A stretch of 64,000 nt of DNA from assembly GCA_038087875.1 (NCBI GenBank), contig CM075994.1, positions 11,410,001 to 11,474,000 of the forward strand, read 5' to 3'. The DNA comes from Malacoraja senta. Its lineage: Eukaryota. The notes under the pieces are model-generated. The model was not told the DNA's origin. It saw only the letters and a list, made by a program, of their open reading frames with translations, and did not search any database. The position numbers and the translations under genes are program-made. Below, piece by piece: positions 1 through 64,000 of the stretch. The stretch's first letter is position 1, and the number at the start of each line of letters is the position of its first letter.

Positions 1-245
1 TCTGTCTGTGTCTGTGTGTGTCTGTATGTGTCTGTGTGTGTCTCTCTGTGTGTGTGTGTGTCTGTCTGTCTGTATGTGTGTGTCTGTCTGTCTGTATGTG
101 TGTGTCTGTCTGTGTGTGTGTGTGACTCTGTATCTGTGTATGTTTCTGTGTGTGTGTGTGTGTCTTTGTGGCCTTGTGTTTCTGTGTCTCTGTGCCTGTG
201 TTTGTATGTCTCTATCTGCGTGTGTGTCTCTGTCTGTGTGTGTGT
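1..245. repeat. (TG)n/(TCTG)n imperfect microsatellite
   Basis: Near-continuous TG/TC dinucleotides; explains the Cys/Val-rich ORFs 8..370 and 16..438. Confidence 0.95.
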
Positions 246-444
246 GGGGGAGGGGGGGCAGTGGAGAGACAGAGAGGGGGGATATTCAGTTGCAAACCAC
301 ACTTTCTCAGTTAAGAGTTGGACACGATTACTGTCAATACGAGCAGCTCACGGAGCAGAGTCAGAATTAGAAACACTGCTCGGCTCTCACACACACACTC
401 GTGGAGTGAACTGTAGATATAACCGTGGCTGGGGTTGAGGATTG

Positions 445-605
445 GGGGGGAGGGAGAGAGAGAGATAATTTGAGAGAGGAGAGAGAGGAAATAGGAGAGA
501 AAGGGAGAGAGGGGGGGGGAGAGAGAAGAAGAAATTGGAGAGAGAGAGAGAGGAAGGGGGGAGAGGGAGAGAGGGGGGGAGAGAGAATTGGAGAGAGAGA
601 GAGAG
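445..605. repeat. GA-rich polypurine low-complexity tract
   Basis: (GA)n and G runs. Confidence 0.9.
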
Positions 606-912
606 TTCTCCCTTCTGCCTCACCACCACTGTTGGCTGCGCTTTGTGAGGTGACTGGAGACCAAAACCAGTTACCCTTTAGATCTCCCTCTCACTACCTC
701 CCTCCCCCTCCCTCTCCCTCATTCGCTAGAGAGGGGGGGATGAGGGAAGGAAGGGGGAGAGGGAGGAGGGGAGAGAGGAGTGTGCCTTGCTTGGTGGCGA
801 AGAGGGATGTGGGAACGCTGTACGCAGGTGGTGACTCACTCTCACACTGGGATTCCCCCCCTGTCATTGCGCAGTCTATATGACTCCATGCACCCCCCCC
901 CCTCTATGTAGT

Positions 913-1000
913 GAAGGAAATATGCAACGTTTCGGGTCGAAACCCTTCTTCAGACCCGGCCCGAAACGTTGGCTATTTCCTTCGCTCCATAGATGCTGCC
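913..1000. mobile_element. Two inverted copies of the Penelope-like terminal repeat; minus copy carries a hammerhead-like core
   Basis: Minus strand 955-913 reads GTCTGAAGAAGGGTTTCGACCCGAAACGTTGC...; plus 960-1000 reads CCCGAAACGTTGGCTATTTCCTTCGCTCCATAGATGCTGCC. Confidence 0.7.
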
Positions 1001-1178
1001 TCAAGCCCTGTCCCACTGTGCAAGTTGACCCAAGAGCTCTCCCGAGTTTAAAATCTCTGTGTAGCATCTCTGTCCCTATCTTCAAATTCCCACTTGGAAA
1101 TAAAATACAATTTTCGATTTAAAAATTCCGTAGCAGGATCGCGATTAGTCGATTCCCACGCATTTCAATCATCGTTCG

Positions 1179-1381
1179 TGTAAACAAGCACCAGAAACAG
1201 TGTATGATTTAAACACATCTTTAATCAGCACTGAAACTTAGCAGCGTTGAGGACAATAGGTTGTCACCTAGCTGCTCAGACTGGCAGTGCCGGGAACAAG
1301 CGTTAGTATAAGTGTTTTAGTGGGGTGGAGTTAGTGATGCTGGCTTATGTGTGATTGGTTCAAATCCATCATCAATCTACA
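1179..1381 (-). repeat. 3' LTR of Gypsy element
   Basis: TGTAAAC...TCTACA; homologous to 5638-5846. Confidence 0.9.
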
Positions 1382-1396
1382 TTCTTCCCCCTAAAG
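1382..1396 (-). promoter_or_regulatory. Polypurine tract
   Basis: Minus strand ...TTTAGGGGGAAGAA directly abuts the TG of the 3' LTR. Confidence 0.85.
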
Positions 1397-1399
1397 ATT

Positions 1400-4300
1400 A
1401 AATGTGGAAAGGGCACCCATACCATGAAGTTAAACATACTCGCCATATCTGTCTGGTGGTTTCTTAACACGGCCCGAGCGCGTGCGGACCTAACCATCCC
1501 CTCCCTCACCTGAAGGATGAGACGAGAACCTGGAGGCGAGAATGGCACGGGAGAGGCTTGTGGTGACCGAAAGGGGAAACATGTGGTTAGTGGAGACCGA
1601 GGGACGTGGGGGGGGGGGGTGCAAGGCATGCGGGGACGGGTGGGAGACATTGCAAAAGGCGGCTGCAACTGGAGCGGCGGAGCATAGGGATCAGCAGGTG
1701 GTGGTCGGGGCTCCTTCACAGCAAGCAGGGGTTGTCGACTTCTCCGGTATACCGCTCTCTCACAGTCCACAAGGTAGGATCGCGGCTCGTCAGTCGGGCG
1801 TACAACAGTGCCCAGACGGGAATGTCCAGTTGAAGTTCGTAGACGGACGACCTGGCCCGGCAGTAGAGGCTGGAGTGGTCTGTTTGAACTGTCGTATGGC
1901 CGTTTCTGGATGTCATGGAGACGTTTCTGGATAGTGGTGGGCTTCAGCACCCGAGGGACCAGCTGCTGTTGTGCGATGGGGACCGGAAACCTCGTCACTC
2001 TCGACAGTAAACGCTGTGCCGGCGATCCCAAGGTTCCGTCTTTGGCGATGTTTCTGAGCTTCAGGAGATCGAGATAGACGTCTGACTTTGAAATGCGCGC
2101 TCCCTCCAGCAAGTGCTTGGCGCTTCTGACAGCGCGTTCAGCGAGTCCATTACTCTGTGGATACTCGGGAATGCTCGTGACGTGCTGGAAGTTCCATCGG
2201 TCTGCGAAAAGCTTGAACAAGTGGCTGGTGAACTGTGTACCGTTGTCGGTTCTCAGAATGACAGGAGCGCCATAGGCGGAGAAGTGTGGTTTCAGCTTCT
2301 TGATGACCATCTCAGATGTGAGGGAGGTCAGTTGGTCAAGTTCAAACCAGTTAAAAAAAGAGTCGACCGGAACGAGATAGTGCTTTCCGCACCATTCGAA
2401 AATGTCCGCCGCCAGCGACATCCAAGGCAGTGCTGGTGGAGGTTGTTGCAGAAGGGGTTGCCGCTGCTAATGAGGCGCAAGATTTTTGCAAGTGGGGCAG
2501 GAGGCTATGCGGTCCCAGATGTACGTGGCCATTCCCGGCCAGTATAACAGACCACGAGCGCGTACCAGTGTGGAATCGGCTCCAGGGTGACCGCTGTGTG
2601 CCTCTTTGAAGTATTCGTCTCGTATCGATGAGGGTGTCACTACCTTGTGGCCCTTAACAACAACACCATCCTGAACCACCAGTTCATCACGGACCAAGAA
2701 GAACGGCTGCACCTCTGTGGGCGTGCCGGATTGTTTGCCTGGCCAGCCTGTTTTGATGATGGATGAGAGGGTTTGAAGCGTATCGTCAGTGGCAGTGCGA
2801 GCGGCCAGGGTCCGCAGTTGCTTACTGGAGACGAGATCGACACCGAGGACCGTGAAATTCTACTGTGCATGGCGGTGTTGTTCGCAAGATGCTCGAGGTG
2901 CACGAGAGAGTGTGTCAGCGACATGCATGTCCTTACCGTTGTGTCGGTAATAGAGAAGTCGTACCGCTGCAGCTGCATCATCATGCGCTGCAAGCGAGCT
3001 CGCGCGGCATGGATGGGCTTGTTCAGGATTGTCACCAGTGGTTGGTGGTCCGTCTCGACCGTGAACGTGTTGCCATAGACGAAGTCGTGGAATTTGGAGC
3101 AGGCAAAGACGACAGCCAGCAGTTCCTTTTCGATTTGCGCGTAGTGCTGCTCCGTGCAGGTCATTGTGCGAGAGGCATACGCGACAGGTAGTAGGGTGCC
3201 ATCGTCAGATGGTTGCAGGCAGGCTGCGCTGAGCCGGAATTTCTAGGCATCGCAGGCGATCGTCACCGGACGTTTCAGGTCGAAAAAATCAGGGTCGGTG
3301 CACTGGTCAGTTTGGATTTTAGAACATCAAAGGCAACCTGGTGTTGCTGGAGCCATGACCATACAGTGTCCTTTTTGGTCAGCTGCCGCAGTGTGGAGCT
3401 TAGTTCGCTGAGGTTCGGAATGAACTTTCCGAGATAGTTTACAATGCCCAGGAAACGTTGCAGGCCTTTCACGTCTGTGGGTGCAGGCATTTCTGGCATG
3501 GCAGTAATTTTCTTCGGATCAGATTTGAGGCCATCATGGATGAAGATGAGGCCGACATAGGAGACCACTGGAACCCTGAACTTGCACTTGTCAGGATTGA
3601 GCTTGAGGTTGATCTTGACAGCACGCTCCAAGATGAGCCTGAGATTGTGGTCGTGTTCCGCTGCGTCTTTCCCATAGACGAGGATATCGTCGACAATAAT
3701 GGCAAAGGCAGATCCTCGAATAATTGCTCCAGAGTTCTTTGGAAGACTTCACTGGCGGGGTTGATCCCGAATGGCATTCTCAGAAACTTATATCTGCCGA
3801 ATGGGGTGGCAAATGTGGTGAGGCTAGATGACTTCTTGTCCAGCGGTATCTGCCAGAATGAGTTCTTTGCATCTAGGACAGAAAATAGGGTGGCCGTTCC
3901 GATCTTTGCCGCTACATCCTCTACTGTCTTCATGGGATGGTGTGGGCGCTTAATGGCAGTGTTCAGGTCTTTGGGAATAATGCACAGGCGGATTTCATTC
4001 TTTCCCTTCTTGACTGTGGCAATCATGGTTGAGACCCAGTCGGTGGGGTCGCTGACTGCTTCAATTACGCCTTTGGAGGCCATGTCGTTCAGCATAGAGT
4101 GAACCCTGTCAGTCATGGCAAATGACAATCGGTGCGGGGGTCGGATAACGGGTGTCACATCGGGGTCAGGAATAATCTTGTAGGACACAGGCAACTTGCC
4201 TAGGTTGTTGTCGAAGGGATCAGGGAATTCATTCAGTTGGTCAAAAGAAACTTGCAGTTTGTGGACGGTTTTGTCAAAGGAAATTAGCCCCAGTTCCTGA

Positions 4301-5572
4301 CAGGCACGATTGCCAAGCAGAGTAACTGACTTAAAGTTCAACACATAGAAGGTCGATTCCCTCGTTGTTTTCTTTAGTACACATTTCAAGTTGGTTTTGC
4401 CCAGGGGAACCAGCACCTCCCCTCCAAAATCATGTAAAGTGGATGTGTCCTTGACAAGTGGCTCGCTAGCTCTAATCTTGTTAAAGAGGTTGATTGACAG
4501 AGTGTTGACTTTCTCGCCCGTATCTAATTTCGCGCCAAAAGCAACATTGTTTATAGATATCGTCACTGTAGGATCAGAATTCTTGGCAGCAGCATGCTGT
4601 AACATGTAAACAGTCGGGTCGTCTCGCGAGTTAATTGGTCTGTATTCGGGGTCGGTTTCGAGCTGGAAATGGGGAGGCAGTGTGTTGCTGTCTCGTTGCA
4701 AAAAATTGAGATTAGACTTGGGACTGGGCGCGTTCTTCCCTCGGGCCCTAATTGCAGCCCGACAGACTGAGGCAAAGTGATTTAGCTTTTTGCAGTAATT
4801 GCAAGCCTTCCCGAGGGCGGGGCAGGCTGATTGTCTGTTGTGTATATAACCGCAGTTAGGACATCTCTTCGGAGGACCGCTGTGAACTGCCTGACTAGCT
4901 TGGGTCATAAATCGGCTGTTATCTGTTGATGTTCGCTCCCTAGTGAGGCCCGTCAGATTGATGGTTTTGCTTTCATGCGAAATGTCCATGGGATCGACAA
5001 GTTCGGCGGTTCTACATGCATGAACAGCATCTTCGAGCGTTAAATCTGGCCTTCTCAGGAGCTCTGATCTGAGCTTTAGATCACTAATGCCATTCACTAT
5101 AATGTCCCTCGTTAACTGATCAGTCATCTGATCAACCGGCATATCCTGGAATCTGCAACGTTGGGCTAAATACATCAAAGATGAAATAAATGAGAACTCG
5201 TTTCCCGGGGAGCTGACGACGAGAGAAAAACCTTGCCCTGTCCAAAATGTGATTTGAGGGCAGGTCACAGATCTGGCTTAGTTTACGCAGCAAAACGTTA
5301 GGGTCAGTAGAAGATTCCGCCGGTGTAATTACCTGGTCGTTGGCATCACGGATAGCCGGAGTATAACGGAATGTACTGGATCGACGAAGGGCATCTGGGC
5401 CCGCAAGGTTGAGCAGGAGCGAGGCCTTGACAGCATCTGGTTCATTTCGGTGTACAATGTTCATGTAATGCTGGTAATCAATTTCAAACGTGGCCCAGCG
5501 TTCGCTGATATCCGCATCAAAGACAAGAGGGTCAAGCTTTCGACAAGAAGAAGCCATCGTAAAGTAAAGCAA
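1400..5572 (-). pseudogene. Frameshifted gag-pol polyprotein
   Basis: Zinc knuckle CNYCKKLNHFASVC, protease KLDTG, RT LDAKNSFWQ/FLRMPFG/IIVDDILV, RNase H YAQIEKELLAVVFA, integrase HSGH..CPTC, TDNGTQF, SNGLAERAV; split over at least 6 ORFs. Confidence 0.92.
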
Positions 5573-5619
5573 AACTCACAAAAGATAAAATAAAAACCGT
5601 TATACAAGACGAGTGGATA

Positions 5620-5637
5620 AGACCAATTCTGACGCCA
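5620..5637 (-). promoter_or_regulatory. Primer-binding site, tRNA-Leu-like
   Basis: TGGCGTCAGAATTGGTCT right after the 5' LTR; resembles the complement of the tRNA-Leu 3' end (TGGTGTCAGAAGTGGGAT, recalled). Confidence 0.7.
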
Positions 5638-5846
5638 TGTAAACAGGCACCTGAGACAGTATATGGTTTAAACACATCTTTAATCAACACTGTAACTTGG
5701 CAGCATTTAAAGACAAGGTGTTGTCAGTTCATCCTAGCTGCTCAGACTGACGGTGCTGGGAATAGGCGTTAGTATAAATGTTATAGTGGGGTGGAGTTAG
5801 TGATGCTGGCTAAGTGTGATTGGTTCACATGCATCATCAATCTACA
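5638..5846 (-). repeat. 5' LTR of Gypsy element
   Basis: TGTAAAC...TCTACA; adjacent to the PBS. Confidence 0.9.
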
Positions 5847-6978
5847 AATACATTTTCTGCAAACATTTTTTTTTAAAGCAAGAAAAACAATTTTGCAAAC
5901 ATTGTACAACCAATATATTTTCTGCAAACACACGCACAAACACACACAGACTCACACACAGACACACACAGACTCACTCACGCAATCACACACTCACACA
6001 CACACCAATACTAAAATGGCAATTAACTCCAGAACGTGGTAAACATACAGTGTGTAAACTGAATGATTCAAACGTTTACAGCGTCCTGTAGAGGCTGCTG
6101 CTACTGAAGCAAGAACGTGCTTTAAATAACGTCCAACAAACACACTCACCATAGACAGAGCAGTAAGGTCCATTGAATTATTCAACGGCGTCTTCTCCAC
6201 TCAGCGCCACCTTGCCACGAACCGGAAATGACGTCATCAGCGCCATTTTGCCACTAAGCCGAAGTCACGGTTTGTGCGCCAATTTTGCAATTAAACACAG
6301 TCCTGCTCTAATAAAATGTTTCTTCACGCTTTATCCATCCGAAAACTGTTGCAAGCATTTTAAAACCAAGAAAATAATTTTGCAAACATTTTCTGCAAAC
6401 ATTTTTTTAGAACCAAGACAAACAATTTTGCAAACATTTTACAACTAATACATATTCTGCGACCATTTTAGAAGCAAGACAAACAATTTTGCAAACATTT
6501 TACAACCAATACACTTCTGCAAACATTTATTCGAATGAAGACAAACAATTTTGCAAACGTTTTACAACCAATACATTTTCTACGACCATTTTAGAAGCAA
6601 GACAAACAATTTTGCAAACATTTTACAACCACATCACACAGTTGAGTAGACATGCGTTCACTGTGACTCACAGCTCAGAGAGACATAACCCTCTCGCTTC
6701 CACCATCTCGCAAAGACTGAGTGAGGCACGACACTTCCGGGTTTTATAGTCCTTCCCCCTGCCACCAGCGAGGTCAGCAGAGAGAATGGCAAGATTTTTA
6801 AAAACATTAACAATACTTTGATTTTTCATCGATGGGAAAAATCCTCTCGTCCAGCACAGCTGAGGGCAACTCTGAGTGAGGTGGCCAAAAATCACGGCCG
6901 TGAGTGGCGGCGTTTTTTTCTAAAATCACGAAACAGGAAGTCAGGAAGTGGTCAAGATCTTAGTTTTAGTAATATAGA
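5847..6978 (-). mobile_element. 5' portion of a non-autonomous Helitron-like element
   Basis: Minus strand begins A|TCTATATTACTAAAACTAAGATCTTGACCA, similar to the 5' end at 47105; internal (CA)n and minisatellite; no 3' CTAG end found. Confidence 0.6.
6340..6640. repeat. ~60-bp minisatellite (AGACAAACAATTTTGCAAACATTTTACAACCAATACA...)
   Basis: About 5 tandem copies, plus related copies at 5847-5930. Confidence 0.9.
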
Positions 6979-7610
6979 TGCTGGGATAATTTGAAAAATA
7001 CTTAAGATGCACGTCACTGCTATCACCAAAGCTGCAATTTTCTCAGTGCAATATTCTGTTCGTAACTTCGGATTACAAATGCCGATAAACCGATCGAAGG
7101 TGAAACTCACCGTTAGCCAGACAGATCAGTCACTGTAAATAAAAACAAAGGTCTGGATTAATCTAGAAACGTGAGTTAACTTCACTAATGAATAAGGAAA
7201 ATAGCCATCTTTATTCGCGTACAATATTACATCAAAAATTAAAACCATTAAATCAGCTACGGCCATTGATGCCAGATAGCGGGTGATACCTTTGGATAGA
7301 GATAGACCACACTTTCCTCGGGAGAGAATGACGATTGCCTGGGTGTTATCAGTAGGACGAAATTAAAACTAACAACGTTAATTGTTCCAGGAGAATTTAA
7401 GTTTGACAGTTTTTCGTGCGAAATTAGCGGATTGATTGAAGTTGTGCTCTGCTCGTTTTTCTCGTGTCGCACACACATGGCCGATTCTGAAAAATAATCT
7501 TTGCAGATTATTTCGCGAACTAATAAGGAACAAAATCACGCAGGCAGTGCTATGACTGTCTTTAAAGGCTCCCGGCATATTGAAGAACACTTTTCCCCAG
7601 TACCCTAACC

Positions 7611-7704
7611 AGTCTGAAGAAGGGTCTCGATCCGAAACGTCACCCATTCTTCTCTCCAGAGATGCTGCCTGTCCCGCTGAGTTGCCGCAGCTTTTTGTGT
7701 CTAT
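7611..7704 (+). mobile_element. Penelope-like terminal repeat with minimal hammerhead-like motif
   Basis: CTGAAGA-AGGGTCTCGATCC-GAAACGTC followed by the recurrent AGATGCTGCC...TGTGTCTA tail. Confidence 0.75.
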
Positions 7705-7749
7705 TTTATAAAGGTGATCGTCGAGTAGCGATCTTCTTCTAGATATTGG

Positions 7750-8750
7750 TTTAAGAAACCATGCCGTATACATTCCAGGAAATCCACCTCCTCAGCGCTG
7801 CTATCAATTTGGTTGCCCCAATCTTTATGTAGATTAATGTCACCCATGATAACTGCTGTACATTTGCTACACGCATCCCTAATTCTCTACTTGATGGTAT
7901 CCCCAACCTCCCTACTGCTGTTTGGTGGTCTGTATACGATTCCAATAAGCGTGTCGGCCCCCCTCCAATTAAGGTGCAACATGTCCCTTTTGTGCAGGTC
8001 ACGCCTTCCCCAGAGAGATCCCAGAGGTCTAGGAAATCCCTGTTCCCTGCACCAACTCATCAGCCTCACATTCAGATCCCCTATCTCCCTGTTCCTACCC
8101 TCATTAGCACGAAGTACTGGAAAGCAACCCAGAGATAACCAGCCTGGAAGGCCGGCTTTTCAGCCTCCTACCTAGTTCTCTATATTCACGTTGCAGAACC
8201 CTCTTCCTCTTCTTACCCACGTCATCTGTGCCTACATGCAGAACTACTTCCGGCTGCTCATCTTCCCTCAGGAGGATGTTCTTAATTCGGTCTGAGCCAT
8301 CTTGAAACCTGGCACCATGGAGCGAACTCACCTTCCTCGAGTCTCGCTTGTCACCACAGAATCTCCTGTCCGCACCTCTGACAATGGAGTCACCCACCAC
8401 TTTGGCTCTGCCTGACGTCCTCTCGCCGGTCATGTCGAGGAAGCGTTCGTCTTCCGCATGGACGGCAGGTCATCCACCTGCTGCTTCATTTCTCTAACTC
8501 GGTCATTGAGGAGCAGCATCGGGACACAATTCCATAGGTATAGTAATTAGTAACACCCTGGCTTCCCACATCCTGCAGCAAACGCACTGCAGTAATATTC
8601 CTGCCATGACGCCAATAAGTTTAAATATTCAAATTAAATTAAACACACAACTAAATAAATGTAGCCTCCTCCCCTCAGCCTCCTCGCCGAAGGCTCCTGA
8701 GCCAAATACTCACGCTTTACCTCTCCAAGGCACTTCACTCAACGAGGCCG
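7750..8750 (-). mobile_element. CR1 LINE 5' region (ORF1 esterase joined by deletion to an ORF2 endonuclease piece)
   Basis: VVGDSIVRG and VVLHVGTDD (SGNH/GDSL-like), followed by LIGIVYRPPNS. Confidence 0.85.
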
Positions 8751-8769
8751 ATCCGAACATTAACTCCAT

Positions 8770-8985
8770 CCTACACACACTAGGGACAATTTATATTTAT
8801 AGCGAGCCAATTAACTTCAAACCTGTACGTCTGTGGTGTGTGCGGGGAAACCGAAGATCTCGGGAAAACCCACACGGTCACGGGGAAAAAGTACAAACTC
8901 CGTACAGACAGTGCCCGTAGACAGGAAAGAACCCGGGTCTCCGGCGCTGCAAGGCAGCAACCCTCCGATGCGCCGCCGTGCCGAT
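8770..8985 (-). mobile_element. HE1-like tRNA-derived SINE
   Basis: GAGACCCGGGTTC.., GGAGTTTGTAC..CCCCGTGACCG..TGGGTTTTC; homologous to 34430-34755. Confidence 0.8.
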
Positions 8986-9117
8986 GAAGAATCAAAGAAC
9001 GATGTCGCAATAATGGCCAAAAAATTGGTCATGTTTTTGTCACGAAGCACAGGTGTGGAAATCAAATCTGTTGCACTTTCCTGTTAATTCAGTTATACAA
9101 TCAATCTGCTGCTTGAG

Positions 9118-9410
9118 ACATTTAATTAATTTGACGACGACCGCAAAAGAGTACAGTAATATGTTCTTTAACACTGTTCTGTATTTTCTTTCAACCACTG
9201 CATAAATAAATGTGTTTTGCACGGGTTCAGAAGCTGCAGTATATATCATATCTTTTCTGAAGGAGTATTCAACATTAGTAACGTTTACGTATACGAAATA
9301 AATCGTGGATACGAGCCAAAGTAATATGAAACTGCTAGATATAGAAATCAACAACATTATGGATTTCGTGCGGTTCTCTAGCTCTTGGTCATTCTGATTC
9401 ACAGAGGATA
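9118..9410 (-). pseudogene. GPR139-like GPCR fragment (ICL3-TM6-TM7-helix 8)
   Basis: DQELENRTKSIMLLISISSSFILLWL...NTFIYAV...KLIK aligns to the C-terminal third of the 41766 ORF; internal deletion/frameshift; TM1-5 absent. Confidence 0.85.
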
Positions 9411-9807
9411 ACGAGGTACGGCTCCCGTTAAAATTGCGAATTTGCCCAATCTGTTGAAATTTTACAGTAATGTATCAATGATCTCAATTCTGTATTGGTT
9501 TGAACGGAATAGGTCAAACCTATGAAATAAAATTAATTTGTTAAGAGACAAATTATCCATATGTGTCTTGTTCCCCATATTTGTTACATGCACAAATCTT
9601 GCGATGAAATTGGATATTTTGAACAATCGAGACAATTTGGATGTCTCTACAACTTCAATGTTGAAACCTGTTGTGATCAATGTACTGCGAATGCATTTAC
9701 CGTGGCGAGAAGATGATCAGGCAATCATGTAGTACCTTCTCCAATGTCTGTGATTTGTCCCGCCGCTTTGTGTGGATTACCCAATTGTATCCTTAATAAC
9801 CTCTGAA

Positions 9808-10200
9808 TAGACAAAATACAATAGACAATAGCCAATCGGCCCTTCGAGCCAGCACCGCCATTCAATGTGGTCATGGCTGATCATAGCCAATCAGTACCCC
9901 GTTGCTGCCGTCTCCCCATACCCCCTATCTTTAAGAGCCCTATCTAGCTCTCTCTTGAAAGTATCCAGAGCACCGGCCTCAACCGCCCTCTGAGGCAGAG
10001 AATTCCACAGTCTCACAACTCTCTGTGTGAAAAACTATTTCCACACGTTCCAAATGGCTTACGCCTTATTCTCAAGCTGTGGCCCCTGGCTCTGGACACC
10101 CCCAACATCGGGAACATTTCGCGTCTCTAGCAAGTCCAAACCCTTAATAAACTTATATGCTTCAATTAGATCCTCTCTCATCCTTCTAAATACCAGAGTA
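9808..10200 (-). mobile_element. CR1 3' end fragment
   Basis: Homologous to 46160-46560, with (ATTGTCT)n-type tail. Confidence 0.85.
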
Positions 10201-10534
10201 TACGTCAGAATATTTCAAAGGAGCAGCAAAATTGAGCTCTTCAGATGATCGGAATATTTCTCACCGCAGGAGTAGTTTTCCATGCAATCAACTCAGCATG
10301 GTGAATATTAAAAGCAAGAGTCGGCCATCTGGCTGTCAGCTCCACCCATCCGTTACTTCCCTCATATTTCATAATTACGTGAAACGCCGAGATTATAGTT
10401 GGTTTTAATGCCACGCCGGCCATTATTTCAGTAATGTTCAAGCAGCTAGCGCGGGGATAAGCTTCTTGGAATGATTTTAAGTTGGTTAACACGGTTTAAC
10501 AGCTGACAACCCAATAGCGCAGAAGGCAGAGCCA

Positions 10535-10700
10535 CTGATTTTCAGTCAGAGACCATTGCTTAATCCGGGTCTCTGTGTGAAGTTTGCACATTCCCCTGTC
10601 AGCGCATGGTTTCCTCTCGGTGCACTCTTTCTCTCCAACATTCCAAGAATGTGTGAGTTAATAGGTTGATTGGCAACTGTAAGTTGCCTCTGCTGTCTAG
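10535..10700 (+). mobile_element. Old HE1-like SINE remnant
   Basis: GTGTGAAGTTTGCACATT...GGTTTCCTCTCGGTGC...GTTGATTGGCAACTGTAAGTTGCC. Confidence 0.55.
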
Positions 10701-12699
10701 GCAGTGATAAGGTCTATTTGGATCAAGAGGGGATTTTGATGAGAATCCGGGAATGGTAATTTGTTTTGGTTAATGTAAACAATAATTCATATTCGTTACG
10801 TACTCGGTGAAGAAGCACTCCCTCCAGAAACGTCGCATATCAATGTCATCCGGACCTGCCCGTGGTGAGCCCTGGCAACTGACCTCAGCCGGGCGAACGA
10901 CAATTAGCAGAGACAGCAGCAACGCCGCAGCTTGGCGCCAACCCGGAGCATGCGCCCTTTTCAGGGCGGGCATCTCTGGATGTCAAACTGGATGGCATCA
11001 CCCTGCTGCGGACTTCTGCTGACTCAAACGCAAGAGGAAGAAGAAGTCATCCGGAGACGTTGTCTGACCATCTAACATATTCCGATACATTGTATCTTTT
11101 TTTGGTAATATCGCATCTGCAATTCCTCGTATCTGCAACTTTTATGTGTACTTGATGGGCTCAAAGGCTCGTGTTAGTGTTGCATCCCAATTATATTTGA
11201 CTCAGTGTGCCACCCCACCATTTAATATGTTATATTATAGCCGATCCCCCAACTAACCCACAGCAGAGAGGTATTAAGAAAAGTAGAAAAAAACAGCAGG
11301 GGAAGGAACAGTTAAAGGATTTTAGTTCAACAAAGTACATATTATGGGAGCGCCACACTGAATATTGCACATCGACTGAGTACAACAAGCAGGATCCCAT
11401 TAATATAGTCCATCAATCAAAGCATACAACACTTGAACTCAGCTGGAGATAACAAGTAATTGTGAACAATATTCTGAGGGTGGAAGATAATGTTGCCCAA
11501 TGTCATATCAGCAACATAATCATGGTAATCCTAGCCCAGAAATATGGATAGCCATAAATTGTTGCGAGGGCTTTCAGAGCTTCGCCGAAACGGGATTTGA
11601 AAGAGTGGGACTCACTCAGCATCTCCAAAGCCACACCACCATCTGTAAGAAAAGATGTTCTCCACTTGGTTGAACGAGTACCTCTCCATAAACATTCGCA
11701 TATCGGATGCTTTCTACTCACCACTAGGCTTTTGAACGACCGGACCACTCTCAATAAATGAGGAGCAATCGTATTTAAATTGTCACGTGGAATCCTATGT
11801 ATGAGCAAGACTAGAGGCAACATCTGCCGATCGTTTTTCTGAACACCCCGTCTCCGCTTATCCGATCTCCCTGTTGCCAAACATTTAACTTCCCCTCCCC
11901 GCTCCCCTATTGACCTTTCTTACACGGGATTCCTCCACTGTCAAAGTTACGCTAAAATGGCAATGTTTACGACGTTCTCAAAGTCCAACTTCGATAGCCA
12001 TTACTCCTCGGAGGATGGTTAGGAGGTATATTTTACGCACTCACGACACACTCACGACACACATAAGGCACACTTAAGATAGCAAAAACGAATCTTCCAA
12101 ACGTTGTTCCTTGATTACTTGGTATTTTATTGAAGTAGTACATAGCAAAGAAATAATCCTTCACTTTTCGTTCTTAACCGCTATTCCATTAATGTCATAT
12201 TAATCATCTAAACGTTTTTTTCTTATAAAATATGTCGTCTCATTAACATGTGTGAATGAATGGTAAAAAAACTGTATTCCCACCATCCTTCCAAGACCCA
12301 ACTGACCCAATCTATGAGTCTGCGCAAGTCTACTCTAGAAATAGACACACCCCTTCTACATATCAAATCCCACCTACACAAATACAGACAGATAAAGATT
12401 AAAATATTTAAAATGTTAGACATGGCTATAATATACCGACAGGCTTAATGGCTCCTACAGAAGCTATATGCAACTTTAAGGAACAGAACCACATATTTCG
12501 CTTGTGTAGCTTACAACCAAGAGGTATTAATGTTAATCTCTCTAATATTCAGTAAATCCTGCATTCCCTCTCTCTTCCCCTCCCTTACCCGAGTAGTCCG
12601 ACTGGTTCCTACGTTCGCAACCTGTATCCATTCGTTATCACATCTTTATTCCTTGAATCTTCATCGTCCCACTATAGCGCACACCGTCGAATCCTAGCT

Positions 12700-13775
12700 A
12701 CAACCTCATAAATCTTCTCTGCACCCATTCCCGCTTGACAGCACCATGGTTCCCAAAACTGAACACAGTACTCTAAATGCGGCCTCACCAACTCCAGGAG
12801 AACTGCCCGCGTCTATATTCAATATTCTGAATAACGAAGGCCAATTTGCTGAACTCGTTTTGACCACCCTATCTACATGTAACACCGCTTTCAAGGAACT
12901 ATCAATATTCAAGATTCAAGATTCAGGATTCAATTTAATTGACACGTACCAATTAAGATACCGTGAAATTTGAGTTAATAAACAGCCATACTAAGTGAAA
13001 AAACAACAATACACACAGCCACATAAATTAAAATTTAACATAAATATCCACCACAGTGAATTCCATCTTCAATTAAAGTTCAATCATCTTCCTCCGTTGT
13101 TCACCCGTGGTCGGGCTTTTGAAACCTCCGCAGTCGCCGCTGCCGACGGTCCGATGTCCGAGCCTTCGCGTCGGGATGATCGAATCTCCGGGCCGGTCTT
13201 CAGGAAAGGCCGCACCCCACGTTTTTCGCCACAGGGGGGACGGAGATTCGATGCGGCGAAAAATCGAATCTTCATCGAGGAAAGTGAGTTAAAAAAAGTT
13301 TCCCCCAATCCCCCCCCCCCAACCCCCACATAAAACAGCCCAAGAAACATTAAAACATACTTTAAAAAAATACTTAAAATAACAAAAACAGAGAGGGGAC
13401 AAACAGACTGTTGGCGAGGCAGCCACTGCGGCGGCGGCACCCGGTGGTTAACTGTGAACCTTTACTCCCAGTTCCGTCGGCTCCACAACATTCCCCAGAG
13501 CCATATTATTCGTGTTAAACTTCCCAAAATTCAACCTCACATTTATCTGCATTAAATCCCATTAACGATCCCTCAGCCAACCTGTCCAACCGATCAAGAT
13601 CCTGCATATATTTCTGACAATCATCTCCCCTAACTACAATAGCCCCACTTTTGTTTCATCTGCAGATTTGATAATCATGCCATGCACGTTCTTATTCGTC
13701 ATTGAATTAAATGTCAAACTGCAATGGGCTCAGTACCAATCGCTGAGGCACACCACTGGTGACAGGCCTCCAGTC
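12700..13775 (-). mobile_element. Old CR1 RT fragment interrupted by a GC-rich insertion
   Basis: SSLKAVLHVDRVVK (compare SSLKVESHVDRVVK); CR1 sequence resumes at 13450. Confidence 0.75.
12903..13449 (-). mobile_element. GC-rich non-autonomous retroposon with (TTGAATC)n tail
   Basis: Microsatellite tail at 12908-12932; splits the CR1; imperfect TSD AACTAT/AACTGT. Confidence 0.7.
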
Positions 13776-13777
13776 GG

Positions 13778-14448
13778 CTGAAGAAGGGTTTCGGCCCGAA
13801 GCGTTGCCTATTTCCTTCGCTCCATACAAAGGATACAAAGGATACAAAGGACATTTATTATCACATATACCAATTGGTGTAGTGAAATTTGACTTGCCAT
13901 TTCAGCACACGAATAAAGGTAAGACACAACCTTAAAGAATTTAACAATAAGCATAAAAAACCACCCCCCACAATGGTTCCCACAGTGGGGGAAGGCAGCA
14001 AAGGCCAGTCCTGTCCCCTGTTCAACCATAGTCGGGCCTATTGTGGCCTCCGTGGTCGCCGCTACGGCAGCCCGATGCTTCAGGCCCTCTTGCCGGGAAG
14101 ATGGAACTCCGGCGTCGGGTGAACACTCCTCAGCGGCTTGGAATCTCTGGAGCGGCCGCTTCCTCCCCGGAGACCGCGGCTCCCGAAGTCCTCAGGCCGC
14201 GCTGGTTGGAGCTCCGAATCTGGAGATCTCGGATCCCAGGCTCCGCGGTGTTTTAAATCCAGCGCCGGCCGCGGCTGGACGCTCGCAGCCACAGCTCCTC
14301 GATTTTGGAGTCGGCGGTTACAGCACTCCGGAGCCCAACGCACGGCGACCCGGTGAGGCATCGCCCGCTCCGTGACGGTGTTTGAGCGCTGAGCCGCCGC
14401 CCATAGATGCTGCCGCACCCGCTGAGTTTCTCCAGCACTTTTGTCTAC
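13778..14448 (+). mobile_element. Penelope-like terminal repeat (hammerhead-like motif) split by an insertion
   Basis: CTGAAGAAGGGTTTCGGCCCGAAA...CGCTCCATA | CCATAGATGCTGCC...TTTGTCTAC. Confidence 0.75.
13827..14400 (-). mobile_element. GC-rich non-autonomous retroposon, 5'-truncated, (CCTTTGTAT)n tail
   Basis: TSD CCATA at 13822-13826 and 14401-14405; AATAAA before the tail; 3' region resembles 18668-18860. Confidence 0.8.
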
Positions 14449-15755
14449 CATCCACCATCATCCTTTGCTTCCTTCGGAAGTGATCGAAGTCAACGTTGAT
14501 GTTGATCAGGACTTCTGTATTGGTAGTCTGAAAATAATTGAACAGCGTGTATAATACACCCAATGCCATGTTGGCGGTGGGTTGTGCTAGTTCATAAATT
14601 GTGGACAAGATATTCGAAGTGAATTACGTTGGTATATACGACGAAACATTGACCAAAACACAGGCATCGTAGCCTTTCTCCTTGCCCGAAGATTGCACCC
14701 TGCTGCTGCAATAAATGGAGACACCCCAGGTTGTGTGACAGGGTTCGTTGAATTGGGATGAGCCATTTATTTGTGCAAGAAAAACACAGCGGCACTAATT
14801 TTCATTTGAAGCATCGGTCTTCCTCTCAGTTCTTCAATCCTATCTTGGATGATTAAACATTAGCTAGGGATATGCGGGATAACGGGAGCAGGTGCCTACA
14901 TTTGCGTCGTTTGGGCTACCTGTAACTTCTATTTGAGACTCAAGGGAAAAACATGGCATTGTCAAGGCGTTTCAGGTTTGTGTGTTAAAAGACTAACACG
15001 CTTAGTCGCTGAATCCAACCCGTCATGCGACCTATTGATTCAACCCAACTGACATTTATTGACAGACTGCCAGCCTTTCTGCATCTTGTCCAACAATATA
15101 TATTTTATTTATTTTGATATAAAATGGTCAACTCCAATTTGATTCACATGCTCAGAAATGTAATTGTTATACATCATTGTGTGCGTTTTGCTTCGCTATT
15201 CCACGCAAATCATATGGAACACTTTTAGCAATTGTATTTTATTTTCTCCATGTGTGAAATGATTTCATTTGATTTGCTTTGTTTTGTTAATGTCATCTTT
15301 ACCAGTGTGAAGTGTTATGTGTGTTCCATCCACTCAAATAACACCTTACATGATACAATTAAGCAGTATCAACGTACAACAGAAGATCATAGAAGTGCAA
15401 AGACAGAAATAGCAGAAAAGAACATATAGTTTTACAGCATTCTAGCTTTGCAGTTTCAGAGACCACGTCCAATGGCCTCAATGCCTTTTGATCGTAGATC
15501 ATGAAACAACCCAACATAGGCTCTCAATGTTAGTGCCGAAGATAATGTCAAAATTAACAAATCACATCTGCCAACTATTTCTCCATTCCCGGCATGTAAC
15601 AACACGCACATCGAAATGAGTGCAATCAGCGAGTTCGGTATTTCGAAAAACGCAAAGAATCATGGGAATTCTCAAAGATCAATGGCAAAAAAAGAAAAAG
15701 GGATAACTGAAGGTAAATTCTTATCTTTATACATGATTTATGTGTAAAAATATAT

Positions 15756-16180
15756 TTAATCTGAGGAACAGGGGGTGCCAAGTAGCGGGAGAGTGGGTGT
15801 AACAGCGAGAGAGAGGGGGTAGATGCCATTGGGAGACAGGGGAGGGCGCGCACAGACCCGCGCCTCATCCGCGGCCAGGGTCGAGCCCGTGTGACCGGCG
15901 CCATGGGCGCTGCCGTGCCGCCGCTGGACCGCCGAGCCGCCCACACCCCCCCCCTACCCCCAGCGCTGGCAGCGAGCCCGGCCGGACACCTCCGGCTGCC
16001 ACCGGACGGGGACGGGACACCGGGGGGGGGTGTTGGAGGGGGGGAACAGCCCAGAGGCGGCTCGGCGGCGCCCGCGGCGCAGAAGATCCGCGTCGGCGAC
16101 CGACCCCGACCATGGACCTCGACCAAGGACCCCGACGCCAAGAAGCAGCAGAAGCATAAAGCACTCACTGAAAGGAAATT
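15756..16180. other. CpG/GC-rich island of unclear origin (possibly a retroelement 5' UTR)
   Basis: Sharp GC and CpG enrichment within AT-rich flanks. Confidence 0.4.
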
Positions 16181-16399
16181 CTGATAACCAAAGATAACAC
16201 ACAGCAGATCCGCACCTTCCAGTGTTCATCTCCAGTCACCTATGACCTGGGCATGCGCAGTCGGTATACAGAACTCGCTTATACTCCCATAAATAATATA
16301 GTAAAGCCTCGCATTATTTTTATTGGGCATGTGTACGAAAATATTAATGACATACTGTATCGCACGTGTCATCATCATTGGCAATAATTTGCATGGCTC

Positions 16400-16503
16400 A
16401 TTATACCCTCGCGGTTTACCTGAGATATAAATAAGACACTAACCATGAAAGCAGGAGATTTGCAAGCTTTTTCAACTAACTGGAAACATCACATTCAACG
16501 ATT
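16400..16503 (+). promoter_or_regulatory. Putative core promoter (TATAAA 16426-16431) and 5' UTR of GPCR pseudogene
   Basis: Homologous to, and at the same distance from the ATG as, 45788-45685 of the intact paralog. Confidence 0.6.
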
Positions 16504-16573
16504 ATGGGACTGCCCGTAAAATTACTGGTAGATCGCATCTACTATTCCATTCTTGTAATAATTGGAGTTCCTG
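16504..16573 (+). pseudogene. GPR139-like pseudogene, coding exon 1
   Basis: MGLPVKLLVDRIYYSILVIIGVP(G)|GTAAG; 70 nt, phase-1 donor. Confidence 0.85.
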
Positions 16574-16959
16574 GTAAGCAGTTTCAATAATCTTTTTCTA
16601 TGTGCGCCTTAACCTGCTTGACAGCCGACATAGATATCTGGATATATAAATACGTTACTGATACAACGAAACAATCAATCGCCGAATCTGACTATTTCTC
16701 GGGAACAGTCCAATTGATTCGAATGTGGCATCGCGTCCACTTTGCCTTTGATTGAGCAATCCAGCTACATTTGCTGAATTTAATTCGTGTAGAGTGCTCC
16801 AAAATTGTGGTTTTGAACTGTATATTGCATGCATGTCCAAACAGCAGAGGTAAATGGGCTCTTTGCGCGACCAGAAATGGACTCTTTCCGCGACTTTCTA
16901 ATTATTGGTGGACATCACCCTTGTTCGTTGCCGGAAACTTAATTGGAAAGGAGATGCAT

Positions 16960-18210
16960 TTGTTTAGTTTAGTCAAGTTTAGTTTAGTTTATTGTTGTCA
17001 CGTGTACCGCGATGCAATCAAAAGCTTTTGTTTCCGTGCTATCCAGTCCAGATCAATACTAAACATCAATCAATCAATCAAGCCGCCCACAGTGTGCAGA
17101 TAAAGAATGAGGTGTATAACAGCTAGTGCAAATATATAACGTTGTATATATTACATAAACTCCGATCAAAGGAAGTTCAAAAGTCTGCATTGAGGTAGTG
17201 GATGTTCAGTACCGCTGTCTACCTGATGAGACAATCGCTCTGTTGCCTGATAACAGCTGGAAATAAACTGTTACTGAATCTGGACGTATGCGTTTTCAAA
17301 CTTCTCTATCTTCTGCTAGATTGCAGAGAAAGAAAGAGATAGAGTGACCTGGGGAGACTGGTCGTTCATTCTGTTGGCTTCCTTGCTGAGGTTGTGTGAA
17401 GTGCAGATGTAGTCGATGGGAGGCTGGCTGGTTGTTGACATGGTCTGAGCTACGTCCGCAACGCTCTGCAATTTCTTGCGATGTGAATTGAACTGTTCCC
17501 AAACCAGGCTGTGTTGCATTCCGATACGTTGCTTTCCACGGCGCATGTGTAGTCGTTGTTGAGGGTTGTTGGAGGCCAAACCGAAATTGCTCATAGTTCT
17601 AAGGAGGTTGGGCGTTGATGTGCTTTCCAAGCCGTTGCTTCGATGCGGGAGGGCAAATCGCTGGTGAAATTTATTCTTAGGTACTTGAAGCTTTTGACTG
17701 CCTATACGTCGGCTACATCAAGTGGACTGGGATGTGTGGACCGCTTTTCTTCCTAAAATCATTCCCGATCTACTTTGTCTTCCTGACATTGGGAGAGATG
17801 TTGTTGTCTTGACACCAAATTACAAGATTCTCAATCTCCTATCTGTATTTCGTCTCGTCACTATTCGATAGCCGACCAAGTAGTGTAGTATCATATGCAA
17901 ACATGTAGATTGATATGGGTTGGTATTTGGCTCCACAGCCGTGAGTATATAAGGAGCATACAAGAAGGGTGAGAACGAATCCTGGTGGGGCACAAATATT
18001 GAGAATTATATTGGATGACGATTTGTCACGTAGTCTCCTTACATTTGCTCTGTAGGTTCGGATGTTGAGGATCCATTTGTGGAGGGGAGTGGTGACTCCA
18101 ACTTCCACGAGTTTGGAAGTAAGCTTTGTTGGCGGTAATAGTATTGATAACAGAGCTATAGTCGAGGAATCTGACGTAGGTGTCCTTCCTACCCAGGTGT
18201 TTCTTCACAT
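16960..18210 (-). mobile_element. Rex1/Babar-like LINE fragment
   Basis: YVRFLDYSSVINTI and YMFAYDTTLLGRLSNSDETKYR; (TAAAC)n tail. Confidence 0.8.
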
Positions 18211-18667
18211 GAGTGCAGTGTCAGGGCGATGGTATCGGACGTGGACTTGGTGTGGTCGTAGGAGAACATCCGAAATGTGCATGTGCTCAAAGGTCAGAGC
18301 TAGAACGACAGTCAGCTCCCTAATGTGGTGTTGATCCGCTGCGTCGCCAGAACCCAAACTGCTGGATTGAAATTAGAAACTCTGTTATTTTAAAGGAATG
18401 TATTTTAATTTCATGCACAAGCAAATATAATTTCAGTCTCCTGGCGAAAAATATACCAATATTCTTTTTCCATGTGTTTCCATGGTCCGCTTTTAACATT
18501 GGTACCTGGGGTAGTAAATCTTTAGTGGTCTTCCCTTTCATTTTCAATTGCTGGACGAAGCCACTGCCTTCGGCAACAGCACAATATATTATTCAGTGAT
18601 CTTCTGGACGACCTTTAAACTCTAAGGCCGAAGTAAGATTTGCTTAAATACGATATGCTATTGTATC

Positions 18668-19560
18668 AATACAATACAATACAATACGGTTTTATTCTTC
18701 ACATTGCACATAAAGTGCAAGTGAAATGAATTTGCCAGCAGCGGTACAATGATAAAGAAATCCCAAAACACACTAAAATGTTAACATAAACAACCACCAC
18801 AGCATTCATCACTGTGGTGGAAGGCACAAAAATTGGCCAGTCCTCCTCCATTTCCCCCCGTGGTTGGGACCTCAACCCTCCGCAGCCGCCGCTGCAGGCG
18901 TCCAGATGTACAGACATGTAAAAATCCAGGTAAGTCCAGAGTCAGCTCTTCCCCACCGGAGACCGCGGTTTCAGGTTGGTGTAGGCCGCAGGCCGGCGGT
19001 CGAAGATATAAAGTCCCCGCCGCGCCGCAGCCAAAAGCACCGCAGACCGCAGGGCCGGCGGTCGGAGCTCTTCTCCAGGGGTGATGGTAAGTCCACGCAG
19101 GGCCCGCGGTAGATGTAGGCCGCGGGCCGACGGTCAGAGCTTCATCTCCTCCCGGGTCCCCACGCGGGATCCCAGGCTCCGGACGCCGCCAGCAGGAGCT
19201 CCGCAGACCGCGACTTCAGGCTGCAGGCTGCCGCGGCCCAGCGAAACGGAGTGCTCACCTCCGGCGAGCCCCGGCGAGGGATCGCCCGCTCCACGCCGAG
19301 AGTCCGCGCTGCGCCCGCCGCTGAAGCCCGGGGCGCGTCCTCGATGTTAGGCCACGGGGGAGGCGACCTGGAAAAAGTCGCCTCTCCTTGGAGGAGGCAA
19401 CCGAAACGGTTCCCCCCTTACCACCCCCCCACACCACCCCCTCACAAGACACACAAAGAAACATTAAAAACATACATTAAAACACACAAAAAAAAGAAAG
19501 AAAAGTTGAAAAGACTAACACGCTGCCGACAGGGTTGCCGGCTTGCAGCGCCCCACACCG
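18668..19560 (-). mobile_element. GC-rich non-autonomous retroposon with (ATTGT)n tail
   Basis: Same architecture as 12903-13449 (GC start, T-rich block, hairpin, GC body, AATAAA plus microsatellite tail). Confidence 0.75.
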
Positions 19561-20019
19561 ATAAAGTTTATCATGTCGATAAAGTCAACGAAGGTAGGGA
19601 ATAGCCCCACATACAGCTATTTGTTTTGTCATAAAAGTGTATTTTGCTGCGCTCAAAACGAGATGGACGTTATTCCCTAATGAGCAGTGTCGACGTTAAA
19701 TGGGGAGATTTACTGGATGCGATTAATTTCGGCAAGCATTTTATTTCAAATGCTAACCATTCAGCTTAATTGCCCTGAATGCGGAAGCTATCTTTTTGGC
19801 ACTGATTTGTAGTTCCATGTTGATGAAACATAGATATAAAATATAATGTAATGTTACTGTTTGACACAGCTCTGCAAATATTACTGCCAGAAATGCAAAA
19901 GGTTTTTGAATTATTGGGGAATCGAATGCGGGACAAAAAAATACAACGAACTATTTTTGGTGTCCAAATCACAACTGTCATTTTTATCACGATCAAATAA
20001 AAGGAGTGATCAATATTAA

Positions 20020-21092
20020 TCAATATTTTAAATATTTTCAAATCTGTGACTATTTGAAAAAAATATACACAAGAATATCAAAATTTGTCTCCTGACCTAT
20101 TAGACGAAGCAATGAATATAAAGGCGGAATCAACTAATTTAATATCATACCTGTATAATATCATCCTAAATATACAAATACCATCATCCGATAGAATTAG
20201 AAGAGATTGGGAACAAGAACTAGCTATAAAAATCTCGAAAGAGAGTTGGGTTAAACACTTGCTATATGTGCACAAATGCTCGATCAATGTAAGACATATT
20301 TTAATAAAATTTAAAACTTTACATAAACTATATTACTCAAAACCTAACATAAGTATTTTTTTTCCAAATGTCTCCCCCATCTGTGATAAATGTCTATCCC
20401 AAGAAGTAACTATAGCACATTCCTTTGTTTTTTGTATAAAAATTTTGGAATGAAATCTTTGAAATTTTTACAAAATTATTTAATATAAAACTGAACCCGA
20501 ACGCAGAATTGATTATTTTTGGAACAATTGAAGCCAGCTTTGAGCTGACTTCGTTCCAAAAGAGCTTCCTTAATTACGGCTTAATAATGGCAAAAAGACA
20601 TACTTCAATTCTGGAAAATCTCTCCCACACCAACGATAAAAATGTGGATTTCAAATATGTCCGAAATGTTACACCTGGAAGACATGAGATTCCTCCTAGC
20701 AGGCAAATCAGACCATTTCCAAAAGAGTTGGTCTCCATTTATCGAGTTATTACAAACATAACTTTGAAAATAACTGGTTTCAGGACCTGGTGAGGGGTGT
20801 GTAAAGATACCAAGTAGGTACATCCCTTTTACCTTATTTTACTTTCTTATATCTTCTGTTCTCTATTTCTCTCTTTCTTTTTCTTTGGTTTTCTATTTAA
20901 CTCTTTCTCGTGTTTTACGTTTCTACGGGTTTCTCCTGATCACTCTTTCACGCACTTACTATCTTATCTAACTCTCTATTTTTCTTATTTTTAAAGTTTA
21001 AAACAAGAAGTGGTACAGGAAATGTATTATGTTTTTTTTGGCTTATATCACTGTAATGTACATTACTTCTAATAAATAAAATATTTTAAAAA
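20020..21092 (+). mobile_element. L1 3' fragment
   Basis: HKCSINVRH..KTLHKLYY..CDKC..HSFVFC ORF2 C-terminus; A-rich tail; homologous to 51966 and 58143 elements. Confidence 0.9.
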
Positions 21093-21823
21093 TAGATAAT
21101 CAAATAAATGTCTCCATGGCGAAATTTAAGTTTTATTTTCAAATACGGCCACCGTTATCTGGTTATACAGCGACGGCGGACATCAATGTTGTGATAACCA
21201 TGTAACCTTACATTCACTGAGCACATGTCTTACACTTATTTCTCGATTATACCTGCATAATTGTTCAAAGGCCTCCATAACGATTTGTTGTACAGCAATT
21301 TTTTGGATTCTGTTAAGAAAACATACCTGGTAGTTGTTACTGTATTATAACAAAGTGAGAACATACCAGGATAGTTTAAGCATAAAAATAAACTGGTACT
21401 AAATATAAACGACACTATAATATTTTCTGAAACCCGCAGCTTTAACGTCTAAAATTAATCTGCAGCTAAATCACAACGTGACCTGTGATAAAAATTCTTA
21501 ATGCCTTATCAGTGTAATCATTCTCACAGATGAATCACGCCAGCACAGTTATTGTTGCTCCAGAGGAAATTTGAAAGATAACCAAAAATCCCTAAAAGCG
21601 TTGGTTACTGTAATAGCCCCCATTTCGTGCATTTCGTGTATGCCCCATTTCGTGCATAAATTGTGGATAATAGGCACGAGTTAGAAACCGTATCCTGATT
21701 ATTATTCATTCCATAGATTGAATTAAAAAACTGTGGATAAATGAGCAATGGAAATAATGCAACATTTGGAAGAAAGACAATTTACAAGATACGTTTTAAT
21801 GCAATTCCCTTTATTCTTTGCAG

Positions 21824-22716
21824 CTAATATATTGACAATCTCCATCCTGTCCACCGGAAAGTGTGGGCTCTCCATATGCATAACCCGATATCTAGTATGG
21901 ATGGCGGCAGCTAACCTATCGCATCTGATATTTGGTCCAATACTTTTTGAGATTAATGATGCGTTTTTCCACGTCCAGTCCTAGATTACACTCCAATCTG
22001 CCGTCTCAATATGACCTTGATTTATATTGTTATTGATTGTTCCGTTTGGTGGACTGTTTCGTTTACCTTTGATCGATTTGTTTCTATTTGTTGTCATTCG
22101 TTAAAAAGTAAGTAATGCACTGAAAAAAATTCAACAACGGTTATAACGATCGTTTGTTCATTATGCATTGTTGAAAATATGCCGGTTTTCTTCTTACTTG
22201 AACCACGTGAAATAATTGACAATGTGCCCTGGTACAGCACTGCAAAACCAAGCTTCTATAATTTACCTATCTGGGCTGCATTCTTATAGTTAGAGACCAT
22301 CTTAACACAATTTCTATCATTTGTGTTGATCTTCCTGTTCAACGCCTTAATAATAAGTCATATTATACGGGCGAACAGAATCAGAAACAAACTACGGGGA
22401 AACGAAATTGAGAAGTGCCGGATGGTTCAAGAAATTGAGAATCGCTAATTTTACTAATCGCGATATCTGGTAGTTTCCTTCTATTGTGGACGGTAAATTT
22501 TGCTTGCTTTGTTGCTCTACATTTTACCGATAATCAACTGATGAAATCTGATTACAGAGATCATTCGCCGTTGCAGAAGAAACTGGATTCCAGTTAAGAG
22601 TTTTAAGCACTTGTCCAAACACGTTCATTTATGCTGCGTCTCAACGAAACTGCAGAGATGAAATGAAGAAAATGATTAAACGGCCTCTTGTTTTACTTTC
22701 TAAATTATTGAAGTAA
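21824..22716 (+). pseudogene. GPR139-like pseudogene, coding exon 2
   Basis: TTTGCAG acceptor then ANILTISILSTGKCGLS...TFDRFVSICC...NTFIYA...KLLK*; frameshift ~21968, stops TAA 22113 and TAG 22287, deletion after ENR ~22445, frameshift ~22560; AATAAA at 22907. Confidence 0.92.
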
Positions 22717-23429
22717 AATACACAGCTAGATAAACTCAGGGGACATATGCACATTCAACTGGAATTTTAATTTACGATGCACAGACCTAAATTTGTAATG
22801 GGTAATATATTCGCGTTTTTCCTGTTTACATCGCTGCCATATATATTCGTATCCCGAAAAAGCATATCCAAATCACAGGCACTGTTTCGCAATTTGTTTT
22901 ACTTGAAATAAATATTTCAGAAAATGTTTGTTTATTTTAACACAAAGTATTTTTCACACCAACTTAAGATGTGTTAGTCCATTTGTGTGCGCGTGGGAGA
23001 GCGGGGTTTGGGAAGTGGACGTGTTGGTCCAATATTCAGTGGGAACACTGGTTCTTGAGTGAAAAGGGAAACCACTGAGAATACTCGCATGTCATGCAAC
23101 ATCCGAGGAGAGTGCATCAGAGAAAGCGTTTCAGGTCAATGAAATCTCATTGGAACGTCTGCATATTTGCAGTTCCATAGTGGACTGAATGACCGAATCT
23201 ACTAAGCGGAGAGAGCTTATGGTAAAATGAGGAGCAGGGGAGACTCACGGACGGACGTGGTATTGGTATCGGATGTCGAGGGTGCTTTAGACTTGCGCGT
23301 CATGGCGCATCTGATTGGAGATAGAAGCAGGTGGAGATGAATATGGAAAAGGGTACGAGCAAAGGTAATTAATGGTGTATGGCGAGATGTCACCATAATA
23401 TGCCCGCAGTACGTTCAAATTGAAAGGGA

Positions 23430-24200
23430 ACTCCTGACATCTTTGGAAAGCCTGGCATCTTTGGAAAGCCTGTCTCTTCCTTCGGGGGAATGCGACTTTT
23501 TCGTGTCGTATCCCCCTTCTCTGCCTCCGTCTGCGCTGAGGCCTAATGGCGGAGCTGACGGCCTCCAACCTTCGACCGACCCCGGGGCTACGGAGGCAGA
23601 GCCAGCCAGGACTTGCCAGCGAGAGGCTGGCCGTCTTCGGTTCTGAGGCAGCGGCGGCGCGACTTGCTGGTGCGGCGTTCTGGCTTTCGGCGGCGGCCTG
23701 GAGCTGATACAGCGGGGTCCGGAGCGGAGACTGCGGGACCCGGAGCTGGGGCAGCGGCCTGGAGCGGAGACAGCACGACCCGGAGCGGGGGCAGCGGCCT
23801 GGAGCGGAGATTGCGGGACCCGGAGCTGGGGCGGCGGCCTGCAGCTGGGGCGGCGGCCCGGAGCTGATGCTGTGGCGGGCCGTCTCGGAGCGGAGACGGC
23901 GTTCCAGCTTTCGGCGGCGGCGACATCACCACGGAGGTCCGCTGGACTGGAGGGCGGCATCTTCGGCCTGGATCGATCGCCTCAGCGCAGAGGGAGAACA
24001 AGGAGGGAAGAGACGGAGACTAAGACTTTGCCTCCATCACAGTGAGGATGTGCTTGGTGAACTCACTGTGGTGGATGTTTAATTTGTGTTTATTGTATGT
24101 TGTTATTATTGGTTCTGTGTATGACTGCAGGCAACATAATTTCGTTCAGACCGAAAGGTCTGAATGACAATAAAGGATATTCTATTCTATTCTATTATAT
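23430..24200 (+). mobile_element. GC-rich non-autonomous retroposon with internal tandem repeats and (TATTC)n tail
   Basis: Repeated GCGGCCTGGAGCGGAGA units; 3' end resembles the 18668 element; AATAAA plus tail. Confidence 0.75.
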
Positions 24201-24419
24201 TCTAAAACCTGTCGATACTGTAAAGGTATGGAGAATGAAATGGGAGATGGATATTTACATAGCCTGGCTCGTTCCAATATGACTATGCGACATTCAGTAG
24301 TTTGCGCAGAGTGGTTGAGCTGAGTAATGGGCGGAAGAGAGTTGCTACCTCACCGAGCTCTTGACCCAAGTTTGACATTCACCTCGGATGATATCTGTCT
24401 GGAATTTGCACATCCTCAA

Positions 24420-27165
24420 TGTGATTGGAAACTAAATATTCCAGGATTTCGTTGCTTCAGGGATGATAGAATTGGAGGGGCAAGAGGTGGGGGTGTTGCA
24501 TTGCTTGTCAAGGAAGATACAGCAGTGCTTTGGCAGGATAGATTAGAGGGCTCGTCTAGGGAGGCTATTTGGGTGGAGCTGAGAAATGGGAAAGGTGTAG
24601 CAACACTTATAGGGGTGTATTATAGACCGCCAAATGGGGAGCGAGAATTGGAAGAGCAAATATGTAAGGAGATAGCAGATATTAGTAATAAGCACAAGGT
24701 AGTGATTGTGGGAGATTTCAATTTTCCACACATAGACTGGGAAACACATTCTGTAAAAGGGCTGGATGGTTTGGAGTTTGTAAAATGTGTGCAGGATAGT
24801 TTTTTGCAGCAATACATAGAGGTGCCTACCAGAGAAGGGGCAGGTGGCGGAGGTAAGCGTTGGGGAGCACTTCGGGTCCAGTGATCACAATACCATTAGT
24901 TTCAATATAATTATGGAGAGGGTGAGAACTGGACCTAGGGTTGAGATTTTTGATTGGAGAAAGGCTAACTTTGAGGAGATGCGAAAGGATTTAAAAGGAG
25001 TGAATTGGGACATGTTGTTTTATGGGAAGGATGTAGAAGAGAAATGGAGGACATTTAAAGGTGAAATTTTAAGAGTACAGAATCTTTATGTACCTGTTCG
25101 GTTGAAAGGAAATAGTAAAAATTGGAAAGAGCCATGGTTTTCAAAGGAAATTGGACACTTGGTTCGGAAAAAGAGAGAGATCTACAAAAATTATAGGCAG
25201 CATGGAGTAAATGAGGTGCTTGATGAGTATAAAGAATGTAAAAAGAATATTAAGAAAGAAATTAGAAAAGCTAAAAGAAGATATGAGGTTGCTTTGGCAA
25301 GTAAGGTGAAAGTAAATCCAAAGGGTTTCTACAGCTATATTAATAGCAAAAGGATAACAAGGAATAAAATTGGTCCATTAGAGAGTCAGAGTGGACAGCT
25401 ATCTGCAGAGCCAAAAGAGATGGGGGAGATACTGAACAATTTCTTTTCTTCGGTATTCACCAAGGAGAAGGATATAGAATTATGTGAGGTAAGGGAAACA
25501 AGCAGAGTAGCAATGGAAACTATGAGATTCAAAGAAGAGGAGGTGCGGACACTTTTGAAAAAAATGAAAAAGGATAAGTCTCCAGGTCCTGACAGGATAT
25601 TCCCGAGGACATTGAGGGAAGTTAGTGTAGAAATAGCAGGGGCTATGACAAAAATATTTCAAATGTCATTAGAAACGGGAATAGTGCCGGAGGATTGGCG
25701 TACTGCGCATGTTGTTCCGTTGTTTAAAAAGGGTTCTAAGAGTAAACCTAGCAATTATAGACCTGTTAGTCTGACGTCAGTGGTGGGCAAATTAATGGAA
25801 AGGATACTTAAAGATAATATATAAGCATCTGGATAAGCAGGGTCTGATTAGGAACAGTCAACATGGATTTGTGCCTGGAAGGTCATGTTTGACTAATCTT
25901 CTAGAATTTTTCGAAGAGGTTACTAGGGAAATTGATGAGGGTAAAGCAGTGGATGTTGTCTATATGGACTTCAGTAAGGCCTTTGACAAGGTTCCTCATG
26001 GAAGGTTGGTTAAGAAGATTCAATTGTTGGGTATTAATGGTGGAGTAGCAAGATGGATTCAACAATGGCTGAATGGGAGATGCCAGAGAGTAATGGTGGA
26101 TGGCTGTTTGTCAGGTTGGAGGCCGGTGACTAGTGGGGTGCCTCGGGGGTCTGTGTTGGGTCCACTGTTGTTTGTCATGTACATCAATGATCTGGATCAT
26201 GGTGTGGAAAATTGGATTAGTAAGTATGCAGATGATACTAAGATAGGTGGTGTGGTGGATAATGAAGTAGATTTTCAAAGTCTACAGAGAGATTTAGGCC
26301 ATTTGGAAGAGTGGGCTGAAAGATGGCAGATGGAGTTTAATGCTGATAAATGTGAGGTACTACATTTCGGCAGGACAAATCAAAATAGGACGTACATGGT
26401 AAATGGTAGAGAATTGAGGAATGCAGTTGAACAGAGGGATCTAGGAATAACTGTGCATAGTTCCCTGAAGGTGGAATCTCATGTAGATAGGGTGGTAAAG
26501 AAAGTTTTTGGGGTGCTGGCCTTTATAAATCAGAGCATTGAATATAGAAGTTGCGATGTAATGTTAAAATTGTACAAGGCATTGGTGAGGCCAATTCTGG
26601 AGTATGGAGTACAATTTTGGTCGCCTAATTATAGGAAGGATGTCAACAAAATAGAGAGAGTACAGAGGAGATTTACTAGAATGTTGCCTGGGTTTCAGCA
26701 ACTAAGTTACAGAGAAAGGTTGAACAAGTTAGGTCTTTATTCTTTGGAGCGCAGAAGGTTAAGAGGGGACTTGATAGAGGTCTTTAAAATTATGAGCGGG
26801 TTAGACAGAGTTGACGTGGATAAGCTTTTTCCATTGAGAGTAGGGAAGATTCAAACAAGGGGACATAACTTGAGAATTAAGGGGCAGAAGTTTAGGGGTA
26901 ACATTAGGGGGAACTTCTTTACTCAGAGAGTGGTGGCTGTGTGGAATGAGCTTCCAGTGGAAGTGGTGGAGGCTGGTTCGATTTTATCCTTTAAAAATAG
27001 ATTGGATGGGTATATGGACGGGAAAGGAATGGAGGGTTATGGTCTGAGTGCAGGTAGATGGGACTAGGGGGAAGTATTTAATTTTTTTTTTAAATAGTTC
27101 GGCACGGACTTGAAGGGCCGAGATGGCCTGTTTCCGTGCTGTAATGGTTATATGGTTATATTGTG
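24420..27165 (+). mobile_element. Young CR1 (HER1-like) LINE, 5'-truncated, copy 1
   Basis: APE (YRPP, GDFN, SDH), RT (PGPD, DFSKAFD, YADD); 2-nt frameshift near 25820; (ATGGTTAT) tail. Confidence 0.95.
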
Positions 27166-27862
27166 ACTGCAGTTTCCACTGGATGTTCCGACTTCTTCCC
27201 ACATCACAAAGACTTTCAAGTTGGCAGGTTAATTGGCATCTGTAAGTTGCCTCTTGTTTGTAGCACCTGAATGGACAAAGTGGAACAACACAGACCAAAT
27301 TTGCCAGGGTGATCGATAGTTGGGGTGGAAGCGGTGGGAGTCGTCATACGGTGAAAAATATTATGCAGATGATCGTCATCAGATCAAATGTGACAGAGCG
27401 TAATTAATTGGGGGAATATATAGAAAGCTGTGAAGTACGTTCAAGATTACTGTGGAAATCGGGGTGCAACAATCCTCTTACCCGAGAAAGACGGGGGATG
27501 AATAAAGCGGAAGATCAATTGTCGTGTACGTTGAAAATCATCAGGGAAGGTGGTGCTATATCTGGATTCGTTTAACACGGGCTAACAACCAATCCAATAC
27601 GTTCACACATATGAAGACACAAGAAACTGCAGATATTGTAGACACAAATTGCTGGTGTAATTTACGGCGTCGTACAGTACCTTTGGAGAACATGGTTCGT
27701 TAACTCTTCTGGTCAGGGAATTCTTCACACTGATTGTGCTTGTTCCTGTGTAGAAAGATGGAAGAGAGTTGAGATTGGGACAAAGTCTGGCATGGTAGGT
27801 GGATAGGTGAAGGGGGTTGATCGGCGGATGGTTTCACGTGGATAGAGGGAAGGGAGACACGA

Positions 27863-30240
27863 GTGCCTACTAGAGAAGGGGCAGTCCTGGACCTCCTGTT
27901 AGCAAATGAGACCGGGCAGGTGGCGGAGGTAAGCGTTGGGGAGCACCTCGGGTCCAGTGATCACAATACCATTAGTTTCAATATAATTATGGAGAGGGTG
28001 AGAACTGGACCTAGGGTTGAGATTTTTGATTGGAGAAAGGCTAACTTTGAGGAGATGCGAAAGGATTTAAAAGGAGTGAATTGGGACATGTTGTTTTATG
28101 GGAAGGATGTAGAAGAGAAATGGAGGACATTTAAAGGTGAAATTTTAAGAGCACAGAATCTTTATGTACCTGTTCGGTTGAAAGGAAATAGTAAAAATTG
28201 GAAAGAGCCATGGTTTTCAAAGGAAATTGGACACTTGGTTCGGAAAAAGAGAGAGATCTACAAAAATTATAGGCAGCATGGAGTAAATGAGGTGCTTGAT
28301 GAGTATAAAGAATGTAAAAAGAATATTAAGAAAGAAATTAGAAAAGCTAAAAGAAGATATGAGGTTGCTTTGGCAAGTAAGGTGAAAGTAAATCCAAAGG
28401 GTTTCTACAGCTATATTAATAGCAAAAGGATAACAAGGAATAAAATTGGTCCATTAGAGAGTCAGAGTGGACAGCTATCTGCAGAGCCAAAAGAGATGGG
28501 GGAGATACTGAACAATTTCTTTTCTTCGGTATTCACCAAGGAGAAGGATATAGAATTATGTGAGGTAAGGGAAACAAGCAGAGTAGCAATGGAAACTATG
28601 AGATTCAAAGAAGAGGAGGTGCGGACACTTTTGAAAAAAATGAAAAAGGATAAGTCTCCAGGTCCTGACAGGATATTCCCGAGGACATTGAGGGAAGTTA
28701 GTGTAGAAATAGCAGGGGCTATGACAAAAATATTTCAAATGTCATTAGAAACGGGAATAGTGCCGGAGGATTGGCGTACTGCGCATGTTGTTCCGTTGTT
28801 TAAAAAGGGTTCTAAGAGTAAACCTAGCAATTATAGACCTGTTAGTCTGACGTCAGTGGTGGGCAAATTAATGGAAAGGATACTTAAAGATAATATATAA
28901 GCATCTGGATAAGCAGGGTCTGATTAGGAACAGTCAACATGGATTTGTGCCTGGAAGGTCATGTTTGACTAATCTTCTAGAATTTTTCGAAGAGGTTACT
29001 AGGGAAATTGATGAGGGTAAAGCAGTGGATGTTGTCTATATGGACTTCAGTAAGGCCTTTGACAAGGTTCCTCATGGAAGGTTGGTTAAGAAGATTCAAT
29101 TGTTGGGTATTAATGGTGGAGTAGCAAGATGGATTCAACAATGGCTGAATGGGAGATGCCAGAGAGTAATGGTGGATGGCTGTTTGTCAGGTTGGAGGCC
29201 GGTGACTAGTGGGGTGCCTCAGGGGTCTGTGTTGGGTCCACTGTTGTTTGTCATGTACATCAATGATCTGGATCATGGTGTGGAAAATTGGATTAGTAAG
29301 TATGCAGATGATACTAAGATAGGTGGTGTGGTGGATAATGAAGTAGATTTTCAAAGTCTACAGAGAGATTTAGGCCATTTGGAAGAGTGGGCTGAAAGAT
29401 GGCAGATGGAGTTTAATGCTGATAAATGTGAGGTACTACATTTCGGCAGGACAAATCAAAATAGGACGTTCATGGTAAATGGTAGAGAATTGAGGAATGC
29501 AGTTGAACAGAGGGATCTAGGAATAACTGTGCATAGTTCCCTGAAGGTGGAATCTCATGTAGATAGGGTGGTAAAGAAAGTTTTTGGGGTGCTGGCCTTT
29601 ATAAATCAGAGCATTGAATATAGAAGTTGCGATGTAATGTTAAAATTGTACAAGGCATTGGTGAGGCCAATTCTGGAGTATGGAGTACAATTTTGGTCGC
29701 CTAATAATAGGAAGGATGTCAACAAAATAGAGAGAGTACAGAGGAGATTTACTAGAATGTTGCCTGGGTTTCAGCAACTAAGTTACAGAGAAAGGTTGAA
29801 CAAGTTAGGTCTTTATTCTTTGGAGCGCAGAAGGTTAAGAGGGGACTTGATAGAGGTCTTTAAAATTATGAGCGGGTTAGACAGAGTTGACGTGGATAAG
29901 CTTTTTCCATTGAGAGTAGGGAAGATTCAAACAAGGGGACATAACTTGAGAATTAAGGGGCAGAAGTTTAGGGGTAACATTAGGGGGAACTTCTTTACTC
30001 AGAGAGTGGTGGCTGTGTGGAATGAGCTTCCAGTGGAAGTGGTGGAGGCTGGTTCGATTTTATCCTTTAAAAATAGATTGGATGGGTATATGGACGGGAA
30101 AGGAATGGAGGGTTATGGTCTGAGTGCAGGTAGATGGGACTAGGGGGAAGTATTTAATTTTTAAAAAAAATAGTTCGGCACGGACTTGAAGGGCCGAGAT
30201 GGCCTGTTTCCGTGCTGTAATGGTTATATGGTTATATTGT
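27863..30240 (+). mobile_element. CR1 copy 2 (duplication product)
   Basis: ORFs 27863..28900 and 28947..30143; same frameshift as copy 1. Confidence 0.95.
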
Positions 30241-30938
30241 GACTGCAGTTTCCACTGGATGTTCCGACTTCTTCCCACATCACAAAGACTTTCAAGTTGG
30301 CAGGTTAATTGGCATCTGTAAGTTGCCTCTTGTTTGTAGCACCTGAATGGACAAAGTGGAACAACACAGACCAAATTTGCCAGGGTGATCGATAGTTGGG
30401 GTGGAAGCGGTGGGAGTCGTCATACGGTGAAAAATATTATGCAGATGATCGTCATCAGATCAAATGTGACAGAGCGTAATTAATTGGGGGAATATATAGA
30501 AAGCTGTGAAGTACGTTCAAGATTACTGTGGAAATCGGGGTGCAACAATCCTCTTACCCGAGAAAGACGGGGGATGAAAAAAGCGGAAGATCAATTGTCG
30601 TGTACGTTGAAAATCATCAGGGAAGGTGGTGCTATATCTGGATTCGTTTAACACGGGCTAACAACCAATCCAATACGTTCACACATATGAAGACACAAGA
30701 AACTGCAGATATTGTAGACACAAATTGCTGGTGTAATTTACGGCGTCGTACAGTACCTTTGGAGAACATGGTTCGTTAACTCTTCTGGTCAGGGAATTCT
30801 TCACACTGATTGTGCTTGTTCCTGTGTAGAAAGATGGAAGAGAGTTGAGATTGGGACAAAGTCTGGCATGGTAGGTGGATAGGTGAAGGGGGTTGATCGG
30901 CGGATGGTTTCACGTGGATAGAGGGAAGGGAGACACGA

Positions 30939-32683
30939 GTGCCTACTAGAGAAGGGGCAGTCCTGGACCTCCTGTTAGCAAATGAGACCGGGCAGGTGGC
31001 GGAGGTAAGCGTTGGGGAGCACCTCGGGTCCAGTGATCACAATACCATTAGTTTCAATATAATTATGGAGAGGGTGAGAACTGGAACTAGGGTTGAGATT
31101 TTTGATTGGAGAAAGGCTAACTTTGAGGAGATGCGAAAGGATTTAAAAGGAGTGAATTGGGACATGTTGTTTTATGGGAAGGATGTAGAAGAGAAATGGA
31201 GGACATTTAAAGGTGAAATGTTAAGAGTACAGAATCTTTATGTACCTGTTCGGTTGAAAGGAAATAGTAAAAATTGGAAAGAGCCATGGTTTTCAAAGGA
31301 AATTGGACACTTGGTTCGGAAAAAGAGAGAGATCTACAAAAATTATAGGCAGCATGGAGTAAATGAGGTGCTTGATGAGTATAAAGAAAGTAAAAAGAAT
31401 ATTAAGAAAGAAATTAGAAAAGCTAAAAGAAGATATGAGGTTGCTTTGGCAAGTAAGGTGAAAGTAAATCCAAAGGGTTTCTACAGCTATATTAATAGCA
31501 AAAGGATAACAAGGAATAAAATTGGTCCATTAGAGAGTCAGAGTGGACAGCTATCTGCAGAGCCAAAAGAGATGGGGGAGATACTGAACAATTTCTTTTC
31601 TTCGGTATTCACCAAGGAGAAGGATATGGAATTATGTGAGGTAAGGGAAACAAGCAGAGTAGCAATGGAAACTATGAGATTCAAAGAAGAGGAGGTGCGG
31701 ACACTTTTGAAAAAGATGAAAACGGATAAGTCTCCAGGTCCTGACAGGATATTCCCGAGGACATTGAGGGAAGTTAGTGTAGAAATAGCAGGGGCTATGA
31801 CAAAAATATTTCAAATGTCATTAGAAACGGGAATAGTGCCGGAGGATTGGCGTTTAATGCTGATAAATGTGAGGTACTACATTTCGGCAGGACAAATCAA
31901 AATAGGACGTACATGGTAAATGGTAGAGAATTGAGGAATGCAGTTGAACAGAGGGATCTAGGAATAACTGTGCATAGTTCCCTGAAGGTGGAATCTCATG
32001 TAGATAGGGTGGTAAAGAAGGTTTTTGGGGTGCTGGCCTTTATAAATCAGAGCATTGAATATAGAAGTTGGGATGTAATGTTAAAATTGTACAAGGCATT
32101 GGTGAGGCCAATTCTGGAGTATGGAGTACAATTTTGGTCGCTTAATTATAGGAAGGATGTCAACAAAATAGAGAGAGTACAGAGGAGATTTACTAGAATG
32201 TTGCCTGGGTTTCAGCAACTAAGTTACAGAGAAAGGTTGAACAAGTTAGGTCTTTATTCTTTGGAGCGCAGAAGGTTAAGAGGGGACTTGATAGAGGTCT
32301 TTAAAATTATGAGCGGGTTAGACAGAGTTGACGTGGATAAGCTTTTTCCATTGAGAGTAGGGAAGATTCAAACAAGGGGACATAACTTGAGAATTAAGGG
32401 ACAGAAGTTTAGGGGTAACATTAGGGGGAACTTCTTTACTCAGAGAGTGGTGGCTGTGTGGAATGAGCTTCCAGTGGAAGTGGTGGAGGCTGGTTCGATT
32501 TTATCCTTTAAAAATAGATTGGATGGGTATATGGACGGGAAAGGAATGGAGGGTTATGGTCTGAGTGCAGGTAGATGGGACTAGGGGGAAGTATTTAATT
32601 TAAAAAAAAATTAATGTTCGGCACGGACTTGAAGGGCCGAGATGGCCTGTTTCCGTGCTGTAATGGTTATATGGTTATATTGT
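30939..32683 (+). mobile_element. CR1 copy 3 with 635-bp internal deletion
   Basis: Junction GGATTGGC|GTTTAATGCTG near 31852. Confidence 0.95.
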
Positions 32684-33129
32684 GACTGCAGTTTCCACTG
32701 GATGTTCCGACTTCTTCCCACATCACAAAGACTTTCAAGTTGGCAGGTTAATTGGCATCTGTAAGTTGCCTCTTGTTTGTAGCACCTGAATGGACAAAGT
32801 GGAACAACACAGACCAAGTTTGCCAGGGTGATCGATAGTTGGGTTGGAAGCGGTGGGAGTCGTCATACGGTGAAAAATATTATGCAGATGATCGTCATCA
32901 GATCAAATGTGACAGAGCGTAATTAATTGGGGGAATATATAGAAAGCTGTGAAGTACGTTCAAGATTACTGTGGAAATCGGGGTGCAACAATCCTCTTAC
33001 CGGAGAGAGACGGGGGATGAAAAAAGCGGAAGATCAATTGTCGTGTACGTTGAAAATCATCAGGGAAGGTGGTGCTATATCTGGATTCGTTTAACACGGG
33101 CTAACAACCAATCCAATACGTTCACACAT

Positions 33130-34135
33130 ATGAAGACACAAGAAACTGCAGATATTGTAGACACAAATTGCTGGTGTAATTTACGGCGTCGTACAGTACC
33201 TTTGGAGAACATGGTTCGTTAACTCTTCTGGTCAGGGAATTCTTCACACTGATTGTGCTTGTTCCTGTGTAGAAAGATGGAAGAGAGTTGAGATTGGGAC
33301 AAAGTCTGGCATGGTAGGTGGATAGGTGAAGGGGGTTGATCGGCGGATGGTTTCACGTGGATAGAGGGAAGGGAGACACGAGTGCGAAGGCTGTTGGGGC
33401 GAATTGCAGGGGGGGGTAGAGGGTGGGTGTCGAAGGGGGGAGTAGTAGTTTCGGTTAGTTACCAAATATTGAAGGGTTCAGTGGTCATACCGTTAATTTG
33501 TAAAATATTCAAGCGGAATATGAGATGGTGTTCCAACACTTACGTGTGGCATTACTCTAACAATGAAGGAGGCCAAATACACGAATGCATGTGGGAATGG
33601 GTAATCGAGTTTTAATGTTTAGTAACCGGAATATGGTGTACCACCTCCCCGACCGAGAGCAAGTATTCGGTGAGATGGTCGCCTCATCAACGCTTGGTCT
33701 TGCCGAAGTAAAGCGTCCACATCGGGCGCACCAAAAACAGCAGATGACGTCAGTGGAGGTGCCTGCGAATCTCTCTCTCACGTAGAACGACTACTGGTGG
33801 CATTGGACGGATGTAAGGCATGATGGCAGGTGTTACATCTCCTGTGCTGTAGGGGATGGTACCTGGTTAGGCTGCAAACGGATAAGGGAGAGCGGTCTTT
33901 ATGGAAGCCGAGAGGTAGTGGGGATGGGAAGATGTGTGGGGTAGATATGGAGAATAATGTGTTGGATAAGGAGACAGGTGGCTGAAATTTAAGGACCTGG
34001 GGAACCATTTTGTAGTTCCGTGCGATGGCAAGGGGGCCGAGAGCAGAACTGCAAGACGGAGAGGAAATGTGGGTGAGGATGCACCCATCATAGCAGCGGG
34101 GAAACTACGTTTACTCAAGAAAGAGGACGTCCATC
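33130..34135 (-). mobile_element. Old Penelope-like element (GIY-YIG region plus terminal repeat)
   Basis: RCNTC; RERFAGTSTDVICCFWCARCG then, after a frameshift, YFGKTKR**GDHLTEYL (compare YIGETKRRLGDRFAEHL). Confidence 0.75.
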
Positions 34136-34429
34136 ATAAGCACAACTTTTCCTTTCTCCTTGCTGCAAACATTATGTTACAGATTTCAGAACGTATGCTA
34201 ACATTTTTTACAATGATCCTTCCCTTGGAAATATATTCAATTTTGAACAATCATTTCGATGTTTAATACCTTTATACGAAATAACAATTATAGTCTGCAA
34301 GAAACGCATGTGGCATTTCTCTTACAATACCTTCTTGCATTGCCCCAGAGTAATAATCATATTTTTGCATAATAATACATGAAGCGAATGGTGTGTGTTA
34401 TTGAAATAGCGATTATTTTTTTAATTTGT

Positions 34430-34755
34430 ACAGTTTAGTTTTAGAGAAACAGCGCGGAAACAGGCCCTTCGGCCCGCCGGGTCCGTGCCAACTAGCGATC
34501 CCCGCACATGAACACGATCCTACACTGACAAGGGACAATTTAAAAAAACACACATTTTCCAAGCCAATTAACCTACAAACCTGTACGTCTTTGGAGTGTG
34601 GGAGGAAACCCGAATAAATCGGAGAAAACCCACGCAGGTCACGGAGAGAACGTACAAACTCCGTACAAACAGCGCCCTTAGTCGGGATCGAACCCGGGTC
34701 CCCGGCGCTGCATTCGCTGTAAGGCAGCAACTCTGTCGCAGACCAACCGTGACCG
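34430..34755 (-). mobile_element. HE1-like SINE, near full length, with CR1-derived 3' tail
   Basis: tRNA-like head with B-box GGGTTCGATCCC; tail GGGCCGAAGGGCCTGTTTCCGCGCTG matches the CR1 3' ends in this window. Confidence 0.9.
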
Positions 34756-35129
34756 TCCGAACATTTAATCCAACCTTTCAATCAAGATTGATTCATGTCG
34801 ATACGTAAACTTTTGTGAGATAAAATATCTACCGCCATAACCACATGAAACGGACCTTTGCAGTTATTATAATGAAAATATATATCATTGTACATTAGAG
34901 CGAACAGAAACTTCTTAATGAATAAGATGTTCACGAATAATTAAAAAAAAACAGATGATAGCATATACGACAATGCGTCATTTGAATATCAATTTTCTTT
35001 CTATTGTTCTGTTTGTTCCCTGTAATATTCCGACAACCAGACACCTTCCGGTGAACAGTAGAATCATCAGAGGCAGTAACTGAAAACTCGCAGTGAAAGA
35101 AAATATAGCCCGCAACAATAGACACTGTG

Positions 35130-35420
35130 CACACGCCATCTTCCGCCCACGTCACCCCCCACCCCCGTCACGGATCGTCGCCTCTCCCCAGCCGCGGACC
35201 CTCGCCTCTCACCCCCCCCCCCCCCCCCCGCCGCGAACACTCGCCTCTCCCCCCTCCCCCCCCCCGCGGACACTCGCCTCTCCCCCTCACGCGGACCCTC
35301 GCCTCTCCTTCCGCCTCACCCGGAGACTCGCCTGTCCCCCCCCCCGCTGCGGACCCTCGTCTCTCCCCCCCTCCGCCGCGGACCCTCGCCTCTCCCCCCC
35401 CTCCGCCGCCGCGGGCCTTC
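35130..35420. repeat. C-rich minisatellite (CCGCGGACCCTCGCCTCTCCCCCC)
   Basis: About 8 imperfect copies of ~25-35 bp. Confidence 0.85.
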
Positions 35421-35439
35421 CAACGTTGCGTGGGAGGGA

Positions 35440-36950
35440 GAAAGGAGAAAGCAAATATGCGTCAAGCCGATAGCCTAATCGTTAAAGAGTTAAAAGATAG
35501 CCTAATCGATAAAGAGCTGAGAAGATGAACCAGAGCTGCCAAGAAAAGGTACTCTGAGAAGTGGAGGTGCAAGTTCTCAGCCAGTGACTCTTCTTCAGTT
35601 TGGAAGGGCATGCAAGAAATCACCAGCTATTAGAGGAAAGCCTCCCGCTCTTTGGATAATCGTCAGCTGACCAACGAACTGAATGAATTTTACTGCAGGT
35701 TTGAAAATCAGAAACGTAACCCTGGTACCCCCTCCCCAACAAACACAACCAGACCCCAGTCTGCAAAGAATGGACCCTGCACCCTCTCCTTCCCATTCAC
35801 CACTTCACACCTACATAAGGCAAGACTCCAGTATGAAAAGAGTGGACCCTTTCCCACCCCAACCAACACTTCACACCCACTCACAGCCTGACCTCAGTCT
35901 GCAAAGACTGGACCCTTCTACACCCACCCCACTCCAATCACGACTTCACACCCAATTACCCACTCCCTCCTCGCTGAACAACATCACTTCATCAACAATA
36001 AAAATAGAGGAGGTGAAGAGGCTTTTCAGAAGACAGAAAAGCCGGAAATCTCACAGACATTTTTTACCAGTCCCGGCAAACATGTACTGTCCCTGCCTGT
36101 TTCAAAGTCCCCACTATTGTCCCTGTACCCAAAAAGGCAAGGATTACTTGTCTTAATGACTACAGGCCTGTCGCACTGACCTCTGTAGTCATGAAGACAG
36201 TCGAAAGGCTTGTGCTGGCCAAGCTGAAAAATATCACAATCCCCCTGCAGTTTGCATATTGGCCCAATAGATCTGTGGATGACGCAGTCAATCTGGGCCT
36301 GCACTTCATCCTCCAGCACCTAGAACGCCAGGGGACCTTTGCGAGGATTTTAATTGTTGATATTAGATCTGCATTGTGCCAGAGCTACTACACTCCAAAC
36401 ATTCCGAGTTGACTGTGCCTGAACCCCTCTGTCGGTGGATCACCAACTTTCTGACAGACAGGAAGCAGCATGTGAGGCTGGGAAAGCACATATCGGACAC
36501 GCAAACGCTCAGCACAGGAGCACCGCAAGGCTGCGTACTCCCCCCTCTCCTCTACTCTCTCTACACCAATGACTACATCTCCACAGACACCTCTGTCAAG
36601 CTTATCAAGTTTGCGGACGACACAACCCTGATTGGACTGATCCAGGATGGGGAGGAACCTGCCTACAGACAGGAAGTGTCACAGCTGGCGTCCTAGTGCC
36701 GTAGCAACAACCTGGAGCTCAATGCTCTTAAGACAGTGGAATTGATTGCAGACTTTAGGAGAGCTCCCCCTCCCCTCGCCCCAACTCACCCTGAACAACA
36801 CCACAGTCACATCTGTGGAGTCTTTTAAGTTCCTGGGAACCATCATCTCCAATGACATTAAGTGGGGGGGCTACCTTTGACTCCGCAGTCAAAAAGGTAC
36901 AACAGAGGATGTTCTTCCTACGGCAGCTGAGGAAGCACAATCTACCACAA
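35440..36950 (+). mobile_element. Rex1/Babar LINE, RT region
   Basis: [35 protein letters not shown]; frameshifted. Confidence 0.9.
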
Positions 36951-36984
36951 TGGGTCAGGCAGCATCTCTGGAGAACATGGATAG

Positions 36985-37795
36985 TCATAGAGTGACACAG
37001 TGTGGAAACAGGCCCTTTGGCCCATCTTGCCCACACCGGCTAACAATGTCCCAACTACACTAATTCCACTTGCCTGCGTTTGGTCATATCCCTCCAAACC
37101 TGTCCTATCCATGTACCTGCCTAACTGTTTCTTAAACGATGGGATAGTCCCAACCTCAACTACCTCCTCTGGCAGCTCGTTCCACACACCCACCACCCTT
37201 TGTGTGAAAAAGTTACCCTTCGGATTCCTATTAAATCTTTACCCCTTTACCTTGAACCTATGTTCTCTGGTCCTCGATTCCCCTATTCTGGCCAAAAGAC
37301 TGTGCATCTACCCGAACTATTCCTCTAATGATTTTGTACACCTCTATAAGATTTCCCCTCATCCTCCTGCGCTCCATGGAATAGAGTCCCAACTTACTCA
37401 AACTCTCCCGATAGCTCGCACCATCTAGTCCTGGCAACATCCTCATAAATCGTCTCTGTACTCCTTCCAGTTTGACATCTTCCCTATAACATGGTGCCCA
37501 GAACTGAACACGATATTCTAAATGCGGTCTCACGAACGTCTTATACAACTGCAACATGATCTCCCAACCTCTTTACTCAATACTCTGACTGATGAAGGCC
37601 AAAGTGCCAAAATACTTTTTGACCACCTGATGTACCTGCGACTCGACCTTCAAGGAACCATGCAACCATCAACCATTCCTCTGCCCACCTGGCTAATTGA
37701 TCCAGATCCTGCTGCAATCTTTCACAACCACATCCACTATCTGCAAAACCACTCACTTCTGTATCATCAGCAAACTTGTTAATCTTGCCCTGTTC
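36985..37795 (-). mobile_element. CR1 3' fragment inserted in a Penelope-tail array
   Basis: LYKTFVRPHLEY..QFWAP; flanked by tail sequence at 36951-36984 and 37797-37838. Confidence 0.85.
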
Positions 37796-37839
37796 TGTGA
37801 TGTTTCGCAGAGTGCTGGAGTAACTCAGCGGGTCAGGCT

Positions 37840-38835
37840 GAGTATAGAAGTTGGAGGTCATGTTGCATTTGGATAAGAAGTTGGTGAGGCCGCATTCAGA
37901 GTATTGTGTTCAGTTCTGGGCACCATGTTATAGGAATTATGTAATCAAACTGTAAAGGGTACAGTGAAGATTTACGAGGATGTTGCAAGGACTAGAGGGC
38001 CAGAGCTATAGGGAGAGGATGAGTAGGCTGGGACTCGATTTCATGGAGCACAGGAGAATGAGGGATGATCTAATAGAGGTGTATAAAATCATGATTTGAA
38101 TAGATCAGGTTGACTTCATACATCTATTTAATGGAGCACAGGAGGATGAGGGATGATCTAATAGAGGTGTATAAAATCATTATTTAAATAGATCAGGTCC
38201 GGGCCATACACTCATCTCCCCACTACCTTCAGGTAGAAGGTACAGGAGCCTGAAGACTGCAACGACCAGGTTCAGGAACAGCTGCTTCCCCACAGCCATC
38301 AGACTGTTAAAGTCGGCACGGACAAAACTCTGAACATTAATAGCCAATAATCTGTTTATTTGCACTTTATCAGTTTAATTATTCATGTGTGTATATATTT
38401 ATGCAATTGTATATGGACGCACTGATCTGTTCAGTATTCGTGCCTACTGTGTTCTGGTGTGCTAAAGCAAAGCAAGCATTTCATTGTCCTATCATGGACA
38501 CATGACAATAAAACTCTCTTGAACTCTCTTGAGTCTTTTGCCCAGAGTAGGTGAATCGAGGAGCAGAGGATATAAGTTTAAGATGAAGGGGAAAAGATTT
38601 AATAGGAATCTGAGGGGTATATTTTTTCACACAAAGGGTGGTAGGTGTATGGAACAAGCTGCCAGATGAGGTAATTGAGGCAGGGACTACCGCAACATTT
38701 AAGAAACAGTTAGGCAGGTGCATGGATAGGACAGGTTTGGAGGGATATGGATCAAACGTGGGCAGGTGGGACTAGTGTAGATGGGACATGCTGGGCCGAA
38801 GGGCCTGTTTCCACACTGTATCACTCTATGACTAT
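37840..38835 (+). mobile_element. CR1 3' fragment with ~88-bp local duplication and a nested Rex1 3' end (38198-38532)
   Basis: CR1 C-terminal sequence; ATGGAGCACAGGAG at 38043 and 38131; (CTCTTGAA) tail. Confidence 0.75.
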
Positions 38836-39269
38836 ATATCTTTCCCTCTCAAACCCATTCTCCTGCCCTCCCCATTACCTCTGACACCCGTATCAATCAC
38901 GAATCTATCAATCTCCTTCTGAAAAATGTCCACTTGCCTCCACAGCTGTCTGTGGCAATGAATTCCACAGTTCACCACCCTCTGCTCATATCCTTCCTAA
39001 AGGAACGTCTTTTAATTCTGAGGCTGTGGCCACTGGTCCTAGACTCTCCCACTCGTGGAAACATCCTCTCCACATCCACTCCATCCAGGCTTTTACCAGG
39101 CTGGGACATACTGCAACAGCTTCACACCATGTCCCAAAGCTCGTGTCCTGTCCTGCATCACCCAAGGCAGCAGAGACGTTGTAGGGAAGGGCAAGCACCG
39201 TCACAAAGTAGTTCACGATGGTTTGGGTGACATGCAGGAATGTCTATGCATGTCACATCATGCATATTA

Positions 39270-39426
39270 CTGAAGAAGGGGCTTGACTCGAAATATAATC
39301 TCTACCTTTTCTCCAGAGATGCTGCCTGACCCACTGAGTTACTCCAGCACTCCGTGAAACGTCACCTATCCATGTTCTCCACAGATGTTGCCTGACCCAT
39401 TGAGTTAGTCCAGCACTTTGTGTCTA
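39270..39426 (+). mobile_element. Tandem Penelope-like terminal repeats (degenerate hammerhead core in first unit)
   Basis: Two units containing AGATGYTGCCTGACCCAYTGAGTTA.TCCAGCACT. Confidence 0.7.
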
Positions 39427-39569
39427 TTTTCCCTTCATCCATCTGCCCAAGCCCACCCTCCCCCTCCTTTCCTATGTTCCTTTCCACCCATAAACCTCTC
39501 TCTGCCTTTACATTTCACTCCTCTTTCAAATCTGCTCTACTTATCTACATGCATTTTTCTTCTTAACTT

Positions 39570-39820
39570 TTTAGTCATAGAGTGGTGCAGTGTGGAAACA
39601 GGCCCTTCAGCCTAACTTGCCCACACCGACCAACATGTCCCATCTACACTAGACCCACTCACACGCGTTTGGCCCATATCCATCTAAACCTGTCCTATCC
39701 ATGTACGTGTCAAAATGTCTCTTAAATATTAGGATAGTCCCAGCCTTAACTACCTCCTCTGGCAGCTCGTTCCATACACCCACCACCCTTTGTGTGAAAA
39801 AGCTACCTCTCAGATTCCTG
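39570..39820 (-). mobile_element. CR1 3' fragment
   Basis: RNLRGSFFTQRVVGVWNELPEEVV. Confidence 0.85.
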
Positions 39821-39821
39821 T

Positions 39822-40062
39822 AAATTTCTGAAATATTGGTCATAGATTTGCTGTAAAAAAGCTCCAAAATAAGGCTCAGGATGCATCAGAGAGCATCTAA
39901 AACCCCTGAGCTTCCTGGGCCCTTAAGCGGGCCCTGGACCCTGTCATCGAGGGACTTCACGCTTCGTGCTCGTGATGTGCGCAGCGCGCACATTCTTTTA
40001 CATTATTTTTTTTGTAATCCTGTCATGCCACCCCCCATTTTGTGAAGCTTCGTACAGGCCTG
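39822..40062. mobile_element. Possible end of a hAT-type MITE
   Basis: Ends ...GCTTCGTACAGGCCTG; internal palindrome GGGCCCTTAAGCGGGCCC; partner TIR not found. Confidence 0.3.
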
Positions 40063-41765
40063 TTTACACAACCTATTCTTTGTTTCATACTAGTTTAGGA
40101 GTCGCAGGTAGTTAAACTATACAATTGCCACCTTCATTCAGATAGTAAGATGAAGATCAAGTAACAAATGTGCTGATCTGAACTGGAAACAGTAAATGCT
40201 GGAGAACCAGTATCTGTGGGACGAGCAACAGTCAACGTTCCGGTGGAGAAATATAAAAGGTTTTAGCTTCCACGTTTTTCTTTTATTCCATCACAGTAAT
40301 TTGCACTTTCCTTTCCGGCAACTGTGCAAAGATTTAATGATGTTGTAGCAGGGTAACAAAAGTTTATTTACCTATTATGGATCATATCAAGGTATGGAGT
40401 GCACTTAGAAGTCATTGAATGAATAAGGACTATAGTGGTCAAAAGAGAAGATTGTTTAGCCAGAACGCGGTGCATATTTGAAAGTCTTTGCCACAAATGG
40501 CTGTAGAGGTCAGAACATATGGTACTTTATAAACCGATAACTGGTACAAATGCCCTTGATCAGTAAGGACGTCCAAAGCTACCGAGAGAATGAAGGAGAA
40601 TGCGGTTGAGAAGGAAAGAAAATTCGCCATGATCGACTGGCAGAGTCGACGGGTCGAAAAACTTAATTGTGCTCCAATGTCTGAAAGTCTTATGGTCCAA
40701 GGAGCGTTAAATCTGAAGCAATGTCTCATCGGGTATAGTCTGCATGTAATTGTGCGTGGGAACACTTCACAAATATTGCGGCATTTAATAATATGGATGA
40801 AGGCAGTGAACAATGCCTAAATGAATTTTATTCAGGCATTTGTCAAGATCTCACAATGTAGAGCAGGCCAGTAGTCTACTTCACAGGGAGATCAATGCAA
40901 TGTTGTCATTTTTGTGATAAGGCCCCGGGGTGGTGGTGGAAGATTTATTATCTCATTAGAAAATATGCGGCCAGCGGTGGGCTTTAGATCGGTGATGGAT
41001 CTTTGCTTTTTTTCATTAAATTGCTAATTCGGTGCGTATGTTGGATATATGATCAGCGAGTTTGAGGATGACAGGAAAAACATGGATGTTGTGGACCGCG
41101 AGGAAAATTAACTGAGCTTGCAGCTGAATATCGAACAGATAGAAACCTTGACGGAACATTGCACGTGAATTTTATCCCGAGATGTGAGAAGTGAGGAATT
41201 TTGCGAAAGCAAATACTTGTGGGTAAAGAAGGCAAATGCATTGCGGCAAGGGATGCCGAGAAATGTGAAAACCGGGACGAACTGATACAGTTATATGAAA
41301 TTATATGAGGCACGTGCAGTATTGAAAGGCAAAAAGAAGAGGAACTGTGTTTAAGGTTGGATGATATCGTTGTTAAAAGCTTCCATCAGCTCAGTGGGAA
41401 AGAACATCATTTAAATATTCAGTTACCCTTGGCGTCCGTCAGGCCACAAAACGTTATTTTTACATTCCGTCTGTCTTTAATTCCACCCGGTTTATAATAT
41501 ACCATATTATACTGACTTGAACGATTTTCTGTTTCTGATGATAGACAATGGACTTCAAACTAAGTTGTCGTCATAAATGCGATGAGTAAATGGAAACAAA
41601 TATACTATTTCAATGAACGTACATTATATTTCAAAAATATCACTTTGGTTTAGTATTGGTTCATGGTAACTAAATAGGGAAACAAAATCCCAAGAAATTG
41701 TGGAAAGGGATACCACGACAAATCCTATTACATGTTACAGATATATATGTGTGCCTCGCAAATTA

Positions 41766-42712
41766 TCACTTGATTACATATTTGGATAAAGTTCGTTTTG
41801 TGTTCAAACGTTTGAATATATTAGCAATGGCAAGAAAGGGACGTGAAATTACATTCTTCAGTTCCTCTCTGAAGTGTCTCTGAGAAACTGCATAAATGAA
41901 AGTGTTTGTGCAAGTACTCAAACACCTCAGCATATAGCCACTTGTTTCCGCAATGGTGAACGAGTCGTTGTAATCTGTTTCCAATAATTGAGTATCTGTA
42001 AACTGTACACAGATGAAGCACACAAGGTTTACCATCCATAAGAAAATAAAGTTGCCAGATATTGCAACGAGTAAAATGATCGATTTCCTTCTGTTCTCAG
42101 TCTCTTGATCAGTCTGACATGCCTCTCTATTACTCCCTCGGAGCTTGCTCCTGACTCTGTTGGCCACGATAATATGCTTTATGGTCAAGGTATTAAGCAG
42201 AAGAATCAACACAAATGGCGCAAATGGGGTTAAGAGTGTTTCAAACCATAAAAACGCGACCCAGGTGGGTAATGTGTAGAAACTTGACTTTACATTACAG
42301 GACCATGGTACATCATTAATTACTTCACGTGGTTCAAATATAAAGTAGATTGGAATATTTTCTAAAATACTCAACATAAACACCGCTGTTATTACTTTCA
42401 ATGCCGTCTTCATGGTACAATATTTTGAACGCAACGACTGGCAACATATAGCAACAAATCGATCGAATGTAAAAGTGACAGTCAGCCAGACGGAACAATC
42501 GAGCGAAATATAAATCAGTGTAATAACAAAACTGCAAATGGGCGTGTAACCGAGGAATGAATGCGGAAAATATGCCTCTTTAATCTCATAGAGAATTACA
42601 CTGGAAATCAGTACCATTAGATCAGCTACCGCCATTGATTTCAGATACTGGATGACACATCTAGTGAGGCCGCACTTTCCAGATGACAGGATAAGGATTG
42701 CCACCAAATTTG
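41766..42712 (-). CDS. GPR139/GPR142-like class A GPCR, coding exon 2 (intact)
   Basis: Open 947 nt after the TTGCAG acceptor; MAVADL (TM2), TFDRFVAIC (TM3), ECL2 Cys, TM5 P, NTFIY (TM7), helix-8 FREEL. Confidence 0.93.
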
Positions 42713-43029
42713 CTGCAACCAAAAGATGAAAATTGAATTACGAACGAGAAATAACCCGCAAAATATATATTCATTTGCTTCAATTTGTCATGCGTGTACG
42801 AGTTTTTCTTGCCTATAACACTTTGGAATAACAAACTATATTACACAGGTTTACGGTTGGACCCCTTTTAATTCTCAGACTTCTCATAAAGTGAACACAC
42901 TGTTGCGCTTTGTTGTTATCGCATCTCCGTGAAGGGACTAGCTATTGTTTTGGTGATATTAATGCCACATAACACGAAATGTTGATCACATCTAGAGATG
43001 AGATGGTATTTGTCCTCTCCGCTTCCTTT

Positions 43030-43370
43030 AGTTCACACGCAACTGTGTCGCCGAGATGTTAACGGCTAGATAGTGTCCTGGCTTAATGACACTATGTACC
43101 GGATTTCCTTCCTCTATTTCGTCTCATCATTATTGTCGAAGTGCCCGTCAGCAGTGGCATCATCGGCATACATAAACACCGAGTTACCGTTGTACGTGGT
43201 CAAACACACATGGGTGTATTTGGAGTAGAGCATGGACTGAGCACACAGCTCCGAGCAGTAGCAAATATTGTGGGCTATCCTTGTAGAGACGGTAAAACCA
43301 ATTCCACGTGATAGGAGCCTGCCTGGCCTGAAGTCCAAAGCCCATTTGCAGCTGGATACCCGTCGACCAA
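43030..43370 (-). mobile_element. Old Rex1-like RT fragment in intron
   Basis: SVFMYADDATADGHFDNNDETK. Confidence 0.65.
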
Positions 43371-43589
43371 GGATGTTTAGAGATACTTATTAATTTCAGA
43401 TTTTATTTGTCACGTGTTTGGCACTCATGTTACCTTAGTTTATGTCGTGGAAACCGCGCCTCCCCACTAATAATCACACAGATTTAATTTTCGCAGTTTA
43501 TCTGCAAATGTGACATTTAGAACAATGTACATTGTTGCCCCCCTCTGCATACACACTTCTCACATTCCTCATTCTGTTCCTCTACTGTA

Positions 43590-44570
43590 ATAAATTAGCA
43601 GGGACAATCGCTAACATTTTCATGGCAACCTGCTGTCCATTTCTCTCCCCTTACACACGTACACACATTCATTTCCGATATGGCTGACCAAGCAGGCTGA
43701 CGTCTGATATCCGCTACATAGGCTGTGCGGCGGATGCGATTCACACATGAATTCGGCACACATATCATGGACCGAGGTCCAGACTTTCGAAAAGCCAGAC
43801 AACCTTTGATACTTAACATTTATCGCCAGTTTTATTTCGGTGGTGTCTTGACGCTTTTGAAATTCAGTCAATCACAGATGGCAGACGGTTGCTCCAGAGC
43901 CAACAAAAACCGGGCAACACAACTCAACGGCAGAGGCACAACCTGTCGATAAGTTCACAGCTTCAACCGTCATGATCGGCTTTCAACACAAGTACATCCC
44001 GACCCGCTCTACTGACTGACAGGTTAGCATTCTCCTGCTAAAAATTTGTAGTTTGCAAACCACTAAATGCGTGGGATCGTTGTCTATCCTGCAAGACGAA
44101 TTCATTGGGAAACATAAATGTAAGACCCATGCGCTAGAGGTCTGCGTGGGCATCCCCGGAATAACCCTGTTGGTCGTCCGACAACACGTGTTGAAGGGCT
44201 CTAGCAAGAGGTTGAATTCCGGTTTGATAATCTTGAACACTTGCAAATATGTAACCATTTAAAGAAGCAACACGATGCAATTTCTCGAGCTGTGACTGCT
44301 GTAGGTCTGATGGGTTAAATGCGAACATACGACTTCTCAGCTCAATAATGTCGAGGTACCGCAATCTAATACACTTTTGGTGATAAGCAACATCATGAGT
44401 AAAGAGAGAGCGTGCTCTTGGAAGTGATTAGGCGTTGTCTCGACCCAAACTACAAAACTTGGAGCATGCCATAATCTCCGCTACACAACTCATCGCAGTT
44501 TGCAGATGGATCCTCAACACTTTAATCACCTCTCGGCGATAAGAACAAAAATGTTAGCGATTAAAACTGG
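43590..44570 (-). mobile_element. Possible highly decayed hAT (Spin/Buster, GTF2IRD2-like) transposase
   Basis: Ordered fragments SDLQQSQLEKLH, FKIIKPEFNLLLEPFN, VWTSV, SAISEMN resemble the hAT C-terminus. Confidence 0.35.
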
Positions 44571-44591
44571 CAAAACAGTCTAAAAGCAACA

Positions 44592-44670
44592 GGTAACCCA
44601 AAACGTCACCCATTCCTTCTCTCCAGAGATGCTGCCTGTCCCGCTGAGTTACTCCAGCATTTTGTGTCTA
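44592..44670 (+). mobile_element. Short Penelope-tail insertion with 14-bp flanking direct repeat
   Basis: GTCTAAAAGCAACA at 44578-44591 and 44666-44679. Confidence 0.8.
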
Positions 44671-45614
44671 AAAGCAACAAGTGTTTTACCTTTCTACTGA
44701 ATGTCTGCTGAATGTAAAAATTAAATCTTCCTGAAATGCAACGGCGAATTTTCTTTTTCCTGCTGTCAAATCTAGGTCAAATCAGGACCATTAGACAGTT
44801 TCACTTCGTGCAACTGGTATTTAAATGTTACAATGCTTTAAAAGAAACCACGTTGCTCAGCCTCAGTAAACCGTGAGCTAATTTTAGCTGAGCATTCACA
44901 ATGGAAATAAAAGACGTGTGTTTTATGGAAACTCACCGACAGCATCCCTCGACTTGCATGTTTTATTTCGCGGTAAGTTATCAGACAGATGAGGCACCCG
45001 CGATCATAGCATGCGCACGGACTCGCACACAAGACTAACATTCTTTAGCGAGAGTTACAGAATACAGAGAACAGCGTCCATCAAACCGTTGTTTTTTTTA
45101 TTTCGGCCGTGAAGTCTAAAGTTAAAATCAGTTATGATCGATAATGCTCAGCAGCAAGCCGCCGTACGTTTACTTGTTCTTCGTATAATGAAGCTATGCA
45201 AAATCAACTGCATGGAATGAAAATAGAAAGAGCTTGAAACATCGCGTTTATATGCAGACCCCTCTTTGGAAGCGTTGAATCGGCCATTGTTCAGGTGGAC
45301 TGTGTATGAGGTGGAGAAGGAGGGCTGTTGTATCCAGTGGACTTGACTAATATAAAATATATAGAATATTATATTACTTATAAAACGTTTATATATAATT
45401 TTCCCGTCAGAGAAATTCAATCATTTTTCCACATGATTTTTAGATCCCGTACATAAGTGAGATCAGCACGATACTTTGTTTTTGACAGCACTTTGTTTGC
45501 AATAATAATTTCATAGAAATCTGTAATGTTTTCAGATATGTTTGCCATGATGTTCAATATCGTCTGTCAAGCACATCAACGTACATCTGTAAAACCATTC
45601 TCTGGCTCACCTAC

Positions 45615-45684
45615 CTGGGACTCCAATGATTGCAAGAATAGGATAGTAAATACTCTCGGTCTTCAGGAGTGCAGGCTTGTTCAT
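45615..45684 (-). CDS. GPR139/GPR142-like GPCR, coding exon 1
   Basis: MNKPALLKTESIYYPILAIIGVP(G)|GTAGG; 70 nt phase 1; joins exon 2 in frame to give 1017 nt, 338 aa. Confidence 0.9.
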
Positions 45685-45840
45685 AGTTAGTTGGAAGATG
45701 CCTTTCTAGTCAGTTCAATAGGCTCACGGATCTCCCGATTTCAAAGTTAACTCGTACTTATACTTTACAGAAACCTCAAGGGTGGAATCAACACGCTATG
45801 AGATTGTTATTATTCAATCACGATCACGTTAATTAGGTTG
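45685..45840 (-). promoter_or_regulatory. Putative 5' UTR and promoter of the intact GPCR (TATAAG 45762-45757)
   Basis: Homology and identical spacing with the 16400-16503 paralog region. Confidence 0.55.
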
Positions 45841-47104
45841 TTTGTTTCATGCCCTTCATCACTGTTAAAATGGTAGTCTGTAGAGACATGTTTCTGCTGT
45901 TGAAATCGTCAATACATCAAACATCGGTTATCAGCTTAAATATTTTTGTAAACGCTTTAATGCGGTTTCTTTTGAATTTTCTCCATTAGCTGCACCAATA
46001 AATTGCAATATGCACCCTCTCTTATGTTTTACAAGTATCATGTGCAATTAAAATCTGAGGAGATATCTATGATTATGCGAACAATTAAAATACCGAGACT
46101 ATGAATGAGTTTGAAGATGTGACAGAAATATTCACAACACATAACAAAAAAGTGGCTGTTTAGGCAATAGACAATAGGTGCATGAGTAGGCCATTCGACC
46201 CTTCGAGCCAGCAACGCCATTTAATGTGATCATGGCTGATCATACACAATCAGTACCCCGTTCCTGCCTTCTCCCCATATCCCCTAACTCCGCTATCTTT
46301 AAGAACCCTATCTAGCTCTCTGTTGAAAGTATCCAGAAAACCGTCTTCCACATACTCACAACTCTCTGTGTGAAATAATTGTTTCCTTATCTCCGTTCTA
46401 AACTGCTTACCCCTTATTCTTAAACAGTGCCCCCTGGTTCTGGAGTCCCCCAACATCGGGAATATGTTTCCTGCCTCTAGCGTGTCCAAACCCTTAATAA
46501 TCTTATATGTTTCAATAAGATCCCCTCTCACCCTTCTAAATTCCAGAATATACGAGCCCAGCCGTTCCATTCTCTTAGCATATGAGAGTCCCACCACCCC
46601 GGGAATTAATCATGTGAACCTACGCTACACTCCCTCAATAGCAAGAATGTCGTTCCTCAAATTTGGAGATCAAAACTTCACACAATACTCAGGTGTGATC
46701 TCACTAGGGGCCTGTACAACTGCAGAAGGACCTATCTGCTCCTATACTCGACTCCTCTTGTATGAAGACCAACATGCCATTCGCATTCTTCACTGCCTGC
46801 AGCACCTGCATGCTTACTTTCATTGACTGATGAACAAGGACCCCCGGATCCCGTTGTACTTCCAGTTTTCACAATTTGACACCATTTAGAGAATAATCTG
46901 CCTTCCTATTTTGCTACCAAAGAAGGATAATTTATTTATCCAAATTAAACTGCATCTGCCATGCCATCTGCCCACTCAACCAACCTGTCCAAGTCACCCT
47001 GCATTCTCATAGCATCCTCCTCACAGTTCACACTGCCACCCAGCTTTGTGTCATGTGCAAATTTGCTAATGTTACCTGTAATCCATTCATCTGAATTAAT
47101 AATA

Positions 47105-49788
47105 TCTGTCATTATACTAAAAGTCTCATCTTGACCATTTCCTCTCTAAGTAGTTAATTGATTTTTAGAAAAAACGGTACCCTATATCGCTATGATTTTT
47201 GCCATCTTACTCACAGTCCTCCTCCGCTGCAGCAGCCCCAAAGATTTTTCCGATCGCTGAAAAATAAAAAATAAATGAATGTTTAAAAAATCGTGAGATT
47301 AGCTGATTGGTCCTCTCACCATGGTGAAGGCAACGCCCCTTCCGGGGGGGGCGGGAGTATTTAGCCCCGGATGCCGGACGTGAGTCACTCACTCTGGAAA
47401 ATTGTGAGGGAGAGTCCCCAACTGTGATTCTAAGCTGTGATTCAACTGAACTGAGAGTCAGCAATGTATTGGCAATAAATCATTTGTTAGCCCAAAGTGA
47501 AAATGCAATGAGTTGTTTGGCCTGCCCTGTGCTTGAAACTGCAATGGAAATGGAAATTAAATGAAAATGCAATGAGTAATTTAGCCAGCCCTGTGCTTGA
47601 AACTTCAATTGAAATGGAAATGAAAATGAAATGAAAATGCAATGACTTGTTTGACCTGCCCTGTGCTTTTGCTTTTGCTTTGCTTGACCTGAAATAAAAG
47701 CAAATGGATTGTATTGTTGGCTGTCCCCGCCTTCCCTGTGCTTTTGCTTTTGCTTTGCCTTTGCTTTGCTTGACCTGAAATGAAAGCAAATGGATTGTAT
47801 TGTTGTCCCCGCCTGCCCTGTGTTTGGCTTGGCCTTACTTGACTTGACTTGGCTTGGCTTGAATTGCCTTGGATGACTTGGATTGACTTGGATTGACTTG
47901 GATTGAGTTGGATTGAATTGGATTGACTTGGATTGACTTGGATTGACTTGACTTGACTTTATTTGACTTGACTTGGATTGACTAGGATTGACTTGGATTG
48001 ACTTGACTTGGATAGACTTGGAGTGATGTGGCGTGACTAGGAGAGATTTGGAGTGACTTGGAGTGACTTGGATTGACTTTGATTGACGTGGATTGTCATG
48101 GATTGACTTGGATTGACTTGAAATGGATTGACTTGACTGGATTTGAAATGGCTGGACGACTTGACTTGACTTGACCTGAAATGGATTGAGTTGACTTGAC
48201 TTGAAATGGATTGACTTGACTTGACTTGACTTGAAATCGATTGTCTTGACTTGAAATGGATTGACTTTGTTGGCAAATGGATTGTATTGTTGGCCCCGCT
48301 TGCGCTGTGCTTGGCTTTACTTGATTTGACTTGGCTTGGCTTGGATTGCCTTGGATTGCCTTGGATTGACTTGGAGTGACTTGGATTGATTTGGATTGAC
48401 TTGACTTGAAATGAATTGACTTGACTTGACTGGACTTGATGTGAAATGAATTGACTTGACTTGACTTGAAATGGATTGACTTGACTTGACTTGAAATGGA
48501 TTGTTGGCACTGCACTCACTGTGCTTGACTTGACTTGACTTTACTTGATTTGACTTGACTTGACTTGTTGGCCCTGCACTCCGGTTGATCCAAATGTCCC
48601 GCTCACTCCGGAAGTCCCGCTCGATGGAGAGGCCGCGCTCAGCCGCGTGAGTAGATTCATGAGATTTTACTGTCGTATATATGTTGTGTCTGTTTGAGTG
48701 AGTGTGTGTGAGTCAGTGTGTGTGAGATGGACGGTGGCTGAGTGTGCCTGTGAGTGTGTGATGGATATTGTGTGTGTGTGAGTGTGGCTGTGTGTGTATG
48801 TATGAATGTGTGAGTGTGTGATGGAGGGTGTCTGTGTGTGTGTGCTGGATTGTGTGTGTGAGGTGGAGGGTATGTGTGTGTGATGGAGGGTCTGTGCGTG
48901 AGCCCGCCAGCCGTGAGTCAACTGCCAGCCCACCAGCCGCGAGTGAGTGACTCACATGACTGCCCACCTTTGGCCCACCTAAAACCACTCATTTCGGTCC
49001 ACAAGGCCCCTATTAGCCCAGAAACTAGTCCATTTTGCCGAAAATGACCGTATTAGCCGAGGAGGAGTATTTTGGCCCAAATGGCATGTGCCAGGCCGGG
49101 AAAATTCAAGAAAAAATGCCTTTAACTGAGATTTCACTCTGATTTATTTAAAGAGTACATTCGGCACATCATGCCTGTACTAGCCCAGAAGGAGTTCCTT
49201 CGGCCGATCAGTAAGTATTCCCGCTGTAAGTATTAAACCTCACCCCAGTATGTTTCTCCCTCGCATCATTGGCTCACAGTGAGATCCACTCCAGGTCAGA
49301 CTTTCCTCCTTCATTGCTGTGATCTGATGAAAAATGTCTAAAGTTGATTCTCCACCCTCTCCCTCTTCACTCTCACAGAGTCTCTCACATGTTTTGGGCA
49401 AAATTTCTGGCAGTTTCTGAGCTGCCAGCCCACCAGCCCTGAACTGCCTGCCCACCAGCTCTGTGTGAATGAGCTGCCAGCCCACCAGGCCTGAGTTGCC
49501 AGCCCGCCAGGCCTGAGTGACTGAACTGCCAGGCCTGAATGACTGAACTGCCAGACCTGAGTGACTGAGTGACTGAACTCCCAGCCCAGGAATCCATTCG
49601 GCCCACAATTTCCATACTAGCCCTCTGGAAACCAGTCCCTTCGGCCCACAACACTCATGCTACCGCTCCAGAAAGACCCCCCTCCCCAAATGGCCATCAA
49701 TATTGGAATTGGTGGAGAGGTGGAATATTGCGTTTGGGGACCAGCCCCCCGTGTGTACCTGGGACCCAAAGGATCCCACTTATTCTAG
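47105..49788 (+). mobile_element. Non-autonomous Helitron
   Basis: A|TC 5' end, subterminal hairpin GGGACCCAAAGGATCCC, CTAG|T 3' end, no TSD, cleanly interrupts the CR1. Confidence 0.85.
47825..48570. repeat. Pentamer microsatellite (GACTT/GGATT)n inside the Helitron
   Basis: Long imperfect 5-mer array. Confidence 0.95.
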
Positions 49789-51965
49789 TTTATTGTAAAT
49801 AGCTGCGGTCCCAGCACAGACCCTTGCGGTACCCCACTAGTCACTGCCTGTCATTCTCAAAGGGACCCGTAAATCCCTACTCTTTGTTTCCTGTCTGCCA
49901 ACCAATTTTCTATCCATGTCAGTTCTTTACCCCAATACCATGCGCCCTAATTTTGTCCTCTAATCTGCTATGAGGGACCTTATCAAATGCGTTCTGAAAG
50001 TCCAAGTACACTACATCCACTGGCTTTCTCTTGTCCATTTTCCAAGTTACATCCTCAAAAAATTCCATAAATTTAGTCAACTATGATTTCCCCTTCATAA
50101 ATCCATGCTGACTCGGACCGATCCTGCTACTGCTATCCAAGGGTGCCGCTATTTGATCTTTTGCAATTGAGTCCAGTATCTTCCGCACCACCGATGTTAG
50201 GCTAACTGGTCTATAATTTCATGTTTTCTCTTTCCCGCGTTTTTTTTAAAAAGTGGGATAACATTAGCTACCCTCTAATCCACGTGAACTGATCCTGAAT
50301 CTATAGAACATTGGAAAATGATTACCAATGTATCCACGATTTCCAGCGCCACCTGCTTGAGTACCCTGGGATTCAGACCATCACGCCCTGGGGATTTATC
50401 AGTCTTCAGTCTCATCTATCTACCCAATACCATGTCCTGCCTAATGTGCATTTCTTCAGATCCTCCATCACCCTAGATCCTATGGCCACTAGTACACCAG
50501 GGAGATTGTTTGTGTTCTCCTTAGTGAAGACGGCTCCATAGTACCTGTTTACCTCGTCTGCCGTTTCCTTGTTCCCCATAATAAATTCACCATTTTCAGT
50601 CTTCAATTCTCCAAATTTGGTCTTAACTATTTTTTTTCCTCTTCACATACCTAAGGAAGTTTTTACTATCTTCCTTTATATTCGTAGCTAGCTTATCCGC
50701 GTACCTCATATTTTCTTCCCATATTGCCTTTTTAGTTATATTCTGCTGCTCTTTAAAAGTTACCCAATTCTCTGGCTTCCCGCTCATCTATGCTATGTTA
50801 TAATGTTTCTCTTTTATTTTTATACTGTCCCTGACTTCACTTGTCAGCCACGGCCGCCCATTACTCCCCTTCGAATCTGTCTTCCTCTTTGGAATGAACC
50901 TTCTGTACACCTTCTGTATTATTCCCAGAAATACCTGTCATTTTTGGTCCACTCCCATCCCTACTAGAGTATCTTTCCAGTCAACTTTGGCCAGCTCCTC
51001 CCTCATGACACCATAGTCCCCTTTGTTCAACTATAATACTGACACCTCCGATTTACCCTTCTCCCTCTCAAATTGTAGATCAAAACTTATCATATTTTGC
51101 TCACTTCCTCGTAATGTCTCCATTACCTCGAGTTCCCTTATCAAACCCGGTTCATTACACAACACCAAATCGGAGATTGCCTTCTCCCTGGTAGGCTCCA
51201 ATACAAGCTGCTCTAATAAATCATCACGGTGGCACTCCTCAAACTCCCTTTCTTGGGGTCCAGTACCAACCTGATTTCCCAGTCCACCTGCATGTTGAAA
51301 TCTCAAATAACAACCGTAGCATTATCTTTATGACATGCCAATTTTAACTCTTGATTCAACTTGCACCCTTTATCCAGGCTACTGTTTGGGGGCCTGTTGA
51401 TAACTCCCATTAGGGTCGTTTTACCCTTACAATTACTCAGATCTATCCATACTGACACATCTCCTGAATCTATGTCACCCCTCGCAAGGAACTGAATTAC
51501 ATTTCTCACCAACAGAGCTACCACACCCACTCTGTGCACCGGTCTGTCTTCGATAAGACGTCTACCCTTGAATGTTCAGTTGAATTTATAATTACAATTT
51601 ATAAATACTCGAATGTTCCGTTTGTAATTACTGCGATCCAATGCACTCGCACACAGGTGAATCGTTAATTTTGTACCATCGTTAACAAATCGTCATTGTT
51701 TTAGTATTTCTGCATCGGATTGAATTATGGTTTTTCAAGTGATACCGAATGATGACTTTTGCAATTTCATGTGATTCTCATTCCCGTGCTCTCTTCTCAC
51801 ACATCTGCCTGTCTACCTAGTTTCTAACTCAGCACTATTGATGCAGATTGATGCATGCACTCCACCTCTTCTTAAGTCCAATTCCTAGCTCTTTCGTCTT
51901 TCAGACACGATGGAAGAAGCTGTTGCATTCACATCATGCTACGAAGATCTCAATCTCCTTGTAAT

Positions 51966-53155
51966 TACTTTCATTTCAACAATTACAAATAAAATATAAA
52001 CTCGGAAATAATCAATATTTTAAATATTTTCAAATATGCGACTATTTGAAAAAATATACAAAAGATCATCATAATAACCCAGTAGATGTACTGGACGAGG
52101 CAATGCAGATAAAAGCGGAATCAGCAAACTTAATATCATATTTGTATAATATTATCTTAAATGTACAAATACCATCTACGGAGGGTATCAGAAGAGACTG
52201 GGAACAAGAGTTAGCTATTAAAATTTCAAAGGAAAGTTGGAATGAATACTTATTAAACGTGCATAAATGCTCGATTAATGTAAGACACAGTTTAATACAA
52301 TTTAAAATTTTACATAGATTATATTATTCGAAAACTAAAATTCATAAAATTTTCCCAAATGTATCATCTATTTGTGGTAAATGTCAATCCCAAGAAGCTA
52401 CCATAGCGCACTCATTCGTTTCTTGTACAAAAATTCAAAAATTTTGGAATGAAATTTTTGAAATCTTTACAAAGTTATTTAAAACAAGACTGATACCCAA
52501 AGCAGAATGGATTATCTTCGGTATAACGGAAGATGGTCCAGAACTAAATGTGTTTCAAAAGAAACTAATGGACTATGGGTTAATAACTGGAAAAAAGCTA
52601 ATTCTAAAATTTTGGAAGAAGGCTCCAATACCAACTATAAATATGTGGATTTCAAATATGTTTGAAACATTACACCTAGAAGAGATAAGACTCCTCCTAG
52701 CAGGTAAACCAGATCACTTCCACCTGACGTGGTCTGCATTTATAGAATTATTACAAACATAGGGTGCAAAAGTACTTTAAAAAAAAATTGAGGTCAGGTA
52801 AGGGGGGATGATAGTTGAAGAGTTGGTATGTCCCATTTACGTAATGCTCATAAAAATATTTGTTTCTCTCTTTTTCCTCTTTCTCTCTCTCTTTCTTTCC
52901 TAGGGTCTATTTCTTAACTCTTTTTCTTTTGTTTTTAATTTTGCTCTTATAGGGTCTTCGTCCTTTTTTGTTGTCACATTACCTACACTTTCACTTTTTC
53001 CTTCACTTTCTTCTTTCTTTCAATCTTTTCCTTTTCTAGTGTAAAAAATAAATGGAGTACATTAATTGTAAGAAGATATAAATGACGAGTACTAATGTAT
53101 GTGGTTGTAATGTAATGTACTTCTAATAAATAAAAATTTAAAAAAATTATAAAAA
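51966..53155 (+). mobile_element. L1 3' fragment with 14-bp TSD
   Basis: ORF 52046..52762 = ORF2 C-terminus; A-rich tail; AATCTCCTTGTAAT at 51952-51965 and 53156-53169; inserted into an old Rex1-like RT. Confidence 0.93.
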
Positions 53156-53772
53156 AATCTCCTTGTAATATCCGGCTGACCACGGTGTATTTATCTACAA
53201 ACCTGTAAATGTAGTTGGAGCAAGAACTGGTCACACAGCAGTAAGTGTACAGGGAGAGGGTAAGATGCGGATGACACGGCTTTTCTGTGCGCCGATGATG
53301 AAAATGATCGCGGACGATGATTTGTCGCTTACCCTTTCTGATTTTGTGTGCGAGTCAGGGAGTCAGTGGCAGAGGGCGTGATGTCTGCAAGTTACAGGAA
53401 TATGGCGATGGGTTTGGTTGGGATTGTGATACTGATTGTGGATCTGTAGACAAACAATAGGAGGCCTTCTTCTCCAGATGTTCTGGAGATGACTGTACCG
53501 TGGCGCCATAGAGATGGCGTCCGATGAATTGTCCGAGAACGGTAAGCAAAATGTAATGTGTCAAGGGTGATTCTGAGGCTGGACTAATGTGCACCATGAT
53601 CACCGGCTCTAGACTCGTTATGATTGTGGATGCCAGAGACACTACACTCCAGCCACATGATTGAGATCTGTGTTATTTCCTCTTTTTACAATATATTGAA
53701 GCCAGAAAGAGACACATGGGCTTAAATTCTCTCAAGTAATGCTTCTTTTTCAGAAACGCGGAGATCAGTATG

Positions 53773-53863
53773 TTTGAAGAAGGGTCTCCACCCGAAACGT
53801 CACCCATTCCTTCTCTCCAGAGATGCTGCCTGTCCCGCTGAGTTACTCCAGCATTTTGTGTCT
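53773..53863 (+). mobile_element. Penelope-like terminal repeat (degenerate hammerhead core)
   Basis: TTGAAGAAGGGTCTCCACCCGAAACGTCACCC...TGTGTCT. Confidence 0.75.
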
Positions 53864-54149
53864 GTCCTCTATATGTTTTAAGCAACTTGCGAATTTCAAA
53901 CAGCTGTACGTTTACAAGCTTTTATCATACGGACCAAAAGCGAATGTTATGATGTTGCTTCTCAGTAAATGCTGCCGGCGTAGCCCTCCAGTTTGTGCAG
54001 CCGGATTAGACGAAACAAACTTCCACCCGATATTCATACCAGAATTGATTCTTAAATGTTCAGTTTGTTATCAGTAGACTGCGGAGAGGTGTAACGCCTG
54101 GGTTTTCCAGGTGGCTGAATTTGTCAGTGAACTTTTCAGGATTATGGCA

Positions 54150-57000
54150 AAGACATAGCAACATAGAAAATAGGTGCAGGAGGAGGCCAGTCGGACGTTC
54201 GAGACAGCACCGCCATTCATTGTGATCATGGCTGATCATCCACAATCAGATGACTGCCTTCTCCCAATACTCCTTGATTCCGCCAGCTCCACGAGCTCTA
54301 TCTTATTATCTTTTAAATTCATCCAGTGGATTGGCCTCCACTGCCTTCCGTGGCAGAGAATTTCACAACTTTCTGGATGCAAAACTTTTTTCACATCTCA
54401 GTTTAAAATGGCCTCACCTTTATTTTTAGACTGTGGCCCCTGGTTCTGGACTTCCCCAACATTGGGAACATTTTTCCTGCATCTAGCTCGTCCAGTCCTT
54501 TTATAATTTTATATGTTTCTGCAAGATTCCCCCTCATCCTTCTAAATTCCAGTCAATACAAGCCCAGTCTTTCCAATCTTTCCTCTTATGACAGTCCCGC
54601 CACCCCCGGGACCTTGTGAACCTACGCTGCACTCCCTCAATAGCAAGGATGTCCTTCCTCAAATTAGGAGACCAAATCTGCACACAATACTTCAGATGTG
54701 GTTTCAGTAGGGCCCTGTAAAACTGCAGAAGGACCTATACTCAAATCCTCTCATTATGACGGCCAACATGCCATTCGCTTTCTTCGCAGCCTGCGGTAAA
54801 TGCACGAATACTTTCAATGACTGGTGTACAAGGAAACCCAGGTCTCGTTGCACTTCCCTTTTTCCTAATCTGACACCATTGATATCATAATCTGCCTCTT
54901 TGTTCTTGCCTCCAAAGTGGATAACCTCACATGTATCTACATTATACTGCATCTGCCATGCATCTGCCCTCTCACTCAACCTGTCCAGGTCACCCTGCAA
55001 CTTCCTAGCATCCTCTTCGCAGTTCACACTGCCACCCAGCTTTGTGTCATCTGCAAATTTGCTGATGTTACTTTTAATTCCATAATCCAATTCATTAATG
55101 TACATTGTAAATAGCTGTGGCCCCAGCAACGAGCCTTGCGGCACTCCTCTCGCACTGTCTACCATTCTGACAGGGACCCGTTAATTCCTACTCTTTGTTT
55201 CCTGCCTGCCAACCAATTCTCAATCCATGACTTACCCTACCCTCAATAACTTGTGCTCCTATTTTGCCCACTATTCTCCTGTGTAGGACCTTATCAAAGG
55301 CGTTTTGAAAGTCCAGATACACTGCATCCACTGGCTCTCCTTCATCCATTTTACTTGTCACATCTTCAAAAAATTCCGGAAGATTAGTCAAGATACATTT
55401 ACCCTTCATATATCCATGCTGACTTCGGCCAATCCTATTACTATCATCCTAATGCGCAGTTATTACTTCTTTAATAATTGACTCCAGCTTCACCCCCAAC
55501 CACCGATGTCAGACTAACTGGTCTATAATTCCCCATTTTCCCTCTCGCTCCTTTCTTGAAAATGGTGATAATTTTAGCTACCCTCCATCAACAGGAACAG
55601 TTCCTGAATCAAAAGAAAATGGGGAAATGATCACCAATGCGTCAACGATTTCTAGAGCCACCTACTTTAGTACCCTAGGATCCCCAGACCATCAGGCCCT
55701 GGGCATTTTACAGCCTTCAGTCTCATCAGTCTACCCAATATTATTTCTCGTCTAATGCAAATTTATTTATGTTCCTCTCTCTTCCTGGATCCTCTGTCAT
55801 CTAGTACATCTGGGAGATTGTTTGTGTCTTCCTTATTGAAGACAGAACCAAAGTCCATGTTCAACTCTTCTGCCATTTCCTTGTTCCCCATAATAATTTC
55901 ACCTGTTTCTGTCTTCAAGGGACCCACATTTGTCTGTACTAATCTTTTTCGCTTAACACACCTAAATAAGCTTTTTACTATCCTTCTTTATATTATTGGC
56001 AAGCTTAACTTCGTACTTCATCTTTTCACCCCGTATTGCCCTTTTAGTTACCTTCTGATATCCTTTGAAAGTTTCCAAATCCTCTGGCTTCCCTCTACTC
56101 TTTGCGATATTATACATCTTTTCTTTGAGTTTTCTACCGTCCCTAACTTCCCTTGTCTGCCACGGTTGCCTCTTACTCCCCATTAGAATCTTTCTTCCTC
56201 TTTGGAATGAAATGAACCTGCATCTTCTGGATTATGCCCAGAAGTACCTGCCATTGCTGTTCCACCGTCATTCCTGCTAGGATCCTTTTGAAGCCGACCT
56301 TGGTCAGCTCCTCTTTCATGCCTTCATAGTCCCACTTGTTCAAATACAACACTGACAATTCTGATTTAACCTTTTCCCTCTCAAATTGCAGATACAACTT
56401 ATCATATTAGGATCACTATCTGCGAGCGATTCCTTTATCTTGAGTTCCCTTTATTAAATCTGGTTCATTAGACAACACTAAATCCAGAATTGCCTTCTCT
56501 CAGATAGGCTCCAATACAAGCTGCTCTGTGAACCCATCTCGGAGGCACTCTACAAACTCCCTTTCTTGGGGTCCATACTCAACCTCATATTCCCAGTCTG
56601 CCTGCATATTGAAATCTCCCATCACCAAAGTGGCATTGCCTTTGTTACATGACATTTCTAACTCCTGCTGCAACTTGCACCCTATATCCCGGCTACTGCG
56701 TGGGGGCCTGTAGATAGCTCCCATTAGTGTCTTCTTACCTTTACAATTCCTCATTTCCAGTCCCTATGTCATCCCTCGCAAGGGTCTACATTTCATCCAT
56801 CACCAACAGAGCTACCCCACCTCCTCTGCCCACCTGCCTGTCCTTTCTGAAGGACGTATAACCCTGAATATTCAGTTCACAACCCTAATCCTCCTGCAGC
56901 CATGTATCTGCAATCCCCACAATGTCATATATACCAATCTCTAACTGAGCCTCGTTCATCCACTTTATTTCTTATACATCGCGTATTCATATATAATGCT
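54150..57000 (-). mobile_element. CR1 LINE ORF2, decayed, near complete
   Basis: IYRPP, GDFN, YLDFQNAFDKV, GVPQGSLLGP, KFADD. Confidence 0.92.
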
Positions 57001-57261
57001 TTTAAACCAGAAAACTGTTAATCAGTCTGCAGATTATAGGGATTGAATAGTCAAGTTTCTCGTCTATATATCGGGTGACATTACTGATGCGGAATACCGT
57101 GATACACACTTCCCTAGAAACATCTATAAGATTATCATGCTTCGTCAGCTAATGATATCTCTCGGCATTCATGGCCTTAATGTCGATTGCTTAATTTGTA
57201 TCACAACAATCACCTGCATTATTGCCAAAAAATGACCACACAATATCACGTGTCCATGATG

Positions 57262-57680
57262 ACTGTGAAAGATACTTATCAGAACCGACGAGGAGGAGGA
57301 CTCAAATGCACGCTCAGACACAGGGCAGATCAGTTTTCAGAGTTTAATCGGTCCAAGCCGGTACACAGTTAAGCAAAAACGGAGGCAACAGTACAATCTA
57401 GGAGCAGGCAAAAACAGTGGTCGAAAACAGGCACTGGTCGAGATAACAAGGTCAAGATATTTCTAGAGCTGGCACGAGGTGATACAAAGTAACATACACA
57501 ACAAACAATAATAATAAAAACAATAAGAAACAGAAACTAGATCAAACGTGAGACCTGACAGTACTCAAATAAAAATCCTGGCAGGAATTATCTATCCACC
57601 TTTATATGGAACGTGATTATTTTGGTTTCTGACAGGCAGCCTAACTGCAATTCCCAGCAACGGCACAGTAAGATTTAATT
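57262..57680. mobile_element. Possible solo LTR remnant
   Basis: Composition and motifs resemble fish Gypsy LTRs; termini and TSD not established. Confidence 0.25.
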
Positions 57681-57944
57681 TTCATGTTATCTGAATTATT
57701 TATTTTGCTTGCAACAATGGTCATTGCCGATAGTACTCCGCACGCACGCAATACGATAAATTCGAAAGTAACAGCGCAGTAGGCAGATTATGGTTTACTG
57801 TCTATTTTTGTTGTTCAATAACGAGGACAAATGTTTCAGAAAACACAGACACAGGAGATTGAGATTGAGATTGGAGATTGACGGATCGAGATCCTTCATC
57901 CGGACTGAGATTGCACGAGTGCAGATCAAGTGAAATCAGTCTAA

Positions 57945-58102
57945 GCATAGAAACATGGACAATATATACAGTAGGCCATTAAGCCCTTTGAGCCAACACC
58001 GCCATTCAATACGAATATGGCTGGACATCCAGAATCAGTACCCCGTTCCTGCTTTCCCCTCCATATCCCTTGATTCAGTTAGCCCGTAGAGCTATATCTA
58101 AA
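57945..58102 (-). mobile_element. CR1 3' end fragment
   Basis: Homologous to 46160-46310. Confidence 0.75.
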
Positions 58103-58142
58103 TGGTGAGACGGGATATGAGATTGCGAAATTCCGATTTATC

Positions 58143-61100
58143 TTCTTTTTTTTCTTTAAAAAAATATATATTTTTATTCTATTAGAATTAAGTACAATTG
58201 TATACAATCATATTTTCATAATACATTTTATGTACAGCTTCTTTTTTTTAAATTATAGTAAAAAGGATAAAGAAAAAGAAATTAGATAATAAAGTATAGC
58301 AAAAACGTGAGATATATAGTGTGTGGAGAAGAAGAATAGAGAATGAAAGAAGAAAGTTAAAGAGTAGAAAATAGGAAAAAGAGAGTAAAAGAAAAAAGGA
58401 AGAAAAAGAAAAAAGAAGTAAGGAGATCTTATTTATAATCTTGACCATCCCTCGCCCAGTCCTGAGATTGTTAACTTTTACAATTGTGTTGCACCATATG
58501 ATTCGAAAAAGACGACAAATGGAGACCAACTCGTTATGAATTGGTCAGATTTATCTATTAGGAGGAATCGCATTTCTTCAAGATGTGTGGTGTCCAACAT
58601 ACTTGCAATCCACATTTTGAGCGTTGGTATTGGTGTATTTTTTCCAAAATTTAAGTATTAATGTTTTTGCTATTAATTAAAAAATAATTTCTGAGATGGA
58701 TTCAATTTATTCCCATCTTCCATTACCTCAAATATAATTAATCCATTATTAGGTTCCATTTTTATCTTAAATAATTTTGTAAATATTTCGAAAATATCAC
58801 TCCAGAATCTATAAAGTTTTATACAGGAAACAAAAGAGTGTGTTATAGTTGCGTTTTGGGTTAAACACTTATCGCAAGTGTGGGATATATTTGGATAGAA
58901 TTTATTTAATCTTGTTTTTGAATAATATAATCTATGTAAAATTTTTAATTGAATTAGATTATGTCTTGCATTAATCGAACATTTGTGAATGTATATCAAA
59001 TACTTTTCCCATGTAACCTTCGTAATTTTTTATCATTAATTCCCGTTCACACTCTTCTCTAAATACCTCTGTCACTGGTAGGTTTATATTTAAAATACTA
59101 TTATATAAATATGATATTAATTTTTGTGCATCAGCTTTAATATTCATTGCTTCTTCCAATAAATCAGGAGTTATTTTTTGATATCCTTGTATGTATTTCT
59201 TCAAGAAATCGCAAATCTGAAGATATTTAAAATAATGGTTGTTTTTCAATCTAAATTTTAATTGTAATTGTTGAAATTATAATATATTTCCCATTTCATA
59301 CATATCCCCGATCATTTTAATTCCTAAACTTTCCCATTGAAATAGGTATAATAGTTGTGGTAGAAAGATCGTTTTTATAGCATTTATTCTACCTATTAAT
59401 GATAAAGGAAGTGTTTTCCAAAATTTAATCAGTATATTAAGTTTGTTTAATAAAGGTAGAAAATTAGCATTGAATAATGCTTTATGTTTTCTAGTAATCT
59501 GAATACCCAGATATTTAAAATTTTCTGTTGCTATTTTAAAGGGGAACTTCAATAAGTGTGTAGGGTCTTCAGGTTTTAACGTCATGATTTCACTTTTATT
59601 CCAATTTATTCTATATCCAGAAAAGGACCCAAATTCCACTATTAAGTTTAATAAATTTGGTATGCTCGTTTGTGATTTTGTAATATAAAAAAGAATATCG
59701 TCTGCATATAATGAAATGTTATTATTTGAGTCCCTAGTATTATAACCCTGAATATTCGGATGACTTCTTATACTTTCAGCCAAAGGTTCTATCATAAGGG
59801 CGAATAGCAGGGGTGATAACGCACATCCCTGCATATTACCCCTTGATAATTGAAAATTTTGAGATAACATATTATTAGTTAATATTCTTGCCATCTGTTT
59901 ATCATATAATAATTTCACCCCTGTAATAAAATTCTCTCCTATATTAAATTTTTGCAATACTTTGTATTATTACTGCCATTCTACCTGATCAAATGCTTTC
60001 TCTGCGTCCAAAGAAATAATTGATATATCTTCTTCCACCACTTTATGTGAGTACATTATAAGCGTCTCAAATTATTAAATGAATATCTTTTGGGTATAAA
60101 GCCCGTTTGATCAGGGTTTATCAATTTACTAATATATTTGCTTAGTCTTCTGGCTAAAGTCTTTGCTAGAATTTTCTGATCTGTATTTAAAAGTGATATA
60201 GCTCTATATGAGCCCGGATCCTCTAGATCTTTATCTTTTTTTGGAATAAGCGTAATAGTTGATTCTGCTAATGTTTCAGGTAGTTTATTTTCTTTAAAAG
60301 CGTGAGTATATAAATTAAATAAATAAGGAGTCGTTATCTCATGAATTTTTTAATAAAATTCATTACTAAAACCGTCTGGTCCCGGTGTCTTACCATTTTT
60401 CAACGATTTTATTGTTTCACCTATTTCTTCGATTGTAATTTGCGCTCCAAGTTCCTCTTGTTCCAAAAGGTCAAGTTTTGGAAGATTACAATTATCTAAA
60501 AAACTAATTACTTTACTATCTTCAATTTTAGTTTTTGATGTATATAAATGTTGATAAAATTGAGCAAATCTTTTATTAATATCTTTAGGCAGTATTAGTA
60601 ATTCACCACTCTCTGATTTAATTTTATTTACAGTATTTTCTTTTTCTTGTTTTTTCAGTTGGCGTGCTAACAGCTTATGTGGTTCGTCACCAAACTCAAA
60701 ATGTTCCTGTTTTGTAATTTGGAATAATCTTATTACTCTTGCCGATAGAATTCGATTAAGTTTAAATTTCAGTAATATTATCTTATTATGTTTATCTATA
60801 GTGGGGTCTTTAGCGTTATCTAACTCTAACTGTCTAATTTCTTGTTCTAGCAACATTTGTTCTGTCTTATTCTTTTTATTTTGAAAAATTTCGTATGAAA
60901 TTATAATTCCTCTAATAAATGCCTTAAAAGTTTCCCATAATAAAGAAGGCGAGGTACCTGGCATACCATTTGTATCAAAAAAAAGTTTCATTTGTTGTTT
61001 TAAATATTGATAACCTTGTATGTCATTTAAAATATGTGTATTAAACCTCCAAAAAATGTTTTACCCGGCATTCCCTCGAATTTTACTGAAAATGTCAATC

Positions 61101-64000
61101 GGGAGTGATCAGAAATACTACTAATGTGGGATGTTGGATTAATTGTATATGGCATTAATTTCATATCCACTGAAAAATAATAAATTCTTGAATAAGTTTT
61201 ATGTACCGAAGAGTAAAACGAGTATTCCCTTCCAGCTGGAATAGCAGATCTCCATACATCTACTATATTAGTGTTTTTTATATATGTATTTAAAAGTTCA
61301 CTAGTCTTAGATTTTAAATTATTCCTCTTTTGTTTTACTGATTTGTCTAGATACGGATCTAAAACACAATTGAAGTCCCCTCCTATTATCACATACTGAT
61401 AATTAAACTCTGATATTATATCTATAATTGTGTCAAAAAATGTGTGGTTGTCAAAGTTCGGAGCGTAAATATTTATCATAGTTAGCGGGGTTGCATAAAT
61501 TTCTCCCGAAACTATAATATACGTTCCCTCTTTATCTGATATAGTATTCTTTAATTTAAAAGGTATACCTTTTCGGATAAGAATAGCCGTACCTCTAGAT
61601 TTAGAAGTAAATGACGAATAATATGTTTGACCTATCCACTTCGCCTTTAATCTCATTTGTGTTTGTTGTTTCATGTGCGTTTCCTGTAAAAACATTATGT
61701 CGCTATTCATAGATTTTAGTTGAGCAAAAATGTTACCCCTCTTAATTGGTTCATTGGCACCCCTTATATTCCAACTACAGAATGTAATTCCTCCATTCTT
61801 TCTTTGTCTATCGTCTTGCATTATATATCAAAATAATATTCCTGAATCATATGGTGCAACCAAATACCTCCGAGTTCTGGGCGTTGGGTGGTGATGCCAA
61901 ATTTTTAGATTTATATAGCATATCCTTCTTGTGCAGTGCCTTTGAAAAAGAAAAGAAAGATGTGATTTAAACTTGATTACAAAAAAAGTGTGCGAATGAA
62001 AGTCTTTATAGTGAAAAAAAGTTATGTTAAGATATCTAAGAAAAGATATCCTAAAGACGAATGGCCACCTAAGGTGGCGAAAAATGTATAGACTTCCGTT
62101 GATGTTGTTATACATTGAGCTCCAACTCCTTAATAGATCCTCATAAAAAACTACAGACCGTTACATATTTTATCTTTGCTTATATACATTTACCAAACTA
62201 GCCCCAATAAAAAACGAAAAATAATTAACAAAAAAGAAAAAATCAAAGGGAGATATAAAAAATGAAAAACACAAAAACACATATAAAACACAACCTAAGT
62301 TCAATTTTATAAATATATATGCCCTTCCAATTTATCTAACCTTAATCTAGTCTAAGCTTTACCATATATATCCACCCAGGATTCTTACACATACAAACAG
62401 GTACCAAGGGGTTAAACAAAACCTCACCACAGAATCTCTTCCAGTTATATGCTGCAACCGACTCCTACCCACCCAAAAAGAATAAACAAGTTATGTTAAT
62501 TGTATTTATAGACGTTTTAGTGACTTAAATCAATTATCTCCTTCCCCGTCTCATGATTTATACATGATTTATTCATATTTACTACATCCATTCACAAATA
62601 ATTAGTAGTGTTAAATTTGTTAAAGTCGTTAATTATTTATAATTGGAGTATAATAATTAAAAAATCTTCTTAAATCAGCAGATTATATATTCCATGTCGT
62701 TCCATGTCCATTATACATTCCCTCGTTAATTCTGTGTCTTCAATGTCTTTTGTTTATCTTTAAGCTTTTCATTCAAGGTGAAATATAGACAGTACTCTCC
62801 CAAACACATTCCAGACAGATAAGCTTGCTAACTGTCTGGAAAATTCCGCCATCTTAACCAGTCCTAAAAGTTAAACCGATCAATCTTCATCCGTGTCAAG
62901 AACTTCAGCCGCTTCAGCAGAAGTGTTCTTTACGATATCCTCTGCATATTTAAAAGCTTTTTCGGGGTCTGTGAACGAGCGTACAGTACCATTATGAGTA
63001 ATCTTCATTTTAGCTGGATAAACAATCCCATATCACACATCGTGTATCCCTTTCAGAATATTTCTTGTCTGTGTAAACAAGTTCCTTCTCTAACGACCTC
63101 CGGGGGGTAATCCCGGAAAAATCGAATATTATCCCCACGATATGTCAGATTCTCCCCATGAGTAATCTTTTTCAATATAAATTCCACTGAAGAGATATCG
63201 AGGAATTTCACAATTATATGTCTTGGAGGAGCATTTGCCTCTCTTGAAACACGTCCAACTCTGTGAGCGACATCTATTCTTGGTGCTCCCGGCAGTTCAA
63301 ACACTTCTTTGAGTAAGTCAGTAACAAAAGTACATGTTTGAGATCTATGTCCCTCTCATCCTTCTCTCACTCCAACAATTCTCAAATTCTGCCTTCTCGA
63401 TCTTGCTTCCAAATCCAGACATTTGTCCGTCATTTTTACAAGTTTTACTTCCTCAATTTTTTATGATTTTTTCAAACTCTTTATTTCAGTGGTCATTATA
63501 TTTATTTCATTCTCCATCTCTTCCATTAACTCATCCAGCTTTTCCATATTATCCTTAACATCCGTAAATTTCTTATTATAGTCATTTTCGAGTCTAGCAC
63601 ATTCTGACTTTATTTTTTTATCAGCCTCCTTATGTTGTTTCTTCAGCTCCTTTAACTCACCGTAAGCTGTATAATTTTTTTTAGGAATTCTCTCCATATT
63701 AGTCTCGATACTCTGCTTATTACTCTCCATATTAGACTCCATACTCTGGATCTTTTCCAGTGTAGCATTGATTGTAGCAGACATTTCTAAAAGCATTTGC
63801 TTTACCTCCTTCTCCTTCTTGTCTCCTTTTGCAGCCATTTCAAGCAGTGATTCTTGGCGGTCGAATTCTTCTTCTTCTGAGCCTTCTGAGCCTTCTTCTG
63901 TCGTTTGCAGAGTATCCAAGACTTTCTCGATTTGGAGACTTATGGTGTTCTTCTTGGGTGCTCGTGAGACTTTCTCTCTTCTCATTTAAAATTCCCGATT
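58143..64000 (-). mobile_element. Near full-length L1 (ORF1 + ~1-kb spacer + ORF2), disrupted
   Basis: ORF1 coiled coil plus IDVAHRV..PRHIIVKF..IRFFRDYP; ORF2 SWNIRG, LQETH, GGDFN, SDH, PGPDG, QGCALSP, LYADD, C-terminal zinc knuckle; poly(A) at ~58143-58185. Confidence 0.95.

Follow-up and report, generated by a model that had tools for sequence, protein, structure and literature searches.

GPR139 and GPR142 are human class A receptors for which L-Trp and L-Phe serve as activators. GPR142 is a Trp and Phe sensor of pancreas and gut and GPR139 a brain receptor, with 70% identity between the human and zebrafish GPR139 orthologs (PMC7318219). Beside these receptors lie the orphan clades GPR210A and GPR210B, known from the coelacanth, from gar and from some fishes; the study describing them (Rinne et al. 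2019, PMC6504862) drew on Ensembl genomes and nowhere uses the word "shark". The MIP, proctolin, RGWamide, myosuppressin and FMRFamide-type-1 receptors, which expanded in protostomes, are described as sister to GPR139/142 (PMC8557429). Cartilaginous fishes are described as poor in GPCRs (PMC8455134, PMC10869828), with 20-62 olfactory receptor genes in total, 6-13 of them ORs (PMC10869828). One large gene-family study left out families of more than 100 copies per species, which is one way that a very large receptor family could go unnoticed.

The window, meaning the whole 64-kb stretch of DNA analysed here, holds one intact GPCR gene together with two or three dead ones, all from a single family (Table 1). 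A six-frame scan with a profile of this family returned A, B, C and D as the only four loci, the best scores in three shuffles of the window being 3.6-5.3 bits. LINE/LTR fragments are present throughout, and an Rfam search gave no match. An earlier sequence-only reading had described an intact 338-aa gene on the minus strand, a convergent pseudogene on the plus strand with the same exon layout, and a TM6-7 fragment; all three were found again, and fragment D, which that reading overlooked, is added.

Table 1. Features of the receptor cluster, in window coordinates.
Feature	Position	Strand	Description
Gene A, conserved proximal promoter/5' region	45685..45790	-	63% identical to the corresponding stretch of B; putative promoter
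Gene A, TATA-like box	about 45762-45757	-	78 nt before the ATG
Gene A, coding exon 1	45684-45615	-	70 nt, from ATG to a phase-1 GT donor; 23 codons plus 1 nt
Gene A, exon 1 content	45615..45684	-	short N-terminus and start of TM1; matches exon 1 of B
Gene A, coding exon 2	42712-41766	-	remainder of TM1 through the stop codon; intact
Pseudogene B, conserved proximal promoter/5' region	16400..16503	+	aligned with gene A; putative promoter
Pseudogene B, TATA-like box	16426-16431	+	78 nt before the ATG
Pseudogene B, exon 1	16504-16573	+	70 nt, open, GT donor, intron phase as in A
Pseudogene B, exon 2	21824-22716	+	three frame changes, two in-frame stops
Fragment C	9420-9100	-	decayed TM6-TM7-helix 8 through the C-terminus; 36% to A
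Fragment D	7353-6967	-	decayed TM1-TM4, one stop; 50% to A

Gene A is an intact class A GPCR gene of two exons separated by an intron of 2902 nt, and splicing yields 1017 nt that encode 338 aa without an internal stop. Its second exon scores 70 bits against the Pfam 7tm_1 model (cut-off 30.5, E 2e-19), and 454 bits against the family profile, the main segment of A reaching 452 bits in the window scan. Pseudogene B, with an intron of 5250 nt and a main segment of 194 bits in the window scan, is convergent with A, and over roughly 170 nt, spanning promoter and exon 1, the two are 63% identical. The frame of B changes near 21966, 22439 and 22560. Assembly error was rejected as the source of the first of these frameshifts, because it is also present in a relative of about 2% divergence (in contigs, 2/2 runs); together with P0003, an intact counterpart of B outside the window at 81% identity, this establishes that the gene death is real, and it was recent. 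Between A and B, dS is about 1.5 (near saturation) and dN/dS is 0.18 over 248 codons, which points to an old duplication followed by purifying selection until B died, and the rapid divergence earlier proposed for the cluster is not borne out.

Fragment C on its own has no Pfam 7tm match and no match among longer proteins, and was assigned to the family by the profile instead (82 bits), with a blastp E of 8e-23 to a zebra-shark member. Fragment D scores 160 bits with the same profile and gives a dN/dS of 0.26 against A. A search for an exon 1 or a promoter belonging to C or D gave neither. The two fragments do not overlap, stand in reversed order and fall on different branches of a fragment-limited tree; a test of their identity profiles gave a rho of 0.28, where the median is 0.36 for parts of the same gene and 0.26 for parts of different genes. 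C and D may be the remains of one gene or of two.

Membership of the family in class A (rhodopsin) follows from a 7tm_1 match in 54/54 members, seven helices, and DRx and NxxxY motifs, and the predicted structure of member P0012 (pLDDT 93) has seven helices plus helix 8. Apart from three weak Srx matches and three stray single-member matches, 7tm_1 is the only Pfam model found in the 54 members. Like the OR, TAAR, V1R, V2R and T2R repertoires, and like the MRGPRs and FPRs, the family combines tandem clusters and pseudogenes with a variable pocket above a conserved signalling face; unlike them it is of separate origin, and the olfactory, vomeronasal and taste Pfam models match none of the 54 members. 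Pfam offers no model specific to TAARs, and the TAAR-type acid at 3.32 is absent among the six commonest residues at that site.

Among receptors with solved structures, to which this comparison applies, the 54-member profile scores highest in PDB against GPR139 (85.8 bits, E 2.4e-23; next 59.9), and the coelacanth and salamander relatives of the family are likewise nearest to it. Further likenesses are the two-exon gene of GPR139/GPR142 (PMC7318219), an NPxxY motif without its proline, retention of W6.48, and the top sequence identity (24-26%) among the structural matches of a zebra-shark model. In fold searches GPR139 does not stand out among the peptide receptors: it takes rank 6 in Foldseek and has a VIA-align Z of 27.6, with a top of 28.7. 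Exon 2 of gene A alone scores 29 bits against GPR139 (E 4.6e-6, rank 11/32 PDB sequences), no higher than against other peptide receptors. In contrast to single-copy GPR139, the family is multi-copy, has a TM3 cysteine in 169/175 members that is absent at that place in GPR139, and keeps R6.51 in 5/175 and P6.50 in 10/175. The GPR139 Trp/Phe site, formed by F109, H187, W241, R244 and N271, reads Y, E, W, N and Y in gene A; across the family these residues are kept in 23/175, 26/174, 173/175, 5/175 and 10/175, respectively. All five (F3.33, H5x43, W6.48, R6.51, N7x38) are found together in 0/175, four in 1/175 and three in 10/175. Because this site is not kept, the ligands of GPR139 do not carry over, a point on which the sequence-only reading needs correction. 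Judged by these comparisons, with a weak GPR139 score and many paralogs, the family genes are not GPR139 orthologs, and the one-to-one GPR139/142 orthology that would have undone the earlier proposal is not seen.

The family is a lineage-specific expansion in chondrichthyans that carries the automatic label "probable GPCR 139". Among the best 120 profile matches, 63 are distinct 90%-clusters from the horn shark Heterodontus francisci, 22 of which sit on records sharing a length of 74.5 Mb, and a further 24 come from Heptranchias and 16 from Pristiophorus; the horn-shark figure compares with the 20-62 olfactory receptor genes published for cartilaginous fishes. Pseudogene B as query gave 111 clusters (50% identity) at E<=1e-10. 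The 2056 clusters obtained at E<=1e-10 from 8000 candidates were rejected as a measure of family size, since distant GPCRs can pass, and the best 120 were examined. Near-identical copies occur in Hypanus, Scyliorhinus and Rhinoraja; with clustered paralogs, species-specific recent copies and pseudogenes, dead copies in the window among them, and GPR139 as best profile match in PDB, the description as a GPR139-related birth-and-death cluster stands. Catshark members are XP_038636253-6 and XP_038654761, and a catshark multi-tissue RNA-seq set exists (PRJEB35946).

Subfamilies are very long-lived, as that of gene A has members in a chimaera, in sharks and in a skate (UFBoot 99). The nearest relatives found outside chondrichthyans are P0151 of the coelacanth (216 bits with the profile) and P0141 of a salamander (254 bits), both about 30% identical to gene A and in one clade with the family (UFBoot 99). 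Thus, of the lineage specificity first proposed, the expansion in cartilaginous fishes is upheld and the origin is not. P0151 may belong to GPR210; no matching identifier occurs in the supplement of the GPR210 study, from which named Ensembl coelacanth identifiers are absent. Invertebrate proteins match the profile at 68-130 bits, and in the two trees, neither of which contains a GPR139 or GPR142 ortholog, the protostome receptors do not group with the vertebrate clade. Atlas neighbours of the family carry Srw, and Srw matches 0/54 members at E<=0.001.

Mean entropy over 175 proteins is 2.30 bits (p=0.002) at 28 sites that we take to represent the pocket from generic class A positions rather than a computed pocket; the 61 remaining sites of the extracellular half average 1.73 bits and 94 sites of the intracellular half 0.87, a comparison made within the family alone. 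The excess holds in 54 diverse members and in 63 horn-shark proteins (p=0.001-0.002), and 62/63 of the latter differ at 12 pocket sites. Pocket sites vary more than any other portion of the helices, which suggests, at the level of sequence, a diverse ligand repertoire. An acid is present at 3.37 in 158/175 members, where it may be structural, at 5.39 in 122/175 and at 5.42 in 111/174, with lower counts in the diverse set (25/54 and 22/54 at the latter two). The N-terminus is about 22 aa long and lacks a glycosylation sequon in 61/63 of the members in which it is short.

We read the window as a short tandem array from a large class A family that cartilaginous fishes possess, putatively sister to GPR139/GPR142 and evolving by gene birth and death, and give roughly even credence to its members being external chemosensors. 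A compact unit of TATA-type promoter, 70-nt exon 1 and one large exon 2 was duplicated, its copies were held under long purifying selection, and B was lost lately. With the intracellular half conserved and the pocket diversified, each paralog would have its own ligand set and share common signalling, as in a receptor repertoire, most likely used for external chemicals in chemosensory cells of the nose, taste organs or skin. Since the arginine of GPR139 has been lost from the pocket and acidic residues are retained there, ligands are predicted to tilt towards amines or basic peptides.

The sequence pattern expected of a chemosensory repertoire would equally be expected of an immune or somatosensory one. 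A role like that of mammalian MRGPRs and FPRs, in granulocytes, mast-like cells or sensory ganglion neurons and with cationic peptides and microbial or parasite products as predicted targets, is somewhat unlikely; it would share the genomic signature of clusters, near-identical recent copies and pseudogenes as well as the variable pocket, and the acidic pocket may fit cationic ligands, for which MRGPRX2 is an analogue. According to the whale shark paper, cartilaginous fishes lack the MAS1-related family (PMC8455134), leaving an MRGPR-type role vacant. Against this, sequence kinship to these receptors is absent, the best PDB match being GPR139. It is improbable that the family members work internally, sensing the body's own peptides or nutrients in gut, endocrine tissue or brain, and so extend the role of GPR142 in pancreas and gut and of GPR139 in brain (PMC7318219). 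The binding of W/F-amide peptides by protostome relatives (PMC8557429), the TM3 cysteine, a second extracellular loop predicted to form a beta-hairpin, and a structural tie of the model with peptide receptors would fit such sensors; a fixed set of hormones is hard to reconcile with frequent gene loss and with species that have dozens of paralogs, almost every one with a pocket of its own, and the five GPR139 residues are never all kept. A largely neutral expansion of a compact gene in repeat-rich DNA, giving mostly redundant copies and no selected repertoire, would suit the dead copies and LINE/LTR fragments of the window, but is made very improbable by dN/dS (0.18 for A-B, 0.26 for A-D), by the concentration of variation at pocket sites and by the long life of the gene A subfamily.

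The chemosensory reading may find a precedent in the osphradium of a snail, where a gene labelled GPR139 and srw-type receptors are reported to be highly expressed (PMC10638732). Counting against it, the relatives in protostomes serve as receptors for neuropeptides (PMC8557429); almost all olfactory neurons of the catshark belong to the TRPC2/Go microvillous type, with robust V2R expression (PMC10116579), so that a working explanation for the nose is already at hand; and most catshark OR genes peak outside the nose, for example in spleen (PMC11979771), making family type a poor predictor of tissue in sharks.

Full-text literature searches found no description of the family, and GPR139 does not appear in the readable part of the 24 supplementary files of PMC8455134 or in the supplements of PMC12361510, PMC13188829 and PMC9396271; this very large receptor family of sharks, rays and chimaeras is apparently undescribed. 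The sequence-only interpretation as a whole is partly supported. A more tentative proposal is that these animals possess a further chemoreceptor family, which arose independently out of the GPR139/142 peptide-receptor lineage and exceeds in size the sum of their known olfactory families. If so, this would overturn the view that cartilaginous fishes smell with about 40 receptors, trading discrimination for sensitivity, and the coelacanth and salamanders would retain relics of a chemoreceptor family. Whatever the tissue, the picture of cartilaginous fishes as poor in GPCRs changes once a single shark is seen to carry 63 or more distinct members, concealed by the automatic label "GPCR 139".

Between 6.9 and 45.7 kb of the window lie four copies or remnants of one class A GPCR type amid LINE and LTR fragments, scored by the profile of their chondrichthyan family at 452 (A), 194 (B), 82 (C) and 160 (D) bits, with three shuffles of the window reaching at most 5.3. 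Gene A, spliced from two exons, gives an intact 338-aa protein, and pseudogene B, on the opposite strand and convergent with it, keeps the same exon structure, both as the sequence-only reading had claimed; the lesions of B are in exon 2. The three paralogs of that reading are present as A, B and C, fragment D being a further piece beyond the interval it had marked out; C and D may derive from separate genes or from a single rearranged one. Sequence upstream of the ATGs of A and B is 63% conserved, with a TATA-like box 78 nt 5' of each start, and Tandem Repeats Finder, run on the window, detected no 26-bp array next to the promoter of A or of B.

Copies and remnants of the receptor gene, in window coordinates
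Feature	Position	Strand	Remarks
Gene A exon 1	45684-45615	-	70 nt, coding
Gene A intron		-	2902 nt, phase 1
Gene A exon 2	42712-41766	-	947 nt
Pseudogene B exon 1	16504-16573	+	70 nt, as in gene A
Pseudogene B intron		+	5250 nt
Pseudogene B exon 2	21824-22716	+	three frameshifts, two stops
Fragment C	9420-9100	-	TM6 to C-terminus
Fragment D	7353-6967	-	TM1-TM4, one stop

Upstream of gene A, at a distance of some 1.8-2.9 kb, sits a complex satellite (47495-48567), made up of an array of 5/10-bp period, with the 10-bp unit present in 73 copies, and of 64- and 86-bp units; it has no counterpart upstream of B. A 61/123-bp tandem repeat (6381-6631) directly follows fragment D on its downstream side, and a related copy lies at 5844-5930. 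Between A and B, segments of a LINE that we take to be CR1-type are repeated head to tail (24300-33400, forward strand; period 3076 bp), two units showing 13 differences over 3076 sites while part of a third copy is deleted, the result either of very recent tandem duplication or of duplication in the assembly. A decayed LTR retrotransposon (1179-5846, reverse strand) has its RT and integrase ORFs spread over several frames, and its 210-bp direct repeats (1179-1381 and 5638-5846) are 85% identical.

A and B are an old pair, with a dS of about 1.5 and dN/dS of 0.18 over 248 codons; between A and D dN/dS is 0.26 over 99 codons, both comparisons being Nei-Gojobori estimates near saturation. The nearest relative of B in the protein collection, the Logan protein P0003, has an open 332-aa frame and 81% identity to B over 160 residues, and the likeness extends even to where its called start reads through intron sequence. 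The first frameshift of B recurs, without a gap, in a close relative's contigs from two sequencing runs of one study, about 2% divergent; these contigs lack the first stop, and in one run's contig the 10-nt deletion is filled. Because the relative shares the frameshift and lacks the stop, B died recently and has gone on decaying in this lineage, and assembly error is ruled out as the source of the frameshift. In the exon, 11 of 13 scored differences between B and the relative's copy alter a residue, among the matches listed (40 of 90), and the change is lopsided: at 10 of 10 script-checked residue-changing sites the relative has the residue of intact P0003, despite sharing B's first frameshift. 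Some contigs of one run (X2) carry 1-nt variants at 22498 and 22560. The proposed birth-and-death cluster is borne out.

The same reading had called these receptors GPR139-like, and of the PDB sequences the family profile does score GPR139 highest, well ahead of the next (85.8 and 59.9 bits); gene A alone matches it weakly (rank 11 of 32). Since true GPR139 orthologs of human and zebrafish share 70% identity (PMC7318219), the family is probably a sister lineage, and its automatic label, 'probable GPCR 139', is the name of its nearest neighbour. A coelacanth protein (216 bits) and a salamander protein (254 bits), at about 30% identity to gene A, stand nearer to the family than GPR139 does and form a single clade with it (UFBoot 99) in trees without GPR139 and GPR142; the salamander protein is placed inside the family clade, with modest support and on a long branch. 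Both may be the GPR210 orphans described by Rinne et al. (PMC6504862). The salamander relative is well conserved over three species (stored proteins P0141, P0169 and P0172) and differs from that of the coelacanth (P0151), their mutual identity being only 27-28%. Invertebrate matches, in a sample chosen by likeness to B, score 68-130 bits with the family profile, and the ligands of protostome sister receptors are described as neuropeptides (PMC8557429). A zebra-shark member, modelled with AlphaFold (pLDDT 93), has the standard structure of a class A receptor, with which many peptide receptors tie in fold searches.

The large protein collections were searched with B, and the relatives thus fetched were compared locally to gene A; 244 clusters at 50% identity were found at E<=0.001 and 111 at E<=1e-10. 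A profile of 54 members detected 2056 clusters (90% identity) among 8000 candidates, a figure that is not the family size, and the best 120 of these 2056 are all chondrichthyan (63 Heterodontus, 24 Heptranchias, 16 Pristiophorus, 7 Cetorhinus, 10 others), the top rows being biased that way by a profile made from chondrichthyan proteins. The 63 horn-shark proteins are more than mere alleles, because their pairwise identity is 58-94% (median 78%); complete olfactory receptor genes number 20-62 in 10 cartilaginous fishes (Policarpo et al., PMC10869828). Gene A scores 454 bits against the profile, and its subfamily joins skate, two sharks and chimaera (UFBoot 99; 44 sequences). Other public labels on members include vasopressin V2-like, mu-opioid-like, CCR3-like, capa-receptor-like, GPR142 and uncharacterized, and labels so varied mean that name-based counts will overlook members. 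Many public models have wrong or fused N-termini, and one is named a sodium channel.

The ligand pocket was compared in 175 full-length members, selected from 290 proteins by a profile score of 300 bits or more and residues in no fewer than 270 of 295 columns, with 7 proteins of bony vertebrates left out. At 28 pocket sites, which are generic class A positions, mean entropy within this family alone is 2.30 bits, against 1.73 at other extracellular-half sites (p=0.002) and 0.87 in the intracellular half, a ranking that two subsets repeat and that also stands when residues are pooled into chemical classes. In GPR139, Trp, Phe and synthetic agonists are bound at F109, H187, W241, R244 and N271, the arginine being modelled in contact with the polar or charged part of the ligand (PMC5430874, PMC8807744). 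With these positions located in the alignment by their distance from helix motifs, only the tryptophan proved widely kept (173 of 175); the arginine persists in 5 of 175 and is asparagine in gene A. An acid occupies 3.37 in 158 of the 175 members. Positions 5.39 and 5.42 are often acidic too, though in a smaller share of a diverse subset.

Judged from sequence, use of the family for external chemosensation has about an even chance of being correct. A snail gene bearing the same automatic label is reported as high in the osphradium (PMC10638732). A simple olfactory reading is weakened because nearly all catshark olfactory neurons are described as TRPC2/Go cells that express V2Rs robustly (PMC10116579), and because most catshark ORs reportedly peak outside the nose (PMC11979771). 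An immune or somatosensory role, MRGPR- or FPR-like, would be rather unlikely, although the reported lack of the MAS1-related family in cartilaginous fishes (PMC8455134) speaks for an immune one. Internal sensing of peptides or nutrients would be improbable, and neutral copying is the least probable reading of all.

The family is real, and its novelty lies in recognising a single large, diversified family, the genes being already in RefSeq, annotated one by one; no description of it was found in the full-text literature and paper supplements searched, which include few subscription papers. A compact gene has been copied in tandem, held under purifying selection and frequently lost, its signalling face staying constant while its pocket changes, and the copies may constitute a repertoire in which ligands would differ from one copy to another.
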